In this document: piece after piece, positions 1 to 48,284 of the stretch
Numbering within the stretch: the first letter of the stretch is position 1
How the letters are laid out: each line of letters begins with the position of its first letter
Assembly: GCA_964628745.1 (NCBI GenBank)
Contig: CAZVOR010000002.1
Location: 1 to 48,284, forward strand
DNA length: 48,284 nt
Origin: an uncultured Halobacteriales archaeon
GTDB taxonomy: Archaea; Halobacteriota; Halobacteria; Halobacteriales; Hikarchaeaceae
Direction: 5' to 3'
The notes under the pieces: generated by a model
Databases searched by the model: none
Told to the model about the DNA's origin: nothing
Seen by the model: the letters and a program-made list of their open reading frames with translations, nothing else
Made by a program: the position numbers and the translations under genes

Positions 1-248
1 AGCCGGGCTTCCGCGGCGGGCGCTACCACTCGCTGGTCGCCACCGAGGTCCCCGAGTGCTTCGCGGTCAGCGCGACGACGGCGCACCCCGACGGCCCGCT
101 CGTGATGGGCGTGCGGCACCGGGAGCACCCCATCGAGTGCGTCCAGTTCCACCCCGAGAGCGTGCTCACGGCGGGCGGCCGCGAGCTCGTCCGCAACTTC
201 CTCGCGGGGGTCGACGCCGCCGCGTCGCGGCCCGCGGCCGAGGGGTGA
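1..248 (+). CDS. Glutamine amidotransferase of the anthranilate/aminodeoxychorismate synthase component II type (TrpG/PabA-like). This is a C-terminal fragment; the 5' end lies outside the window.
   Basis: Frame 3 is open from the window edge to TGA at 246-248. The translation ...GRYHSLVATEVPECF...GVRHREHPIECVQFHPESVLTAGGRELVRNFL carries the C-terminal His/Glu (HPES) region typical of class I GATases of the TrpG type. It is absent from the ORF track because no start codon lies in the window. Confidence 0.8.
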   Translation, partial: PGFRGGRYHSLVATEVPECFAVSATTAHPDGPLVMGVRHREHPIECVQFHPESVLTAGGRELVRNFLAGVDAAASRPAAEG

Positions 249-715
249 GCGCGCGCCGCTGACGCGCCCGTCCGTGCCCCGGAGCGGCCCGCGTTCGAGG
301 GGGCCGAACGCCGCCCGCCAGAGCGCCGAGCGCCCGCCCGTGCGGCCCCGGGTGCGGGGGCGTCTCGCGCCCGGCGGGCGCCCGTCGGACGGCCCGATTT
401 CGGGGGTCGACCGCAACCCCCCATCGTTTCCGCTGGACCTCCGCGCGCCCCCGGTCGGTTCCCGGAGCGACAGACTCACTTTCACCGCGGTCTACGTATC
501 ATTATAACGACGGCTACCGATGATTTGGACCGGACGTGTCACGCCCCCCAGCGCCCCGAATTGCCGCCAACGAACCACCGATTTGACATCTCCGTCCGGT
601 GTTCGTCCCGCTCGCCCACGGGCGCTTCGGCGTGGCCGAAGACAGGACATATCCAGAAAATGAAAGGAAATCTCGCACCCGAGCCCGAGGGCCTCGCCGC
701 CCGGGGGACCGACCG

Positions 716-3700
716 ATGAGCGCGCCCGAGCTCACCGCCGACGAGCTGACCATCCCCGTCAAGCGGACGACGGGCGAGACGCTCGCCGAGCGGCTGACCG
801 CCAACGCCTACGAGAACATCCTCCCGGCGCGCTACCTCCGCCGCGACGCCGACGGCGAGCTCGTCGAGAGCCAGGAGGCGCTGTTCGAGCGCGTCGCCCG
901 GAACGTCGCGCTGGCCGAGGCCGTCTACGAGGCCGAGCGGCTCGACCTCGAGATCGCCGTCTCCCCGGACCAGCTCAAGCCGGAGCACCCCCGCCGCGAC
1001 GAGCTGGCGGCCGAGGTGTTCGGCGACGGGACGACCGTGGGCGACGACGTCGAGACGGCGCTGACCGAGCGCAACGTCGACAAGTTCGCCTGGGAGACGC
1101 TCGTGCCGGCGCTGCCCGACCCGGTCCGCGAGCACGTCGAGGGGGTCGCCGACGAGTTCCAGTCGCGGATGGAGCAGCTCTCGTTCGTGCCGAACTCGCC
1201 GACGCTGATGAACGCCGGGGACGAGCTCCAGCAGCTGTCGGCCTGCTTCGTGATGAGCCCCCACGACGACCTCACGAGCATCCACGAGACCGCGACGAAG
1301 GCCGCGCAGGTGTTCCAGAGCGGCGGCGGCTGTGGGTACGCCTTCTGGCGGCTGCGCCCGTTCGGCGACCCGGTCGGCTCGACCGGCGGCATCGCGTCGG
1401 GGCCGCTCACGTTCATGGAGACCTACGACCGCCTCTGCGAGACCATCGCCCAGGGCGGCACCCGGCGCGGGGCGCAGATGGCCATCATGCGCGTCTCGCA
1501 CCCGGACGTCGTGGAGTTCATCCACGCCAAGAACAAGGACGTCTCGCTGGCCCACGCCCTGCGGCTCAACGACCCCGACGACTACACGTACACCTCGTTC
1601 AGCGAGGCGCTCGAGGAGGCTCGCGAGCTCATCGACGAGGACGGCCGGGTGCCGAGGCACCTCCGCAACGCCGTCGAGGGGCACCTCTCGAACTTCAACA
1701 TCTCCGTCGGCGTCACCGACGACTTCATGGACGCCCTCCACGCGGGCGAGGCGTACACGTTCGTCAACCCGCGCACGGGCGAGCCCCACGTCGCGACCGA
1801 GCACACCGAGGAGATGTACGCCCGGTACGACCTCGGGGAGTACGTCACGCCGGGCGAGCCGCTGTCCGTGCCCGCGTCGGTCCTCTGGGAGCGCATCGTC
1901 CACGGCGCCTGGGAGAACGGCGAGCCCGGCGTAGTCTACCTCGACCGCATCAACCGGGAGCACTCCTTCCCCGTCGAGAGCACGCCGACCGGGGACGGCT
2001 CGGAGTACGAGATCCTGGCGACGAACCCCTGCGGCGAGCAGCCGCTGATGGAGTACGAGGCCTGCAACCTGGGCCACGTCAACCTCTCGACCGTCGCCGC
2101 GACGGACGGCCCGGACTGGCGCGTCTGGCACGACCGCCACGGCGACGCGCACGACGACCTCGAGGCCGCCGTGGCGGCGTTCCTCGAGGAGGCCATCGAC
2201 CTCGAGGCGCTCGACGGCCGCATCGAGTGGGGCACGCGCTTCCTCGAGGACGTCGTCACGATGTCCGACTTCCCGGTCGAGCAGATCGACGAGACGGTCC
2301 ACCGCAACCGGAAGATCGGGCTGGGCGTGATGGGGCTGGCGCAGCTGTACGTCCAGCTGGGCGTGCGCTACGGCTCCGAGGTCGGCAACGAGATCGTCCG
2401 CCAGCTCATGATGCGCGTCAACCACGGCTCGAAGTGGACGAGCCACGAGCTCGCCCGCGAGCGGGGCTCCTTCGCCAACTGGGCCGACTCGAAGTACGCC
2501 GACCCGGTGGCGCACCGCGAGTGGTTCGAGCACCAGACCGGCCTCGACGCCGGCGAGTGGGCCGATGGCTTCCCCATCCGGAACCACAACACGACGACCG
2601 TGGCGCCCACGGGGACCACCTCGATGGTCGGCAACACGACCGGCGGCATCGAGCCCATCTACAACGTCGCCTACTACAAGAACGTCTCCGACGACGTCCA
2701 GGGCGACGAGATGCTCGTCGAGTTCGACGACTACTTCCTGCGCGTGCTGGAGGCCAACGACGTCGACGTCGAGGCCGTCAAGGCCGAGGCGCTCGAGCAG
2801 ATGCAGCGCAACGCGTTCGATGGCGTCGCCGGGCTCTCGACCGTGCCCGACGCCATCGGCGACCTCTTCGTCGTCTCCTCGGACATCCGGCCGAAGGAGC
2901 ACGCGGCGGTCCAGTGCGCCGCCCAGGACGGGGTGGACAGCGCCATCTCGAAGACCTGCAACTTCCCGAACTCGGCGAGCGTCGAGGACATGCAGGCGGT
3001 CTACGAGTACATCTACGAGCACGGCGGCAAGGGCGTGACCGTCTACCGCGACGGCACCCGCAGCAAGCAGGTGCTGACGACCCGCGCCGACAACGCCGAG
3101 TTCGCCGAGATGGACGCCGACGATGCCGCCGACGCGATGCTCGAGGCCATCGAGGAGCTGTTCGGCGGCGTCGAGGGGTTCCTCGAGCACGAGGCCGTCC
3201 GCGAGACGGTCGCCGAGGACGTCGAGGCGCTCGTCGAGGCCAGCGAGTACGGCAAGGCCAGAAAGCGCCCGCGGCCGGACGTCCTCTACGGCGTCACCCA
3301 GCGCATCGAGACGGGCTACGGCAAGCTCTACGTCAACATCAACGAGGACGAGCAGGGCCGGCCGTTCGAGCTGTTCGCCAACATCGGCAACTCGGGAGGG
3401 TTCACCGCCAGCTTCACCGAGGCGCTCGCGAAGACCATCTCGACGGCGCTGCGCTCCGGCGTCGACCCGCGCGAGCTCGCCTCGGAGCTGTCGGGCATCC
3501 GCTCGCCGAAGGTGGCCTGGGACAAGGGCGAGCAGATCAACTCCATCCCCGACGCCGTCGGCGTCGCGATGCGCCGCTACCTCGACGGGGAGGTCGACAA
3601 GGCCTACCCCCAGCAGCGCAACCTCGACGAGATCGCCGACGACGGGGACGAGCGAAGCTCCGACGGTGGCGAGCCGAGCGAAGCGAGGCGAGCCTCGTCG

Positions 3701-3868
3701 GACGAGCAACGCGAGTCCGACGGTGGCCACGTCGCGGCCGAGCCCGACACGGCCCAGTCGCTCATCGACGCCGGCGAGAGCCCGGAGTGTCCGACCTGCG
3801 GCTCGATGTCGCTGCACTACGCCGAGGGCTGCACCACCTGCGAGTCCTGCGGCTGGAGCGAGTGCTGA
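716..3868 (+). CDS. nrdJ: Adenosylcobalamin-dependent (class II) ribonucleoside-diphosphate reductase
   Basis: Track ORF 599..3868. I prefer the in-frame ATG at 716 (MSAPELTADEL...). RNR hallmarks are LSACFV, the active-site loop TNPCGEQPL and GLGVMGLA. The C-terminal zinc ribbon CPTCGS...CTTCESCG and acidic haloarchaeal-style insertions are present. No intein-like blocks were seen. Confidence 0.93.
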   Translation: MSAPELTADELTIPVKRTTGETLAERLTANAYENILPARYLRRDADGELVESQEALFERVARNVALAEAVYEAERLDLEIAVSPDQLKPEHPRRDELAAEVFGDGTTVGDDVETALTERNVDKFAWETLVPALPDPVREHVEGVADEFQSRMEQLSFVPNSPTLMNAGDELQQLSACFVMSPHDDLTSIHETATKAAQVFQSGGGCGYAFWRLRPFGDPVGSTGGIASGPLTFMETYDRLCETIAQGGTRRGAQMAIMRVSHPDVVEFIHAKNKDVSLAHALRLNDPDDYTYTSFSEALEEARELIDEDGRVPRHLRNAVEGHLSNFNISVGVTDDFMDALHAGEAYTFVNPRTGEPHVATEHTEEMYARYDLGEYVTPGEPLSVPASVLWERIVHGAWENGEPGVVYLDRINREHSFPVESTPTGDGSEYEILATNPCGEQPLMEYEACNLGHVNLSTVAATDGPDWRVWHDRHGDAHDDLEAAVAAFLEEAIDLEALDGRIEWGTRFLEDVVTMSDFPVEQIDETVHRNRKIGLGVMGLAQLYVQLGVRYGSEVGNEIVRQLMMRVNHGSKWTSHELARERGSFANWADSKYADPVAHREWFEHQTGLDAGEWADGFPIRNHNTTTVAPTGTTSMVGNTTGGIEPIYNVAYYKNVSDDVQGDEMLVEFDDYFLRVLEANDVDVEAVKAEALEQMQRNAFDGVAGLSTVPDAIGDLFVVSSDIRPKEHAAVQCAAQDGVDSAISKTCNFPNSASVEDMQAVYEYIYEHGGKGVTVYRDGTRSKQVLTTRADNAEFAEMDADDAADAMLEAIEELFGGVEGFLEHEAVRETVAEDVEALVEASEYGKARKRPRPDVLYGVTQRIETGYGKLYVNINEDEQGRPFELFANIGNSGGFTASFTEALAKTISTALRSGVDPRELASELSGIRSPKVAWDKGEQINSIPDAVGVAMRRYLDGEVDKAYPQQRNLDEIADDGDERSSDGGEPSEARRASSDEQRESDGGHVAAEPDTAQSLIDAGESPECPTCGSMSLHYAEGCTTCESCGWSEC

Positions 3869-3941
3869 GGCGGGCCGACCGGCCATGGCCGACCGTCCGG
3901 TCCGGCGAAAGCGTCAACCGCCCGCCGCGCGGAGCTGTCGC

Positions 3942-4064
3942 ATGGGACGGGACCCGGCCGAACCGCGCTGCCCGCGCTGCGGGGCGGGCCTCCGGCCCCA
4001 GCACTGCAAGTACGTCTGCCCGAACCACGGCGTCGTCATCGACTGCTCGGACCCGTTCCGCTGA
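3942..4064 (+). CDS. Small zinc-finger protein (CPxCG...CPxH type), 40 aa. An alternative start at ATG 3885 would give 59 aa.
   Basis: This is the tail of track ORF 3123..4064: MGRDPAEPRCPRCGAGLRPQHCKYVCPNHGVVIDCSDPFR. Codon third positions are almost all G/C, as in the neighbouring real genes. It has a CxxC plus C..CPNH metal-binding pattern. Confidence 0.5.
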   Translation: MGRDPAEPRCPRCGAGLRPQHCKYVCPNHGVVIDCSDPFR

Positions 4065-4103
4065 GACGAGGGCGGTGGAGGGGACGCCGCCTGCGCACCC
4101 CGC

Positions 4104-4763
4104 TCACTCCGCCGGCTCGGCCGCGCGTCGACGAGCCCCCAGCGTCCGGTAGGCCGGCCCGGCGAGCAGCAGCGCCGCGGCCAGCAGCCCGGCGGCGAGC
4201 AGCCAGGGGCTGACCGCGGGCGCGCCGGGCGCGAGCCGCGACAGGGAGTGCCCGGCCAGAACCGCCGCGACCGTCCACGGCAGCTCGCCGAGCGCGGTCC
4301 CGAGGACGAACGCCGGCAGCGACACGCGGCCCGCGCCGGCGGCGACGGAGACCGGCTCGGCGGGCGTCGGCGCCAGGCGGGCGGCGACGACGCCGCGCAG
4401 CCCGCCGGTCGCCCGGAAGAACCGCCGGCTGCCCTCGACGGCCCACGCGAACGGCCCCGGCCGGTCCCGGTAGTACCGCCCGACGGCGTACGGGACGAGG
4501 CTGGTCGCGACCGCGCCGACGAGCGCCAGCGGGAGGCCCACGGCGAGGCCGTACCGGTAGCCGACCAGCACCGACAGGGCGGTGATGGGCCAGGCCAGAA
4601 ACGGCCGAACGAGGTAGAGCCCGACCAGCGCGAGCGGGAACCACGGGCTGGCGAGCGCGCCCGCGAGGCGCGCGAGGGCGTCGCCCGGCGGCAGCCAGAG
4701 GCCGAGCGCGAGGAGCCCGGCGGCGGCCAGCCCGGCCGCGACGTGCCGGCGGGTCGGGCGCAT
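4104..4763 (-). CDS. DedA/TVP38 (SNARE-associated) family membrane protein
   Basis: Track ORF 4104..4778. I prefer ATG 4763 (MRPTRRH...) because a TTAAT box at 4789-4793 lies about 28 nt upstream. The protein is multi-TM, and the motif RLAPTPAEPVSVAAGAGRVSLPAFVLGTALGELP is typical of the family. Confidence 0.75.
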   Translation of the reverse strand: MRPTRRHVAAGLAAAGLLALGLWLPPGDALARLAGALASPWFPLALVGLYLVRPFLAWPITALSVLVGYRYGLAVGLPLALVGAVATSLVPYAVGRYYRDRPGPFAWAVEGSRRFFRATGGLRGVVAARLAPTPAEPVSVAAGAGRVSLPAFVLGTALGELPWTVAAVLAGHSLSRLAPGAPAVSPWLLAAGLLAAALLLAGPAYRTLGARRRAAEPAE

Positions 4764-4906
4764 GGCGGGGCGTTCCACCGGCGCCGCCTTAATCGTGGCC
4801 GTCGAGCGGCCGGCGTCGCGATGGCAGCCGTCCGCCGTCGCCGCCGGCCGCGACCGTCGGCGGCCCGCGGCCGGCCATTGATGGCGCTGGGCCGGCTAGA
4901 CCCCAC

Positions 4907-6472
4907 ATGGAGGAGTTCGACTTCCTGGTCGTCGGCTCCGGCTCGGGGCTCCGGGTCGCGAACGCCGCGGCGGACCGGGACCGGTCGGTGGCCGTCGTCG
5001 AGAAGGGGCCGCTCGGCGGGACCTGCCTCAACCGGGGCTGCATCCCCTCGAAGATGCTCCTGTACCACGCGGACGTCCACGAGACGGTCGAGCGGGCAGG
5101 GGAGTTCCACATCGACGCCGAGGTGACGGACGTCGGCTTCGCCGACATCGTCCGCGAGGTCAACGAGGAGGTGGCCGCCGACGCCGAGTCCATCCGACGC
5201 GGGCTGCGCTCGTCGGACCGCCACCGCCTGTTCGAGGGCGAGGGGCGGTTCGTCGACGAGCGGACGGTCGAGGTGGACGGCGGGGGCGACGACGGGACGC
5301 GGGTGCGGGCCGAGGCGGTCGTCGTCGCCGCCGGCACGCGCCCCGCGGTCCCGCCGATCGACGGCGTCGAGTCCGTCGACCACCTCACGAGCACCGAGGC
5401 GCTCCGGCTGGAGACGCCCCCGGACCACCTGGTGGTCGTCGGCGGCGGCTACGTCGCCGCCGAGCTCGCCCACTTCTTCGGCACGTTCGGCAGCGAGGTG
5501 ACCATCGTCGGCCGGCAGCCGAACCTCCTCCCGGAGGCCGACGAGGCGGTGGCCGCGGCGTTCACCGAGCGGTACGCCGACCGGTTCGACGTGCACGCCG
5601 GTTACGAGGCCACGGCCGTCTCGGCGGAGGACGGCTCGGTCACCGTGGAGGCCCGGCCGTATGCCGAGGACGGCGACGAGCCGGCGGGAGAGGGCGAGGG
5701 CGGGTCGGCCGCCGATGGCGGAGACGAGTCGGACGGCGACGGCGGTCGCCTCTCCGTGACGGGGGACGAGCTCCTGCTCGCCGCCGGACGGGTCCCGAAC
5801 ACCGACACGCTCGCCGTCGAGGAGGCCGGCATCGCCACGGACGACCGCGGGTTCGTCGAGACCGACGAGTGCCTGCGGACGACCGCCGAGGGCGTCTGGG
5901 CGCTCGGCGACGTCGCCGGCGAGTTCATGCTGAAGCACAGCGCGAACCACGAGGCGCAGGCGGTGATCCGGAACCTCTTCGGCGACGAGCTCCGGCCGGT
6001 CGACTACTCCGCGATGCCGTTCGCCGTGTTCGCCTCGCCGGAGGTCGCCGGCGTGGGCGCGAGCGAGGGGGAGCTACGGGAGGACGGCCGCGAGTACGCG
6101 ACGCGGACGTCCCGCTACGAGGACACCGCCCGCGGCAGCGCCATGAAGGTCGAGGGGTTCGTCAAGGCGCTGGTCGACCCGGAGGACGAGGAAATCCTGG
6201 GCTGCCACATCATCGGGCCGGAGGCGTCGAACCTCGTCGAGGAGGTGGTGGTGGCGATGCGGGCGGGCTCGGGGACCGTGCGGGACATCCGGGAGGCCGT
6301 GCACATCCACCCGGCGCTGTCGGAGGTCGTCCAGCGCGCCTTCGCCGGGAGCTTCACGCGCCGCGACGGCGCCGAGGGGCACCGTCACGAGGAGGAACTA
6401 CGCGCCCGCGACGGTGCAGGGGACGGCCACCGTCAGGGCACGGAGCAGCGCCACGAGGGCCGGTCGGACTGA
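4907..6472 (+). CDS. FAD-dependent pyridine nucleotide-disulfide oxidoreductase (dihydrolipoamide dehydrogenase / glutathione-mycothione reductase family)
   Basis: The N-terminal dinucleotide fold is FLVVGSGSG. The redox-active disulfide motif is GGTCLNRGCIPSK. A second Rossmann fold is VVVGGGYVAAE. The C-terminal HIHPALSEV His-Glu dyad is present. There is an acidic Gly/Asp/Glu insertion (AEDGDEPAGEGEGGSAADGGDESDGDGG). Confidence 0.88.
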   Translation: MEEFDFLVVGSGSGLRVANAAADRDRSVAVVEKGPLGGTCLNRGCIPSKMLLYHADVHETVERAGEFHIDAEVTDVGFADIVREVNEEVAADAESIRRGLRSSDRHRLFEGEGRFVDERTVEVDGGGDDGTRVRAEAVVVAAGTRPAVPPIDGVESVDHLTSTEALRLETPPDHLVVVGGGYVAAELAHFFGTFGSEVTIVGRQPNLLPEADEAVAAAFTERYADRFDVHAGYEATAVSAEDGSVTVEARPYAEDGDEPAGEGEGGSAADGGDESDGDGGRLSVTGDELLLAAGRVPNTDTLAVEEAGIATDDRGFVETDECLRTTAEGVWALGDVAGEFMLKHSANHEAQAVIRNLFGDELRPVDYSAMPFAVFASPEVAGVGASEGELREDGREYATRTSRYEDTARGSAMKVEGFVKALVDPEDEEILGCHIIGPEASNLVEEVVVAMRAGSGTVRDIREAVHIHPALSEVVQRAFAGSFTRRDGAEGHRHEEELRARDGAGDGHRQGTEQRHEGRSD

Positions 6473-6536
6473 GCTGACGGTTGCGGGGGGGACGACCACG
6501 CAACGCTTTTCGCCGCGCCGTTCGCACGGTCGGTCG

Positions 6537-6893
6537 ATGGAGGGGGACCCGGTGGAGATCGGGGTCGAGCTGCTCGCGAAGCTCGAGTACGGCGAGCTGC
6601 CGCTCGCCGAGGCGGTCGACCGGCTCGAGACCATCACCTCCGACCCCGCGCTGACGCGGCGCATCCTCGAGGCGGCCGAGGCCGAGGGCGTCATCGAGCG
6701 AGCGGACACGGCGGTCCGGCCGCAGCCGGGCGCCTACGTCCGGTTCGAGAGCGAGGTCGTCGTCCGGGAGGGCGAGTTCACCTGCCGGCGCTGCGGCGCG
6801 GGGCTGTCGACGGGCCACTTCATCGACCTGGACGCGGGCGAGCTGGGGCCGTTCGGCTCCTCGTGCATCCGGAAGGTCACGGGTCGGGCCTGA
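6537..6893 (+). CDS. Hypothetical cytoplasmic protein with a C-terminal CxxC...C motif
   Basis: Internal ATG of track ORF 6414..6893 (MEGDPVEIGVELLAKLEYGELPLAEAV...). The composition is acidic. A T-rich box at 6505-6510 lies about 30 nt upstream. The C-terminus is FTCRRCGAGLSTGHF...GSSC. Confidence 0.6.
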   Translation: MEGDPVEIGVELLAKLEYGELPLAEAVDRLETITSDPALTRRILEAAEAEGVIERADTAVRPQPGAYVRFESEVVVREGEFTCRRCGAGLSTGHFIDLDAGELGPFGSSCIRKVTGRA

Positions 6894-6912
6894 CGGGCGC
6901 GTGGTCGCGCGG

Positions 6913-7878
6913 TCAGCGCGCCGCCCGGAGCTCCTCGATGAGCTGCTGGATGATCTCCTGCTGGGACTGCAGGCGCTCGCCCTGCCGCTCGACGGCCTCG
7001 CGAAGCGCGGCGACCTCCGCGGCGAGGTCGTCGCGGCTCTCGGCCGGGGGGGCCGGCTCGGCCGCGGGCTCCTCGCTTCGCTGCCGCAGCTCCTCGCGGG
7101 CGTCCTCGAGATCGCCGAACTCCAGCAGCGGCCCCAGCTCGTCGTCGCCGGTCGATTCGCCGGCGGCCGGCACCTCGTCGGCCCCCTCCTCGGCCGGGGG
7201 CTCCTCGTCGGGGGCGACCTTCCGGCGGAGCGCCGCCATCGAGTCGACCTCGTGGTGGGCCAGCAGCGCGGACTCGACCTCCTTGCGGATGGCGTGGGCG
7301 TCCTCGCTGGGCGTCTTGATGCGCTGGGGCCGGCCGTCGACCTCGATGACGAGCTCGGAGGAGACGCTGCCCTGCTCGAGGTCGAGGTCGGAGACCCCTT
7401 CGTAGGGGAACTCCTCGAAGTCCTCGGCGTCCCAGACGCCGGCACCGACGTGCTTTACGACCCGGCCGTCGGTGACCACCAGCGAGAGCTCGCCCAGCCG
7501 GTAGACCTGCTCGACCGACTCGCCGTCCGCGGTGACTCCCGCCGAGGCGAGCACGCCCTCGACGACCGGTCGCAGCGCCGCGTCGGCGTGCTTGGTCGGG
7601 ACGGTGAACTCGTCGCCGCCCTCGTACCCGCGGTCGAGTCGGAGGGTCGTCTTGCGCCGGCCCGCCTCGAGCCCGATGGCCTCGGCCTCGAGCGGGTACT
7701 CGTCGACGGTCTCGCCGCTTATCAGGCCCTCCGCCCGGTAGACCAGCGCGCGGGTCGGGGTGACCCACAGCTCGTCGTCGCCGCCGAGTGGGACCCGCGC
7801 CACGGGCTTTTCGCCGCCGAGTCGCTCTCGAACCAGGTCCGGGACGGCCATGCAGCCGTATGGCAGGCCGTCGGTCAT
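6913..7878 (-). CDS. Hypothetical acidic protein with a C-terminal coiled coil
   Basis: Track ORF 6913..8151, trimmed to ATG 7878 (MTDGLPYGCMAVPDLV...) because the longer N-terminus runs through the tRNA gene and is Arg/Pro-rich. The C-terminus LAAEVAALREAVERQGERLQSQQEIIQQLIEELRAAR is heptad-like. ATG 7851 is an alternative start. Confidence 0.7.
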   Translation of the reverse strand: MTDGLPYGCMAVPDLVRERLGGEKPVARVPLGGDDELWVTPTRALVYRAEGLISGETVDEYPLEAEAIGLEAGRRKTTLRLDRGYEGGDEFTVPTKHADAALRPVVEGVLASAGVTADGESVEQVYRLGELSLVVTDGRVVKHVGAGVWDAEDFEEFPYEGVSDLDLEQGSVSSELVIEVDGRPQRIKTPSEDAHAIRKEVESALLAHHEVDSMAALRRKVAPDEEPPAEEGADEVPAAGESTGDDELGPLLEFGDLEDAREELRQRSEEPAAEPAPPAESRDDLAAEVAALREAVERQGERLQSQQEIIQQLIEELRAAR

Positions 7879-8118
7879 AAAACTACGCGCCCGCGTCTCA
7901 CGCAGCGAAACGCCGGACTCGCCGCCGCTGACCGACGGTCTGCGGGGTTCTCGCCCCGGCCGCGGCCCGCCATCCGTGGGCGGCGCGCTCGCGGCCGAGC
8001 CGCCCGTCTCCGGCGAGCGATGCGTCCGGAGGAGCCCAGCCGGCGTGGGCGGTCGACTCGCCGGGCAGCGGCGAGGGATGCGAAGGTTGAAGTCCGGCCC
8101 TCGGGTAGTTTCGGGCGC

Positions 8119-8252
8119 GCCCGGGTGGCTTAGCTGGTCATAGCGCCGCACTCATAGGGCATCGAGCTTCGGTGCGGGCGGCTCCGCCGGGGCCCGCCGG
8201 GCCTCGAACCTGGGACATGCGGAGGTCGAGGGTTCGAACCCCTCCCCGGGCA
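8119..8252 (+). tRNA. tRNA-Met (anticodon CAU), elongator type, with a 60-nt intron. tRNA-Ile2(CAU) cannot be excluded from sequence alone.
   Basis: I folded the cloverleaf by hand. The acceptor stem is GCCCGGG 8119-8125 paired with CCCGGGC 8245-8251. The D arm is GCUU/UAGC with GG in the loop. The anticodon stem is CCGCA 8146-8150 paired with UGCGG 8218-8222, and the loop is CU-CAU-A. The variable loop is AGGUC. The T arm is GAGGG-UUCGAAC-CCCUC. The discriminator is A8252 and no CCA is encoded. G1:C72 argues against an initiator tRNA. Confidence 0.9.
8157..8216 (+). other. tRNA intron at the canonical 37/38 position with a bulge-helix-bulge splice motif
   Basis: A central 4-bp helix CUCA (8151-8154) / UGGG (8211-8214) is flanked by two 3-nt bulges, UA|G (8155-8157) and AC|A (8215-8217). 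The outer intron helix is GG..UCGAG (8158-8166) / CUCGA.CC (8203-8210). The inner GC hairpin is GCGGGC...GCCCGC. No box C/D elements were seen. Confidence 0.8.
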
Positions 8253-8402
8253 CTGTTTCCTGCGTCGCGAGCGTCGGCGAGCGACGAGCACGGACAGTGT
8301 TCGGGGAGCCGCGAGAACCCGGAGGTGGTGTGCGCGAGTGCGCGCGCAGCGCACCCCGAAACGACAGCGGCCTGCGATGGGCCGGGAGGCCCGCGTTCCG
8401 GC

Positions 8403-9116
8403 TCACTCGTTCGCGCCGAAGAGCCGGGGGTAGGAGTCCTCCTGGACGCCCTCCTCCGCCCGATTGCGGAGCGGTTCCCGCCAGTTGCTGCCCAGCTCCG
8501 GCAGCGAGGCCAGCTCGTCGGCCAGCGCCCTGTCGTCGGGCATGCCGAAGCGGACCTCGGTCGTCCGCTCGACGGTCCACTCCGGGTTCGGCCGGTCCAC
8601 GAGGGTCAACTGCTGTCCCGCTTCGACGAACCCGTCCTGGAGCACGCGGAGGTGCCAACCGGTGTATCCGACGTCCTCGGCGTGCTTCGGCAGTTCCTTT
8701 ATCCCCCACCGGCGGGCGATCTTCCAGCACGGGCCCCGGGGCTGGGTCACCTGGACCTCGGCCTCCCCGACCCCGAGCACGTCGCCGATACAGACGTCCG
8801 CCTCGGTCCGGCCGACCGTGGTGAAGTTCTCCCCGAAGGCGGGAACCTCCAGTTCGAGGTCGTACCGCTCCTCCCAGTAGCCGTAGTGGTCGTAGGGGTA
8901 GACGCAGACCGCCTTGTCGGGCCCGCCGTGGCTGGCGCTGGCCTGCTCGTCCCCCTCGAGCCCGGTCTCGCCGAGCCAGACCTCGTCCGCTACGGGTTCC
9001 TTGAAGTACGCCGTCCGAAACTGGCGGTCCAGCGGGTCGTCGGCGCCCCTCGTTCCGCGGTCCTCGACCGTCCCGACCTGGATGGAGCGGACGGTGGAGC
9101 TGGCAGGTGAATCCAT
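8403..9116 (-). CDS. MOSC domain-containing protein (YiiM-like)
   Basis: 237-aa ORF. The segment GDEQA...HGGPDKAVCVYP...FGENFTTVG..ADVCIGDV..VG.AEVQVTQPRGPCWKIARRW matches the MOSC beta-barrel with its conserved Cys, followed by a helical C-terminal domain. Confidence 0.88.
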   Translation of the reverse strand: MDSPASSTVRSIQVGTVEDRGTRGADDPLDRQFRTAYFKEPVADEVWLGETGLEGDEQASASHGGPDKAVCVYPYDHYGYWEERYDLELEVPAFGENFTTVGRTEADVCIGDVLGVGEAEVQVTQPRGPCWKIARRWGIKELPKHAEDVGYTGWHLRVLQDGFVEAGQQLTLVDRPNPEWTVERTTEVRFGMPDDRALADELASLPELGSNWREPLRNRAEEGVQEDSYPRLFGANE

Positions 9117-9142
9117 TCGGAACCGGGTACGGGAGACGGGGG

Positions 9143-9148
9143 ATAATA
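9143..9148 (-). promoter_or_regulatory. TATA-like box for the MOSC gene
   Basis: The minus strand reads CGTATTATCC. It is centred about 30 nt upstream of ATG 9116, which is consistent with a leaderless transcript. Confidence 0.4.
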
Positions 9149-9299
9149 CGTTACTGGAAACCGCCGCCGGGGCGGTGGGGTTCCCCCTCGCCCTGGCCGC
9201 GGTCCCGCGCCAGCGTGCCGGGAGACCGGCCGGACTCCCGCCCGACGACCGCGATTCGAGCAGCGCCGTGACCCGGCGAGACCGGACCGACGCCGCCCC

Positions 9300-9983
9300 T
9301 CACTCGAACGGCGACTCCTGCTCCAGGTGCGGCGCCCCGCCGCCCTCGGGGGCGCCACGCGCGGCGAAGTACTCGGGCGTCAGGATCGGCATCCGGCGCT
9401 CCGACCGGATCTTCCGGTCGGTGACCCGGACGATGAGGGAAAAGGAGTCGTCGAAGAAGAAGGGCGTGATGATCCCCCAGCGCAGGTAGATGGACGGCTG
9501 CAGGAGGAACGGGACGACCGGCACCTGGTCGAAGTCCCGGATGTGGACGGCCAGCTCGTACAGCTGGGCGACGTCGGCGCGCTCCTCGCCCCACACCTCG
9601 TAGCTGGTCTCGACGAGGTACTCGTCGACGGCGGCCGCCGGGATCCAGGTCTCCGCCGAGAGCGTCCGTTCGTCCCCGACGGTGGGTTCGTGCATCGAGA
9701 ACGGCCGCTCCTCGCCGTCCTCGACGACGTAGAGCCGGACGGCCTCCGACGGCACCTCCTCCCCCGCCTCGTTCACCCATCGGTAGCCGTAACCTTCCTC
9801 GAGCCGGGAGCCGGTCCGTTTGTCGTAGAGCTCGCGCGTGACCGCCGACCCCGTCCGCTCGTCCCGCCTGACGACCTCCGGCTCGTCGGCGACGGGCTCG
9901 GGGGTGAGCTTCGCCGTCCGGACGTCGGCGTTGATGGCGAGGTCCTGGTGCCTGAGTCGGAGCCGGCTCTTGCGGTAGGCCAT
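9300..9983 (-). CDS. Hypothetical 227-aa acidic protein with by-eye resemblance to the prokaryotic Ku core. The gene call is solid but the function is tentative.
   Basis: This is the C-terminal part of track ORF 9300..10772, and only this part has an acidic, non-repetitive sequence. ATG 9983 (MAYRKSRLRLRHQDLAINADVRTAK...) is preceded by a strong TATA box about 32 nt upstream. The segment ERTLSAETWIPAAAVDEYLVETSYEVWGE resembles the Ku signature I.I..FVP...ID..YFD.SYYL.P. See the findings. Confidence 0.6.
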   Translation of the reverse strand: MAYRKSRLRLRHQDLAINADVRTAKLTPEPVADEPEVVRRDERTGSAVTRELYDKRTGSRLEEGYGYRWVNEAGEEVPSEAVRLYVVEDGEERPFSMHEPTVGDERTLSAETWIPAAAVDEYLVETSYEVWGEERADVAQLYELAVHIRDFDQVPVVPFLLQPSIYLRWGIITPFFFDDSFSLIVRVTDRKIRSERRMPILTPEYFAARGAPEGGGAPHLEQESPFE

Positions 9984-10008
9984 CGGTTTCGGGCGGGTGC
10001 CGAGCGCC

Positions 10009-10019
10009 TTAATTATAAA
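10009..10019 (-). promoter_or_regulatory. TATA box (minus strand GTTTATAATTAAGG) for the Ku-like gene
   Basis: This is the strongest AT-rich element in the region. It is centred about 32 nt upstream of ATG 9983, which predicts a leaderless mRNA. Confidence 0.5.
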
Positions 10020-10102
10020 CCCGCTACCCCGCATCGAGGCGCGGTAACGGCCGCCTGCCCGCGCGAGGCACTCCGCGGCTCCGGCTCGCGGGCGCTCGGC
10101 AC

Positions 10103-10894
10103 TCAACGTCGGCCGCCGGCCCGCCCGGTGACGGCCAGCCAGTCGCGGAGGAACCCGACGAGGAACGGGACCATCGCGACGGTCGCGACGAGCGTCGACA
10201 GCGGGGGACGGACGACGAAGAGCAGCGCGGCGCTCACGACCACCATTTGCGCGGCCGCGAGGACCCGACGGGCCCGCGAGGGCGGGAGCGGCCGGACCGG
10301 CCGGTCGCGCCGGCGGCGGACCCACAGCCCGCCCGCGAACACGTAGCGGGCGGCCCCCACCGCCAGGTACGGGACGGGGAGCTGGCCGTACCGCACCGCG
10401 AGCAGCGGCGCCACGAGCAGCCCCAGCGCGTCGAACTCCAGGTCGAGCGTCTCGCCGAGGTCGGTGGCGTCGCCGCTGCGGCGGGCGAGCTGGCCGTCGA
10501 GGAAGTCCAGCAGGACCGACAGCGCGTAGAGTGCGCCCGGGAGCCGCGCGAGCCCGCCGGACGGCGGCGGGACGAGGAGGAAGCCCGCCAGCAGGGCGAC
10601 CAGCACGCCCCGGCCTACGGTGAGTGCGTCCCCGGCGCCGAGGCGCGCCCGCGCTGGCTGACCCTCCCCGGCGCGTTCGGCCGCGAGCCCGCGCCAGACC
10701 AGCCACAGCTCGTAGCCGAGGACGGCGACGACGGGGCCCGCCCACCGCGTCGCGTCGGCCGTCGACCACCACCGGTCGACCGTCACGTAGCCGGCGGCCG
10801 CGGCGGCCACGGCGACCAGCACGACCGGGACGAACGGGCCGCGGAACCGGCGGACCGTCGGGCCGAACCCGAGGCCGTCGGTCACGGCGGCCAC
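10103..10894 (-). CDS. CDP-alcohol phosphatidyltransferase family protein (archaeal polar-lipid headgroup synthase type)
   Basis: Track ORF 10103..11014, trimmed to GTG 10894 (VAAVTDGLGF...; GTG 10885 is also possible) so that it does not overlap the upstream gene ending at 10911. The signature is DFLDGQLARRSGDATDLGETLDLEFDALG (DG..AR...G...D...D). The protein is multi-TM. Confidence 0.85.
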   Translation of the reverse strand: MAAVTDGLGFGPTVRRFRGPFVPVVLVAVAAAAAGYVTVDRWWSTADATRWAGPVVAVLGYELWLVWRGLAAERAGEGQPARARLGAGDALTVGRGVLVALLAGFLLVPPPSGGLARLPGALYALSVLLDFLDGQLARRSGDATDLGETLDLEFDALGLLVAPLLAVRYGQLPVPYLAVGAARYVFAGGLWVRRRRDRPVRPLPPSRARRVLAAAQMVVVSAALLFVVRPPLSTLVATVAMVPFLVGFLRDWLAVTGRAGGRR

Positions 10895-10910
10895 CCGCCG
10901 CGGCCGGCGG

Positions 10911-11465
10911 TCAGTCCACGAACCGCTCGACGTACGGCGGCAGCCGCTTCCTGACGAGGGCGTAGCCGAGCGCGAGCGCGAGGCCGGCCGCGGTGACGGC
11001 CCGCACGACGCCATCGAACCAGACCAGCCCGGGCAGGGAGAACACCGCCGTCAGCAGCAGGTCCTCGGGCGCGCCGTCGTACCTGACGACCCGGCGGGCG
11101 CGGAGCCAGCGACCGGTCGCGTGGAGGTAGACGGCGCGGTCGGACGTCCGTTCCCACGGCCTGAGCTCGTGTCCCGCGCCGAGCACGTCCACCGAGGAGT
11201 GCAGCGCCGCCGAGAGCAGGAAGAACGCCGGGGCCACCGACGCCGGCCCGGAGAACACCGCCGCGATCCCCAGCGCGGGAGTCGCGACCAGCCAGTAGTA
11301 GAGCGGATAGTGGAGCGTCCGCCGGTGGTCGCCGACGAACAGATCGAGGTCCGGGAAGAGCCCGCCCGCGACGGCCGCGAGCGCGGCCGGGGTCGCGAGC
11401 TCCGGGGCGAGCCACAGCAGCGTCGACGCGACGGTCAGGCCGACCGCGGCGTGCGTCGTCCCCAT
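10911..11465 (-). CDS. Membrane-bound metal-dependent hydrolase (YdjM/DUF457-like)
   Basis: The track ORF begins with TTG at 11483, but I prefer ATG 11465 (MGTTHAAVGLTVA...). It has an N-terminal TH motif, FPDLD, HRRTLHYPLYY and LHSSVDVLG His/Asp clusters, and several TM helices. It lies 16 nt upstream of the CDP-alcohol transferase gene, so the two are probably an operon. Confidence 0.7.
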   Translation of the reverse strand: MGTTHAAVGLTVASTLLWLAPELATPAALAAVAGGLFPDLDLFVGDHRRTLHYPLYYWLVATPALGIAAVFSGPASVAPAFFLLSAALHSSVDVLGAGHELRPWERTSDRAVYLHATGRWLRARRVVRYDGAPEDLLLTAVFSLPGLVWFDGVVRAVTAAGLALALGYALVRKRLPPYVERFVD

Positions 11466-11706
11466 CACGGCGGCGACCCCCAACCGCTCCGTGCCGCGGC
11501 CGTCCGACGTTCGACGGCGGCCCCGGGAACGGGTCGATGGCGCCGGTCATGGGCGGTCACGGAGAGCGGGAGGCGTCCGACCGGACGCGGGGTCCCCCCG
11601 ATCGGTCGGCTCCCCGCCGGCGGACCGGCGGATGCCGGGCGCGGCGGGCGTCGGTTCTGACCGCGTCGAACGGTGGCCGAACCATGGTCGCCTCGGGCCG
11701 CCCGGG

Positions 11707-12090
11707 TCATCCCTCCCGGCGGTAGAAGACGACCAGCGTCGCCACGAGGAGGGCCTGGACGACCTTGTCGACGACGCCGACCGCGTAGACGCCACCGTCG
11801 GCCAGGAACACCACGTTCGGCCAGTTGAAGGCGACGTAGAGGACGATCTGCAGCGCGGTGTAGGGGATGCCGAGCAGGTACAGCAGTCGCCGCCGGTAGC
11901 CGCGCAGGAACAGGACGATGCCGACGACGAAGCCCGCGCCGGCGAGCAGGAAGCTGACGCCCGTCGGCGTGCCGATGTCGGAGACGCCGAGCGCGAGGTG
12001 GACGAGGCCCGTCACGGCCGCCAGCACGACCGCGACCCAGTGCAGCGGCGTCAGCGCGCCGGCGTCCACCGCCGACCTCCCGGCAGCCAT
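11707..12090 (-). CDS. Small integral membrane protein (4 predicted TM), unknown function
   Basis: 127-aa ORF with clear hydrophobic segments (HWVAVVLAAVTGLVHLAL, VSFLLAGAGFVVGIVLFL, etc.). A TTAA box at 12115-12118 lies about 26 nt upstream of ATG 12090. Confidence 0.65.
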   Translation of the reverse strand: MAAGRSAVDAGALTPLHWVAVVLAAVTGLVHLALGVSDIGTPTGVSFLLAGAGFVVGIVLFLRGYRRRLLYLLGIPYTALQIVLYVAFNWPNVVFLADGGVYAVGVVDKVVQALLVATLVVFYRREG

Positions 12091-12215
12091 GGGCCGTCAT
12101 TCGTTCCTCGCCAGTTAAGCGTTGCCGCAGCTGACAGGAACGCCCCGGGCGGGCCGCCCCGACGAGGCACCGTCGGCGCCGATCACGTCCTGGCCGGCGC
12201 GCGGGCAGCGTGCGG

Positions 12216-12220
12216 TATAA
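12216..12220 (+). promoter_or_regulatory. TATA-like box (GGTATAAGG) for the methyltransferase gene
   Basis: It lies 27-31 nt upstream of ATG 12247. Confidence 0.4.
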
Positions 12221-12246
12221 GGCCGGCGGCGGCGGAGCGGGGACAC

Positions 12247-12918
12247 ATGTGGCGGCCGGACCTCCAGTCGGCGGCCTTCTACGACCGGACCGCCCGGGTT
12301 TCGCCCTGGCTCGACCGGGCGACGGCGCTCGTCGACGGCGTCGACCCGGCGGTCGAACGCCGGCGGCTGCTCGACCGGCTCGGGGTCGAGGCGGACCACC
12401 GCGTGCTGGAGGTCGCGGTCGGGACGGGCGCGAACGGGCGGTTCGTCGACGAACGGCTCGGCCCGCGTGGCGCGTTCGTCGGCGCCGACGTCTCGCGGGC
12501 CGCGCTCCGCCGGTGCCGGCGGCGGCTGCAGCCGCTCGCGTGCCGGAGCTGTCCGGTCGAGGCCGGCGCCGCACGCCTGCCGTTCCGGGCCGACAGCTTC
12601 GACGCGGTGTTCCACTTCGGCGGGATCAACGCCTTCGCGGACCGGGCGGGGACGATAGCCGAGATGGTCCGGGTCGCCAGGCCGGGGTCGACGGTGGTCG
12701 TAAGCGACAAGAGCCTGCCGCCGGACCGGCCGCGGTCGCTCCGCCAGCGCGTCCTGCTGCGGCTGAAGCCGGAGCTCGCCCGCCCGCCGCCGGTCGACCT
12801 CGTGCCGGTTCCCCGCGAAGCGGTCGACCTGTCCTGGTACTGGGGCGGCGCGGCCTACCTGCTGTCGTTCGCGGCGCCCGAGCGGGCCGGCCCCGGCGCG
12901 GCGACCGCGGACGGGTGA
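12247..12918 (+). CDS. Class I SAM-dependent methyltransferase
   Basis: Internal ATG of track ORF 11491..12918 (MWRPDLQSAAFYDR...). Motif I is VLEVAVGTGAN. The post-I acidic residue is in GADVS. The segment FDAVFHFGGINAFADRAGTIAEMVRVARPGSTVVVSD is typical of the Methyltransf_11/25 fold. Confidence 0.8.
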   Translation: MWRPDLQSAAFYDRTARVSPWLDRATALVDGVDPAVERRRLLDRLGVEADHRVLEVAVGTGANGRFVDERLGPRGAFVGADVSRAALRRCRRRLQPLACRSCPVEAGAARLPFRADSFDAVFHFGGINAFADRAGTIAEMVRVARPGSTVVVSDKSLPPDRPRSLRQRVLLRLKPELARPPPVDLVPVPREAVDLSWYWGGAAYLLSFAAPERAGPGAATADG

Positions 12919-12988
12919 GCGGCCGCTCGCCCGCCACGGCTTGCGGATTCACGGGAACCGACTTGTGGCCGAACCCGCTAGCCCGTCC

Positions 12989-14785
12989 ATGGGAGACGGC
13001 CGCTCCCGGGCCGGACAGCGGGACGAGTACGTCGCCGTCATCGACCAAGACCGGGTCACCGACGAGGTCAGGAACCTCGCCCTGAAGTACGACCCGCTGA
13101 ACCGGGCCGGACGGCGCGAGGGCTTCCACGTGACCGAGGACGGGGAGCTGCACATCGACGACGCGGCGGTCATCGAGGCGCACAAGGTCGTCGCCAACCA
13201 GGTTCCGAACGACGCGATCCGGATCGTCCGGCTCCCCGCCGAACGTGGCGAGCTCGTCCACCAGTACGGCGAGAACGGGTTCCGGCTGTACGAGCTCCCC
13301 GCCCCCGTCGAGGGTCGCGTCGTCGGGCTCCTCGGGCCGAACGGCATCGGGAAGTCGACCGCCCTCCGCATCCTCGGCGGGCTGCTGGAGCCGAACCTCG
13401 GGCGAATCGGCGAGCCGCCGGGCTGGGACGCCGTCGTCCGCGAGTTCCGCGGGACCGCCGTCCAGAACTACCTCGAGAAGCTGCGCGACGGCGCGGTGCA
13501 GACGGCGTACAAACCACAGCGGGTCGACCGGCTCGCGGACCGCTACGACGGGACCGTCCGGGAGCTGCTGGCCCAGCGGGACGAACGGGACCGGCGCGAG
13601 GAGGCCATCGAACAGCTCGACCTCGGCACCGTCGCGGACCGGCGCCTCGAGTCCCTCTCGGGGGGCGAGCTCCAGCGCGCCGCGGTCGGCGCGACGCTCG
13701 TCGCGGACGTCGACGCGTACCTGCTGGACGAGCCCTCGTCGTACCTCGACGTCGGCCAGCGGTTGACCGTCGCCCGCGCGCTCGACCGGCTGGCGGCCGG
13801 CCGGGAGGTGCTGGTCGTCGACCACGACCTCGTCGCCCTCGACGTCGTGGCGGACGACGTCCACGTCTTCTACGGCACCGCCGGCGGGTTCGGAGTGGTC
13901 TCCCGGCCGCTCTCCGCCCGGCGGGGCATCAACCAGTTCCTGGAGGGGACGCTGCGGGCCGAGAACGTCAGGATCCGGGAGACGGCCGTCGACTTCAAGC
14001 GACGGCACGGGCGGCGGGGACCCGACGGGCGCGCGGTCCTCGGGTTCCCCGCGCTTTCGAAGACGTTCGATTCGTTCTCGCTCGAGGTGGAGCCGGGGAC
14101 GGTCCACGAGGAGGAGGTGCTCGGCATCCTCGGCCGGAACGGCCTCGGCAAGACGACGTTCGCGAAGCTGCTGGCGGGCGCCCTCGAGCCGGACGAAGGC
14201 GAGGTCACGGCGGACGTGAGCGTCTCGTACAAACCGCAGTACCTCGATCCGTCGTTCGACGGCACCGTGCGGCAGCTGTTCGCGGGTCGGGTCGACGGCG
14301 AGGCGCGGGAACCCGACTCGGACATCGAGGGACGCCTCGACCTCGAACCCCTGTACGACGAGACGGTCGACACGCTCTCGGGCGGCGAGCTCCAGCGCGT
14401 CAGCGTCGCGCTCGCGCTCGCCAGGGACGCCGACGTCTACCTGCTCGACGAGCCGTCGGCGTATCTCGACGTCGAGCAGCGCGCCTCGTTCGCGACAGCC
14501 CTCCGCCGGTTCGTCGAGCGGACCGGGGCCCCGTGCCTCGTGGTCGAGCACGACGTGCTGCTGCTGGAGTACGTCGCCGACCGGGCGATGGTGTTCGAGG
14601 GCGAGCCGGGCGAACGCGGCGTCGGTCGGTCGCCCGAAGCCGTCCGCTCGGGGATAAACCGGCTCCTCGCGTCCGTCGGGGTGACCTTCCGGCGGGACCC
14701 CGACACGGGTCGACCCCGGGCGAACAAGCCGGGCAGCCGGAAGGACCGCGAGCAGCGGGCGTCGGGCGACTACTACGCGGTGTAG
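12989..14785 (+). CDS. ABCE1/RLI-type twin-ATPase (ribosome recycling factor homologue) with a cysteine-free N-terminal ferredoxin-like domain
   Basis: The track ORF begins with TTG at 12941, but I prefer ATG 12989. There are two ABC cassettes, with Walker A motifs GPNGIGKST and GRNGLGKTT, signature motifs LSGGELQR (twice), and Walker B motifs YLLDEPSSYLD and YLLDEPSAYLD. The N-terminal ~75 aa align to the 2x[4Fe-4S] domain (..IDQDRV..LKYDP...IRIVRLP) but contain no Cys. Confidence 0.92.
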   Translation: MGDGRSRAGQRDEYVAVIDQDRVTDEVRNLALKYDPLNRAGRREGFHVTEDGELHIDDAAVIEAHKVVANQVPNDAIRIVRLPAERGELVHQYGENGFRLYELPAPVEGRVVGLLGPNGIGKSTALRILGGLLEPNLGRIGEPPGWDAVVREFRGTAVQNYLEKLRDGAVQTAYKPQRVDRLADRYDGTVRELLAQRDERDRREEAIEQLDLGTVADRRLESLSGGELQRAAVGATLVADVDAYLLDEPSSYLDVGQRLTVARALDRLAAGREVLVVDHDLVALDVVADDVHVFYGTAGGFGVVSRPLSARRGINQFLEGTLRAENVRIRETAVDFKRRHGRRGPDGRAVLGFPALSKTFDSFSLEVEPGTVHEEEVLGILGRNGLGKTTFAKLLAGALEPDEGEVTADVSVSYKPQYLDPSFDGTVRQLFAGRVDGEAREPDSDIEGRLDLEPLYDETVDTLSGGELQRVSVALALARDADVYLLDEPSAYLDVEQRASFATALRRFVERTGAPCLVVEHDVLLLEYVADRAMVFEGEPGERGVGRSPEAVRSGINRLLASVGVTFRRDPDTGRPRANKPGSRKDREQRASGDYYAV

Positions 14786-14801
14786 CGCGTCGGCAGCCCG
14801 G

Positions 14802-15272
14802 TCACTCCACGAGTCGCCCGTGCTCGTCGATCTCGCCCTCGACGATGCGCGTCGACGAGATGGGGTCGCCGTCCTCGGCGTACTCGTACGGGACCACGAC
14901 GGGGTCGAGCGGTTCCATGCCCCGCTCGCCACGGCGTCGATTGATCTCGGCCACCTCCTCGTCCGTCTCCGGCGAGACGACCAGGGCGTCCAGCGAGGGG
15001 TCGTCGTCCGCGAATCCGTGCTCGCTGTCGATCGTCCGGATCTCGACCTCGCGGCCCCACTCGTCGAGCGCGTCGAGCGTCCGCGCCACCTGCCGACGCC
15101 GCCGCTCGTACGGGGGGATCGGCCGGGGGTCCGGCTGCCGCGTCTCTCTCGCGAACTCGTCGCTGCTGAGCCCGACGACCACGCCCTCGTCCCCGCGCTC
15201 GAGCGCCGCCTCGAACAGCGCCCGATGCCCGTCGTGGATGGGGCCGAACGTCCCGGCGATGGCGACGCGCAT
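14802..15272 (-). CDS. coaD: Phosphopantetheine adenylyltransferase, archaeal type (cytidylyltransferase family)
   Basis: MRVAIAGTFGPIHDGHRALF carries the nucleotidyltransferase (H/T)xGH motif. The ISSTRI motif lies near the C-terminus. The protein is 156 aa. Confidence 0.88.
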   Translation of the reverse strand: MRVAIAGTFGPIHDGHRALFEAALERGDEGVVVGLSSDEFARETRQPDPRPIPPYERRRRQVARTLDALDEWGREVEIRTIDSEHGFADDDPSLDALVVSPETDEEVAEINRRRGERGMEPLDPVVVPYEYAEDGDPISSTRIVEGEIDEHGRLVE

Positions 15273-15337
15273 GCCGGTGGTTCATCGGCGAGGGGTTTAG
15301 GTTCCAGCCTGACGCCAGGCGTCCGCCGACGGGCGGC

Positions 15338-15342
15338 TTATA
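15338..15342 (+). promoter_or_regulatory. TATA-like box (GCTTATAGC) for the PfkB kinase gene
   Basis: It lies 24-28 nt upstream of ATG 15366. Confidence 0.4.
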
Positions 15343-15365
15343 GCGTTGTCGGCCGACGGATCGGT

Positions 15366-16385
15366 ATGGGAGAGTCACCGCTCGCGGCCCGGCTCGAACG
15401 CGACGAGGCGAGCCTGACCGTCGCCGCGTTCCCCGACGGGAGCGTCGACACGTTCTACGCCGTCTCCGCCGGCGAGCGCGTCCCTACCCGCGAGGCGTTC
15501 GGCCGCGCGGTCGCGGCGGGCGGGACCGGGGTCGTCACGCTCCACCGGGACGCGACCGAACCGGGGGGCCACGCGGTCAACGTCGCCGCGCAGGCTCACC
15601 GGCTGGGAGACGACGTGACGCTCGCCGGCCACCTCGACGCCCCGGCGTTCGCCGACCTCCCGTTCGAGACCGTCTCGATGGGCGAGCCGGCGTCGGTGGC
15701 CGTCCTCGAGTTCGACGACGGCGATCTACTCGCCGTCGAGAACTCGGCCGCGCTCGAGGCGTGGACGCTCGCCGACCTCGAAGGCGCGCTGGGCGGCGCG
15801 GGCGAGCTCGAGGCCTTCCTCGCGGCCGACGCGGTCTGCTGTGTCAACTGGACCTCGATAGCGGGGCTGCCGGGCGCCCTGGCGTCGCTGGCGTCGGTCG
15901 ACGCCGAGGGCGGCTGGCTCGTCGTCGACCCCGGCGCCCCCGTCGGCCGCTCCGGGGACGACGTCGTCGAGCTGCTGGACGCGCTGGGCGGATGGACGGC
16001 CGGGTATCGCGTCGTCCTCGCCGGCAACCCGCGCGAGCTGGAGGCGATGGCGGCCGGCATCGGCGGGCCGACCGACGACGTCGACGCGGCACTCGGCGCG
16101 CTCCGCCGTCGGGCGGGGGTGGCCGCCGTCGTCGTCCACGGCGAGTCGCGCGCCGCGGCCGCGACCGCCGACGGGCTCGTGACCGACGAGAACTTCGAGG
16201 TCGAGGCGACCAGACACACCGGCGGCGGCGACCGGTTCGACGCGGGGCTGGCGCACGCGCTCGCCCGGGGCTGGGGCTTCGCCGACGCGCTCCGGCTGGG
16301 CAACGCCGCGGCGTCGTGGTACGTGGCGAACGGCGAATCGGGAACCCCCGGGGAGCTGGCCGGCTTGCTCCGGGACCGGAGGTGA
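15366..16385 (+). CDS. PfkB/ribokinase-family carbohydrate (or nucleoside) kinase
   Basis: Internal ATG of track ORF 14820..16385 (MGESPLAARLERDE...). The C-terminal anion-hole/catalytic motif is TGGGDRFDAGLAHAL, followed by LGNAAASWYV. Confidence 0.8.
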   Translation: MGESPLAARLERDEASLTVAAFPDGSVDTFYAVSAGERVPTREAFGRAVAAGGTGVVTLHRDATEPGGHAVNVAAQAHRLGDDVTLAGHLDAPAFADLPFETVSMGEPASVAVLEFDDGDLLAVENSAALEAWTLADLEGALGGAGELEAFLAADAVCCVNWTSIAGLPGALASLASVDAEGGWLVVDPGAPVGRSGDDVVELLDALGGWTAGYRVVLAGNPRELEAMAAGIGGPTDDVDAALGALRRRAGVAAVVVHGESRAAAATADGLVTDENFEVEATRHTGGGDRFDAGLAHALARGWGFADALRLGNAAASWYVANGESGTPGELAGLLRDRR

Positions 16386-16500
16386 GCCGGTCGCGTCCGC
16401 GGGCCGCCGGGAGAAGCCGGTCGCTCGGGTCGGTCGACCGGGGATGGTCGATCCGTCGGTTAGCCGGAGATGGTCGGACGGGGGAGGTCTTCCGGACGAA

Positions 16501-17481
16501 TCAGGCGACCGCGGCCCGCTCCTCGGCGTCGAGCAGCTCCTGGTACCGGTTCCGAATGGTGACCTCGCTGATGTCCGCGACCTCGCTGACCTCGCTCTGG
16601 GTGACCTTCTCGTTGGTCAGCAGGGCCGCAGCGTAGACGGCCGCGGCGGCCAGCCCGACGGGGCTCTTGCCCACGTGGACGGTCGCGCGTTCGCCGGTCG
16701 CGAGCAGCTCGCGGGCGCGGCGCTCGGTCTCGGCCGACAGGTCGAGCGCCGACGCGAACCGGCCGACGTAGCTCTTCGGGTCGGCGGGTTCGATCTCGAG
16801 CCCGAGCTCGCGGACCAGGTAGCGGTACGTCCGCTTGAACTCCATGTCGTCGATCCGGCTCACGTTCACGACCTCGTCGATGCTGCGGGGCGTGCCGGCC
16901 TGGCGCGCCGCCGCGTAGACGGCCGCCGAGGCGACCCCCTCGATGGACCGGCCGGGAAGCAGGTCGTCCTCGAGGGCCCGGCGGTAGATGACCGAGGCGG
17001 TCTCGCGGACGGTCTTCGACAGGCCGAGGGCGCTGCCCATGCGCTCGATCTCGCCGAGCGCCTGCTTCAGGTTCCGCTCCTGGTGGTCGCGCGTGCGGAA
17101 CCGCTCGTCCCAGGTGCGCAGCCGCTGCATCTTCTCGCGCTGGCGGGGCGACAGCGTCCGACCGGAGGCGTCGCGGTCCTGCCAGTCGATGACGCTCGAC
17201 AGCCCCTTGTCGTGCATCAGCTTCGTCGTCGGGGCGCCGACGCGGCTCTTCTCGTCCTTCTCCTGCGGGTTGAAGGCGCGCCACTCGGGGCCGCGGTCGA
17301 CCTCGTCCTCGGCGACGACGAGGCCACACTCGTCGCAGACGGTCTCGCCGCGCCGCTCGTCGGCGACGAGCGAGCCGCCGCACTCGGGGCACGTGCGCTC
17401 CGCTCGTTCGGCCTCGCTTTGCGTTTCCGGACTCGTCGTCCGGGTCTGTTCGTCGGTGGGTCGGATACGTGCTTCTGCCAT
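16501..17481 (-). CDS. tfb: Transcription initiation factor IIB (TFB)
   Basis: ATG 17481 (MAEARIRPTDEQ...). The N-terminal zinc ribbon is CPECGGSLVADERRGETVCDECG. The B-finger/linker is GPEWRAF. Two cyclin-fold repeats follow. A TATTTAA element at 17590-17596 is a possible distal TATA. Confidence 0.95.
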   Translation of the reverse strand: MAEARIRPTDEQTRTTSPETQSEAERAERTCPECGGSLVADERRGETVCDECGLVVAEDEVDRGPEWRAFNPQEKDEKSRVGAPTTKLMHDKGLSSVIDWQDRDASGRTLSPRQREKMQRLRTWDERFRTRDHQERNLKQALGEIERMGSALGLSKTVRETASVIYRRALEDDLLPGRSIEGVASAAVYAAARQAGTPRSIDEVVNVSRIDDMEFKRTYRYLVRELGLEIEPADPKSYVGRFASALDLSAETERRARELLATGERATVHVGKSPVGLAAAAVYAAALLTNEKVTQSEVSEVADISEVTIRNRYQELLDAEERAAVA

Positions 17482-17776
17482 GGTTGAATCACCGCGATGG
17501 AGGGCGGGGGCGCTGGCGGGGACTGCCGGAGTGGAAAGCTCGAAGAAGCCCACCCGCCGCCGTTCCTAACCTCCGGTAATGGCCGAACGTATTTAAGTGC
17601 TTCGGGGGACGCGCGGCGGTTCGACCCGCAGCCCTCGGGCGATATTCGCGCCGGGAGGACCCGGCCGAGCGGTGGCAGGGGCGAAGCGCCGCCGCATCGA
17701 GCCTCGGGGTTCCGCGGACGGCGGGGGCCCCACTACCGGATGCGCCCGAGGTCGGTCGTCGGTCCCCCGGCGGCCG

Positions 17777-18403
17777 TCACCGCTCGTCGAGGTACGCCAT
17801 GGCCGCCTCGTCGGACACCTGCTCGAATACCTCGTAGAACTGCCCGACGGCGCCGAAGTGCGGCGGGGTCTCGACGGCGACGACCTCGTCGGCCTCGGCG
17901 TCGAGGGCTTCTATCTCGTCGGGCGGGCCGACCGGGACGGCGAGCACCACGTGCGCCGCGCCGGCGCCGCGAAGCTGCCTGAGACACGCCCTGGCCGTCG
18001 CCCCCGTGGCGATGCCGTCGTCGACGACCACCGCGCGCTTGCCGGCCAGCTCCAGCGGGCCGCGGCCCGCGCGGTACCGTTCGGCCTTCCGGCGGGCCTG
18101 CTCGGCCTCGCGGTCGCCCTCGCGCTCCACGTACGCATCGGGGACGTTCAGCCGTTCGATGAGCTCGTCGTTGAGCCAGCGGCTCCCGTCGCTGGCGACG
18201 GCCCCGATGGCGAGCTCCGGGTTGTCCGGGGCGCCGATCTTCGAGGCGACGACGACGTCCAGCGGCACGCCGTACGCGTCGGCTACGGGCCGGGCGACGG
18301 GGAGCGCGCCGCGGGGGATGCCGAGGACGACGTCGGCCTCGATGCCCTCCTTTCCCAGGAGCTCCGCGAGCTGCTCGCCGGCGTCCGCCCGGTCGCGGAA
18401 CAA
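17777..18403 (-). CDS. Phosphoribosyltransferase family protein
   Basis: The PRPP-binding loop is RAVVVDDGIATGATARA. The N-terminus MFRDRADAGEQLAELL is typical of the family. The only in-frame start that gives this N-terminus is TTG at 18401-18403, and no ATG or GTG alternative exists. Confidence 0.85.
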   Translation of the reverse strand: MFRDRADAGEQLAELLGKEGIEADVVLGIPRGALPVARPVADAYGVPLDVVVASKIGAPDNPELAIGAVASDGSRWLNDELIERLNVPDAYVEREGDREAEQARRKAERYRAGRGPLELAGKRAVVVDDGIATGATARACLRQLRGAGAAHVVLAVPVGPPDEIEALDAEADEVVAVETPPHFGAVGQFYEVFEQVSDEAAMAYLDER

Positions 18404-18529
18404 GGCCGTCTCACCTGCCGTCGCTTCGGCCCGCGAACACTAGTGGTTGACGCCCGACGCCGTCGCGTTCGACGACCGCCACCCGGCGGATGGCCGGACC
18501 GACGGCGGCCACGGCACGGCGGGCGCCCG

Positions 18530-18667
18530 CTAGTCGTAGTCGGAGATACCGAGGACGGAGTCGCACTCCGGACAGGTCCACACCTTCGGGGAGCTGGCGG
18601 CCGGGGCCCGCTCGAGCCGTTCCGCCCAAATCGTGATGTCGGCCTCGCAGTGGGGACAGGTCGCCAT
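18530..18667 (-). CDS. Small zinc-ribbon protein (CPxC...CPxC), 45 aa
   Basis: This is the tail of track ORF 18530..18874: MATCPHCEADITIWAERLERAPAASSPKVWTCPECDSVLGISDYD. It has high GC3. ATG 18676 is an alternative start. Confidence 0.55.
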   Translation of the reverse strand: MATCPHCEADITIWAERLERAPAASSPKVWTCPECDSVLGISDYD

Positions 18668-18872
18668 GCGCCCCATAGCCCCATGGGGCACTTGACTGTG
18701 GCGCCCGAGGGCGGGCCCCGCGCGGCGCGAGGCGGGTCGGCCGCGACGCCGGAGCCGGCCACTGGACCGGATGACGCCGGGAGCCGGGCCCCTCGCCGGC
18801 GGCCGGCCCGCAACGGTCATAAACGGCGGCCCGCCAACCGTCTCCCGTCGTGGCCGACCTGTCCGACCCCCC

Positions 18873-18915
18873 ATCCCGCCGATGACGGCTGACTATCCCG
18901 CCGATGACGGCTGAC
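18873..18915. repeat. Perfect 21-nt direct repeat (ATCCCGCCGATGACGGCTGAC) present twice, with a 22-nt period
   Basis: The copies lie at 18873-18893 and 18895-18915. The second copy contains the ATG (18904) of the Mut7-C gene. The first copy contains an out-of-frame ATG (18882) followed by a stop after 10 codons. Confidence 0.85.
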
Positions 18916-19392
18916 CGAGACGACCGGGACGCCGACGGGGCCGTCCGGCCCGGCACTGACCGGCTGCTGTGCGACCTCATGCTCGGCAAGCTGGCGGTAT
19001 ACCTCCGGCTGTGCGGCTTCGACGCGGCCTACGCCGGCGACCGCGGCGTCGAGGACGACGACCGCCTCCGTCGGCTCGCCCGCGAGGAGGGGCGCATCCT
19101 GCTCTCCCGCGACGCGGAACTGGTCGCCCGCACGGCCGACGCGATACGGCTGACCGAGCTGGACGTCGCGGGCCAGCTGGCGGAGCTCCGGGCGGCCGGC
19201 GTCGAGCTGACCGTCGCCGACCGGCCGTCCCGCTGCGGGCGGTGCAACGCCCCCGTCGAACCCGTCCCGGACGGAGCCAGCCGGCCGGACTACGCGCCGG
19301 CGCCCGGGGAATTCGACTGCTGGCGCTGCACGGCGTGCGGGCAGCACTTCTGGAAGGGGAGCCACTGGGACCGGATGCGGGAGCTGCTCTGA
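18904..19392 (+). CDS. Mut7-C (PIN-like) RNase domain protein with a C-terminal zinc ribbon
   Basis: The segment LLCDLMLGKLAVYLRLCGFDA...ILLSRD matches the Mut7-C core. The C-terminus is CGRCN...CWRCTACGQHFWKGSHW. Confidence 0.8.
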   Translation: MTADRDDRDADGAVRPGTDRLLCDLMLGKLAVYLRLCGFDAAYAGDRGVEDDDRLRRLAREEGRILLSRDAELVARTADAIRLTELDVAGQLAELRAAGVELTVADRPSRCGRCNAPVEPVPDGASRPDYAPAPGEFDCWRCTACGQHFWKGSHWDRMRELL

Positions 19393-19418
19393 GCCCCGGC
19401 GCTCGGCGACGGGTCCCC

Positions 19419-21890
19419 TCACTCGGGCCGGCCCGACGCGAGCCGGTCCACCAGCTCGACGGCCAGCCCCTTCTCGAGCGTCGCGTTCGCGTTCCCGCAG
19501 TGCGGCGACTGGATGCAGGACGGGCATCCGGCCTCGCACGGGCACGCGGCGATCATGTCGCGGGTCTCCCCGAGCAGCGAGCCGATGGCCGCGAAGCCGC
19601 CGCGGGCGAGCCCGACGCCGCCCGGGTGGCCGTCGTGGATGAAGACGGTGCTGCGGCCGGTGTGGGGGTGCCGGTCGGTCGAGAGGCCCCCGACGTCCCG
19701 GCGGTCGCAGAGCAGCTCGAGCGGGAACAGGGAGATGAGCCCGTGCTCGACGGCGTGGAGCGCGCCGAGCAGGCCGTCCTCCTCGTCGCCCGCGGCCCGG
19801 ACGGCTCGCTCGACGGACCGCGGGAGGGCGAAGAACAGCGCCTGCGTCCGCATCGTCGTCTCGGGGAGGGGCGTCGGGAGCGCGACCCGCTCGCCGTCGT
19901 CGTCGGGGCCGCGGTAGCGGACGTAGCTGTCGATCTGCTCCCGGATGGTCACCTCGGCGAGGGTGACCGGGAGCTCCGAGTACGGGTCGACGACCCGCTC
20001 GACCAGTTCCCGCTCGACCGCGACGTCCTTGGCCCGGATGGCGCGGGTGTGATACGTCGCGTCGGTCTCCCGCAGCCGGGCCCGACCGCGGTCTGGCTGG
20101 AGGTCGACCACCTCGTACGTTCGCCCCTGGTGGTAGTAGATGGCGCCCGGATGGGCGTCCCGGAGCGCGTCGGAGAACGGGAGCGTGGCGAGGAGCTCGT
20201 CCCGCGCCCCGTCGACCAGCCGGACCTCCCCCTCCTCGATGGTGCGGAGGTTCGTCGACAGCTGCGGGTTCCCGCCGCCGTCGTAGGTCCACCGGACGCC
20301 GTTCCGCGTGGACCGGCGCTCGAGCTCGCCGCGCTCGCAGAGCGTCGAGACGACCTCGGCGAACCCGTCGCCGAAGTGGGCCTCGTCGTCGGTGGAGAGC
20401 CAGTTCTCCCGGGCCGCACACCGGACGTGGTCGGGCAGCAGCTCCTCGTTGGTCGGATTGACGATGGCCCGCTCGGGTCGCTCCTCGAAGAACGCCGCCG
20501 GGTTGGCCATGAGGTACTGGTCGAGCTGGTCCGGCCCGCCCACGAGCCCGACGAGGCTGGGCTCGGTTCCCCGGCCGGCGCGGCCGGCCCGCTGGTGGGT
20601 CTCCATCCGGGTCCCGGGGTAGCCGTCGAGCAGCACCGCGTCCAGGCTGCCGACGTCGATGCCCAGCTCGAGGGCGTTGGTGCTCCAGACGCCGCGGAGG
20701 CTGCCGTTCTTCAACCGTCCCTCCAGCTCCTCGCGCCGGTCCTGCCCCAGCGCGGCCTGGTAGGCGCCGATCACGCCCGCGAGGTCGTGTTCGCCCCGCC
20801 GGCCGAGCAGCGTCGCCGTGCGGTCGGCGTACCGCTCGGCGGTCTGCCGGGCGTTCGTGAAGACGAGGGTCTGGTAGCCCCGCTGGACGAGGTCGGCCAG
20901 CAGCCGCGCCGTCTCCGGGTGGGGCGAGCGTCGGTTCCCCCCGGCCGGCATCCCGGTGGTCGGGTCGGGGCTCTCGCCGGCCGTCGCCCCGCCGTCCGGA
21001 CGCGTCGCCGACTGCTTCGGCGGCGGGTTCCAGAACAGCCAGTGCCGCGGTCCGGCGGCGCTCGTGTCCTCGTCGACGAGCGCGAACGTCCCCTCGGGCT
21101 GGCCCGTGACGGCGCCGGCGTGCTCGACCGGGTTCCCGATGGTGGCCGAACAGCAGACGTATCGCGGGCTGGCCTCGAAGCGCTCGCAGATGCGGGCGAG
21201 CCGCCGGAGGACCAGCGAGACGTGGCTGCCGAAGACGCCGCGGTACTCGTGGACCTCGTCGACCACGACCAGGTCCAGCGACCGAAAGAAGCGCTCCCAG
21301 AGCCGGTGGGCGTGGGGGAGGATGCCGAGGTGGAGCATGTCCGGCGTGGTCAGGAGGACGTGCGGCTGGTCCGCCCGGATCCGTCGCTTCTCCGAGGACG
21401 ACTGCTGGCCCGTGTACTGGGCGACGGTCACCCGCGGGCCGAAGCCCAGCGAGCCCACGAACGCCTCGAGGGCGGCCTCCTGGTCGTTGATGAGGGCGCG
21501 CATCGGGGCGACGTAGAGCGTGCGACGGCCGGCCTCGAGCGCGCCCTCGACGGCCGGGACGGTGTAGACCAGGCTCTTGCCCGAGGCCGTGGCCGTCGCC
21601 ACGACGACGTTCCGGCCGTCGCGGACGGCGTCGATGGCGTCGGTCTGGTGCCGGTAGAGCCGGTCGATGCCGCGGGCCGCGAGGGCGGCCTCGACCCGCG
21701 GGTGGAGCTCGATATCGCCGTACGTGGCGTCCCGGCCGGGCTCGCGCCGACGGTGCCGGATGCGGCCGTCGGCGTCCCGGCTGGCGGCGAGCTGGTCGAC
21801 GAACGCGTCCACGGAGCCGGGCCTACGGGCGGGGGCCGGAAAACTGCCCGCCATCCGGGCTGAAAGTGTCGGCGCGGCCGGCCGAGCCAT
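19419..21890 (-). CDS. DEAD/DEAH-box helicase with a C-terminal DUF1998/MZB zinc domain (MrfA/YprA-like)
   Basis: The Walker A motif is TATASGKS. The DEVH box is VVVDEVHEY. Motif VI is HQRAGRAGRG. The C-terminal four-Cys cluster is CPCEAGCPSCIQSPHCGNAN. ATG 21854 is an alternative start. Confidence 0.9.
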   Translation of the reverse strand: MARPAAPTLSARMAGSFPAPARRPGSVDAFVDQLAASRDADGRIRHRRREPGRDATYGDIELHPRVEAALAARGIDRLYRHQTDAIDAVRDGRNVVVATATASGKSLVYTVPAVEGALEAGRRTLYVAPMRALINDQEAALEAFVGSLGFGPRVTVAQYTGQQSSSEKRRIRADQPHVLLTTPDMLHLGILPHAHRLWERFFRSLDLVVVDEVHEYRGVFGSHVSLVLRRLARICERFEASPRYVCCSATIGNPVEHAGAVTGQPEGTFALVDEDTSAAGPRHWLFWNPPPKQSATRPDGGATAGESPDPTTGMPAGGNRRSPHPETARLLADLVQRGYQTLVFTNARQTAERYADRTATLLGRRGEHDLAGVIGAYQAALGQDRREELEGRLKNGSLRGVWSTNALELGIDVGSLDAVLLDGYPGTRMETHQRAGRAGRGTEPSLVGLVGGPDQLDQYLMANPAAFFEERPERAIVNPTNEELLPDHVRCAARENWLSTDDEAHFGDGFAEVVSTLCERGELERRSTRNGVRWTYDGGGNPQLSTNLRTIEEGEVRLVDGARDELLATLPFSDALRDAHPGAIYYHQGRTYEVVDLQPDRGRARLRETDATYHTRAIRAKDVAVERELVERVVDPYSELPVTLAEVTIREQIDSYVRYRGPDDDGERVALPTPLPETTMRTQALFFALPRSVERAVRAAGDEEDGLLGALHAVEHGLISLFPLELLCDRRDVGGLSTDRHPHTGRSTVFIHDGHPGGVGLARGGFAAIGSLLGETRDMIAACPCEAGCPSCIQSPHCGNANATLEKGLAVELVDRLASGRPE

Positions 21891-21909
21891 AACGCTCGGT
21901 TAAGGCCGT

Positions 21910-21938
21910 GAACGGTTCCCTGAACGGTTCGAACGCGG
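21910..21938. repeat. Tandem GAACGGTTC palindromic half-site repeat (GAACGGTTC-CCT-GAACGGTTC-GAACGCGG) in the divergent helicase/HalOD1 intergenic region
   Basis: Read directly from the sequence. The 12-mer GGTTCGAACGCG (21926-21937) recurs exactly at 31294-31305. Confidence 0.6.
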
Positions 21939-21986
21939 CTGGATGGTCGGCGGGGTTGAAACGGTCGTCGGCAGTCCGGGAGAGCC

Positions 21987-22313
21987 ATGGACCGACCCGA
22001 CGGGCGGTCCCGACGCTCGCCTGCGGCGGACGCCGAGGAGCCGGCCGGGGACGTGGCCCGCTCCCGGGACGCCCGCGAGGAGTCCGTCTGGGGCGACCGG
22101 CTTCCCTCGAACGCGGTCGCCCTGGCCATCGCCAGCCGGGAGCACGTGGTCGTCGCGGAGCTGCCGCCCATCTACGAGTCGGTCGACTCCGACGGGCTGG
22201 ACGCGTTCCTCCGGAGCGCGCCCGGCGCCAGCGTCACGTTCACCCACTGCGGCTACGAGGTGACGGTGACCGGCCGGGGCAAGGTGGAGCTCCGGCCGCT
22301 CGAGGAGCCCTGA
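21987..22313 (+). CDS. HalOD1 (halobacterial output domain 1)-type small protein
   Basis: The segment PSNAVALAIASREHVVVAELPPIYESVDSDGLDAFL....VTFTHCGYEVTVTGRGKVEL matches the pattern I recall for stand-alone HalOD1 proteins. Confidence 0.7.
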   Translation: MDRPDGRSRRSPAADAEEPAGDVARSRDAREESVWGDRLPSNAVALAIASREHVVVAELPPIYESVDSDGLDAFLRSAPGASVTFTHCGYEVTVTGRGKVELRPLEEP

Positions 22314-22340
22314 CGGGGCGGTCCCGGGGTGGGCGGCAGG

Positions 22341-23282
22341 TCACCGACCGTCCCCCCCGTCCGCCGCCCGTTCGGCGGCGAGCACGACGTTCTCGAGCAG
22401 CGCGGCGATGGTGACCGGGCCCACCCCGCCGGGGACCGGCGTGATGGCGCTCGCCCGCTCGAGCGCGCTCTCGAACTCGACGTCGCCGACCACCTCGTAG
22501 CCCCGCTCGGCGTCGGCGTCACCCGCGCCGGCTGCCGGCCGGCGCGTGGCGCTGATGTCGACGACGACGGCACCGTCGGCGAGCATCGACCCGTCGACGA
22601 GTCCCGGGACGCCGGCCGCGGTCACGACGACGTCGGCCCGCCGCGTGTGGGCGGCCAGGTCGCGCGTCCGGGAGTGACAGACGGTCACCGTCGCGTCGCC
22701 CGACGGGGCGTCGGCCAGCAGGAGGTTCGCGAGCGGCGCGCCGATGACGGGCGACCGGCCGACGACGGTGACGTCCCGGCCCGCCACCGACACGCCGTAC
22801 GACTCGAGCAGCCGGCGGACGGCGCCGGGCGTCGCCGGCACGTACCGCGGGTCGCCCGCCACGAGGCGGCCGAGGTTCTCGGGATGGAAGCAGTCGACGT
22901 CCTTGGCCGGGTCCAGGCGACTCCTGACGTCGAGCGTCGCGACGCGGTCCGGCAGGGGAGCCTGGACGAACACCCCGTGGACGTCCGGGTCGGCGCTCAG
23001 CCCGGCCACGGTGGAGAGGAGGCGCTCGGCGGGTGCGTCCGGGTCGACGCGGCGGTCCCGGCCCTCGATGCCGACGTCGTCGCAAGCGGCGTGTTTGAGC
23101 TCCACGAACCGCCGGTCCCCCGGGTCGTCGCTGGCGAGCACCGTCCCGAGCGTCGGGACGACACCCCGCTCCTCGAGGCGGCGGACGCGGTCGCGCACCG
23201 ACGCCCGCATCTCGGCCGCGACCGGCTCGCCGAGCAGTCGTTCGGCGGGGGACACACGCCGGCCATCGGCGGGGAGGGACAT
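22341..23282 (-). CDS. folD: Bifunctional 5,10-methylene-THF dehydrogenase / 5,10-methenyl-THF cyclohydrolase, paralogue 1 (divergent)
   Basis: The motifs are VQAPLP, DPAKDVDCFHPENLG, VVGRSPVIGAPLANLL, VTVCHSRT and ITPVPGGVGPVT. The substrate-site motif reads FVELKHAAC where FolD normally has YV..K.KA. Confidence 0.9.
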   Translation of the reverse strand: MSLPADGRRVSPAERLLGEPVAAEMRASVRDRVRRLEERGVVPTLGTVLASDDPGDRRFVELKHAACDDVGIEGRDRRVDPDAPAERLLSTVAGLSADPDVHGVFVQAPLPDRVATLDVRSRLDPAKDVDCFHPENLGRLVAGDPRYVPATPGAVRRLLESYGVSVAGRDVTVVGRSPVIGAPLANLLLADAPSGDATVTVCHSRTRDLAAHTRRADVVVTAAGVPGLVDGSMLADGAVVVDISATRRPAAGAGDADAERGYEVVGDVEFESALERASAITPVPGGVGPVTIAALLENVVLAAERAADGGDGR

Positions 23283-23340
23283 GAGTCTGTTTCCCGCCGA
23301 CGCCGCCAGGGTGAAACGCCCGCTAGTCCGTTCGCAAGGC

Positions 23341-23347
23341 GTTTATG
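23341..23347 (+). promoter_or_regulatory. TATA-like box (GCGTTTATGAC)
   Basis: It is centred about 30 nt upstream of ATG 23374. Confidence 0.4.
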
Positions 23348-23373
23348 ACGGCCGGCTGACCCATCGGACAGCG

Positions 23374-24564
23374 ATGCCGGTCCACCACGACGAGGACCTC
23401 CCCGCTGCGCTCGGGATGCTACTCGCGGGGATGCTCGTGCCGGCCCTCGTCGCGGCCGTCGGCCGGGACCTCCTGTCGATGTACCTGTCCGCCCGCGGGT
23501 TCGTCCACGTCTCCGCGGTCGTGTTCGGGGTCGTCGCGTGGGGGCTCATCGAGCGGCTGGACCTCGACCGGACGACTGTCCTCCTCGTCTCCATCGTGGC
23601 GCCGTGGCCCGTCCTGCTCGCGAGCCTCTTCGGCGTCCTCCTGCTCCACCAGGGGGAGCAGGTGCTCGCCGGCCCCGTCGCCGACGTCTTCACCTACCTC
23701 GCCGGGCGGTCCTTCGCCTCGCTCTTCGGCTACGGGGCCGACTTCGCGCTCGCGGGGGTCGGCGCGGTCGCCCTCTCGAAGTGGGCCGACGACCTGGCCG
23801 AGCGCCACGAGCGGGTCCCCGAGCCGCGGACCGTCCTCGCCGCCCTCGGGCTGGCCGCGGTCCTCGTCGGCCTCCTCGTCGGCGGCGCCAACCACGCCGG
23901 CGCGAGCTCGGCCGCGGTCTCGGCGGTCGCGCCCGGGCTCGACGACCGGCGACCGACGCTCGACGTGACGGTCGAGGGCCGCCCGGCCGAACTGCGGGTG
24001 ACGGCCGTCGCCCCGGACGGCACGAGCGCGACGAGGCGACTCTCGCGGGCCGACATGCGAGGAGGCACCGGGACGGCCCGCTTTCCCGTCCGGTTCGGCG
24101 ACGGGACGCCGCCCGGGTACCTGCCCGTCCGGTCCGGGACCTACCGGGTCCGGGTGACCTCGCTCGCCGGGGTGACCGTCGGCGCCGCGGCGCTCGTGGC
24201 GGACGGGCCGGCCGTGTCGATAACGGAGACCGTCGCCGCCTCGGGGCCCCTCACCTGGGACGACCCGCCCCGGGACGTCCACGAGCGGGGGCGGGACGAC
24301 ACGAAGGTCGGCATCGTCGTCGAGAACGGCGGGTCGTTCCACCGGGTCGTCGACGTGACGCTCGACGTGCCGGGTGGCGGCCACCGCCTGCGCGACGTCG
24401 TCCTGGCCCCCGGGGAACGGACCGGTGTCGTCTTCTCCCTCCCGGACGGCGCCGTCGAAGCGGTTCGGACGGAACGCGGCGGGACCGTGACGGCCAGCGT
24501 GGAACCGGTCGACGACCCCGACGGGCCGGTCTCGACCGTGGAGATCGAGCTCCCCGCAGAGTGA
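23374..24564 (+). CDS. Hypothetical membrane protein: an N-terminal polytopic region plus two beta-rich C-terminal modules
   Basis: Internal ATG of track ORF 22744..24564 (MPVHHDEDLPAALGMLLAGMLVPALV...). There are about 6 hydrophobic helices. After them come repeat-like segments (RVTAVAPDGT...YRVRVTSLAGV and VVDVTLDVPGG...TVTASVEPV) that suggest Ig-like or beta-sandwich domains. Confidence 0.65.
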   Translation: MPVHHDEDLPAALGMLLAGMLVPALVAAVGRDLLSMYLSARGFVHVSAVVFGVVAWGLIERLDLDRTTVLLVSIVAPWPVLLASLFGVLLLHQGEQVLAGPVADVFTYLAGRSFASLFGYGADFALAGVGAVALSKWADDLAERHERVPEPRTVLAALGLAAVLVGLLVGGANHAGASSAAVSAVAPGLDDRRPTLDVTVEGRPAELRVTAVAPDGTSATRRLSRADMRGGTGTARFPVRFGDGTPPGYLPVRSGTYRVRVTSLAGVTVGAAALVADGPAVSITETVAASGPLTWDDPPRDVHERGRDDTKVGIVVENGGSFHRVVDVTLDVPGGGHRLRDVVLAPGERTGVVFSLPDGAVEAVRTERGGTVTASVEPVDDPDGPVSTVEIELPAE

Positions 24565-24673
24565 CACCCGCGACCGGCGAGCGGCGGTCTCCGGACCGAC
24601 GCCCCTGCGGCCGGCTCCGGGGCGACTCGATGCTCAAGGGTTTTCCCGGTGGGCCGTGAGGCCCCGGCATCGG

Positions 24674-25666
24674 ATGGCATCGGGACGGCGGACGGCGGCC
24701 GCGCTGGAGCTGGGCGGACTCCGGGACCGACCGGTCGACTGGCTCCTGCTGACGGGCAGCCGCCTCTGGGTCGCAACCGGCCTCCTCGTGGTCGTCGCCA
24801 CCGTCGTGTGGGGCACCGTCCTCACGGGGCTGGCGCCACTGACGGAGCGGACGCCGCTACTGTTCCTGCTCTTCGCGCTCGTAAGCGGCAACGTCACGCT
24901 CATCACCATCGTCGTCTCCATCAGCCAGTTCGTTCTCTCGCGCCACCTGGAGTCACCGGGGGAGATCCGCGAGCAGCTGCGCGAGCTGGTCGGCTACCGG
25001 GAGGAGGTGGTCGAGGCCACGGGCGCGCGGGTCCTCCCCGTGACGCCCGGCGGCTTCCTGACGCTGCTGTTCCGGAGCGTCGAGGACGACGTGGACGCCC
25101 TGCGGGGCCACGAGTGGCAGGCCACCGAGGGACTCCTTCGCGAGGACCTGGAGCCGCTCGTCTCGGACCTCGCGGTGCACGTCCGGGACGTGGCCCGGCT
25201 GCTGGAGCACGGCGACACGGGGGTCCGGTACGCCCTGTTCGCGACCCTCGATACGAACTACTCCCGGTACTTCTACGGCATCTACCGCGTTCGAGCGGCC
25301 CACGGGGAGGACCTGCCCCCGTCGGTCGAGACCACCCTGGCCCGGCTGGAGCGCCACGTCGAGCAGGTGGACGTCGCGCGGCGGTACTTCAAGACCGTCC
25401 TCATCCAGTCCGAGCTGGCGTCGCTGTCGCGGACGCTGCTCTACATCGGCCTCCCGGTGCTGGTCGCGACGGTGGTGCTCACCCTGCTGTTCACCAACCC
25501 CGCCGAGCCGCCCGTCTCCCGGCCGGTGCTCGCGGTCGTCATCCCGGCGGTGGTGACGGCGGGCTTCGCCCCGCTGGTGCTGCTCGCCGCCTACATCGTC
25601 CGGCTGGCGACGGTCGTCGAACGGACCGCCGCGATGTACCCCTTCACCACCCGGTACGAGCCGTGA
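24674..25666 (+). CDS. Hypothetical membrane protein (2 TM, a helical soluble domain, then 2-3 TM)
   Basis: The track ORF begins with GTG at 24656, but I prefer ATG 24674 (MASGRRTAAALE...), which has a TTTT box at 24641-24644 about 30 nt upstream. I recognise no family. Confidence 0.65.
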   Translation: MASGRRTAAALELGGLRDRPVDWLLLTGSRLWVATGLLVVVATVVWGTVLTGLAPLTERTPLLFLLFALVSGNVTLITIVVSISQFVLSRHLESPGEIREQLRELVGYREEVVEATGARVLPVTPGGFLTLLFRSVEDDVDALRGHEWQATEGLLREDLEPLVSDLAVHVRDVARLLEHGDTGVRYALFATLDTNYSRYFYGIYRVRAAHGEDLPPSVETTLARLERHVEQVDVARRYFKTVLIQSELASLSRTLLYIGLPVLVATVVLTLLFTNPAEPPVSRPVLAVVIPAVVTAGFAPLVLLAAYIVRLATVVERTAAMYPFTTRYEP

Positions 25667-25742
25667 GCCGCCGGCGCGGCTGCGTCACACGCCACCACCC
25701 CACACAGAACCGTTATGGGTCAGCGAACTGTCGTTACACCCA

Positions 25743-27134
25743 ATGTCAGGCAACGAGCCGCCAGAAGCCGAGGGGCGCGCCCACCCGAACCATCCGAACG
25801 TCGACCAGTCGGACCGAATCGTCCCGCGGAACCTGCGCCAGTCTGGCGACCCGGGCATCCAGATGCTCGTCTCGACCCGGGTCCGCAAGTCCCCGTTCTT
25901 CCACAAGTCCTTCGTGGAGAACGAGGCCTGGCGGTGCACGGTCTACAACCGCATCTACCACCCGCGGGGGTTCGTCAAGCCCGAGGACGGCGGGGCGATG
26001 GCCGAGTACGACCCGCTGGTCAACAAGGTGACCATCTGGGACGTCGCCGTCGAGCGCCAGATCCGCGTCGCGGGGCCCGACGCCGAGGACCTGGTGAACT
26101 ACGTCATCACCCGCGACGCCACCGACATCGAGCCGATGCACGGCCGGTACGTCATCCTCTGTAACGAGCGGGGTGGCATCCTCAACGACCCCATCCTGCT
26201 GCGGCCCTCCGAGGACGAGTTCTGGTTCTCCATCTCCGACTCCACGCTGATGCAGTGGCTGCAGGGCGTCAACGTCGGCATGGACTTCGACGTGGAGATA
26301 GACGAGATCGACGTCGCGCCGATGCAGATCCAGGGCCCGCTGTCCGAGGACGTCATGGTCGACGTGGTGGGCGAGGCGGTCAGCGAGATCCCCTACTACG
26401 GGCTGATGGAGGCCGAGATCGACGGCTGCGAGGTGCTCGTCAGCCAGACCGGCTTCTCGGGCGAGAAGGGCTTCGAGATCTACGTCATCGACGCGATGGA
26501 GAACGCCGAGCGGGTCTGGGACCCGGTCCACGAGAAGGTGGTCGAGTACGGCGGGATGCAGATCGCCCCCGGTCACCACCGGCGCATCGCCGCCGGCATC
26601 CTCTCGTGGGGCCAGGACATGGACCACGAGACCTCCCCGTTCCAGGTCAACCTCGGCTACCAGGTGCCCGACGACAAGGACGCCGACTACGTCGGCAAGG
26701 AGGCGCTCGAGGCCCAGCAGGAGCGCATCGAGGACGGCGAGTACCCGTTCGTCCACAAGCTCGTCGGCCTGAAGTTCGCCGGCGCGCCGGTCACCGACTA
26801 CGCGCCGGACTTCTGGCTCGTCTCCGACCCGGAGACGGGCGAGGAGTGCGGCTACATGACCTCCCCGTGGTACAACCCCGACCTCGACACCAACATCGGG
26901 CTGGCGTTCGTGCCGGCGGCGAAGCTGCAGGCCGCGACGGACGCGCCGCTCGACGACGACGTCTTCGACGAGGAGCTCGACCTCGAGTTCGCGGTCCACC
27001 TGCCCGACGAGTACGCCGAGGCGCCCGGCGAGCCCGTCTACGCCACCGTGTCCAAGGTGCCGTTCAAGGAGTCCGTCAACCCGAGCGCCCGCGAGCAGGC
27101 CAAGCTCCACGCCAGGGACGAGGCGAACGAGTAG
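25743..27134 (+). CDS. Aminomethyltransferase-fold (GcvT family) enzyme of the DmdA-like demethylase type, and a candidate THF-dependent N- or S-demethylase
   Basis: 463 aa. The segments SPFFHKSFVENEAWRCTVYNRIYHP and IWDVAVERQIRVAGPDAEDLVNYVITRD correspond to the GcvT pattern D.S....I.V.GPDA..FL. The segment SQTGFSGEKGFEIYV corresponds to the GcvT pattern TGYTGE.GFEI. From memory, it resembles the DMSP demethylase DmdA more than the canonical glycine-cleavage T protein. A TTAT box at 25713-25716 lies about 28 nt upstream. Confidence 0.85.
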   Translation: MSGNEPPEAEGRAHPNHPNVDQSDRIVPRNLRQSGDPGIQMLVSTRVRKSPFFHKSFVENEAWRCTVYNRIYHPRGFVKPEDGGAMAEYDPLVNKVTIWDVAVERQIRVAGPDAEDLVNYVITRDATDIEPMHGRYVILCNERGGILNDPILLRPSEDEFWFSISDSTLMQWLQGVNVGMDFDVEIDEIDVAPMQIQGPLSEDVMVDVVGEAVSEIPYYGLMEAEIDGCEVLVSQTGFSGEKGFEIYVIDAMENAERVWDPVHEKVVEYGGMQIAPGHHRRIAAGILSWGQDMDHETSPFQVNLGYQVPDDKDADYVGKEALEAQQERIEDGEYPFVHKLVGLKFAGAPVTDYAPDFWLVSDPETGEECGYMTSPWYNPDLDTNIGLAFVPAAKLQAATDAPLDDDVFDEELDLEFAVHLPDEYAEAPGEPVYATVSKVPFKESVNPSAREQAKLHARDEANE

Positions 27135-27289
27135 CGCGGCGACGGTTCCGGAGCCGTACCAGTGCGGTCGGACCCGCCGGGCGGTGAACTGGCCGTCGTG
27201 CGACGTCGGAGCGGTGCTGGCGGTGGGTCGTCGTGGGCGAACGAAACGATGCAGCCGTAGCGCTGTCGGGAGAGCAGCCCCCGGGGCTG

Positions 27290-27736
27290 CTACTTCGCGG
27301 GGACGGGCATCGCGTCGAGCTGCTCGAGGAGCGCGAGATTGTCGGACTCGAGCCACCGTTCGACGATCTGCTCGTCTTCGATGCGGTAGAACGCCATGTT
27401 GGAGCCCGAGACACGGTTGCCGGTGGGTTCGATCCCGCCGAATCGGCCCTCGTGGGTTCCCTCGAACGTGAACCGAACCGCCACCTCGTCCCCCTCGGCG
27501 ATCATGTCGTCTATCGTCACCGTCGCGTCGGGGAACGCCTCGTGGGCGACCTGGACGTGGCGTCGGAACCCTTCGAACCCCCGCGCCTCCTCGGCGGTCA
27601 GCGTCTCGTCCGACAGCGGGTCGTGGTTGACGACGTCTTCCGCGATCAGCTCCTCGAGGAGGTCCATCCGCTCCTCGTTGAACGCCTCCTCGTAGTATCG
27701 GCGCACTATCTCCTTGTTCTCGGCTGGTGAGGTCAT
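27290..27736 (-). CDS. SnoaL-like / ester cyclase (NTF2-fold) protein
   Basis: I prefer ATG 27736 (MTSPAENKEIVRRYYEEAFNE...) over 27766 because the GCTTAT box at 27769-27774 lies about 35 nt upstream of it. The NKEIVRRYYEEAFN opening and ...F.G.H.G.F.GI.PTGN.V is the classic pattern for this family. Confidence 0.8.
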   Translation of the reverse strand: MTSPAENKEIVRRYYEEAFNEERMDLLEELIAEDVVNHDPLSDETLTAEEARGFEGFRRHVQVAHEAFPDATVTIDDMIAEGDEVAVRFTFEGTHEGRFGGIEPTGNRVSGSNMAFYRIEDEQIVERWLESDNLALLEQLDAMPVPAK

Positions 27737-27886
27737 GGGTCTGTCCGCGCTCTGTACGCGCTCCATTGGGATAAGCTAGCAATCACCAATGCTATCACGG
27801 GTGCCGGGACGCCCCGGCGTCCGACGACGGTGTTCGCTCGCGAGGCCGCGACGTGGCTGGAAGGACGGCCCGCGAGACCCACCACG

Positions 27887-28750
27887 TCACTCCTCGAGCC
27901 GTCCCAGCCGCCAGTCCTCGGTGTCGGGCACCTGGTTGAACGTGTAGATGTGCACGCCGGCGATGCAGTACTCGGGGTCGTCGGCGTACGGCGCGAGGCC
28001 GTTGACGAGCTCGTCGGGCTTGTACTGGCCCCGGGAGCCCACCAGCTGGCGGACGAAGCCGAGGACGCCGGACGTCTTCCGCAGGAACTTGACCGAGTCA
28101 CCGACGCCGACCTTCTGGGAGATGCCGAGCAGGCGCTGGTACTTCAGCACGCCGGGGATGCCGACCTCGACGGGGAGGTCTACCCCCCGGTCCCGTCGGA
28201 TCGTCTCGAGCCAGCCCACGACGGCGGCCGGGTCGTAACACAGCTGCGTGACGATGTAGGTAGCGTACGGCGCCTTCTTGGCCATCGCCTCCTCGAGCGT
28301 CGCCTCGGAGAGGAACTCGTGGCCCTCGGGGTAGCCGGTGATGCCGACCTCGTCGAACGCGTAGCCGAGGTCGTCGAGGGTCGAGAGCAGGTCGTAGGCC
28401 GACTCGAACTCGCCGGCCGGCTCCTCGCGGTCGCCGCCGGGGACGAAGAGGTCCGTGACGCCGGCGTTGACGAGCCGGTCGGCGACGGACGAGAGGTGCT
28501 CCTCGTCCCGCACGTACCGCGCCGCGACGTGGGGGATCACCTCGTACCCCTCGGCCGACGCTCGCTCCGTCCACTCGAGGGTCGCCTCGAGGCCGAGCGT
28601 CGGCGAGGTGGTGATGGCGATCGCCGCGCCGTCGGGGAGGTGGCCCATCTGCTCGCCGAAGCTGTCGAACGGCATCAGCTCGAATCTCGGCTCGGCGAGC
28701 AGCGCGCGCACTCCGGCGTCCGTCGAGGCCGACCGCGTTCCGCGTGCCAT
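27887..28750 (-). CDS. metF: 5,10-methylenetetrahydrofolate reductase (MetF/MTHFR family)
   Basis: 287 aa. The segments FELMPF...IAITTSPTLG, VIPHVAARYV, DLFVPGGDRE, ITGYPEGH, ATYIVTQLCYD and GIPGVL are consistent with the MTHFR TIM barrel. Confidence 0.88.
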   Translation of the reverse strand: MARGTRSASTDAGVRALLAEPRFELMPFDSFGEQMGHLPDGAAIAITTSPTLGLEATLEWTERASAEGYEVIPHVAARYVRDEEHLSSVADRLVNAGVTDLFVPGGDREEPAGEFESAYDLLSTLDDLGYAFDEVGITGYPEGHEFLSEATLEEAMAKKAPYATYIVTQLCYDPAAVVGWLETIRRDRGVDLPVEVGIPGVLKYQRLLGISQKVGVGDSVKFLRKTSGVLGFVRQLVGSRGQYKPDELVNGLAPYADDPEYCIAGVHIYTFNQVPDTEDWRLGRLEE

Positions 28751-29088
28751 GGCGTGGTCCCGTGCGCCGAGCGAGGCGACCCCCGGTCACGGCTCTTTCG
28801 GAATCCGCCCGCGGACCGGACGGAGCCCCCCCGGCCCGTGGATTGATTACCTCTCCCGGGTACCGTTCGCCCGACGCCGGCGGCCGCGGGGCACCACCCC
28901 GGTCGAGAGGGCCGCCCGGGGGTCCGCCGGACCCGGGGGACGAACGACCATGACAACGACGCACGTCGGAACGGCGGGGAAATGACGCCGCAGGACGGCC
29001 GGACGGACGGGAACGTCGGCAGGGCCGCGAACGCCATCACGGCCGCGACCGCAGACGCGGCGGCCGTCCCGACCCGGAGGGCCGCCCC

Positions 29089-29982
29089 GTGACGCGCGTC
29101 CTGGACGGCAACGAGATCGGCGGCCGGATCCGCGACGAGCTCCGGGCGTGCCTCGACGAGCTCGGGGACGCCGGCGTCCGGCCGGGGCTGGCCACGGTGC
29201 TGATGAGCGACGACCCCGCCAGCGAGACCTACGTCTCGATGAAGCAGCGCGCGTGCGAGGAGCTCGGCATCGAGAGCGTCCACCGCGAGCTGGAGCCGGA
29301 CGCCCCCGCGTCGGCGCTGTTCGAGGCCGTCGAATCCCTGAACGCCGACGACGGGGTCCACGGCATCCTCGTCCAGATGCCCGTCCCCGACCACGTGGAC
29401 GAGCGCGAGGTCCTGCGGAGCATCGACCCCGCGAAGGACGTCGACGGCTTCCATCCCGAGAACGTCGGCCGGCTCGTCGCGGGCGAGCCGCGCTTCAAGC
29501 CGTGCACGCCCCACGGCGTCCAGAGGCTGCTGGCGGCCGCGGACGTCGAGACCGAGGGGGCCGAGGCCGTCGTCGTCGGCCGGTCCGACATCGTCGGCAA
29601 GCCGATGGCGAACCTCCTCGTCCAGAAGGCGCCGGGGGGCAATGCGACGACGACGGTCTGTCACTCGCGGACGGCCGACCTGGCCGAGCACACCCGGCGG
29701 GCCGACGTCCTGATCGCCGCGGCCGGCCGCCCGGAGCTCATCGACGGCTCGATGATCGCCGAGGGCGCGGCGGTCGTCGACGTGGGCGTCAACCGGGTCG
29801 ACGCGGACACCGAGAAGGGCTACGAGCTCGTCGGCGACGTCGAGTTCGAGAGCGCCAGGGAGAGGGCCGCCGTCATCACCCCCGTGCCGGGGGGCGTCGG
29901 CCCGATGACCATCACCATGCTCATGTACAACACGGTGAAGGCCGCCGGCCTGCAGGCGGGCGTTCTCCTCGACCTGCCATGA
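29089..29982 (+). CDS. folD: Bifunctional 5,10-methylene-THF dehydrogenase / methenyl-THF cyclohydrolase, paralogue 2 (canonical motifs)
   Basis: The start is GTG at 29089 (VTRVLDGNEIG...). The motifs are SETYVSMKQRACEE, VQMPVP, DPAKDVDGFHPENVG, VVGRSDIVGKPMANLL, TVCHSRT and TPVPGGVGPMT. Confidence 0.92.
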   Translation: MTRVLDGNEIGGRIRDELRACLDELGDAGVRPGLATVLMSDDPASETYVSMKQRACEELGIESVHRELEPDAPASALFEAVESLNADDGVHGILVQMPVPDHVDEREVLRSIDPAKDVDGFHPENVGRLVAGEPRFKPCTPHGVQRLLAAADVETEGAEAVVVGRSDIVGKPMANLLVQKAPGGNATTTVCHSRTADLAEHTRRADVLIAAAGRPELIDGSMIAEGAAVVDVGVNRVDADTEKGYELVGDVEFESARERAAVITPVPGGVGPMTITMLMYNTVKAAGLQAGVLLDLP

Positions 29983-31241
29983 GCCCGGACGGGACGCCGG
30001 CCGTCGGGTTCGCCGACGTCGAGGCCGCGCTCGAACGGCTCGACGACGACACGGTGGTCAAGCGGACGCCCGTCGAGCGGAGCACCTCGCTCGAGGCGCT
30101 CTCGGGCGCGGCGGCGGTGCACCTGAAGCTCGAGCACCTCCAGTGGACGGGGTCGTTCAAGCCCCGCGGGGCCTACAACCGGATCCGGGCCGCCCTCGAG
30201 GACGGGCCGGTCGACCGGGTCATCGCCGCGAGCGCCGGCAACCACGCCCAGGGCGTGTCGCTCGCGGCGACGAAGCTCGGCGTGGACGCGACCGTCATCA
30301 TGCCGCGGAACGCCCCGCAGGCGAAGATCGACGCCACCCGGAGCTACGGGGCGTCGGTCGACCTCGTCGGCCAGGACTTCCAGGCGGCGATGCGCCACGC
30401 GAAGGAGCTGGCGGCCGGCTCCGACGCGCTGTTCGTCCACGCGTTCGACGACCCGGCCATCGTCGCCGGGCAGGGCACCCTCGGCGTGGAGCTGTACGAG
30501 GACCGCCCCGCGGTCGACACCGTCGTCGTCCCGGTCGGCGGGGGCGGGCTCGTCGGCGGCATCGGGGTGGCGCTCGGGGAGCTCAGCCCGGAGACGCGAC
30601 TCGTCGGCGTCCAGGCCGAGGCCGCGGCGACGGTCCCCGAGAGCCTCGCCACGGGGACGCCGCAGACCCTGGCGTCGGTCGACACCGTCGCCGACGGCAT
30701 CGCGACGGGGGGCATCTCCGAGCTGACGCTCTCGCTCATCGAGCGGTACGTCGACGAGGTCGTCACCGTCAGCGACGCCGCGGTCGCCGAGGCCATCCTC
30801 CTGCTGATGGAGCGGGGAAAGCAGGTCGTCGAGGGCGGCGGCGCGGCGCCGGTCGCCGCCATCCTGGACGACGACCTGGACGTCGCGGGCGAGACGGTGA
30901 TGCCCGTGATAAGCGGCGGGAACCTCGACATGACGACCCTCCAGGCCGTGCTGGTCAACGCCCTGACCCAGCGAAAGCAGATCCTGCACCTCCGCGTGCA
31001 CATCAACGACCGGCCGGGGCGGATGGCGGAGATCTCCGGCGCCATCGCGAACCACGGGGCGAACATCCAGACGGTCCGCCACGACCGGGCGCTCGAGGAC
31101 CTCGACGTCGGCGAGGCGTACCTCACCTTCCAGCTCGAGACCAGCGGGATCGAACACGCCGAGCGCATCATCGAGTCCGTCACCGAGCTGGGCTACGAGG
31201 TCGACGTGGTCACGGCGGGCCGGGCCGGTCGAGCCGGGTAG
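29979..31241 (+). CDS. PLP-dependent threonine/serine ammonia-lyase (IlvA/TdcB type) with a C-terminal ACT-like domain
   Basis: Internal ATG of track ORF 29148..31241 (MSPDGTPAVGFADVEAA...). ATG 29979 overlaps the folD stop (ATGA, 29979-29982). The PLP lysine motif is TGSFKPRGA. AGNHAQGV and the Gly loop VPVGGGGL are present. The C-terminal segment LHLRVHINDRPGRMAEISG looks regulatory. Confidence 0.9.
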   Translation: MSPDGTPAVGFADVEAALERLDDDTVVKRTPVERSTSLEALSGAAAVHLKLEHLQWTGSFKPRGAYNRIRAALEDGPVDRVIAASAGNHAQGVSLAATKLGVDATVIMPRNAPQAKIDATRSYGASVDLVGQDFQAAMRHAKELAAGSDALFVHAFDDPAIVAGQGTLGVELYEDRPAVDTVVVPVGGGGLVGGIGVALGELSPETRLVGVQAEAAATVPESLATGTPQTLASVDTVADGIATGGISELTLSLIERYVDEVVTVSDAAVAEAILLLMERGKQVVEGGGAAPVAAILDDDLDVAGETVMPVISGGNLDMTTLQAVLVNALTQRKQILHLRVHINDRPGRMAEISGAIANHGANIQTVRHDRALEDLDVGEAYLTFQLETSGIEHAERIIESVTELGYEVDVVTAGRAGRAG

Positions 31242-31368
31242 CCGGCGACCGGGCGTCGCGAACCGGAGGCTCCCTGACAGTATCCGGTCAACAGGTTCGA
31301 ACGCGTGAACGGCCTCCCCCGCCGCTCGCTCCGGTTGGCGGGGGAACGTCTAACCGACCCGACACAAA

Positions 31369-31378
31369 CATTTATACC
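31369..31378 (+). promoter_or_regulatory. TATA-like box (CATTTATACC) far upstream of the BCCT gene
   Basis: This is the only markedly AT-rich patch in the 515-bp intergenic region. An SD-like AGGAGG follows at 31397-31402. The BCCT ATG lies about 380 nt downstream. Confidence 0.35.
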
Positions 31379-31756
31379 ACAACTTCAACAAAGTTCAGGA
31401 GGATTCGCCGTATGGCAGCCGATGACAGAGAAGTTCCTCGTTCACGCAGGGGGACGGCGGGGCGTCGAGACAGGGAATCCACCGGTCCGGTGGACGGAAG
31501 CAGTGTGGACCGGGCCGGTCGACGTGACGGCGGGCGGAGAGACGAACGAGGAGGGAGCCAACCCGCCGGACGGCGGCGTCGTCAGGCCGCCGCGCCGGCG
31601 CGGGGCGATGGCAGTCTGCCGGGCTCCCGGGGGAAGCAGCGCGGGGCGACGGACGAGCGGTGGACGGTCGCGAACCGATACCACGATACCAATGAGCGAA
31701 TCACCTGACTATCGGCCGAGGGGTAACGAGGGGACGGAAACGACGGAGGGGAACCC

Positions 31757-33529
31757 ATGACAGACGGACAAGCGGACCAGACGGTCGGTGAAACGTCGGA
31801 GGGGCTCCAGGTGGAGCTGTTCCATCCGGAGTCGGAGCGGAAGCCGGGGGACACGAACATCGAGCGGTTCGGGTTCGACGTCCACCCGGTCGTCTTCCCG
31901 CTCGCCGCGTTGATGATCGTGCTGTTCGTCGCGGCGACCATCCTGCTTGGCGAGGGGGCGGCGGAGGTGTACAGCGGCATCTTCGACTTCATCAACGTCT
32001 ACTTCGGCTGGTTCTACGTCCTCGCGGTGAACGTGTTCATCGGCGCGCTGCTCTTTTTCGCCTTCAGCAAGTACGGCAAGATTCGGATCGGCGGCGTCGA
32101 GGCGGAGACCGAGTTCAGCACGTTCGCGTGGGTCGCCATGCTGTTCTCCGCTGGCATGGGGATCGGCCTGATGTTCTGGAGCGTCGCCGAGCCGATGTGG
32201 CACCTCGGCAGCGGCGGCGGGAACCTCTTCCCGGCCGAACCGATGTCCGGGGCCGGCGCCCAGGCCGCCATGGGCGTCACCTTCTTCCACTGGGGCTTTC
32301 ACCCGTGGGCGATCTACGGCCTGGTCGCCCTGGGGCTCGCCTTCTTCTCCTTCAACCGCGGGCTGCCGCTGACCTTCCGGTCGGTGTTCTACCCGCTGCT
32401 GGGTGACCGCATCTACGGCTGGCCGGGACACGTCATCGACCTGGTGACGGTCTTCGCGACGATCTTCGGGCTGGGCACGTCGCTGGGCCTCGGGGCCCAG
32501 CAGATAAACGCCGGGCTCGGCCTCACGACGGAGACCCTGACGGGCGCGAACCTGCTCCCGCAGGGGACCGGGTCGCAGGTGGCGATCATCGCGGTCATCA
32601 CCGCCATCGCGACCATCTCCGTCGCGGCCGGCCTGCAGCGCGGGGTCAAGCGTCTGAGCACGATCAACGTCTACATCATGTTGATCTTCCTGGCGTTCAT
32701 CCTCGTCGTCGGCCCGACGCTGAACCTGCTCGACGGCATCGTCCAGAACGTCGGCTTCTACCTGCAGAACCTGCTGTACATGTCCTTTTTCACCGAGAGC
32801 TTCCTCGGCGAGGGCGTGACGGGCGGTTACGAGAACTGGGCGCACTTCTGGACGGTGTTCTACTGGGGCTGGTGGATCGCGTGGTCGCCGTTCGTCGGCC
32901 TGTTCATCGCCCGCATCTCGAAGGGGCGGACCATCCGGCAGATGGTGCTGGGCGTGCTGCTGCTGCCGACGGCGTTCTCGTTCGTGTGGCTCGGCGCCTT
33001 CGGCGGCGCGGGCATCTACGCCCAGCAGGTGCTCGGCTCGGACATCTACACGGTCACCACGGAGACGGGGACCGCGTACGCCATGTTCGCGATGCTCGAG
33101 AGCTTCCCCCTGACGACGCTCACGTCGCTCGTCGCCGTGCTCCTGGTCACGACGTTCTTCGTGACGTCCTCCGACTCGGGGTCGCTGGTCATCGACCACC
33201 TGACCTCCGGCGGCAAGCACGACGTCCCGCGGACCCAGCGCATCTTCTGGGCGGTCACCGAGGGCGCCGTCGCGGCCGCGCTCCTGGTCGGCGGCGGACT
33301 CGAGGCGCTACAGACGGCGTCGATCACCACCGGCCTGCCGTTCGCCGCCATCCTGCTGCTGATGGTGTACACGGTCTACCTGGGGCTCTCGCGCGAGTAC
33401 GAGATCCTGCAGTCCGAGGAGTTCCGCGAGCGCATCGGCGAGATCAGCGAGCGGGGTGACGCCGAAGTCACCACCACCGGCGGCGACGTCGTCACCGGCG
33501 TGCGGGAAGGCACCGACCCGAGCGACTGA
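31757..33529 (+). CDS. BCCT-family (betaine/carnitine/choline) transporter, canonical motifs
   Basis: 590 aa and about 12 TM. The motifs are KIRIGG...EFSTFAWVAMLFSAGMGIGLMFWSVAEP and the Trp box WTVFYWGWWIAWSPFVGLFIARISKGRTIRQ. It has an acidic C-terminal tail. Confidence 0.92.
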   Translation: MTDGQADQTVGETSEGLQVELFHPESERKPGDTNIERFGFDVHPVVFPLAALMIVLFVAATILLGEGAAEVYSGIFDFINVYFGWFYVLAVNVFIGALLFFAFSKYGKIRIGGVEAETEFSTFAWVAMLFSAGMGIGLMFWSVAEPMWHLGSGGGNLFPAEPMSGAGAQAAMGVTFFHWGFHPWAIYGLVALGLAFFSFNRGLPLTFRSVFYPLLGDRIYGWPGHVIDLVTVFATIFGLGTSLGLGAQQINAGLGLTTETLTGANLLPQGTGSQVAIIAVITAIATISVAAGLQRGVKRLSTINVYIMLIFLAFILVVGPTLNLLDGIVQNVGFYLQNLLYMSFFTESFLGEGVTGGYENWAHFWTVFYWGWWIAWSPFVGLFIARISKGRTIRQMVLGVLLLPTAFSFVWLGAFGGAGIYAQQVLGSDIYTVTTETGTAYAMFAMLESFPLTTLTSLVAVLLVTTFFVTSSDSGSLVIDHLTSGGKHDVPRTQRIFWAVTEGAVAAALLVGGGLEALQTASITTGLPFAAILLLMVYTVYLGLSREYEILQSEEFRERIGEISERGDAEVTTTGGDVVTGVREGTDPSD

Positions 33530-33542
33530 CCGGCGGTCCCGC

Positions 33543-33551
33543 TTCTTTATT
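33543..33551 (+). terminator. T-rich putative terminator (TTCTTTATT) 14 nt after the BCCT stop
   Basis: Oligo-T tracts are the usual haloarchaeal termination signal. This is one of very few T-runs in the window. Confidence 0.3.
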
Positions 33552-33668
33552 CGCGTCCGGGCGGACAGCCGCTGGTGAGTGACCGGGATGGACGCCGGCC
33601 GGCGAGCCGACGGAACGGACGCCCGCCGGCGGGAGCCGCGGCCGGGTGGGCGGGGCCGCCGACGCCGC

Positions 33669-33890
33669 TCAGTAGTAGTCCCACTCGTCGTCCTGCCCGC
33701 CCTCGCGGACGCCGTCGTCGTCCTCCGGTCGGTCCTCGGGCCACTCGATGCCGCCGGTCAAGTGCTTGTAGGCGATGCCGCCCAGCGCGACGAGCATCAG
33801 CACGAGGACCAGCGTGCCGGCGAACCCGACCAGGTCGGGGACGAACTCGGGGAGGCCGAGCTGGAGCGCGGTCGTCGTGGTGAGCGCCAT
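33669..33890 (-). CDS. Small single-pass membrane protein with an acidic tail (73 aa)
   Basis: The sequence is MALTTTTALQLGLPEFVPDLVGFAGTLVLVLMLVALGGIAY...EDRPEDDDGVREGGQDDEWDYY. Codon third positions are nearly all G/C. Confidence 0.6.
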   Translation of the reverse strand: MALTTTTALQLGLPEFVPDLVGFAGTLVLVLMLVALGGIAYKHLTGGIEWPEDRPEDDDGVREGGQDDEWDYY

Positions 33891-33959
33891 GGGAGGCCTT
33901 GGGACGCCACACGATTGAGTGTTGCCCGTGCGGCGGCCGGACGGGAGGACGCGGCGGAA

Positions 33960-34541
33960 TCAGAGGTCGGCCTTCCACGTCGCGTGGAACCACCGACGGA
34001 CCGGCCCCCCGATGCCCATCGAGACCGCAGTCAGCCAGACGACGACCCCCACGAGCGGGTCGGAGACCGCCGCGCCGGCGGCGATGAGCCCCCCGGCGAC
34101 GAGGCCGGGCCATCGGCGCTGGACGCCGCCGAGCGCCACGAGGGCCGAGCCGACCACGGTGAAGCCGACCGCGCCGGCGGCCAGCCAGAGGGCGAGCCCG
34201 GCCACCACGCCCAGGACGCCGGGGTTCCCTCCGGCGACCGAGACCTGTCCGAGCTGGTTGGCCAGGTACAGCCCGCCGAAGGCGATGACGGCGTGGGCCA
34301 GCAGGCCGTAGCCCATCGAGGCCAGGGGTCGCGCGGTCGACGCCTCGACGGACCGGTCGACGAACGGCCCGTAGCGCCAGCAGACCATCCCGCCGAGAGA
34401 CACCACCGCCACGAACACGACCGCGGCACGCAGAGGGCCGGGAGCCTCGGCGACGGCGACGGGAACCGCCGTCGCGAGCGACGCCGCGGCGGGCGCGGGC
34501 CCGGCCAGCGCGGCGTCGCGCGTCAGCACGGCGACCAGCAC
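33960..34541 (-). CDS. Hypothetical polytopic membrane protein
   Basis: 193-aa ORF (GTG start) with 5-6 Gly/Ala/Val-rich hydrophobic segments. I recognise no family and the start is uncertain. Confidence 0.5.
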   Translation of the reverse strand: MLVAVLTRDAALAGPAPAAASLATAVPVAVAEAPGPLRAAVVFVAVVSLGGMVCWRYGPFVDRSVEASTARPLASMGYGLLAHAVIAFGGLYLANQLGQVSVAGGNPGVLGVVAGLALWLAAGAVGFTVVGSALVALGGVQRRWPGLVAGGLIAAGAAVSDPLVGVVVWLTAVSMGIGGPVRRWFHATWKADL

Positions 34542-34673
34542 CCGGCGACTCCAGTCACACCGCCCGGTAGCGGGGGGACGGACGAATAGCTATCGCCACG
34601 CGTGGGCGACGCGACCCGCCGGCCGGTGGCTCCGCGGGGCGGGCGTCCGCGCGGCCTTCCCCGGGCGGGGAGC

Positions 34674-34678
34674 TTATT
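34674..34678 (+). promoter_or_regulatory. TATA-like box (GCTTATTGC)
   Basis: It lies 27-31 nt upstream of ATG 34705. Confidence 0.4.
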
Positions 34679-34704
34679 GCCGCCGTCGACCAACCTCGAC
34701 CAGG

Positions 34705-35118
34705 ATGGGCAGCGCCCTGGCGGTCTATCGGGCCCTCAAACAACTCCTCGTGAAGCTCGTCGAGCCGCTGCGCGCCGACGAGTCGATCACGCACTTCACG
34801 CTCGCCATCCCCGAGGCGCAGACGACAACCGTCGACAGCGTGCAGGGCTGGCAGCGCCGCCCCCCGGCCGTGCTCCGGTGTGCTGGCTGCGGGACCGAGG
34901 TCTCCCAGCGCCGCGCGACGAGCGCCATCGACTGTACGAACTGCTACCGGACGTTCCCGGCCGACGAGTTCGCCGACCTCGAGCTCCTCGCGATGGTCTG
35001 CCCGCGCTGCGACGCGGAGATGGACCACGGGATCCGGCACCCGATGCTGTTCGACCACCCGGAGTGGGCGACCTGTCCGGACTGCCAGTACCACTGGGAC
35101 CTCGACCACTGGTTCTGA
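34705..35118 (+). CDS. Hypothetical protein with four CxxC pairs (double zinc ribbon)
   Basis: 137 aa. The Cys pairs are CAGC...CTNC and CPRC...CPDC. The composition is acidic. A TATA box lies upstream at a leaderless distance. Confidence 0.65.
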   Translation: MGSALAVYRALKQLLVKLVEPLRADESITHFTLAIPEAQTTTVDSVQGWQRRPPAVLRCAGCGTEVSQRRATSAIDCTNCYRTFPADEFADLELLAMVCPRCDAEMDHGIRHPMLFDHPEWATCPDCQYHWDLDHWF

Positions 35119-35209
35119 CCCGCCGGGGGCCCTGGCTCCGACCGGCCGGGGGACCAACGTATAAGCTCGCGCAGGACGAACGCCGGGACCGTCCCGTGGT
35201 GACCTAACC

Positions 35210-35359
35210 GTGATCGACCGCTCGAGGGTGCTGGCCGGGCTCGCCGTCGGACTGGTGGTCGTCGCGCTCCTGGCGGTCGTCGGCGGGGAGCCCATGCTGG
35301 CGGGCCTTTGCTTCATCGGCGTGGCCTTCACCATCTTCCTCCGGGAGACGCGGACGTGA
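35210..35359 (+). CDS. Possible 49-aa two-TM micro-protein (not in the ORF track)
   Basis: The ORF runs from GTG 35210 to TGA 35357-35359: VIDRSRVLAGLAVGLVVVALLAVVGGEPMLAGLCFIGVAFTIFLRETRT. About 90% of third positions are G/C, as in real genes. A GTATAAG box at 35159-35165 lies about 45 nt upstream. Confidence 0.4.
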   Translation: MIDRSRVLAGLAVGLVVVALLAVVGGEPMLAGLCFIGVAFTIFLRETRT

Positions 35360-35455
35360 CCGTCCCGCGTTCCGGTTCGACAGCACGCGGTCGAGCCCGT
35401 GCGCATCCACCGGCCGAACTGGCACGACCGCCGACGCCGTAGCCGGGCGGTCGCG

Positions 35456-35890
35456 CTACCCGTCGTCGCCGCGACCGAGCACCGTGACCGGGACGGCCGC
35501 CGTGCGGACGACCCGCTCGGCGGTGCTTCCCAGCAGGCCGCCGAGCTTGCCGCGGTAGCCGGCCCCCATCACGATGGCGTCGATGCCCTCCTCCTCGACG
35601 TAGTCGTTGATCCGTTCGTAGACGGCTGGGCCGACCGTCGTCGCGGTGACGCACTCGACGCCGGCCGCCTCGGCCAGCTCCGCCACCTCGGCGGTGACGC
35701 CCGCCCCGTACTCCCGGGCCCGGTCGAGCTGGTCGTCCATCGATTCGGTCATCCAGGGGTTACCCCCCTCCTCGACGACGTACAGTGCGTGGACCGTCGC
35801 GCCCAAGGCGGCCGCGAGGTCGACGCCGTGACGGGCGCCCCGCTCGGCGTCGACGCTCCCGTCCGTGGGAACGAGGATTCGCTCGTACAT
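35456..35890 (-). CDS. Universal stress protein (UspA family)
   Basis: The opening is MYERILVPTDGS. The ATP-binding motif is IVMGAGYRGKLGGLLGSTAERVVRTAAVPVTVL (G-2x-G-9x-G(S/T)). Confidence 0.9.
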   Translation of the reverse strand: MYERILVPTDGSVDAERGARHGVDLAAALGATVHALYVVEEGGNPWMTESMDDQLDRAREYGAGVTAEVAELAEAAGVECVTATTVGPAVYERINDYVEEEGIDAIVMGAGYRGKLGGLLGSTAERVVRTAAVPVTVLGRGDDG

Positions 35891-35903
35891 TCCGGTCGAA
35901 ACG

Positions 35904-35917
35904 ACGTTCCGAACCGT
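35904..35917. promoter_or_regulatory. Imperfect inverted repeat ACGTTCC-GAACCGT between the usp TATA box and start codon, a candidate operator
   Basis: Read directly from the sequence. The half-sites ACGTTC and GAACCGT sit immediately downstream (in the gene's orientation) of the TATA box at 35919-35925. This is the position where repressors typically bind. Confidence 0.3.
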
Positions 35918-35918
35918 G

Positions 35919-35925
35919 ATAAATT
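35919..35925 (-). promoter_or_regulatory. TATA box (minus strand AATTTATC) for usp
   Basis: It is centred about 32 nt upstream of ATG 35890. Confidence 0.45.
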
Positions 35926-35969
35926 GGCGACACGGTTTCCGGCCGGCGGAAGCGCCCGACGGACGGCGG

Positions 35970-37829
35970 TCACTCGTTTCCGGGCGGTTCGACGTCGAAG
36001 TGCGCGCCCGCGGCGGGCAACCGGTCGGACGCCCGGCGGAGCAGCGACGCGTGCCCGCCCTCGTGGCGACGGAACGTGAGCGTCAGGCCCCCGAGCGCCA
36101 CCAGCGACAGGACGGCGAACGGGCCGCCGGTGAGCACCGCGAGCGCCTGCAGGGTCGCGCCGCCGCCGACCAGCAGCACCGCCACGGCGACGGCGCCCTG
36201 GAAGACGCCCCAGAAGGCGATGCTGGCGGAGGTGGGCGCGCGGCCCCGTTCCGTCGCGAGGATGGAGACGACGAGCGTCGAGGTGTCGGCCGACGTCGTG
36301 ATGAACACGACGATGAGGGCCAGGAACAGGAAGACGAGCAGGTCGCTGAGCGGCAGTGCGGCGAAGAGGGGGAAGCCGGAGACCGCCTCCGAACCGCCGT
36401 GCTCGGCGATGGCGCCGAGGATGTCGGCGCCGCCCGCGTGCTGCAGCGACAGCGACGTCCCCCCGAGCAGGAGGAACCAGACCATGGTGGCCGCCGAGGT
36501 GGCGACGACGCCCGTGAACACCACGGTCCGGACCCGCCGGCCCCGCGAGAGCGCGGCCAGGAACAGGCCGGCGAAGGGGGCCCACGAGAACCACCACGAC
36601 CAGTTCCAGACCGTCCAGTCGGCGACCCAGGCCGGCCCCACGTACAGGCTCATCGGCACGAAGTGCAGGGCGTAGCTGCCGAGGGCCGCCGCCCCGCGGT
36701 CGACCACGAACGAGAGCGGGCCGACGGCGGCCAGGATGACCGCGAACAGCCCGAAGAGGACGACGTTGAGCCCGGCGATGCGCCGGATGCCGCGGTGGAT
36801 GCCCGTCGTGGCGGAGAGGATGTAGATGAGGGTCAGCCCGCCGACGAACACCACCGGGCCGACCCCGCCCGCGGTCACGCCCCACTGGTAGCCGATGCCG
36901 GTGAGGAACTGCTGGCTGACGAGCGCGACCGAGGTGGCGATGCCGCCGATGGTGGCGAAGACGGCCAGCGTGTCGACGAGCTTCCCCCAGGCGGAATCGA
37001 GACCGTCGACGCCGAGGAAGGGCGTCAGGATGGTCGAGACCCGCAGGGGTGCGCCGCGCTGGTAGACGAAGTAGGCGATGGGGACGGCGATGACGGTGTA
37101 GGCGCTCCAGGCCGAGACGCCCCAGTGGAACAGCGCGTAGGTCAGCGCGCCCAGGAAGGCGCCCCCGGTCCGGGCCTCGGCGCCGAAGTACGGCGGCGGG
37201 GTCTGGTAGTGATAGAGCGCCTCGGCCGGGCCCCAGAAGACGATGCCGGCCGCGATGCCCGCGGTGAACACCAGCGAGAAGTACGTCGGGTAGGTGTAGC
37301 CCGGCTCGGCGTCCGGGCCGCCGAGCTTTACCGCCCCCCACGGCCCGAGCAGGAGGAACAGACAGTAGCAAACGGCGAGGAACATCGCCCCGAGGAAGAG
37401 CCAGCCGACGTCGTACAGCAGGACGTCCCGGACGGCGTTGACCGCCCCGACCGTGGTCGCGGGCGCCACCAGCTGCAGTCCGAAGAACAGTCCGAACACC
37501 GCCACGGGCACCCCGAAGGTGACCGCGTCCTGACGGTCGAGGAACTGTCCGAGGGCACCCCGCCAGGTGAGCCGTCGGATCCGGAGCAGGTACTCGGCCC
37601 CGGAGGGCGAGTCGCCGTCGTCGTCCCCGGCGGGCAGCACCGAGAGGTAGCCCAGGCCCGACCCGAAGAACAGCAGGGCGACGACCAGCCAGGTCTCGCC
37701 GCCGACCACCGAGCCGACGGCCGACGGGAAGAAGAAGCCCGACAAGACGACGGCCCCCGAGGCCATGCCGAGCGGCACCAGCGCCCGCTGGAGGAACCGC
37801 TCGATGGCGGTGGTGCCCTCGACGCCCAT
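35970..37829 (-). CDS. BCCT-family transporter, a divergent paralogue with an extra N-terminal two-TM extension
   Basis: 619 aa. The BCCT core segments are VKLGGPDAEPGYTYPTYFSLVFTAGIAAGIVFWGPAEALYHY and a degenerate Trp box WTVWNWSWWFSWAPFAGLFLAALSRGRRVRT. About 100 N-terminal residues, with 2 TM helices and a DDDGD loop, precede the core. Confidence 0.9.
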   Translation of the reverse strand: MGVEGTTAIERFLQRALVPLGMASGAVVLSGFFFPSAVGSVVGGETWLVVALLFFGSGLGYLSVLPAGDDDGDSPSGAEYLLRIRRLTWRGALGQFLDRQDAVTFGVPVAVFGLFFGLQLVAPATTVGAVNAVRDVLLYDVGWLFLGAMFLAVCYCLFLLLGPWGAVKLGGPDAEPGYTYPTYFSLVFTAGIAAGIVFWGPAEALYHYQTPPPYFGAEARTGGAFLGALTYALFHWGVSAWSAYTVIAVPIAYFVYQRGAPLRVSTILTPFLGVDGLDSAWGKLVDTLAVFATIGGIATSVALVSQQFLTGIGYQWGVTAGGVGPVVFVGGLTLIYILSATTGIHRGIRRIAGLNVVLFGLFAVILAAVGPLSFVVDRGAAALGSYALHFVPMSLYVGPAWVADWTVWNWSWWFSWAPFAGLFLAALSRGRRVRTVVFTGVVATSAATMVWFLLLGGTSLSLQHAGGADILGAIAEHGGSEAVSGFPLFAALPLSDLLVFLFLALIVVFITTSADTSTLVVSILATERGRAPTSASIAFWGVFQGAVAVAVLLVGGGATLQALAVLTGGPFAVLSLVALGGLTLTFRRHEGGHASLLRRASDRLPAAGAHFDVEPPGNE

Positions 37830-37853
37830 GGCCCGTGTCAGAGCGGCGAAACG

Positions 37854-37858
37854 TATAG
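37854..37858 (-). promoter_or_regulatory. TATA-like box (minus strand GGCTATACGTTTC) for BCCT paralogue 2
   Basis: It lies 25-29 nt upstream of ATG 37829. Confidence 0.4.
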
Positions 37859-37933
37859 CCCTACCGCCGGCCTGCCGGCCGGCTCGCCGGGCGGCGGACA
37901 GGCGAGCGGTCGGGGCCGACCCCGTCGGCCTCA

Positions 37934-38008
37934 GTCGGCGCCGCCCGCCTCGGCCCCGGTCGGCGCCGCTGGCATCAGCCTCGGTCGGCGCCGCCCGCGT
38001 CGGCGTCG
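37934..38008. repeat. Imperfect 25-bp x3 tandem repeat (core GTCGGCGCCGC) spanning the stop codon of the K+ channel gene
   Basis: The units start at 37934, 37959 and 37984. The channel stop (TCA on the plus strand, 37975-37977) lies in the middle unit. On the coding strand the units encode ..GGAD.. tails. Confidence 0.6.
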
Positions 38009-39300
38009 CCCTCGTGCCGGACCGGGACCTGGTCGTCGGGGTCGGCGTCGTCGACGAGGGGGGCCGCCTCCTCGAGCAGCGACTCGGCGGTGGCCTCCTC
38101 GAGGACGGACCGTCCGAGCAGCCGGCCGGCGATGGCCATCGGGCTGACGACCTGGTCGGCGCCGACCCGCTCGAGCTTGCCGACGTGCTTGGGGTGGTTC
38201 GCCGCCGCGACGACGTGGACGGCGGGGTTCGCCTCCCGGGCCGCGAGGACCGCCAGCACGTCCCGGGCGTCGTCCCGGGTGGCGACGACGACCCCGCGAG
38301 CGGCGTCGATGCGCGCGTCGAGCAGCGCCCGCTCGTCGGTCGGGTCGTCCGTCAGGACGTTGACCTCGTCGTCCGAGAGCCGCGAGGCGACCTCGGAGTC
38401 GGGGGTCACCACGACCACGTCGACCTCCTCGGCCAGTTCTTCGAGCAGCGATTCCGTGATGTCGCCGTAGCCGAGGACGAGCACGTGGTCCTCGAGCAGT
38501 TTGAGTTCCGATGCGGTCATGTTTCCGAACGCGGCCGCCATCCGCGACTCTATCGCCGGGACGACCAGCGCGCCGATGGCGGCCGTGAACGCGCCGGTCC
38601 CGAGGAGGATGACCGAGAGCGAGAACCACCTCGCCTCCGGGGACAGGGGCGTGATGTCGCCGTAGCCGACCGTCGCGATGGTGACGACGACGTAGTACAC
38701 CGCGTCGCTCAGCGAGCCGACTCCGGCGAACTCCTCCTGGAGGGCGTAGGTTCCGACCGCGCCGTAGGCGACCACCCCGACGATGGAGAGCATCGACGCG
38801 ACCTGCAGCGGCGACAGGCCGAGCGACTGGTCGAACCGGTCGCGGTTCCACGCGAGCAGCGGCAGGGTGACGAGGACCAGCAACAGCAGCGGGACGTCGG
38901 TCGTCTGGAACGTCGTCAGGGGAAGCAAGGCCAGAAGCGGCAGGACCGCGACGGCCCCGTACCAGGCGATTCGCTTGCGCCGCTGCAGGAGCACGGTGAG
39001 GATGCCGAGCACGAAGGCGAACAGGACGCCGGCGAACCGGGCGTAGGTCTCGGCGGCCGGCAGCACGCCGGCCATCGGCCCGTCGAGGGGCGGCGTCTGG
39101 CCGAGGTTCGACAGCCCGGCGACGAACGACAGGACGGTGACCACGCCGGTCAGGAGGACCGTCGGCTTCGCCCCCGAGAACTGCCGCCAGTAGACGAGCC
39201 GGACGTTGTCGGTGTGGTAGAACAGCTGCTCGAGCGCCGACTGCTGCGGCGCGTCCGACGCGTCACCCGACACGGTCGGTGCTCGGTGGCGGCTCGGCAT
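37975..39300 (-). CDS. Potassium channel with a C-terminal RCK/TrkA-N domain
   Basis: Only the C-terminal 441 aa of track ORF 37975..40437 are credible, starting at ATG 39300 (MPSRHRAPTV...). The selectivity filter is TIATVGYGDITP. The Rossmann-type segment HVLVLGYGDITESL is followed by an acidic RCK domain. Confidence 0.88.
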   Translation of the reverse strand: MPSRHRAPTVSGDASDAPQQSALEQLFYHTDNVRLVYWRQFSGAKPTVLLTGVVTVLSFVAGLSNLGQTPPLDGPMAGVLPAAETYARFAGVLFAFVLGILTVLLQRRKRIAWYGAVAVLPLLALLPLTTFQTTDVPLLLLVLVTLPLLAWNRDRFDQSLGLSPLQVASMLSIVGVVAYGAVGTYALQEEFAGVGSLSDAVYYVVVTIATVGYGDITPLSPEARWFSLSVILLGTGAFTAAIGALVVPAIESRMAAAFGNMTASELKLLEDHVLVLGYGDITESLLEELAEEVDVVVVTPDSEVASRLSDDEVNVLTDDPTDERALLDARIDAARGVVVATRDDARDVLAVLAAREANPAVHVVAAANHPKHVGKLERVGADQVVSPMAIAGRLLGRSVLEEATAESLLEEAAPLVDDADPDDQVPVRHEGDADAGGADRG

Positions 39301-39371
39301 AAAGCTGTGCGGCGGGGCGCGACGCGGCCGACTCGAGGCCCCGGCCGCGGAGCGCCCCTCGGCGGTCGGCG

Positions 39372-41084
39372 CTAGAACAGCCCGGTGACGGTGCCGTCCT
39401 CGTCGACGTCCATCCCGGCCGCGGCGGGCTCCGCGGGGAGGCCGGGCAGCGTCAGCACGTCGCCGGTGAGGACGACGAGGAAGCCGGCGCCCGCGGAGGG
39501 GTAGACCTCCTTGACCTCCAGGGTCCAGCCCTCGGGAACGCCCTTCAGGCTCGGGTCGTCGCTGAGCGAGTGGAACGTCTTCGACATGCAGATCGGGACC
39601 TCGTCGAGGCCGAGCCCGGTGAGCCGCTGGATGTCGTCCTCGGCGTCGCCGTGGTACTCGACGCCGTCGGCGCCGTAGATCTCGGTCGCGACGGTCTCGA
39701 TCTTCGACTCGATGGGGGCGTCCACGGCGTAGAGCGGCGCGAACGTGCTCTCCGACTCGGCGGCCTCGGTGAGCCGCTCCGCGAGGTCGACGCCACCCTC
39801 GCCGCCGTCGCTGAAGACGTTCGACTCGGCGGCCCGGACGCCGAGCTCCTCCTCGCAGTGCTCGATCACCGCGGCGATCTCCGCGTCGGTGTCGCCGGGG
39901 AAGCGGTTGACGGCGACGACGACCGGGACCCCGAACTTGGCGAGGTTCTCGGCGTGCTTCTCGAGGTTCGGCAGGCCCGCGCGGACGGCCTCGACGTCCT
40001 CCGCCTCGAGCGCGTCGAGGTCCGGCGGCCACATGTCCTGGCCGTGGTACTTGAGCGCCCGTACCGACGCGACGAGCGCGACCGCGTCGGGTTCCATCCC
40101 CCCGAACCGGCAGACGATGTTCATGAACTTCTCGGCGCCGAGGTCCGAGCCGAAGCCGGCCTCGGTGACGACGTAGTCGGCGAGGTGGGCGGCGACCCCG
40201 TCGGCCATCAGCGAGTTGGTGCCGTGGGCGATGTTGGCGAACGGGCCGCCGTGGACGAACGCGGGCGTGCCCTCGATGGTCTGGACGACGTTCGGCTTGA
40301 GCGCCTCCTTCAGCAGGATAGTGACGGCGCCAGTCGCCTGGATGTCGTCGGCCGTGACCGGCTCGCCGTCCTCGTCGTAGGCGACGATGATGCGGGAGAC
40401 GCGTTCCTTTAAGTCCGCGATGCTGTCGGCCAGACACAGCACCGCCATCAGCTCCGAGGCGGCCGTGAGGATGAAGCCGTCCTCGCGGGGCACGCCCGTT
40501 ATCTCGCCCCCCAGGCCGATGACCGTCTCCCGGAGCACGCGGTCGTTCATGTCGATCGCGCGGGGCCAGTTGACCCAGTTGACCGCGATGTCGAGGTCGT
40601 TGCCCTGCTTGATGTGGTTGTCCAGCATCGTCGAGACGAGGTTGTGCGCGGCGGTCAGCGCGTGGATGTCGCCCGTGAAGTGGAGGTTGATGTCCTCCAT
40701 CGGGAGCACCTGGGAGTAGCCGCCGCCGGCGGCGCCGCCCTTCACGCCGAAGACCGGGCCGAGCGAGGGCTCGCGGATGGCCACGAGCGCCCGCGTGCCG
40801 ATCTGGGCGAAGGCCTGGCCGAGCCCGACCGTCGTCACCGTCTTCCCCTCGCCCATCGGCGTCGGCGTCATCCCGGTGACGAGGACGAGCTTGCTGTCCG
40901 GCTCCCCGGCCGCGCGGATGCGCTCGATGGCGTCGAACGTCACCTTGGCCTTGTACTCCCCGAACTGCTCGAGGTCGTCCGCGGACAGGCCGTAGGGTTC
41001 GACCACGTCGACGATGGAGGCCTTCTCGGCGGCCCGGGCGATCTCGTAGTCGGTCGGCATCGAGGCCTCCTCGGAGGAGTTCAT
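39372..41084 (-). CDS. fhs: Formate--tetrahydrofolate ligase (10-formyl-THF synthetase)
   Basis: 570 aa. The motifs are VTGMTPTPMGEGKTVTTVGL, VHGGPFANIAHG and GFGSDLGAEKF. A TTCATAA box (minus strand, about 41110-41116) lies about 29 nt upstream of ATG 41084. ATG 41060 is an alternative start. Confidence 0.95.
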   Translation of the reverse strand: MNSSEEASMPTDYEIARAAEKASIVDVVEPYGLSADDLEQFGEYKAKVTFDAIERIRAAGEPDSKLVLVTGMTPTPMGEGKTVTTVGLGQAFAQIGTRALVAIREPSLGPVFGVKGGAAGGGYSQVLPMEDINLHFTGDIHALTAAHNLVSTMLDNHIKQGNDLDIAVNWVNWPRAIDMNDRVLRETVIGLGGEITGVPREDGFILTAASELMAVLCLADSIADLKERVSRIIVAYDEDGEPVTADDIQATGAVTILLKEALKPNVVQTIEGTPAFVHGGPFANIAHGTNSLMADGVAAHLADYVVTEAGFGSDLGAEKFMNIVCRFGGMEPDAVALVASVRALKYHGQDMWPPDLDALEAEDVEAVRAGLPNLEKHAENLAKFGVPVVVAVNRFPGDTDAEIAAVIEHCEEELGVRAAESNVFSDGGEGGVDLAERLTEAAESESTFAPLYAVDAPIESKIETVATEIYGADGVEYHGDAEDDIQRLTGLGLDEVPICMSKTFHSLSDDPSLKGVPEGWTLEVKEVYPSAGAGFLVVLTGDVLTLPGLPAEPAAAGMDVDEDGTVTGLF

Positions 41085-41236
41085 CTACGGGAGACGTTCT
41101 CGGCGGAGGTTATGAATCTTCACGTAACTGGGACGTTCCGGCGCGCCAGCGAGGACGATGCAGCGTCGGGGCGACGGCGGTTCCCCCGGTCGCGCGCGAC
41201 GCCGCGCACGTCCAGTAACCGTTCTGCCAGGAGGGG

Positions 41237-41247
41237 TATTTTAATAA
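41237..41247 (+). promoter_or_regulatory. TATA box (GGTATTTTAATAACC) in the fhs/DMGDH divergent region
   Basis: This is a strong AT-rich element. It is centred about 34 nt upstream of ATG 41276 (a 24-codon uORF) and about 105 nt upstream of the dehydrogenase ATG 41347. Confidence 0.45.
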
Positions 41248-41346
41248 CCGACGGGAGTCCTTCTAACGAACGTACATGAGAACCGCAGCGACGCGCGCGG
41301 CGTCGGCGACCGGTCGTCGGTCGGTCCTCGGCGGGAGCGGCGGGCG

Positions 41347-43881
41347 ATGAGCGGTCGAGAGCTCCCCCCGTCCGCCGGCACGGTCGTCATCGGCGCGGGC
41401 ATCGTCGGCAACAGCCTGACCTACCACCTCGCCCGGATGGGCCGGGACGACATCCTCCTGCTCGACAAGGGGCCGCTTCCCGACCCGGGCGGCTCGACCG
41501 GGCACGCCTCGAACTTCCTGATGCCCGTCGAGCACAGCAAGGAGATGACCCACCTCACCCGGCGGTCCATCGAGATGTACGACGAGATGGACACGTTCAA
41601 CGAGTCCGGCGGGATCGAGGTCGCCCGGACCGAGGAGCGGATGCAGGAGCTCCACCGGCGGATGCAGTCGGCGAAGGCCTGGGGAGAACGCGCGTCGATG
41701 CTCACGCCCGAGGAGGTCAAGGAGCTCGTGCCGTACATCAACGAGGACCTCATCCTCGGCGGCTTCCACTCGGAGGGCGCCGGGGTCTGTGACCCGCTCC
41801 GCGCGGGCGAGATCATGCGCGAGCGCTCGGACGACATGATGGACGGCGGCCTGACGGTCTCGCCGAACACCGAGGTGCTCGACCTCCACGTCGAGGACGG
41901 GGCGATCGCCGCCGTCGAGACCGACCGCGGTACGGTGGAGTGTAACGAGGTCGCCATCTGCTGTGGCCTCTGGAGCCCGAAGATCGCGAAGATGGCCGGG
42001 GTCGAGATCCCGCTGACGCCCGCCGTCCACCAGATGATATCGGTGGGGCCCATCGAGTTCTTCGAGCAGTTCGAAGGCGAGATCAACCACCCGGTCGTCC
42101 GCGACATGGACACCCAGATGTACGAGCGGCCGAGCGGGAACGACCTCGAGGTCGGCTCGTACCAGCACCGGCCCATCCTCTGGGACGTCGAGGACGTCCC
42201 GTCCATCGACGAGGCGCCGCTGTCGCCGACGCAGCCGCCGCTCACCGAGGACGCCTTCGAGCAATCCATGGCGGACGCCCTCGAGCTGATGCCGGAGGTG
42301 CTCGACGACCCGAGCGCCGGCGTGCGGCTCGAGATCGACGGCCTGCTCTCGGAGGCCCCCGACGGCGCGCCGCTGCTCGGGCCGCTCCAGGACGTCGAGG
42401 GGCTCTGGTCGGTGGCGGCCGTCTGGATCAAGGAGGCGCCGGCCATCGGCGAGGCCGTCGCCCAGCAGATGACCCGCGGCTGGTCGGACATCGACATCCA
42501 CGAGTCGAACGTCAACCGGTTCTACGAGTACGGCACGCCCCGGGAGTGGGTGAAGGCCCGGGCCCACGAGCTCTACCAGGAGATCTACGGCATCATCCAC
42601 CCGTCCGAGCAGTGGCAGTCCGGGCGGCCGCTCAGGAAGAGCGCGTTCTACGACGCCCAGGACGACCTCGACGCCCGCTGGTTCGAGACCGCCGGCTGGG
42701 AGCGCCCGCAGTGGTTCGAGTCCAACCGCGACCTGCTGACGAACTACGGCAGCGAGCTGGCCCACCTGATGCGGCCCAACGAGTGGGACTCGCGGTGGTG
42801 GTCGCCCATCATCCTCGCCGAGCACCTCCACATGCGCGACCACGTGGCGATGGTCGGCGACATGGGCTTCACGATCTTCGATCTCGTCGGGCCCGGCGCC
42901 ACCGAGTACGCCGAGAAGATGGCCGTCGGCCGGATGGACGTCGACGTCGGCAAGTCCGTCTACACGCCCGTCCTCGCGGAGAACGGCGGCTTCGTCTCGG
43001 ACCTCACCGTCGTCCGCGTCGGCGAGGACCGCTACCGCGTCATCACCGGCGGCGGGATGGGCGGCCCGGACAAGGCCTGGTTCAGGAGCCACCTGCCCGA
43101 CGACGGCTCGGTCCACCTGGTCGACCAGACGTCGGCGCTCTGCACGCTCGGCGTCTGGGGCCCCGACGCCAGGAACCTCGTGCAGTCGGTCGCCGAGGAG
43201 GACCTCTCCCACGAGGCGTTCGCGCCCTACACGGCCCAGGACGTCACCATCGGCGACGTCGACTGCTGGGCGCTTCGCCTCTCGTACGTCGGCGAGCTGG
43301 GCTGGGAGATATACGCGCCCATGGACCGGGGGGCCCGGCTCTGGGACACCCTCTGGGAGGCGGGGCAGGAGTACGACGTCCGGCCCGTCGGCATGGGCGT
43401 CTACGGGACGACGGGCCGCATGGAGAAGGGCTACCGGCTGTACGGCCACGAGCTCGAGCTCGACTACACGCCGGCCGAGGCCGGGCTCACCTTCCACGGC
43501 GTCAAGGACGCGGACTTCGTCGGCAAGGAGGCCTACGCGGCGGCCATCGACGGGGAGAACGCGGCGACGCTGTGCACGCTCTCGGTGGACGACCACCTGT
43601 CCTCGGCGGGCGAGCGCCGGTTCATGCTCGGCAGCGAGCCCATCCTGGACGGGTCCGGCGAGGTCCTCGTCGACGAGGAGGGCCGGCGGTCGTACGTCAC
43701 GAGCGCCGGGACCGGCCCCTCCGTAGGCAAGCACCTCCTGCTCGGCTACCTGCCGGCGGACCACGCCGAGGAGGGCCGGAGCCTCCAGGTCGAGTACATG
43801 GGCGAGCAGTACCCGGTCACCGTCGAGGTCGTCGGCAGCCGCCCGCTGTTCGACCCCGACAACGAGCGGATCCGGAGCTGA
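41347..43881 (+). CDS. Dimethylglycine/sarcosine dehydrogenase-type enzyme: an N-terminal DAO FAD oxidoreductase fused to a C-terminal GcvT (THF-binding) domain
   Basis: 844 aa. The FAD-binding fold is VVIGAGIVGNSLTYHLA. The GSTGHAS motif sits at the position of the flavinylated His. The C-terminal segments ..VGDMGFTIFDLVGPGA.., SYVGELGWEIY and YGHEL.. are typical of the GcvT fold. Confidence 0.92.
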   Translation: MSGRELPPSAGTVVIGAGIVGNSLTYHLARMGRDDILLLDKGPLPDPGGSTGHASNFLMPVEHSKEMTHLTRRSIEMYDEMDTFNESGGIEVARTEERMQELHRRMQSAKAWGERASMLTPEEVKELVPYINEDLILGGFHSEGAGVCDPLRAGEIMRERSDDMMDGGLTVSPNTEVLDLHVEDGAIAAVETDRGTVECNEVAICCGLWSPKIAKMAGVEIPLTPAVHQMISVGPIEFFEQFEGEINHPVVRDMDTQMYERPSGNDLEVGSYQHRPILWDVEDVPSIDEAPLSPTQPPLTEDAFEQSMADALELMPEVLDDPSAGVRLEIDGLLSEAPDGAPLLGPLQDVEGLWSVAAVWIKEAPAIGEAVAQQMTRGWSDIDIHESNVNRFYEYGTPREWVKARAHELYQEIYGIIHPSEQWQSGRPLRKSAFYDAQDDLDARWFETAGWERPQWFESNRDLLTNYGSELAHLMRPNEWDSRWWSPIILAEHLHMRDHVAMVGDMGFTIFDLVGPGATEYAEKMAVGRMDVDVGKSVYTPVLAENGGFVSDLTVVRVGEDRYRVITGGGMGGPDKAWFRSHLPDDGSVHLVDQTSALCTLGVWGPDARNLVQSVAEEDLSHEAFAPYTAQDVTIGDVDCWALRLSYVGELGWEIYAPMDRGARLWDTLWEAGQEYDVRPVGMGVYGTTGRMEKGYRLYGHELELDYTPAEAGLTFHGVKDADFVGKEAYAAAIDGENAATLCTLSVDDHLSSAGERRFMLGSEPILDGSGEVLVDEEGRRSYVTSAGTGPSVGKHLLLGYLPADHAEEGRSLQVEYMGEQYPVTVEVVGSRPLFDPDNERIRS

Positions 43882-43960
43882 GCGCCCGGCCCGCGGGCGA
43901 ACCTCCCCGGACCGGGGTGACCGGTCGCATTACAACCACGGCGGACGAACCCACACACGA

Positions 43961-44731
43961 ATGGTAGACGTACTGGCGTGCATCAAGCGCGTCCCGGACA
44001 CGGGAGCGAAGATCGTACTGACCGACGACCGGCAGGGCATCGACGCGAGCAACCTCGGCTTCACGATGAGCCCCCACGAGGAGTGCGCCATCGAGGAGGC
44101 CGTCCAGCTCGTCGAGGAGCACGGGGGCGCCTCGACGGTGCTGACGCTCGGTTCGGACGAGGCGACCGAGCAGCTCCGCACGGGGCTGGCCATGCAGGCC
44201 GACGAGGCGGTCCTTCTGGAGACCGACGGCGAGGAGTGGGAGCCCCGGGCGACCGCGCACGCCATCGCCTCGGAGGTCGCCGACGGCGACGCCGTGCCGT
44301 TCGACCTCCTGCTGTTCGGCAACGAGTCGGCCGACCAGGAGAACTACCAGGTCGGCGTCCGCGTGGCGCGGCGCCTCGGCCTGCCCTGCGTGACGGGCAT
44401 CAAGGGCCTCGAGCTACGGGACGGCACCGCCGTCGCGAGCCGCGAGGTGACGGGCGGTCGGGAGGTCTACGAGCTCGAGCTGCCGGCGGTCGTCACCGTC
44501 AAGGAGGGCATCAACTCGCCGCGGTACGCGTCGATGCGGGCCCGGATGCAGGCGCGCAAACAGGAGGTCGCGCGGTCGACGCCCGACCCCGGCGAGCACG
44601 CCGGGTCCTTCGAGAGGGTCCGCCTCGAGGCGCCTGCCGAGGACGAGGGCGGGGCCGAGGTGCTCGGCGAGGGGCCGGAGGCCGCCCCCGAGGTCGTCCG
44701 CGTCCTCCGGGACGAGGTGGAGGTGCTCTGA
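43961..44731 (+). CDS. etfB: Electron transfer flavoprotein, beta subunit
   Basis: The segments are MVDVLACIKRVPDT, MSPHEECAIEEAV, LLLFGNESAD and LPAVVTVKEGINSPRY. Confidence 0.92.
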   Translation: MVDVLACIKRVPDTGAKIVLTDDRQGIDASNLGFTMSPHEECAIEEAVQLVEEHGGASTVLTLGSDEATEQLRTGLAMQADEAVLLETDGEEWEPRATAHAIASEVADGDAVPFDLLLFGNESADQENYQVGVRVARRLGLPCVTGIKGLELRDGTAVASREVTGGREVYELELPAVVTVKEGINSPRYASMRARMQARKQEVARSTPDPGEHAGSFERVRLEAPAEDEGGAEVLGEGPEAAPEVVRVLRDEVEVL

Positions 44732-44732
44732 C

Positions 44733-45701
44733 GTGGTCCTCGCGTTCGTCGAACACGACGAGGGGGAACCGGACGAGGCCTCCCTGGAGACGCTCACGCT
44801 GGCCCGGGAGCTCGCCGCCGCGGCCGACGAGGCCGTGTCGGCGGCCGTCTTCGGGGCCGGCGGCGGGGCCACGGCCGGCGAGCTGGGCACCTACGGCGTC
44901 GACGTCGTCTACCACGTGACGCCGGCGGAGCTGGACGGGTACGCGCCGGCCGCCTGGGGCGAGAGCCTCGTCCTGCTCGCCGCGGAGCTCGAGCCGGCGG
45001 CGGTCGTCGCGCCCGGCAGCGACCGCGGCCACGAGGTCCTGACCCACGTCGGGGCCACCCTCGGCCTCCCGTTGGCGGCCAACTGCGTCGCGGTCGACCC
45101 CGGCGAGGCGTACGAGGTGACCCGGCAGCGCTGGGGGGGCAGCCTCCTCGAGCACGCCCGGCTCGACGCGGAGCCGAAGCTGCTGACGGCCGCCGAGCAC
45201 GAGGTCGGGCTCGAGGCGGCCGCCGAGGCGACCGACCCCGGGGTCGAGCCGTTCGAGCCGGCGCTCGACGACGCCCACCGGCGGGTCCGCGTCGACCGGT
45301 TCGAGGAGGCCGACGTCGAGGGGGTCCCGCTCGGCGAGGCCCGCGTCGTGGTCAGCGGCGGCCGCGGGGTCGGCGGTCCGGAGGGCTACGACAAGCTCGA
45401 GGAGCTGGCCGACCTGCTCGGCGGGACCGTCGGCGCCTCGCGGGCCGCGGTCAACGAGGGCTGGCGGCCCCACGACGACCAGGTCGGGCTCACGGGGGCG
45501 AAGATCAGCCCGGACATCTACATCGCCTGCGGTATCAGCGGCGCCATCCAGCACATGGTCGGCTGCAAGGGCGCGAAGAACATCCTGGCCATCAACACGG
45601 ACCCGGAGGCGGCCATCATGGGCAAGGCCGAGTACGCGGTCGTCGGCGACCTGCACGAGGTCGTGCCCGCCATCATCGAGGAGATCGAGCAGTCGGAGTG
45701 A
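44733..45701 (+). CDS. etfA: Electron transfer flavoprotein, alpha subunit
   Basis: The GTG start lies 1 nt after the etfB stop. The C-terminal FAD-binding block is VVSGGRGVG...GASRAAV.EGW.PHDDQVGLTGAKISPDIYIACGISGAIQHMVG. Confidence 0.92.
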   Translation: MVLAFVEHDEGEPDEASLETLTLARELAAAADEAVSAAVFGAGGGATAGELGTYGVDVVYHVTPAELDGYAPAAWGESLVLLAAELEPAAVVAPGSDRGHEVLTHVGATLGLPLAANCVAVDPGEAYEVTRQRWGGSLLEHARLDAEPKLLTAAEHEVGLEAAAEATDPGVEPFEPALDDAHRRVRVDRFEEADVEGVPLGEARVVVSGGRGVGGPEGYDKLEELADLLGGTVGASRAAVNEGWRPHDDQVGLTGAKISPDIYIACGISGAIQHMVGCKGAKNILAINTDPEAAIMGKAEYAVVGDLHEVVPAIIEEIEQSE

Positions 45702-46207
45702 CGAGCGGCTCGGCGCCGGCGTTCCCGGGACTCGGGCCCCGTCCCGACACCGGACCGACCGCCTCCGGAGGCAACCAGCATTCGATCCGGATATCGCTCA
45801 CCGAAGAGGCGCGGGCTGCCGGTTTCGAGAGTCCCGGGTCATCGGCGTTCGGGCGCGGGCATCGACCGAGATGCCATCCCGTTGGACGGTAACGTTCCCG
45901 CTCACGGCACGGCACGCCTCTCACGTGATGAGACAGGGTTCACGGGCGAGGACGCGTACGGACGGGTAAGGCCAACACGTCTGCCCGCCGATAGGGTGTA
46001 TGGCCCGACAGCCCATCGAGGCCGAACTGGTCGGTCGGTTCGGGGCGGCTCGACACGGCTCGTTGATCCGACCGCGTGATCCGAGGGACGGCACTCGAGC
46101 CGTCGCGGACGGGACGGCTGCCGAGTATCCCGCCCTGATCGCCCGGTGTGCCGGTGTCGCAGACGTCCGTTCCCGGCGTGGCAGGGGTCGAAAGGCGGTG
46201 AAGGGCG

Positions 46208-47014
46208 ATGGGTGAGCAGCTACCGGACGTCAGCGAGCGGATCGAGGCCGCCGGGTTGGAAGCGCTGCACGCGGCGGCCAGCGACGAACTGCGTGCCCGG
46301 CTGGGGCTGCGGCTCGAGCGGATCGAAGGGACGCTGGTCTCCATGGCGGCCAACGACCCGTCCATCCTGCTCAATCGGGCAGTCGGGCTCGGGCTGACCC
46401 GGCCGGCGACCCGGGAGGGAATCGAGCGGATCTGTGCGACCTACAGCGAGCACGGGGTCGAACGCTTTTACCTCGGGGTCCATCCCGCGGCTCGCCCCGA
46501 TGGTGTCGAGCAATGGCTGGACGACGCGGGACTCGAGACGGGTCGGCGGTGGATGAAATTCGAGCGGGGACCCGACCAGGCGCCGACGGCCGAATCGAGT
46601 CTCGAGGTACGGGAGATCGGCGAGGAACACGTCGACGCGTTCGGCCGTATCGCGGCGTCGGGGTTCGGTCTGACGCCAGCAGCCGCGCCGTTGTTCCGGG
46701 GGCTCATCGACCGCTCGGGGTTCCACCTGTACATGACCTTCGACGGCGACACGCCCGCCGGCACCGGTCTGGTGTACATCGACGGAGAGTGCGCGTGGTT
46801 CGACTGGGCCGCGACGGACCCGGCGTCTCGCCGGCGGGGGAGCCAGCGGTCCGTCCTGGCGCGACGCATCGAAGACGCCCTGGACGCCGGTTGCACGCGG
46901 TTGCTGACCTGTACCGGCGAGGCCGTCCCCGGCGATCCGCAGCACTCGTACCACAACATCGAATGGGCGGGGTTCGAGCCGAAGTTCCTGCGCGAAAACT
47001 GGAGGCCGACGTAA
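46208..47014 (+). CDS. GNAT-family N-acetyltransferase
   Basis: 268 aa. The acetyl-CoA motif region is WAATDPASRRRGSQRSVLARRIEDALDAGC. Codon usage (more GAA, GGT, CGT, TTG; TAA stop) is less GC3-biased than in the neighbours. Confidence 0.8.
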   Translation: MGEQLPDVSERIEAAGLEALHAAASDELRARLGLRLERIEGTLVSMAANDPSILLNRAVGLGLTRPATREGIERICATYSEHGVERFYLGVHPAARPDGVEQWLDDAGLETGRRWMKFERGPDQAPTAESSLEVREIGEEHVDAFGRIAASGFGLTPAAAPLFRGLIDRSGFHLYMTFDGDTPAGTGLVYIDGECAWFDWAATDPASRRRGSQRSVLARRIEDALDAGCTRLLTCTGEAVPGDPQHSYHNIEWAGFEPKFLRENWRPT

Positions 47015-47428
47015 CGCACCCTGTCATCCGGATTGGCGTTCCCCGACGTTCGCCGTCGGCGATCGGACCGGTTCGCGGAACGGCGCATTGCTGACGCGGC
47101 TCGACGCCGGATCCGACCATGTCCGCTCGCCGCGTGGAACCCCACGATCGACGGCGCTGCGGGCCAACGATCGACCGGATGGGATGCGGGGCGCAGAATG
47201 TCCCACCACCACGCGCCACGATCAGTCGCTTGCCGCTCGACGGGGCGAGAGCGGGCGTCGAGTCCACGGAGCACGGCCCCCGGATGACACGCCCCACGCC
47301 CGCTATTCACCGCCGCGACGGTCCCGAGGGCACTCGTGAACGAGGCTCGCGCCGACGGTCGCTCCACGAATCACCTGGCGACCACCCGGTGGCGGTGCTT
47401 TTGGTCCCGGCGACCCAACCGGCGACCC

Positions 47429-48284
47429 ATGGCAGCGGAGGACCGGCGGTCCGCCGGGTTCAAGGACGTCACGCGGCTCGCCGACGCCCGCGAGCGGCTG
47501 CTCGACGCCGTCGAGCCCCACGGCCGGACCGAGGCCGTCCCGCTCCTCGAGGCAGACGGCCGGGCCGTGGCCGAGCCGGTGGCGGCGAGCCGCCCCGTGC
47601 CACACTACGCCCGGGCGGCCATGGACGGCTACGCCGTCCGCGCCGAGGACACGTTCGGGGCGTCGGCCCGCTCGCCGGTCGTCCTCGAACCGGCCGACGC
47701 GGCGGGACCCCGACGGGCGGTCCGGGTCCACACCGGCAGCGAGCTCCCCGACGGCGCGGACGCGGTCGTCATGGTCGAGCAGGTCGAGGCGGTCGGGGCC
47801 GAGCTCGAGGTGTTCGACGCCGTCGCCGAGGGCGAGAACGTCGGCGCCGTCGGCGAGGACGTCGAGGCCGGCCGGTCGCTCTACGAGCCGCCGCACGAGC
47901 TGCGGCCGTCGGACCTCGGCCTGCTGAAGTCGGTGGGGCTCGCGACGATACCGGTGTACGAGCGCCCGCGCGTCGCCGTCGTCCCGACCGGCGAGGAGCT
48001 GGTCCAGGCCGACCCCGCGCCCGGCGAGATAATCGAGACGAACGGCCAGACGGTCGCCCAGCTGGTCGCCCGCTGGGGCGGCGACCCGAGCTACCGGGAC
48101 GTCGTGACCGACGACCGGGACGCACTGCGCGAGGCCGTCGAGGCCGACCTCGACCACGACGCCGTCGTGACGACGGGTGGCTCCTCCGTGGGCGAGCGCG
48201 ACCTCGTCCCCGAGATCGTCGCCGACCTAGGCGAGGTGCTGGTCCACGGCGTCGCGCTGAAGCCGGGCCACCCCGTCGCGCTCG
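47429..48284 (+). CDS. moeA: Molybdopterin molybdenumtransferase MoeA, an N-terminal ~285 aa fragment that continues beyond the window
   Basis: The frame is open from ATG 47429 to the window end (there is no stop, so it is absent from the track). The sequence is MAAEDRRSAGFKDVTRLADARERLL...AAMDGYAVRAEDT...VRVHTGSELPDGADAVVMVE...TTGGSSVGERDL...GVALKPGHP. Confidence 0.88.
   Translation, partial: MAAEDRRSAGFKDVTRLADARERLLDAVEPHGRTEAVPLLEADGRAVAEPVAASRPVPHYARAAMDGYAVRAEDTFGASARSPVVLEPADAAGPRRAVRVHTGSELPDGADAVVMVEQVEAVGAELEVFDAVAEGENVGAVGEDVEAGRSLYEPPHELRPSDLGLLKSVGLATIPVYERPRVAVVPTGEELVQADPAPGEIIETNGQTVAQLVARWGGDPSYRDVVTDDRDALREAVEADLDHDAVVTTGGSSVGERDLVPEIVADLGEVLVHGVALKPGHPVAL

What the first reader, a model, noticed from the sequence alone, without database searches (positions are those of the whole stretch)
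22341..45701. A candidate catabolic island for glycine-betaine-type methylated osmolytes, built from BCCT carriers, two GcvT-fold demethylases, ETF and a complete THF C1-oxidation set
About 23 kb of sequence carries the following genes, interleaved on both strands. There are two BCCT carriers (31757-33529 and 35970-37829) and a DmdA/GcvT-like enzyme (25743-27134). There is a DAO+GcvT fusion of the dimethylglycine/sarcosine dehydrogenase type (41347-43881), followed directly by etfB-etfA (43961-45701). Every enzyme needed to oxidise a THF-bound methyl group to formate is present: MetF (27887-28750), two FolD paralogues (22341-23282 and 29089-29982) and formate-THF ligase (39372-41084). A Thr/Ser ammonia-lyase (29979-31241) could pull serine, made from glycine plus CH2-THF, into pyruvate. 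Read together, these genes describe uptake, then stepwise N-demethylation, then C1 oxidation with recovery of ATP and reducing equivalents. In haloarchaea, betaine-type solutes are mostly discussed as osmoprotectants. To my knowledge, a dedicated THF/ETF-based degradation module has not been characterised in this lineage. Several expected parts are missing from the window: glyA, an ETF:quinone oxidoreductase or FixCX, a sarcosine-specific enzyme and a dedicated regulator.
Basis: partly seen in the sequence, partly recalled or inferred. Interest (0 to 1): 0.8.

Follow-up and report, generated by a model that had tools for sequence, protein, structure and literature searches.

The report
Haloarchaeal betaine demethylation and C1-oxidation cluster
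This stretch of a salt-loving archaeon's genome is a conserved gene cluster that most likely imports glycine-betaine-type osmolytes, strips off their methyl groups onto folate and burns them to formate; its first enzyme belongs to a widespread family, also found in the ocean bacteria SAR11 and SAR86, whose substrate nobody has tested.

Summary

I compared 52 Halobacteriales species loci with full 10-kb flanks around the DmdA-like gene.
- A MetF-like gene is present in 46.
- A BCCT carrier or a DAO-GcvT dehydrogenase is present in 44.
- Only 3 loci have none of the pathway genes.

No ETF:quinone oxidoreductase was found.

Best explanation: a BCCT carrier imports a betaine. The DmdA-like enzyme moves its first methyl group to THF as CH3-THF, and the MetF-like flavoprotein oxidises that. 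A DMGO-like dehydrogenase with EtfBA removes further methyl groups as CH2-THF. FolD and FTHFS give formate plus ATP. Serine dehydratase drains the glycine backbone.

No substrate has been tested. The DmdA-like enzyme fails the DmdA and GcvT equivalog cut-offs. It is 61% identical to SAR86 proteins and 53% to SAR11 proteins of unknown function. The MetF-like enzyme is closest to the demethylase-coupled S6MTHFR but lacks its hallmark residues.

Anderson et al. (2011) had already noted DMGO-like genes beside BCCT genes in haloarchaea. I class this as a new variant of a known kind.

The parts
22341..23282 (-). [quoted passage not shown] It is the more divergent of the two copies.
   Evidence: Both Pfam FolD domains are present. 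NF010764 scores 374 bits, below its cut-off of 477. Orthologues at 58-67% identity lie near the DmdA-like gene in 16 of 80 loci.
25743..27134 (+). DmdA-like GcvT-fold enzyme of 463 aa. Proposed role: a THF-dependent methyltransferase that forms 5-methyl-THF from a betaine-type onium substrate.
   Evidence: - Pfam GCV_T scores 135 bits.
- The best solved relative is SAR11 DmdA (3tfh), E 7e-43.
- The NCBIfam DmdA equivalog scores 235 bits against a cut-off of 410.
- Identity is 76-84% across Halobacteriales, 61% to SAR86 and 53% to SAR11.
27290..27766 (-). SnoaL-like small protein. It is an accessory gene of unknown role.
   Evidence: Pfam SnoaL scores 135 bits. A homologue lies near the DmdA-like gene in 9 of 80 loci.
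27887..28750 (-). MTHFR-family flavoprotein of 287 aa. Proposed role: oxidation of 5-methyl-THF to 5,10-methylene-THF.
   Evidence: - Pfam MTHFR scores 30.8 bits against a cut-off of 24.
- The best solved relative is 7XG9, S6MTHFR, at E 8e-30 and 33% identity.
- It lies within 10 kb of the DmdA-like gene in 63 of 80 loci and within 1 kb in 40.
29089..29982 (+). FolD paralogue a. It is translationally coupled to the next gene.
   Evidence: NF010764 scores 540 bits against a cut-off of 477. Its stop codon overlaps the IlvA start codon as ATGA.
29979..31241 (+). IlvA-type threonine/serine ammonia-lyase with one ACT domain. Proposed role: serine to pyruvate plus NH3.
   Evidence: TIGR01127 scores 432 bits against a cut-off of 379. 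It is in the neighbourhood in 32 of 80 loci, next to FolD and BCCT or next to the DAO-GcvT pair.
31757..33529 (+). BCCT carrier 1, with a canonical tryptophan box.
   Evidence: - Pfam BCCT scores 597 bits.
- The motif WTVFYWGWWIAWSPFVG is present.
- The NCBIfam glycine-betaine BCCT equivalog scores 523 bits against a cut-off of 650.
34705..35118 (+). Zn-ribbon protein of unknown function. It is a conserved neighbour of BCCT1 and Usp.
   Evidence: Pfam gives only weak zinc-ribbon matches. It is present in 14 of 80 loci, in the order Usp, ZnR, BCCT1.
35456..35890 (-). Universal stress protein.
   Evidence: Pfam Usp scores 106 bits. It is present in 25 of 80 loci.
35970..37829 (-). BCCT carrier 2, with a variant tryptophan box.
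   Evidence: Pfam BCCT scores 431 bits. The motif is WTVWNWSWWFSWAPFAG. It recurs in the order FTHFS, K+ channel, BCCT2 in several loci.
37975..39300 (-). K+ channel with an RCK/TrkA_N domain. It is probably osmoregulatory rather than catabolic.
   Evidence: Pfam Ion_trans_2 and TrkA_N match. The TVGYGD selectivity filter is visible in the translation. It is present in 17 of 80 loci.
39372..41084 (-). Formate-THF ligase. Proposed to run from 10-formyl-THF to formate plus ATP.
   Evidence: NF010030 scores 814 bits against a cut-off of 652. It is present in 17 of 80 loci and lies next to formate dehydrogenase alpha in L049 and L058.
41347..43881 (+). DAO + FAO_M + GcvT fusion of the dimethylglycine oxidase/dehydrogenase type (paralogue A).
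   Evidence: - All four Pfam domains are present.
- The best solved relative is Arthrobacter DMGO (1pj5), E 9e-141.
- The histidine that binds FAD covalently is conserved: GGSTGHAS against GGSTSH48AP.
43961..44731 (+). Electron transfer flavoprotein, beta subunit.
   Evidence: Pfam ETF matches. The unit DMGO-A, EtfB, EtfA recurs in L001 and in bacterial loci L151 and L153; L005 shows DMGO-A followed by EtfB at the end of the fetched locus.
44733..45701 (+). Electron transfer flavoprotein, alpha subunit.
   Evidence: Pfam ETF and ETF_alpha match. Its start codon lies 1 nt after the etfB stop codon.

Best explanation
The region is a conserved haloarchaeal module for using glycine-betaine-type methylated osmolytes as a source of methyl groups, energy, carbon and nitrogen. 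Gene identities and conserved linkage are shown. Every catalytic step below is inferred.

**Proposed steps**
1. A BCCT carrier imports the trimethylammonium (or sulfonium) solute.
2. The DmdA-like GcvT-fold enzyme (25743-27134) transfers the activated first methyl group directly to THF. This is redox-neutral and gives 5-methyl-THF. If the substrate is glycine betaine, the other product is dimethylglycine.
3. The adjacent MTHFR-family flavoprotein (27887-28750) oxidises 5-methyl-THF to 5,10-methylene-THF. Its electron acceptor is unknown.
4. The DMGO-like DAO-GcvT enzyme (41347-43881) oxidatively demethylates dimethylglycine, and perhaps sarcosine. It passes electrons to EtfBA and the C1 unit to THF as methylene-THF.
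5. The two FolD enzymes convert methylene-THF to 10-formyl-THF, with NAD(P)H. FTHFS then releases formate and makes ATP.
6. Glycine plus methylene-THF gives serine through GlyA, which lies outside this window. The IlvA-type dehydratase converts serine to pyruvate and ammonia.

**My probabilities**
- The cluster functions in catabolism of a methylated onium osmolyte: about 0.75.
- The DmdA-like enzyme's substrate is glycine betaine or a close N-trimethyl betaine: about 0.5.
- Its substrate is DMSP: about 0.2.
- Its substrate is something else: about 0.3.
For: **Gene identities.**

**Conserved synteny.** This was measured across 80 Halobacteriales species loci. In the 52 loci with full flanks:
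- MetF-like is present in 46.
- A BCCT or a DAO-GcvT gene is present in 44.
- Only 3 loci have no pathway gene.

**Two recurrent gene orders.**
- Type I, as in the window: K+ channel, Usp, ZnR, BCCT1, IlvA, FolD, [MetF-like], DmdA-like.
- Type II: HTH_10, DmdA-like, GlyA, MetF-like, DUF8073, DAO-GcvT, DAO-GcvT, IlvA.

Type II places three candidate demethylases, SHMT and a serine dehydratase side by side. That is the route from betaine to pyruvate.

**Other neighbours in relatives.**
- Formate dehydrogenase alpha: TIGR01591 scores 743 bits against a cut-off of 666.
- RidA and SHMT.
- Folate-biosynthesis genes in 16 of 80 loci.
- DHFR in L163.

**The MetF-like enzyme.** Its nearest solved relative is S6MTHFR. 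S6MTHFR oxidises CH3-THF and is genetically paired with THF-dependent demethylases (PMC11868366).

**Linkage outside archaea.**
- SAR86-type contig: BCCT, DAO-GcvT and the DmdA-like gene on one strand.
- High-GC bacteria: DMGO, EtfB, EtfA, DmdA-like gene.
- SAR11: metF overlaps the start of the homologue.

**Signs of operons in the window.**
- FolD and IlvA share an ATGA overlap.
- EtfB and EtfA are 1 nt apart.

**Other molecular details.**
- BCCT1 has the canonical Trp box.
- The DMGO-like enzyme keeps the histidine for covalent FAD.

**From my own knowledge, not tested here.**
- Pseudomonas and Arthrobacter betaine or dimethylglycine clusters also contain glyA, a serine dehydratase, folD or purU, and formate dehydrogenase.
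- The net reaction betaine + THF to dimethylglycine + CH3-THF occurs in anaerobes through the corrinoid system MtgB/MtgC/MtgA.
Against: - No biochemical or physiological data exist for any of these proteins.
- Anderson 2011 reports that betaine did not enhance growth of Haloquadratum walsbyi and that Halorhabdus utahensis could not grow on it.
- The DmdA-like enzyme's only characterised relative acts on DMSP, not betaine.
- A tertiary amine is a poorer leaving group than a thioether, so direct methyl transfer from betaine to THF is unproven chemistry for this fold.
- The window has only one DAO-GcvT enzyme, no glyA, no regulator, no formate dehydrogenase and no ETF re-oxidising enzyme.
- The MetF-like protein lacks the residues said to make S6MTHFR a dedicated CH3-THF oxidase.
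- BCCT, Usp and the K+ channel form a unit that could be purely osmoregulatory.
- Four loci carry a distant GbcA-like Rieske oxygenase next to the MetF-like gene (136 bits against a cut-off of 670). It could do the first step instead.
- Some loci carry creatininase-family genes next to the DAO-GcvT gene. This hints at other sources of sarcosine.
Confidence: 0.7

Rival explanations
1. The GcvT-only enzyme is a true DMSP demethylase (DmdA). On this reading the cluster's first step handles the sulfonium osmolyte DMSP, giving methylmercaptopropionate plus CH3-THF. The DAO-GcvT and ETF genes serve a separate dimethylglycine/sarcosine route.
For: - The best characterised relative by sequence, family profile and fold is SAR11 DmdA.
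- Pairing with MetF is equally expected for DmdA.
- BCCT carriers can import DMSP (own knowledge).
- CysE lies next to the MetF-like gene in 9 loci, and an acyl-CoA synthetase lies about 9 kb away in 6 loci of the Natronococcus group. Both would fit sulfur and methylmercaptopropionate handling.
Against: - It scores 235 bits against the DmdA equivalog cut-off of 410.
- A rough NJ tree puts the haloarchaeal clade outside the clade that holds 3tfh.
- The family has N- and C-terminal extensions, conserved between archaea and bacteria, that the 369-aa DmdA does not align to.
- SAR11 carries this family in addition to its real dmdA (Sun 2011).
- No recurrent set of dmdB, dmdC and dmdD-like genes lies next to it.
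- The strongest recurrent enzyme neighbours are DAO-GcvT, GlyA and a serine dehydratase.
Confidence: 0.15
2. The clustering reflects general one-carbon and folate housekeeping placed next to osmoprotection genes. BCCT, Usp and the K+ channel take up betaine purely as a compatible solute, and no catabolic pathway exists.
For: - The K+ channel, Usp, ZnR and BCCT genes form their own conserved unit.
- Folate-biosynthesis genes (pabAB, folCP, DHFR) are often nearby, as would suit a general folate supercluster.
- There are negative growth reports for two haloarchaea.
- The window itself lacks glyA, a regulator and formate dehydrogenase.
Against: - The DAO-GcvT dehydrogenases and the DmdA-like enzyme have no housekeeping role.
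- Some haloarchaea lack the other C1-converting enzymes that Haloquadratum and Haloarcula have (Natrialba and Natronomonas, PMC3403918). These genes therefore look accessory.
- The same BCCT, DAO-GcvT, DmdA-like linkage occurs in SAR86, and the DMGO, EtfBA, DmdA-like linkage occurs in high-GC bacteria. These organisms are far apart from haloarchaea in phylogeny and habitat.
- FTHFS lies next to formate dehydrogenase in some loci, which points to the oxidative direction.
Confidence: 0.1
3. The module mainly harvests methyl groups for biosynthesis rather than for energy or carbon. CH3-THF made from betaine feeds methionine and SAM synthesis, as proposed for LigM/S6MTHFR in Sphingobium. The oxidative branch only disposes of surplus.
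For: - The S6MTHFR paper proposes that demethylase-derived CH3-THF sets methionine supply.
- In SAR11, transcripts of metF and its neighbouring homologue (SAR11_1264/1265) both fall to 0.10-0.20 of exponential-phase levels in a sulfur-limitation study.
- CysE lies next to the MetF-like gene in 9 loci.
Against: - The full oxidation route is present: two FolD copies and FTHFS in the window, and formate dehydrogenase in relatives.
- ETF-linked dehydrogenases, GlyA and a serine dehydratase are catabolic features.
- No methionine synthase was seen among the recurrent neighbour families that I checked.
Confidence: 0.05

Closest known systems
Bacterial glycine betaine to dimethylglycine to sarcosine to glycine catabolic clusters (Pseudomonas gbcAB/dgcAB/soxBDAG/glyA/sdaB/purU/fdhA; the Arthrobacter dmg/sox cluster of Meskys 2001; the SAR11 pathway of Sun 2011, PMC3160333)
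   Same: - The overall logic matches: a transporter, stepwise N-demethylation and THF-bound C1 oxidation to formate.
- Glycine is converted to serine and then to pyruvate by SHMT and a serine dehydratase.
- The DAO-GcvT enzyme is a clear homologue of Arthrobacter DMGO (E 9e-141).
   Different: - The window has none of the known first-step enzymes: no GbcAB/BmoAB Rieske oxygenase, no BHMT and no MtgB. Only 4 of 80 related loci carry a distant GbcA-like Rieske protein.
- A DmdA-like enzyme plus an MTHFR pair sits where the first step would be.
- FTHFS is used instead of PurU.
- An ETF-linked DMGO-like enzyme replaces DgcAB and SoxBDAG.
- The host is an archaeon.
DmdA, the DMSP demethylase of SAR11 and roseobacters (PDB 3tfh)
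   Same: - It has the GcvT three-domain fold without an oxidase domain.
- It is the closest characterised relative.
- It is expected to make CH3-THF by redox-neutral methyl transfer from an onium donor.
- It is genetically linked to metF.
   Different: - The window protein is 25% identical to 3tfh in the structural alignment.
- It falls below the equivalog cut-off (235 against 410 bits).
- It is 463 aa rather than 369 aa. It has conserved N-terminal (VDQSDRIVPxNLRQSG) and C-terminal (VPFxESxNP) segments.
- Its gene context is different.
THF-dependent demethylases (LigM, DesA, Dmt, CmuAB) paired with type-4 MTHFR (S6MTHFR; Yu et al. 2025, PMC11868366)
   Same: - The same two-gene logic applies: a demethylase that makes CH3-THF sits next to an MTHFR that oxidises it.
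- The window's MTHFR-like protein has S6MTHFR as its best solved relative (E 8e-30).
   Different: - The demethylase here is DmdA-like, not LigM-like (LigM matches only at E 3e-4).
- Five of the seven S6MTHFR residues checked are replaced in all 56 haloarchaeal orthologues: L48 to S, R78 to Y, F215 to I/V, C219 to V and P268 to T/A/S. P49 and F269 are kept.
- That paper does not mention archaea, DmdA or betaine.
SAR11_1264/SAR11_1265: metF plus an 'aminomethyltransferase of unknown substrate' (Sun 2011; Smith 2016, PMC5069961)
   Same: - Pelagibacter proteins are 53% identical over the full length.
- metF overlaps the start of the gene.
- The proteins are named only as aminomethyltransferase family.
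- This fits the published description of SAR11_1265.
   Different: - I inferred the match to SAR11_1265 from gene order and organism name. I did not compare against the HTCC1062 sequence.
- Sun et al. guessed that it removes the second methyl group of DMSP.
MtgB/MtgC/MtgA, the corrinoid-dependent glycine betaine:THF methyl transfer of anaerobes (own knowledge)
   Same: The proposed net reaction is the same: betaine + THF gives dimethylglycine + CH3-THF.
   Different: The proteins are unrelated (MttB superfamily plus a corrinoid protein). That system needs three components and cobalamin. Here a single GcvT-fold protein is proposed.
The comparative-genomics note of Anderson et al. 2011 (PMC3102087)
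   Same: It had already reported DMGO-like genes next to BCCT genes in four haloarchaea. It suggested use of betaine, dimethylglycine or sarcosine.
   Different: The passages I searched do not mention the DmdA-like/MetF pair, the FolD/FTHFS/GlyA/IlvA/ETF linkage or the regulators. It offered no first-step candidate.

Membership tests
DmdA (DMSP demethylase, NCBIfam NF009133 equivalog) | GcvT-type fold without an oxidase domain | tested here: met
   Pfam GCV_T scores 135 bits. In Foldseek the top hit is 3tfh, E 1e-25, but GcvT structures are practically tied with it. The model's mean pLDDT is only 67.
DmdA (DMSP demethylase, NCBIfam NF009133 equivalog) | Score at or above the curated equivalog cut-off | tested here: not met
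   It scores 235 bits against a cut-off of 410.
DmdA (DMSP demethylase, NCBIfam NF009133 equivalog) | Placement inside the clade of characterised DmdA proteins | tested here: inconclusive
   An NJ tree of 68 sequences puts the haloarchaeal clade in a different branch from 3tfh. The tree is rough and has no support values.
DmdA (DMSP demethylase, NCBIfam NF009133 equivalog) | Genomic association with dmdB/C/D-type genes for methylmercaptopropionate | tested here: not met
   An acyl-CoA synthetase appears in only 6 of 80 loci, about 9 kb away. No recurrent acyl-CoA dehydrogenase or hydratase was seen.
DmdA (DMSP demethylase, NCBIfam NF009133 equivalog) | DMSP-dependent formation of 5-methyl-THF | not testable with these tools
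   This needs an enzyme assay.
GcvT of the glycine cleavage system | Equivalog score, and gcvH/gcvP partner genes | tested here: not met
   TIGR00528 scores 129 bits against a cut-off of 236. No GcvH or GcvP was identified among the recurrent neighbour families I annotated.
Type-4 MTHFR (S6MTHFR type, Yu 2025) | MTHFR fold with S6MTHFR as the nearest relative | tested here: met
   Pfam MTHFR scores 30.8 bits against a cut-off of 24. 7XG9 matches at E 8e-30, against 4e-10 for the Thermus MTHFR.
Type-4 MTHFR (S6MTHFR type, Yu 2025) | Hallmark residues L48/P49, R78, F215/C219 and P268/F269, which block NADH binding and favour CH3-THF oxidation | tested here: not met
   In 56 of 56 haloarchaeal orthologues L48 is S, R78 is Y and C219 is V. 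F215 is I or V, and P268 is T, A or S. P49 is kept in all 56 and F269 in 55. The loop YTFNQ resembles the type-2 YTLNK of Thermus.
Type-4 MTHFR (S6MTHFR type, Yu 2025) | Gene paired with a THF-dependent demethylase gene | tested here: met
   It lies within 1 kb of the DmdA-like gene in 40 of 80 loci and within 10 kb in 63 of 80.
Type-4 MTHFR (S6MTHFR type, Yu 2025) | Oxidises CH3-THF and does not use NADH | not testable with these tools
   This needs an enzyme assay.
Dimethylglycine oxidase/dehydrogenase family (DAO-FAO_M-GcvT fusions) | Four-domain architecture | tested here: met
   DAO, FAO_M, GCV_T and GCV_T_C are all present. 1pj5 matches at E 9e-141 over residues 12-843.
Dimethylglycine oxidase/dehydrogenase family (DAO-FAO_M-GcvT fusions) | Histidine for covalent FAD attachment (His48 of Arthrobacter DMGO; residue role from own knowledge) | tested here: met
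   The window's GGSTGHAS aligns with GGSTSH48AP.
Dimethylglycine oxidase/dehydrogenase family (DAO-FAO_M-GcvT fusions) | Substrate (dimethylglycine or sarcosine) and electron acceptor (O2 or ETF) | not testable with these tools
   An ETF acceptor is suggested only by etfBA lying directly downstream. The same order occurs in L001, L151 and L153; in L005 DMGO-A is followed by EtfB at the locus end.
BCCT glycine betaine transporters | BCCT fold and an aromatic (Trp) box for trimethylammonium | tested here: met
   Pfam scores are 597 and 431 bits. The Trp-box motifs are shown.
BCCT glycine betaine transporters | Score at or above the glycine-betaine equivalog cut-off (NF047988) | tested here: not met
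   The scores are 523 and 356 bits against a cut-off of 650. Substrate specificity remains open.
Formate-THF ligase | Equivalog score | tested here: met
   NF010030 scores 814 bits against a cut-off of 652.
Threonine/serine ammonia-lyase (IlvA, one C-terminal ACT-like domain) | Equivalog score | tested here: met
   TIGR01127 scores 432 bits against a cut-off of 379. Use of serine as substrate is inferred.

The most novel reading that the evidence does not exclude
The 463-aa DmdA-like protein may represent a family of single-component glycine betaine:THF N-methyltransferases that need no corrinoid and no oxygen. That would be a further route for the first demethylation of betaine, beside BHMT, GbcAB/BmoAB and MtgB. 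The family is paired with a distinct MTHFR clade that oxidises the resulting CH3-THF. It is shared, probably through horizontal transfer, by Halobacteria, SAR86, SAR11 (the long-unassigned SAR11_1265), Actinomycetota and Gemmatimonadota. If so, it would be a major unrecognised sink for betaine in both hypersaline and ocean waters.
Probability: 0.45. Interest if true: 0.8.

Novelty: new variant of a known kind. Interest (0 to 1): 0.62.

Why it matters
**Hypersaline ecology.** Glycine betaine is one of the most abundant organic solutes in brines. Its aerobic fate there is poorly known, and haloarchaea are usually treated as importers of betaine for osmoprotection. A conserved, widespread catabolic module would make them consumers. 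It would link betaine to haloarchaeal energy, carbon and nitrogen budgets.

**A testable enzyme family.** The analysis singles out one uncharacterised enzyme family that is conserved over its full length.
- It is 53-61% identical between Halobacteria, SAR86 and SAR11.
- In many genomes it sits beside metF and dimethylglycine-dehydrogenase-type genes.
- Every source that gives it a name calls it only 'aminomethyltransferase' or 'GcvT'.

A single enzyme assay could assign a function to thousands of marine and hypersaline genes. These include the SAR11 paralogue left open since 2011.

**Reach of a recent idea.** It would also extend the pairing of a 'demethylase plus CH3-THF-oxidising MTHFR', described in 2025, to archaea and to onium osmolytes.

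Tried and rejected
- **Exact look-up of the window's DmdA-like protein.** It returned nothing. later showed the protein is in the collection, on an unnamed 48,284-nt NCBI contig.
- **A shared operator in the cluster's intergenic regions.** A 9-mer comparison gave only GC-rich chance matches, so I found no evidence for or against co-regulation.
- **Rfam scan of the whole window.** There is no riboswitch, only one tRNA.
- **The DmdA structure paper (Schuller 2012).** It is not held, so I could not check the DMSP-binding residues.
- **AlphaFold2 model of the DmdA-like protein.** Quality is mediocre (mean pLDDT 67, 25-sequence alignment). Foldseek cannot separate DmdA from GcvT (E 1.2e-25 against 1.5e-25). 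Structure therefore confirms the fold but says nothing about the substrate.
- **LigM/DesA-type aryl O-demethylase.** I considered this because of the 463-aa length and the metF neighbour. I rejected it because the match is only E 3e-4 to LigM, against 7e-43 to DmdA.
- **SAR86A reference genome and one closed SAR86 contig.** The homologue sits alone there. The BCCT, DAO-GcvT, DmdA-like operon is therefore not universal in SAR86.
- **Literature searches.** I found no experimental study of betaine catabolism in haloarchaea and no characterised GcvT-fold betaine methyltransferase. The library lacks most subscription journals, so this absence is weak evidence.
- **Compositional island.** GC is flat across the region, so I rejected this reading.

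Full report
**1. Observation**

The window is about 72% G+C, with very strong third-position GC bias. That bias let me pick the real reading frames.

- FolD at 22341-23282(-) and at 29089-29982(+).
- A GcvT-only protein at 25743-27134(+).
- An MTHFR-family protein at 27887-28750(-). The match is weak: Pfam 30.8 bits.
- An IlvA-type PLP dehydratase with an ACT domain at 29979-31241(+).
- BCCT carriers at 31757-33529(+) and 35970-37829(-).
- FTHFS at 39372-41084(-).
- A DAO-FAO_M-GcvT fusion at 41347-43881(+).
- etfB and etfA at 43961-45701(+).

- An RCK-domain K+ channel at 37975-39300(-).
- A Usp, a SnoaL-like protein and a Zn-ribbon protein.
- Three unannotated membrane proteins.

The flanks are unrelated housekeeping genes. 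On the left are a helicase, a Mut7-C RNase and TFB. On the right are a GNAT and MoeA.

No ETF:QO domain appeared in the Pfam scans of the called ORFs.

The haloarchaeal origin is confirmed. The 80 best genome matches to the GcvT-only protein are all Halobacteriales, at 76-84% identity. The window is an entire unnamed 48,284-nt NCBI contig.

**2. Is the clustering more than chance?**

I fetched 10 kb on each side of the GcvT-only gene in 80 Halobacteriales species. I mapped all window proteins onto these loci, plus the recurrent neighbour families found by clustering.

| Gene near the DmdA-like gene | Loci, out of 52 with full flanks |
|---|---|
| MetF-like | 46 |
| HTH_10/BAT regulator | 34 |
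| DAO-GcvT | 27 |
| DUF8073 | 26 |
| FolD | 25 |
| BCCT | 25 |
| IlvA | 19 |
| Folate biosynthesis | 15 |
| FTHFS | 14 |
| GlyA | 14 |
| RidA | 7 |
| Formate dehydrogenase alpha | 6 |

Only three of the 52 loci have none of the pathway genes. Over all 80 loci, the MetF-like gene lies within 1 kb in 40.

Two gene orders recur:
- **Type I** (the window): K+ channel, Usp, ZnR, BCCT1, IlvA, FolD, [MetF-like], DmdA-like. FTHFS, K+ channel and BCCT2 are often attached.
- **Type II**: HTH_10, DmdA-like, GlyA, MetF-like, DUF8073, DAO-GcvT, DAO-GcvT, IlvA. The two tandem DAO-GcvT genes occur in 15 loci.

In Natronococcus-type loci, FTHFS is followed by formate dehydrogenase alpha (TIGR01591 743 bits against 666).

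Several of the 'missing' parts are supplied by relatives' clusters.

**3. The individual parts**

*The GcvT-only enzyme*
- SAR11 DmdA is its closest characterised relative (3tfh, E 7e-43). Thermotoga GcvT follows closely (3e-38).
- It fails both the DmdA equivalog cut-off (235 against 410 bits) and the GcvT cut-off (129 against 236 bits).
- A library-wide search finds 241 clusters (50% identity level) at E<=1e-30.
- A rough NJ tree places the haloarchaeal clade away from the 3tfh clade.
- Full-length homologues occur in SAR86 at 61% identity and in Pelagibacter at 53%. More distant ones occur in Actinomycetota and Gemmatimonadota MAGs.
- They share N-terminal (VDQSDRIVPxNLRQSG) and C-terminal (VPFxESxNP) segments.
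- Every named copy is called only 'aminomethyltransferase' or 'GcvT'.
- In Pelagibacter, metF overlaps the start of the gene. This fits the published SAR11_1264/1265 pair, whose substrate Sun et al. 2011 left open. It was still unassigned in 2016.
- A SAR86-type contig carries BCCT, DAO-GcvT and this gene consecutively on one strand.
- High-GC bacterial contigs carry DMGO (54% identity), EtfB, EtfA and this gene in a row.
- Among 80 metagenomic loci of relatives, a MetF-like gene is adjacent in 23; DAO-GcvT-type matches were recorded in about 20.

*The MetF-like protein*
- Its best solved relative is S6MTHFR of Sphingobium (7XG9, E 8e-30, 33% identity). The Thermus MTHFR matches at only 4e-10.
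- S6MTHFR oxidises CH3-THF, barely reacts with NADH and is paired with THF-dependent demethylases (PMC11868366).
- All 56 haloarchaeal orthologues replace hallmark residues: L48 to S, R78 to Y, F215 to I/V, C219 to V and P268 to T/A/S.
- I therefore treat it as working like that pairing, not as a member of type 4. Its electron acceptor is open.

*The DAO-GcvT enzyme*
- It is a clear DMGO/DMGDH homologue (1pj5, E 9e-141). It keeps the histidine for covalent FAD.
- With etfBA directly downstream, it is probably ETF-linked.
- Relatives carry two further paralogues (B1 and B2). They are about 34% identical to the window's copy and are also closest to DMGO.

*BCCT1*
- It has the canonical Trp box.

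**4. Mechanism**

The gene identities and the conserved linkage are shown. All catalytic steps are inferred.

1. BCCT imports the solute.
2. The DmdA-like enzyme transfers its methyl group to THF, giving CH3-THF. The other product is dimethylglycine if the substrate is betaine.
3. The MTHFR-like enzyme oxidises CH3-THF to CH2-THF.
4. DAO-GcvT with ETF carries out the oxidative demethylations, each giving CH2-THF.
5. FolD (two copies) and FTHFS give formate plus ATP. Relatives add formate dehydrogenase.
6. Glycine plus CH2-THF gives serine through GlyA. The IlvA-type dehydratase gives pyruvate plus NH3. Relatives add RidA.

The argument that the first substrate is betaine rather than DMSP rests on association. 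The enzyme's most consistent catalytic neighbours in three distant lineages are dimethylglycine-dehydrogenase-type enzymes, SHMT and a serine dehydratase. Genes for methylmercaptopropionate are not among them.

The net reaction is known to be feasible, because anaerobes run it through corrinoid proteins (own knowledge). It has never been shown for this fold.

**5. What counts against it**
- There is no experimental evidence at all.
- Negative betaine growth data exist for Haloquadratum walsbyi and Halorhabdus utahensis. Two Haloquadratum walsbyi MAG loci (L037, L063) are among the three loci with no pathway neighbours.
- A distant GbcA-like Rieske protein lies next to the MetF-like gene in four loci.
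- Creatininase-family genes lie beside some DAO-GcvT genes.
- The K+ channel, Usp and BCCT unit could be purely osmoregulatory.
- The window itself is incomplete.

**6. Novelty**
- The general pathway is known in bacteria.
- The DMGO-BCCT juxtaposition in haloarchaea was noted in 2011.
- The demethylase-MTHFR pairing was described in bacteria in 2025.
- New here is the combination: a conserved archaeal cluster whose likely first step uses an uncharacterised DmdA-like family with its own MTHFR clade, shared with SAR86 and SAR11.
- I class it as a new variant of a known kind. It carries a directly testable hypothesis about enzyme function.

Noticed in passing
window 37975-39300 (-): An RCK-domain K+ channel (TVGYGD filter, TrkA_N domain) sits between FTHFS and BCCT2. 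The order FTHFS, K+ channel, BCCT2, and the order K+ channel, Usp, ZnR, BCCT1, recur in other genera (17 of 80 loci carry the channel). It is unexplained why a K+ channel is kept inside a C1/betaine cluster. It may link K+ homeostasis with organic osmolyte use.
   Followed up: partly
window 8119-8253 (+): Rfam calls a tRNA over 134 nt (8119-8252). ARAGORN calls tRNA-Gly(GCC) over 88 nt (8166-8253). The disagreement on boundaries suggests an intron or an unusual tRNA.
   Followed up: no
window 9-209 (+), and from about 47.3 kb to the end of the window (+): A PabA-like fragment (49% identity to a neighbour of the cluster in L012) lies at the left end of the contig. A partial MoeA gene (molybdopterin molybdenumtransferase) lies at the right end. 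In relatives, pabAB, folC-folP and DHFR often lie beside the DmdA-like gene (16 of 80 loci, plus L163). In SAR11, Sun 2011 lists moeA together with the fdh genes and fhs in its formate dehydrogenase region.
   Followed up: partly
L163 16643-18403; L045 17524-18288: Creatininase-family and AstE/AspA-family genes sit directly upstream of a DAO-GcvT gene in the Halorientalis locus, and a creatininase-family gene does so in a Halobellus locus. Some of these dehydrogenases may therefore handle sarcosine derived from creatine or creatinine.
   Followed up: no
L165 11372-12433 and 14949-15851: On the SAR86-type contig, a gamma-butyrobetaine-hydroxylase-like/TauD gene lies next to the BCCT, DAO-GcvT, DmdA-like run. 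A homocysteine S-methyltransferase (BHMT-like) gene lies about 3.6 kb downstream. This suggests a wider betaine/carnitine catabolic locus.
   Followed up: no
L044 10001-11356 and about 11831-13200: Natronococcus jeotgali carries two tandem copies of the DmdA-like gene, 82% and 70% identical to the window's protein, with no MetF-like gene within 10 kb.
   Followed up: no
L012 14196-15308, and 31 other loci: A DUF8073 protein (about 370 aa, acidic) is present in 32 of 80 loci. It usually sits between the MetF-like gene and either an HTH_10 regulator or the DAO-GcvT genes. Its function is unknown and it is absent from the window.
   Followed up: partly
L015 6483-8008; also L030, L034, L064: A Rieske oxygenase lies directly after the MetF-like gene in Haloplanus and Halalkalicoccus loci. 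Its best NCBIfam match is GbcA, at 136 bits against a cut-off of 670. In L015 it is followed by a small protein of the HVO_B0008 family.
   Followed up: partly
L033, L035, L068, L073 (about 1.5-6 kb in each locus): In Halobellus loci, TRAP permease homologues lie upstream of HTH_10, MOSC and the DmdA-like gene, in place of a BCCT carrier. In L068 the set is a TAXI-type TRAP transporter: an NMT1_3 binding protein, DUF1850 and a fused permease.
   Followed up: no
window 24656-25666 (+) and 23374-24564 (+): Two membrane or secreted proteins with no Pfam match lie between FolD-b and the DmdA-like gene. Only one related locus (L024) has the 336-aa protein in this position. They are probably not part of the module.
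   Followed up: partly

Follow-up and report, generated by a model that had tools for sequence, protein, structure and literature searches.

The window, a stretch of 48,284 nucleotides from an uncultured Halobacteriales archaeon, encodes a stand-alone GcvT-fold protein (hereafter the target) together with a MetF-family flavoprotein, two FolD paralogues, FTHFS, a serine/threonine dehydratase, two BCCT-family transporters and a DMGDH-like flavoprotein with both ETF subunits (Table 1). A TFIIB gene, an acidic encoded proteome, the FolD subtype and the homologues of its proteins place the window in Halobacteria. The target ORF begins with ATG and has a GC3 of 0.98, a strong coding signal. The SnoaL ORF alone lies between the target and the MetF-like gene, which is 753 bp from the end of the target, in agreement with the single SnoaL-like gene and the spacing of about 750 bp given by a sequence-only reading of this DNA. 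Both genes are on the opposite strand and convergent to the target, and so are not in its operon in the window. The same reading placed a DMGDH-ETF operon adjacent to the target; these genes do belong to the same cluster, but they are 14 kb away (41347-45701) and not strictly adjacent. The start of the dehydratase gene overlaps the FolD2 stop (ATGA). Two ORFs upstream of the target on the same strand (23377-24564 and 24656-25666) were rejected as operon partners, having no Pfam or NCBIfam match and lying near the target in one of 80 loci each.

Table 1. Features of the target cluster, with positions in the window.
Feature	Position	Strand	Supporting match or remark
FolD paralogue 1 (methylene-THF dehydrogenase/cyclohydrolase)	22341..23282	-	Pfam THF_DHG_CYH + THF_DHG_CYH_C
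Target, 463-aa stand-alone GcvT-fold DmdA-like protein	25743..27134	+	Pfam GCV_T 135 bits
SnoaL-like protein, probably non-core	27290..27766	-	Pfam SnoaL 135 bits
MetF-family flavoprotein, S6MTHFR-like; proposed 5-methyl-THF to 5,10-methylene-THF oxidoreductase	27887..28750	-	Pfam MTHFR only 30.8 bits
FolD paralogue 2	29089..29982	+	NCBIfam PRK14167 540 bits
PLP-dependent serine/threonine dehydratase (PALP+ACT)	29979..31241	+	Pfam PALP 269 bits + ACT
BCCT-family transporter 1 (betaine/choline/carnitine type)	31757..33529	+	Pfam BCCT 597 bits
Universal stress protein	35456..35890	-	Pfam Usp 106 bits; recurrent BCCT-gene neighbour
BCCT-family transporter 2	35970..37829	-	Pfam BCCT 431 bits
Formate-THF ligase FTHFS	39372..41084	-	Pfam FTHFS 821 bits
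DMGDH-like flavoprotein, 844 aa (DAO + FAO_M + GCV_T + GCV_T_C)	41347..43881	+	Pfam
Electron-transfer flavoprotein beta	43961-44731	+	Pfam ETF
Electron-transfer flavoprotein alpha	44733-45701	+	Pfam ETF/ETF_alpha

Pfam scans of all ORFs with a coding signal in the window detected no Rieske, BHMT (S-methyl_trans) or MttB protein, no AMP-ligase, acyl-CoA dehydrogenase or enoyl-CoA hydratase, and neither gcvH nor gcvP. The earlier statement that no Rieske, BHMT or corrinoid MtgB-type demethylase is encoded in the window is therefore upheld by the scans.

The target is a stand-alone GCV_T fold that lies nearer to DmdA than to GcvT or to the DMGDH and SoxA domains. It has no fused FAD domain, matches Pfam GCV_T_C only weakly, and has both of the residues (Glu/Tyr) with which the G-F-E-I-Y motif binds folate. 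NCBIfam models score it at 235 bits for DmdA (NF009133) versus 152 (PRK00389) and 129 (TIGR00528) for GcvT, and a phmmer search of the PDB returns DmdA first (3TFH, 6.8e-43), followed by GcvT (1WOO, 3.3e-38). The sequence-only reading had judged the protein closer to DmdA by eye from two motif strings; both are present, as KSPFFHKSFVENEAWRCTVYNRIYHP and WDVAVERQIRVAGPDA, and the profile scores and the PDB ranking lead to the same placement. Foldseek with an AF2 model of the target, which is of moderate confidence (pLDDT 71) and least confident in the family-specific motif segments, also places 3TFH at the top, barely above GcvT; at nearly equal TM-scores (0.75 vs 0.72), the ranking of the predicted structure does not discriminate between the two families.

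The target belongs to neither of the two families. It falls below the cut-off of the DmdA equivalog NF009133 (235 bits, cut-off 410), for which true representatives of the DmdA clade score 420-479 bits, and below those of both GcvT equivalogs (TIGR00528, 129 bits, cut-off 235.85; NF010093, 112 bits, cut-off 459). A phylogenetic comparison had been proposed as a check, and on NJ trees, whose deep nodes have bootstraps of 7-27, the clade of 3TFH, P0213, P0232 and P0252 does not include the haloarchaeal proteins, which form a clade of their own (bootstrap 100). The target groups with other DmdA-like proteins, separated from GcvT by a long branch. The weak backbone (7-27) supports neither a sister relationship of the haloarchaeal and Rubrobacter clades nor its absence. 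That the target is a housekeeping glycine-cleavage T protein, as the database names of its homologues ('glycine cleavage system protein T / aminomethyltransferase') would have it, is effectively refuted by the sub-cut-off scores, the separate branch, and the absence of gcvH and gcvP from the window and from the recurrent neighbours of 121 related loci. Neither of the outcomes named beforehand as fatal to the proposal, grouping with housekeeping GcvT or gcvH/gcvP beside an orthologue, was seen on the trees or among the recurrent neighbours of these loci. Based on these comparisons, the target is placed in the DmdA-like branch of GcvT-fold proteins, as a proposed THF-dependent methyltransferase.

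Within this branch, several residues set the target apart from DmdA. W171 has been described as the key DMSP-specific contact of DmdA (PMC7487153); this Trp (W197 in the 3TFH chain, motif SGWSKQGGYEVY) is replaced by Phe in the target (TGFSGEKGFEIY) and by Tyr or Phe in the Rubrobacter orthologues. All haloarchaeal and Rubrobacter orthologues have Y72, H73, R75, H278 and R280, at which positions DmdA has L, L, A, L and E, so that the YHPR and HHRR motifs of the target correspond to LLPA and LIER. The two proteins are only ~33-35% identical, and the target is longer, by ~40 residues at the N-terminus and ~60 at the C-terminus. Judged by its sub-cut-off score, the Trp-to-Phe replacement and its position outside the DmdA clade, the target is not a DmdA orthologue. 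Divergent demethylation of DMSP or another sulfonium, such as dimethylsulfonioacetate, which would give haloarchaea and Rubrobacter a functional DmdA, is nevertheless to be weighed, given that DmdA is the best-scoring characterised family and sulfonium methyl transfer is the sole chemistry proven for the DmdA-like branch. DMSP also enters cells via betaine-type uptake systems. Against this, besides the score, the missing Trp and the tree position, neither the window nor the recurrent neighbours include acyl-CoA ligase, dehydrogenase or hydratase genes, in line with the sequence-only reading, which had disfavoured DMSP for want of dmdB/C/D-like genes. A sulfonium substrate is therefore considered very unlikely.

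The MetF-like protein is far closer to an oxidising MTHFR than to the classical enzymes. Its best PDB match is 7XG9 (S6MTHFR; 107 bits, E 8e-30, ~32% identity), followed by Thermus MTHFR at 43 bits and the human and yeast enzymes at no more than 25. S6MTHFR is a methyl-THF-oxidising 'type 4' MTHFR and the partner of THF-dependent demethylases, with signature motifs L48-P49 with R78, F215/C219 and P268-F269 (PMC11868366). The MetF-like protein keeps P49 and F269, but the remaining positions are changed (L48 to S, R78 to Y, F215 to I, C219 to V/I and P268 to T); these substitutions are common to the haloarchaeal and Rubrobacter copies, except that R78 is L in Rubrobacter. The protein is thus closest to S6MTHFR without the full type-4 signature, and it has the genomic partnership with a THF-dependent demethylase that marks the type if the target is accepted as one. 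As several type-4 residues are missing, the direction of the reaction is a prediction only, as would be any assignment of an electron acceptor. The housekeeping MTHFR of Haloferax has been proposed to be a Mer homologue rather than a member of the MetF family (PMC8305020), and the MetF-like protein of the window is therefore likely to be accessory.

Target homologues are widespread in haloarchaea, with at least 308 matches in species-representative genomes at 75-87% identity. In 63 of 80 haloarchaeal loci, the target has a MetF-like gene no more than 10 kb away; Haloquadratum walsbyi (L037, L063) has the target with no MetF in this range. The reciprocal search, seeded with MetF, recovered a neighbouring target in 31 of 51 loci. 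Most of the others are contigs too short to show it, such that nearly all sufficiently long loci have the target, L108 being the single clear exception. Of the 80 loci, 34 have DMGDH-like genes near the target, often a pair of paralogues; the corresponding counts are 28 for BCCT 1, 13 for BCCT 2, 16 for FolD1, 25 for FolD2, 17 for FTHFS and 25 for Usp. A SnoaL homologue (31-43% identity) is near the target in only nine, and SnoaL was dropped as a core member of the pathway. Across the 121 loci the recurrent neighbours are BCCT, DMGDH-like, FolD, PALP, FTHFS, SHMT and PabB-like folate-biosynthesis genes, with a serine/threonine dehydratase family member in 41; DHFR and GCH1 are also among the folate genes of these neighbourhoods. 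No recurrent Rieske, BHMT, MttB, acyl-CoA or dmdBCD-like genes were found in this census. At some loci there are also creatininase, AstE_AspA and DUF8073 genes. Taken together, the recurrent neighbours would make up a pathway from betaine to pyruvate with oxidation of the released C1 units.

The linkage of target and MetF-like genes is conserved in two distant phyla and two domains of life. In Rubrobacteraceae both are encoded, in versions 38-44% identical to those of the window, in a co-linear operon with the order BCCT, DMGDH, DmdA-like, MTHFR, FTHFS, then GcvT-like and DAO, in which FTHFS is directly downstream of the MetF-like gene; one of these loci (L128) additionally has FolD and PALP. 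In Pelagibacter, the DmdA-like paralogue SAR11_1265 adjoins metF (PMC3160333). The sequence-only reading had proposed a demethylase that produces methyl-THF and is paired with MetF, and both the likeness to S6MTHFR and the conserved pairing lend support to such a role. With no fused FAD domain in the target, and with gcvH and gcvP absent from the window and from the recurrent neighbours, there is no evident source of methylene units for the target.

An alternative is that the target is a T-protein-like partner that forms methylene-THF from C1 units released by separate oxidases or DMGDH-like enzymes, and that the linkage marks a general folate/C1 island in which MetF works reductively and feeds the split MetE. 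General folate genes are indeed abundant nearby (FolD, SHMT, PabB, DHFR, GCH1), the separate GcvT-like and DAO pair of the Rubrobacter operons indicates that split oxidase/T-protein systems exist, some type-4 motif residues are missing in the MetF-like protein, and the haloarchaeal split MetE (methionine synthase) is predicted to need methyl-THF (PMC7857596). However, the DMGDH-like proteins already possess their own fused GCV_T domain, no stand-alone oxidase is consistently beside the target, the MetF-like protein is far nearer to oxidising S6MTHFR than to reductive MTHFRs, and the tight pairing is kept across two domains of life in FTHFS-containing operons. This alternative is accordingly regarded as quite unlikely, and there is good reason for confidence that the target is a methyl-THF-forming demethylase of an onium compound.

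For this methyl-THF-forming demethylase, a route can be proposed in which a BCCT transporter would take up an osmolyte that is a methylated onium compound, with glycine betaine as the likeliest candidate, and the target would transfer one methyl group to N5 of THF by direct, redox-neutral SN2 chemistry, yielding dimethylglycine and 5-methyl-THF. The S6MTHFR-like MetF would oxidise 5-methyl-THF to 5,10-methylene-THF, and FolD and FTHFS would carry the carbon onward to formate with a gain of ATP, FTHFS running in reverse from 10-formyl-THF. DMGDH-like flavoproteins with ETF would take off the methyl groups that are left, yielding methylene-THF, and SHMT and serine dehydratase would convert glycine to pyruvate. 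The data establish the fold, the family placement outside DmdA and GcvT and the gene linkage conserved in two distant phyla, and we infer the methyl-THF product, the direction of MetF and the identity of the substrate. A betaine-demethylating THF route formed by the target and the MetF-like protein is, by a modest preference, the best overall explanation of the data.

The choice of substrate is less firm than the chemistry. BCCT carriers also take up DMSP, choline and carnitine, so the presence of one does not tell which compound is demethylated. The target might instead demethylate another quaternary amine (choline, carnitine/gamma-butyrobetaine, proline betaine or trigonelline) to give methyl-THF, with the DMGDH-like genes serving a parallel or downstream route. 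Several such compounds are carried by the BCCT family, the creatininase, AstE_AspA and DUF8073 genes at some loci could point the same way, and the pocket residues of the target are interpretable only with a ligand-bound structure. Choline, carnitine or proline-betaine catabolic genes, however, do not recur as neighbours, whereas the recurrent DMGDH-like, SHMT and serine dehydratase genes fit a glycine betaine route specifically. Another quaternary amine is thus unlikely, and glycine betaine is somewhat favoured as the physiological substrate. Betaine has been reported not to enhance growth of H. walsbyi (PMC3102087), and a BHMT or Rieske enzyme could be encoded elsewhere in these genomes.

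The proposed system combines features of known ones. DmdA (DMSP:THF methyltransferase, Pelagibacter 3TFH) resembles the target as a stand-alone GcvT fold with the folate-binding Glu/Tyr, is its best sequence and structure match, and performs the redox-neutral methyl transfer to THF N5 presumed for the target; it is alphaproteobacterial, whereas the target and its orthologues are archaeal or actinobacterial and lack a dmdBCD context. LigM/DesA with S6MTHFR in Sphingobium SYK-6 provides a parallel for the pair, a GcvT-fold methyltransferase making CH3-THF that a dedicated MetF-family enzyme oxidises (PMC11868366), activities that are proposed for the proteins described here. LigM and DesA are, however, very distant from the target (E ~1e-4) and act on aryl methyl ethers, and S6MTHFR differs from the MetF-like protein at L48, R78, C219 and P268. 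BHMT, the Rieske enzymes GbcAB/BmoAB and corrinoid MtgB share with the proposal the conversion of betaine to dimethylglycine and downstream DMGDH/sarcosine oxidase/folate genes, but have no sequence or fold relationship to the target, whose route would need no O2, corrinoid or homocysteine. GcvT and the target have in common a three-domain fold (TM 0.70-0.72) and the conserved Asp of WDV, but differ in H/P protein context and tree branch.

To our knowledge, no characterised enzyme moves a methyl group from a quaternary ammonium to N5 of THF. No account of a GcvT-fold betaine demethylase came up in a literature search, and the sequence-only reading likewise knew of none. Closest are a speculation on aminomethyltransferases of SAR11 (PMC3160333) and a phylogeny of DmdA in which Haloquadratum homologues are labelled 'non-DmdA' with no function assigned (PMC7487153). 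The target is probably an undescribed enzyme for the removal of an osmolyte's first methyl group, with folate as the acceptor and glycine betaine as the likeliest substrate; whether the family as a whole constitutes glycine betaine:THF N-methyltransferases with a dedicated methyl-THF oxidase is evenly balanced.

A report of 2011 drew attention to haloarchaeal DMGDH-like genes next to those of BCCT transporters (PMC3102087), and the first step of betaine degradation in haloarchaea has been open since. Known betaine demethylases are absent from these clusters, and a folate-dependent methyltransferase would fill this gap. If correct, the proposal would add a fourth, mechanistically distinct way of starting betaine catabolism, one that is common among Halobacteria (at least 308 genome matches) and in desert-soil Rubrobacteraceae. 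Among GcvT-fold enzymes, the target would be the first known to demethylate a quaternary ammonium, widening the DmdA/LigM class from sulfonium and aryl-ether to quaternary ammonium donors, and the newly described group of methyl-THF-oxidising MTHFRs would be enlarged to Archaea and Actinomycetota. The gene, annotated as 'glycine cleavage T protein' in the databases searched, would then serve as a marker with which to follow the turnover of betaine in salterns and in the soils of deserts.

The window has a G+C content of 72%, encodes an acidic proteome and TFIIB, and close homologues of its genes all come from Halobacteria, which identifies the contig as haloarchaeal. Genuine genes were told from spurious ORFs by third-position GC content (GC3). 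The sequence-only reading had judged the target, a GcvT-fold protein, to be nearer to DmdA than to GcvT from two quoted motifs; both are found in its sequence, and the judgement is borne out by a score of 235 bits against the NCBIfam DmdA equivalog versus 152 and 129 bits against GcvT models. The best match among solved structures is Pelagibacter DmdA (3TFH, 6.8e-43), with Thermotoga GcvT behind (3.3e-38), and Foldseek with an AF2 model of the target (pLDDT 71, pTM 0.74) also ranks 3TFH first, GcvT being practically tied (TM 0.75 vs 0.72).

Features of the target cluster in the window and co-linear modules in three Rubrobacteraceae-like metagenome loci (L128, L134, L135)
Feature	Position	Strand	Remark
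FolD paralogue 1	22341-23282	-	
Two membrane-protein-like ORFs	23377-24564, 24656-25666	+	directly upstream of target; strong coding signal
Target	25743-27134	+	GC3 0.98; 463 aa; Pfam GCV_T 135 bits, GCV_T_C weak
SnoaL ORF	27290-27766	-	convergent with target
MetF-family ORF	27887-28750	-	convergent with target
FolD paralogue 2	29089-29982	+	
PALP+ACT serine/threonine dehydratase	29979-31241	+	ATG overlaps FolD2 stop
BCCT transporter 1	31757-33529	+	
Usp gene	35456-35890	-	
BCCT transporter 2	35970-37829	-	
TrkA-type K+ channel	37975-39300	-	
FTHFS	39372-41084	-	
DMGDH-like flavoprotein	41347-43881	+	844 aa
ETF beta and alpha	43961-45701	+	
L128 module	734-13244	one strand	FolD, GTP cyclohydrolase I, 5-formyl-THF cyclo-ligase, DMGDH-like, PALP, DmdA-like, MTHFR, FTHFS, GcvT-like, DAO
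L134 module	4583-17288	one strand	BCCT, HSP20, DMGDH-like, DmdA-like, MTHFR, FTHFS, FTCD_C, GcvT-like, DAO, then IclR regulator
L135 module	4137-15384	one strand	BCCT, HSP20, DMGDH-like, DmdA-like, MTHFR, FTHFS, FTCD_C, then IclR directly

The target falls outside DmdA. Its score lies below the 410-bit equivalog cut-off, with true DmdA-clade representatives at 420-479 bits and other DmdA-like clades at 292-344 bits; W171, named as the DMSP-specific contact in DmdA (PMC7487153), is the W of SGWSKQGGYEVY in 3TFH and a Phe in the target (TGFSGEKGFEIY); and NJ trees, whose deep nodes lack resolution, place the haloarchaeal proteins (bootstrap 100) within a large DmdA-like radiation outside the 3TFH clade. 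The folate-binding Glu and Tyr of the TGFSGEKGFEIY motif are retained. A PeerJ phylogeny of DmdA grouped the Haloquadratum homologues CAJ51984 and CCC39909, which carry F171, as 'non-DmdA' and proposed no function (PMC7487153). DmdA is the nearest solved relative, but with Phe at the DMSP-contacting position DMSP or another sulfonium is a distinctly improbable substrate; as had been claimed, dmdBCD-like genes are missing, no acyl-CoA ligase, acyl-CoA dehydrogenase or enoyl-CoA hydratase being found among window ORFs with coding signal. A housekeeping GcvT, similar as the fold is, is barely credible: the target is excluded from GcvT by a sub-cut-off score and by missing H- and P-protein partners (neither gcvH nor gcvP was found among the same ORFs), and in the trees a long branch separates the haloarchaeal proteins from GcvT and the DMGDH C-domain.

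Several residues are invariant in the haloarchaeal proteins and their Rubrobacter counterparts and differ in the DmdA clade: Y72, H73 and R75 (LLPA in DmdA), T97 (Q), Q195 (A), Y218 and Y219 (FF), E241 (Q), and H278 and R280 (L and E). These are consistent with a substrate pocket common to both groups and unlike that of DmdA, as a lead and not proof. The AF2 core fold is confident, and pLDDT falls below 50 at residues 64-76 and 277-294, exactly the segments carrying the clade-specific motifs YHPR and HHRR; in the model these may be mobile, substrate-gating loops.

The MetF gene had been described as 750 bp from the target with a SnoaL gene between, and the measured gap is 753 bp. The convergent orientation of target and MetF counts against the betaine demethylase reading favoured below. 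The DMGDH-ETF operon, described as adjacent, belongs to the same cluster but lies 14 kb from the target. The earlier statement that known betaine demethylases are missing also holds, since no Rieske oxygenase, BHMT or MttB-family protein was found among window ORFs with coding signal. The FolD2 stop and dehydratase start overlap at 29979-29982 (ATGA), implying that the two would be co-translated. The two upstream membrane-protein-like ORFs gave no Pfam or NCBIfam matches.

A genome scan with the target returned at least 308 stretches encoding relatives, and neighbours were counted in the best 80 of these 308, all from Halobacteria and 75-84% identical to the target. In 63 of the 80, a MetF-like gene is no more than 10 kb away, often adjoining and on the same strand, and many of the loci without one are short contigs. 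DMGDH-like genes are near in 34 of the 80, often as two paralogues, alongside BCCT (28 plus 13), FolD (25 plus 16) and FTHFS (17); SnoaL recurs in only nine, and each upstream membrane ORF in one. The reverse search of metagenomes from the MetF side obtained 51 loci, 31 of which contain the target; most of the others do not extend far enough to reveal it, which leaves L108 as the single clear exception.

Unbiased clustering of every ORF in 121 haloarchaeal loci gave as recurrent neighbours an HTH_10/BAT regulator (52), FolD (48), PALP dehydratase (41; its PALP+ACT family also occurs in the Rubrobacter operon), BCCT (41 plus 10), DMGDH-like (34), Usp (26), TrkA-type K+ channel (22), FTHFS (19), SHMT (15), PabB-like (13) and AstE_AspA (13); no other betaine demethylase or DMSP beta-oxidation gene was recurrent in these loci. 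The HTH_10/BAT-type protein (~220 aa; L025:20205-20867 and 51 other loci), the commonest neighbour after target and MetF, may regulate the cluster, although the window has no clear copy of it. Usp and K+ channel genes recur beside the BCCT transporters, as if a block for osmoregulation had been linked to the catabolic genes. Genes for folate synthesis and salvage (PabB-like, DHFR, GTP cyclohydrolase I, 5-formyl-THF cyclo-ligase) also recur nearby (for example L109:15253-16836; L081:9369-9878; L128:1582-2840), consistent with a high folate demand of the pathway. DUF8073, AstE_AspA-type and creatininase-family genes lie between MetF and DMGDH-like in some loci (L081:15319-18403; L115:7647-8606), which hints at a side entry to the pathway, such as creatinine/creatine to sarcosine.

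Seven metagenome loci, whose close relatives are named Rubrobacter or Rubrobacteraceae, carry a divergent pair (target 38-39% and MetF 40-44% identical to those of the window). The co-linear Rubrobacteraceae operon matches the haloarchaeal cluster in gene set (BCCT, DMGDH-like, DmdA-like, S6MTHFR-like MTHFR, FTHFS), so that the module is common to Archaea and Bacteria. In L128 and L134 the DmdA-like protein, the DMGDH-like protein and a split oxidase/T-protein are predicted to supply three demethylating activities for the three methyls of betaine, alongside a C1 oxidation branch.

The MetF-like protein scores just 30.8 bits against Pfam MTHFR. Its best solved relative is 7XG9 (107 bits, E 8e-30; Thermus MTHFR, 43 bits), the S6MTHFR of Sphingobium SYK-6 and founder of the 'type 4' MTHFRs, which oxidises CH3-THF, is barely reactive towards NADH and has LigM, a THF-dependent demethylase, as its partner (PMC11868366). 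Signature positions P49 and F269 are kept, whereas S replaces L48, Y replaces R78, I replaces F215, V replaces C219 and T replaces P268; these departures are constant in haloarchaeal and Rubrobacter copies, and the incomplete signature counts against the favoured reading. The protein is thus S6MTHFR-like overall yet does not carry the published type-4 signature, and the direction of its reaction is inferred. Together with its Rubrobacter counterparts it forms the clade nearest S6MTHFR, with S-P for L-P, Y or L for R78 and Y-T-F-N for Y-P-F-G, which may be a further subtype beyond the four MTHFR types (PMC11868366). One point is in favour: curators of the Haloferax genome proposed that its housekeeping MTHFR is HVO_1937, which is homologous to Mer and lies outside the MetF family (PMC8305020), and the MetF-family gene is therefore taken as accessory.

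The target is probably an onium demethylase that forms methyl-THF. Methyl rather than methylene transfer is argued by the lack of an FAD domain or H-protein partner able to create a methylene equivalent, by the characterised relatives DmdA, LigM and DesA, all methyltransferases, and by the tie to a MetF-family gene, which would have no role if methylene-THF were the direct product. A methylene-forming T-protein-like partner, with MetF working reductively for methionine synthesis, is unlikely, the incomplete type-4 signature notwithstanding. To our knowledge, no enzyme has been characterised that moves a methyl group from a quaternary ammonium onto THF, which also counts against the proposal. 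Glycine betaine is, by a little better than even chances, the substrate, and a different quaternary amine is fairly unlikely. Haloquadratum walsbyi (L037, L063) differs from most other genera: its target is 80-82% identical, MetF-like, BCCT and DMGDH-like genes are all lacking out to 10 kb, and betaine gave no growth enhancement (PMC3102087); both points count against the betaine reading.

Under that betaine reading, glycine betaine would be imported by a BCCT carrier and one methyl passed to N5 of THF by the DmdA-like enzyme, giving DMG and 5-CH3-THF. The S6MTHFR-like flavoprotein would convert CH3-THF to CH2-THF, with ETF or quinone as candidate electron acceptors, and FolD and FTHFS would yield formate and ATP. 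DMG would proceed through sarcosine to glycine by DMGDH-like enzymes with ETF, and SHMT and serine dehydratase would lead to pyruvate.

A full-text literature search, with most subscription journals outside its coverage and absence therefore unproven, found no description of an enzyme of this kind. The closest earlier ideas are those of Sun et al. 2011, who noted a DmdA-like SAR11 paralogue adjoining metF, speculated on methyl-THF oxidation and wrote of another aminomethyltransferase, encoded next to a betaine transporter, that it 'may be involved in GBT metabolism' (PMC3160333). What would be new is the class of donor for a GcvT-fold methyltransferase that depends on THF, together with the clade of its MTHFR partner.
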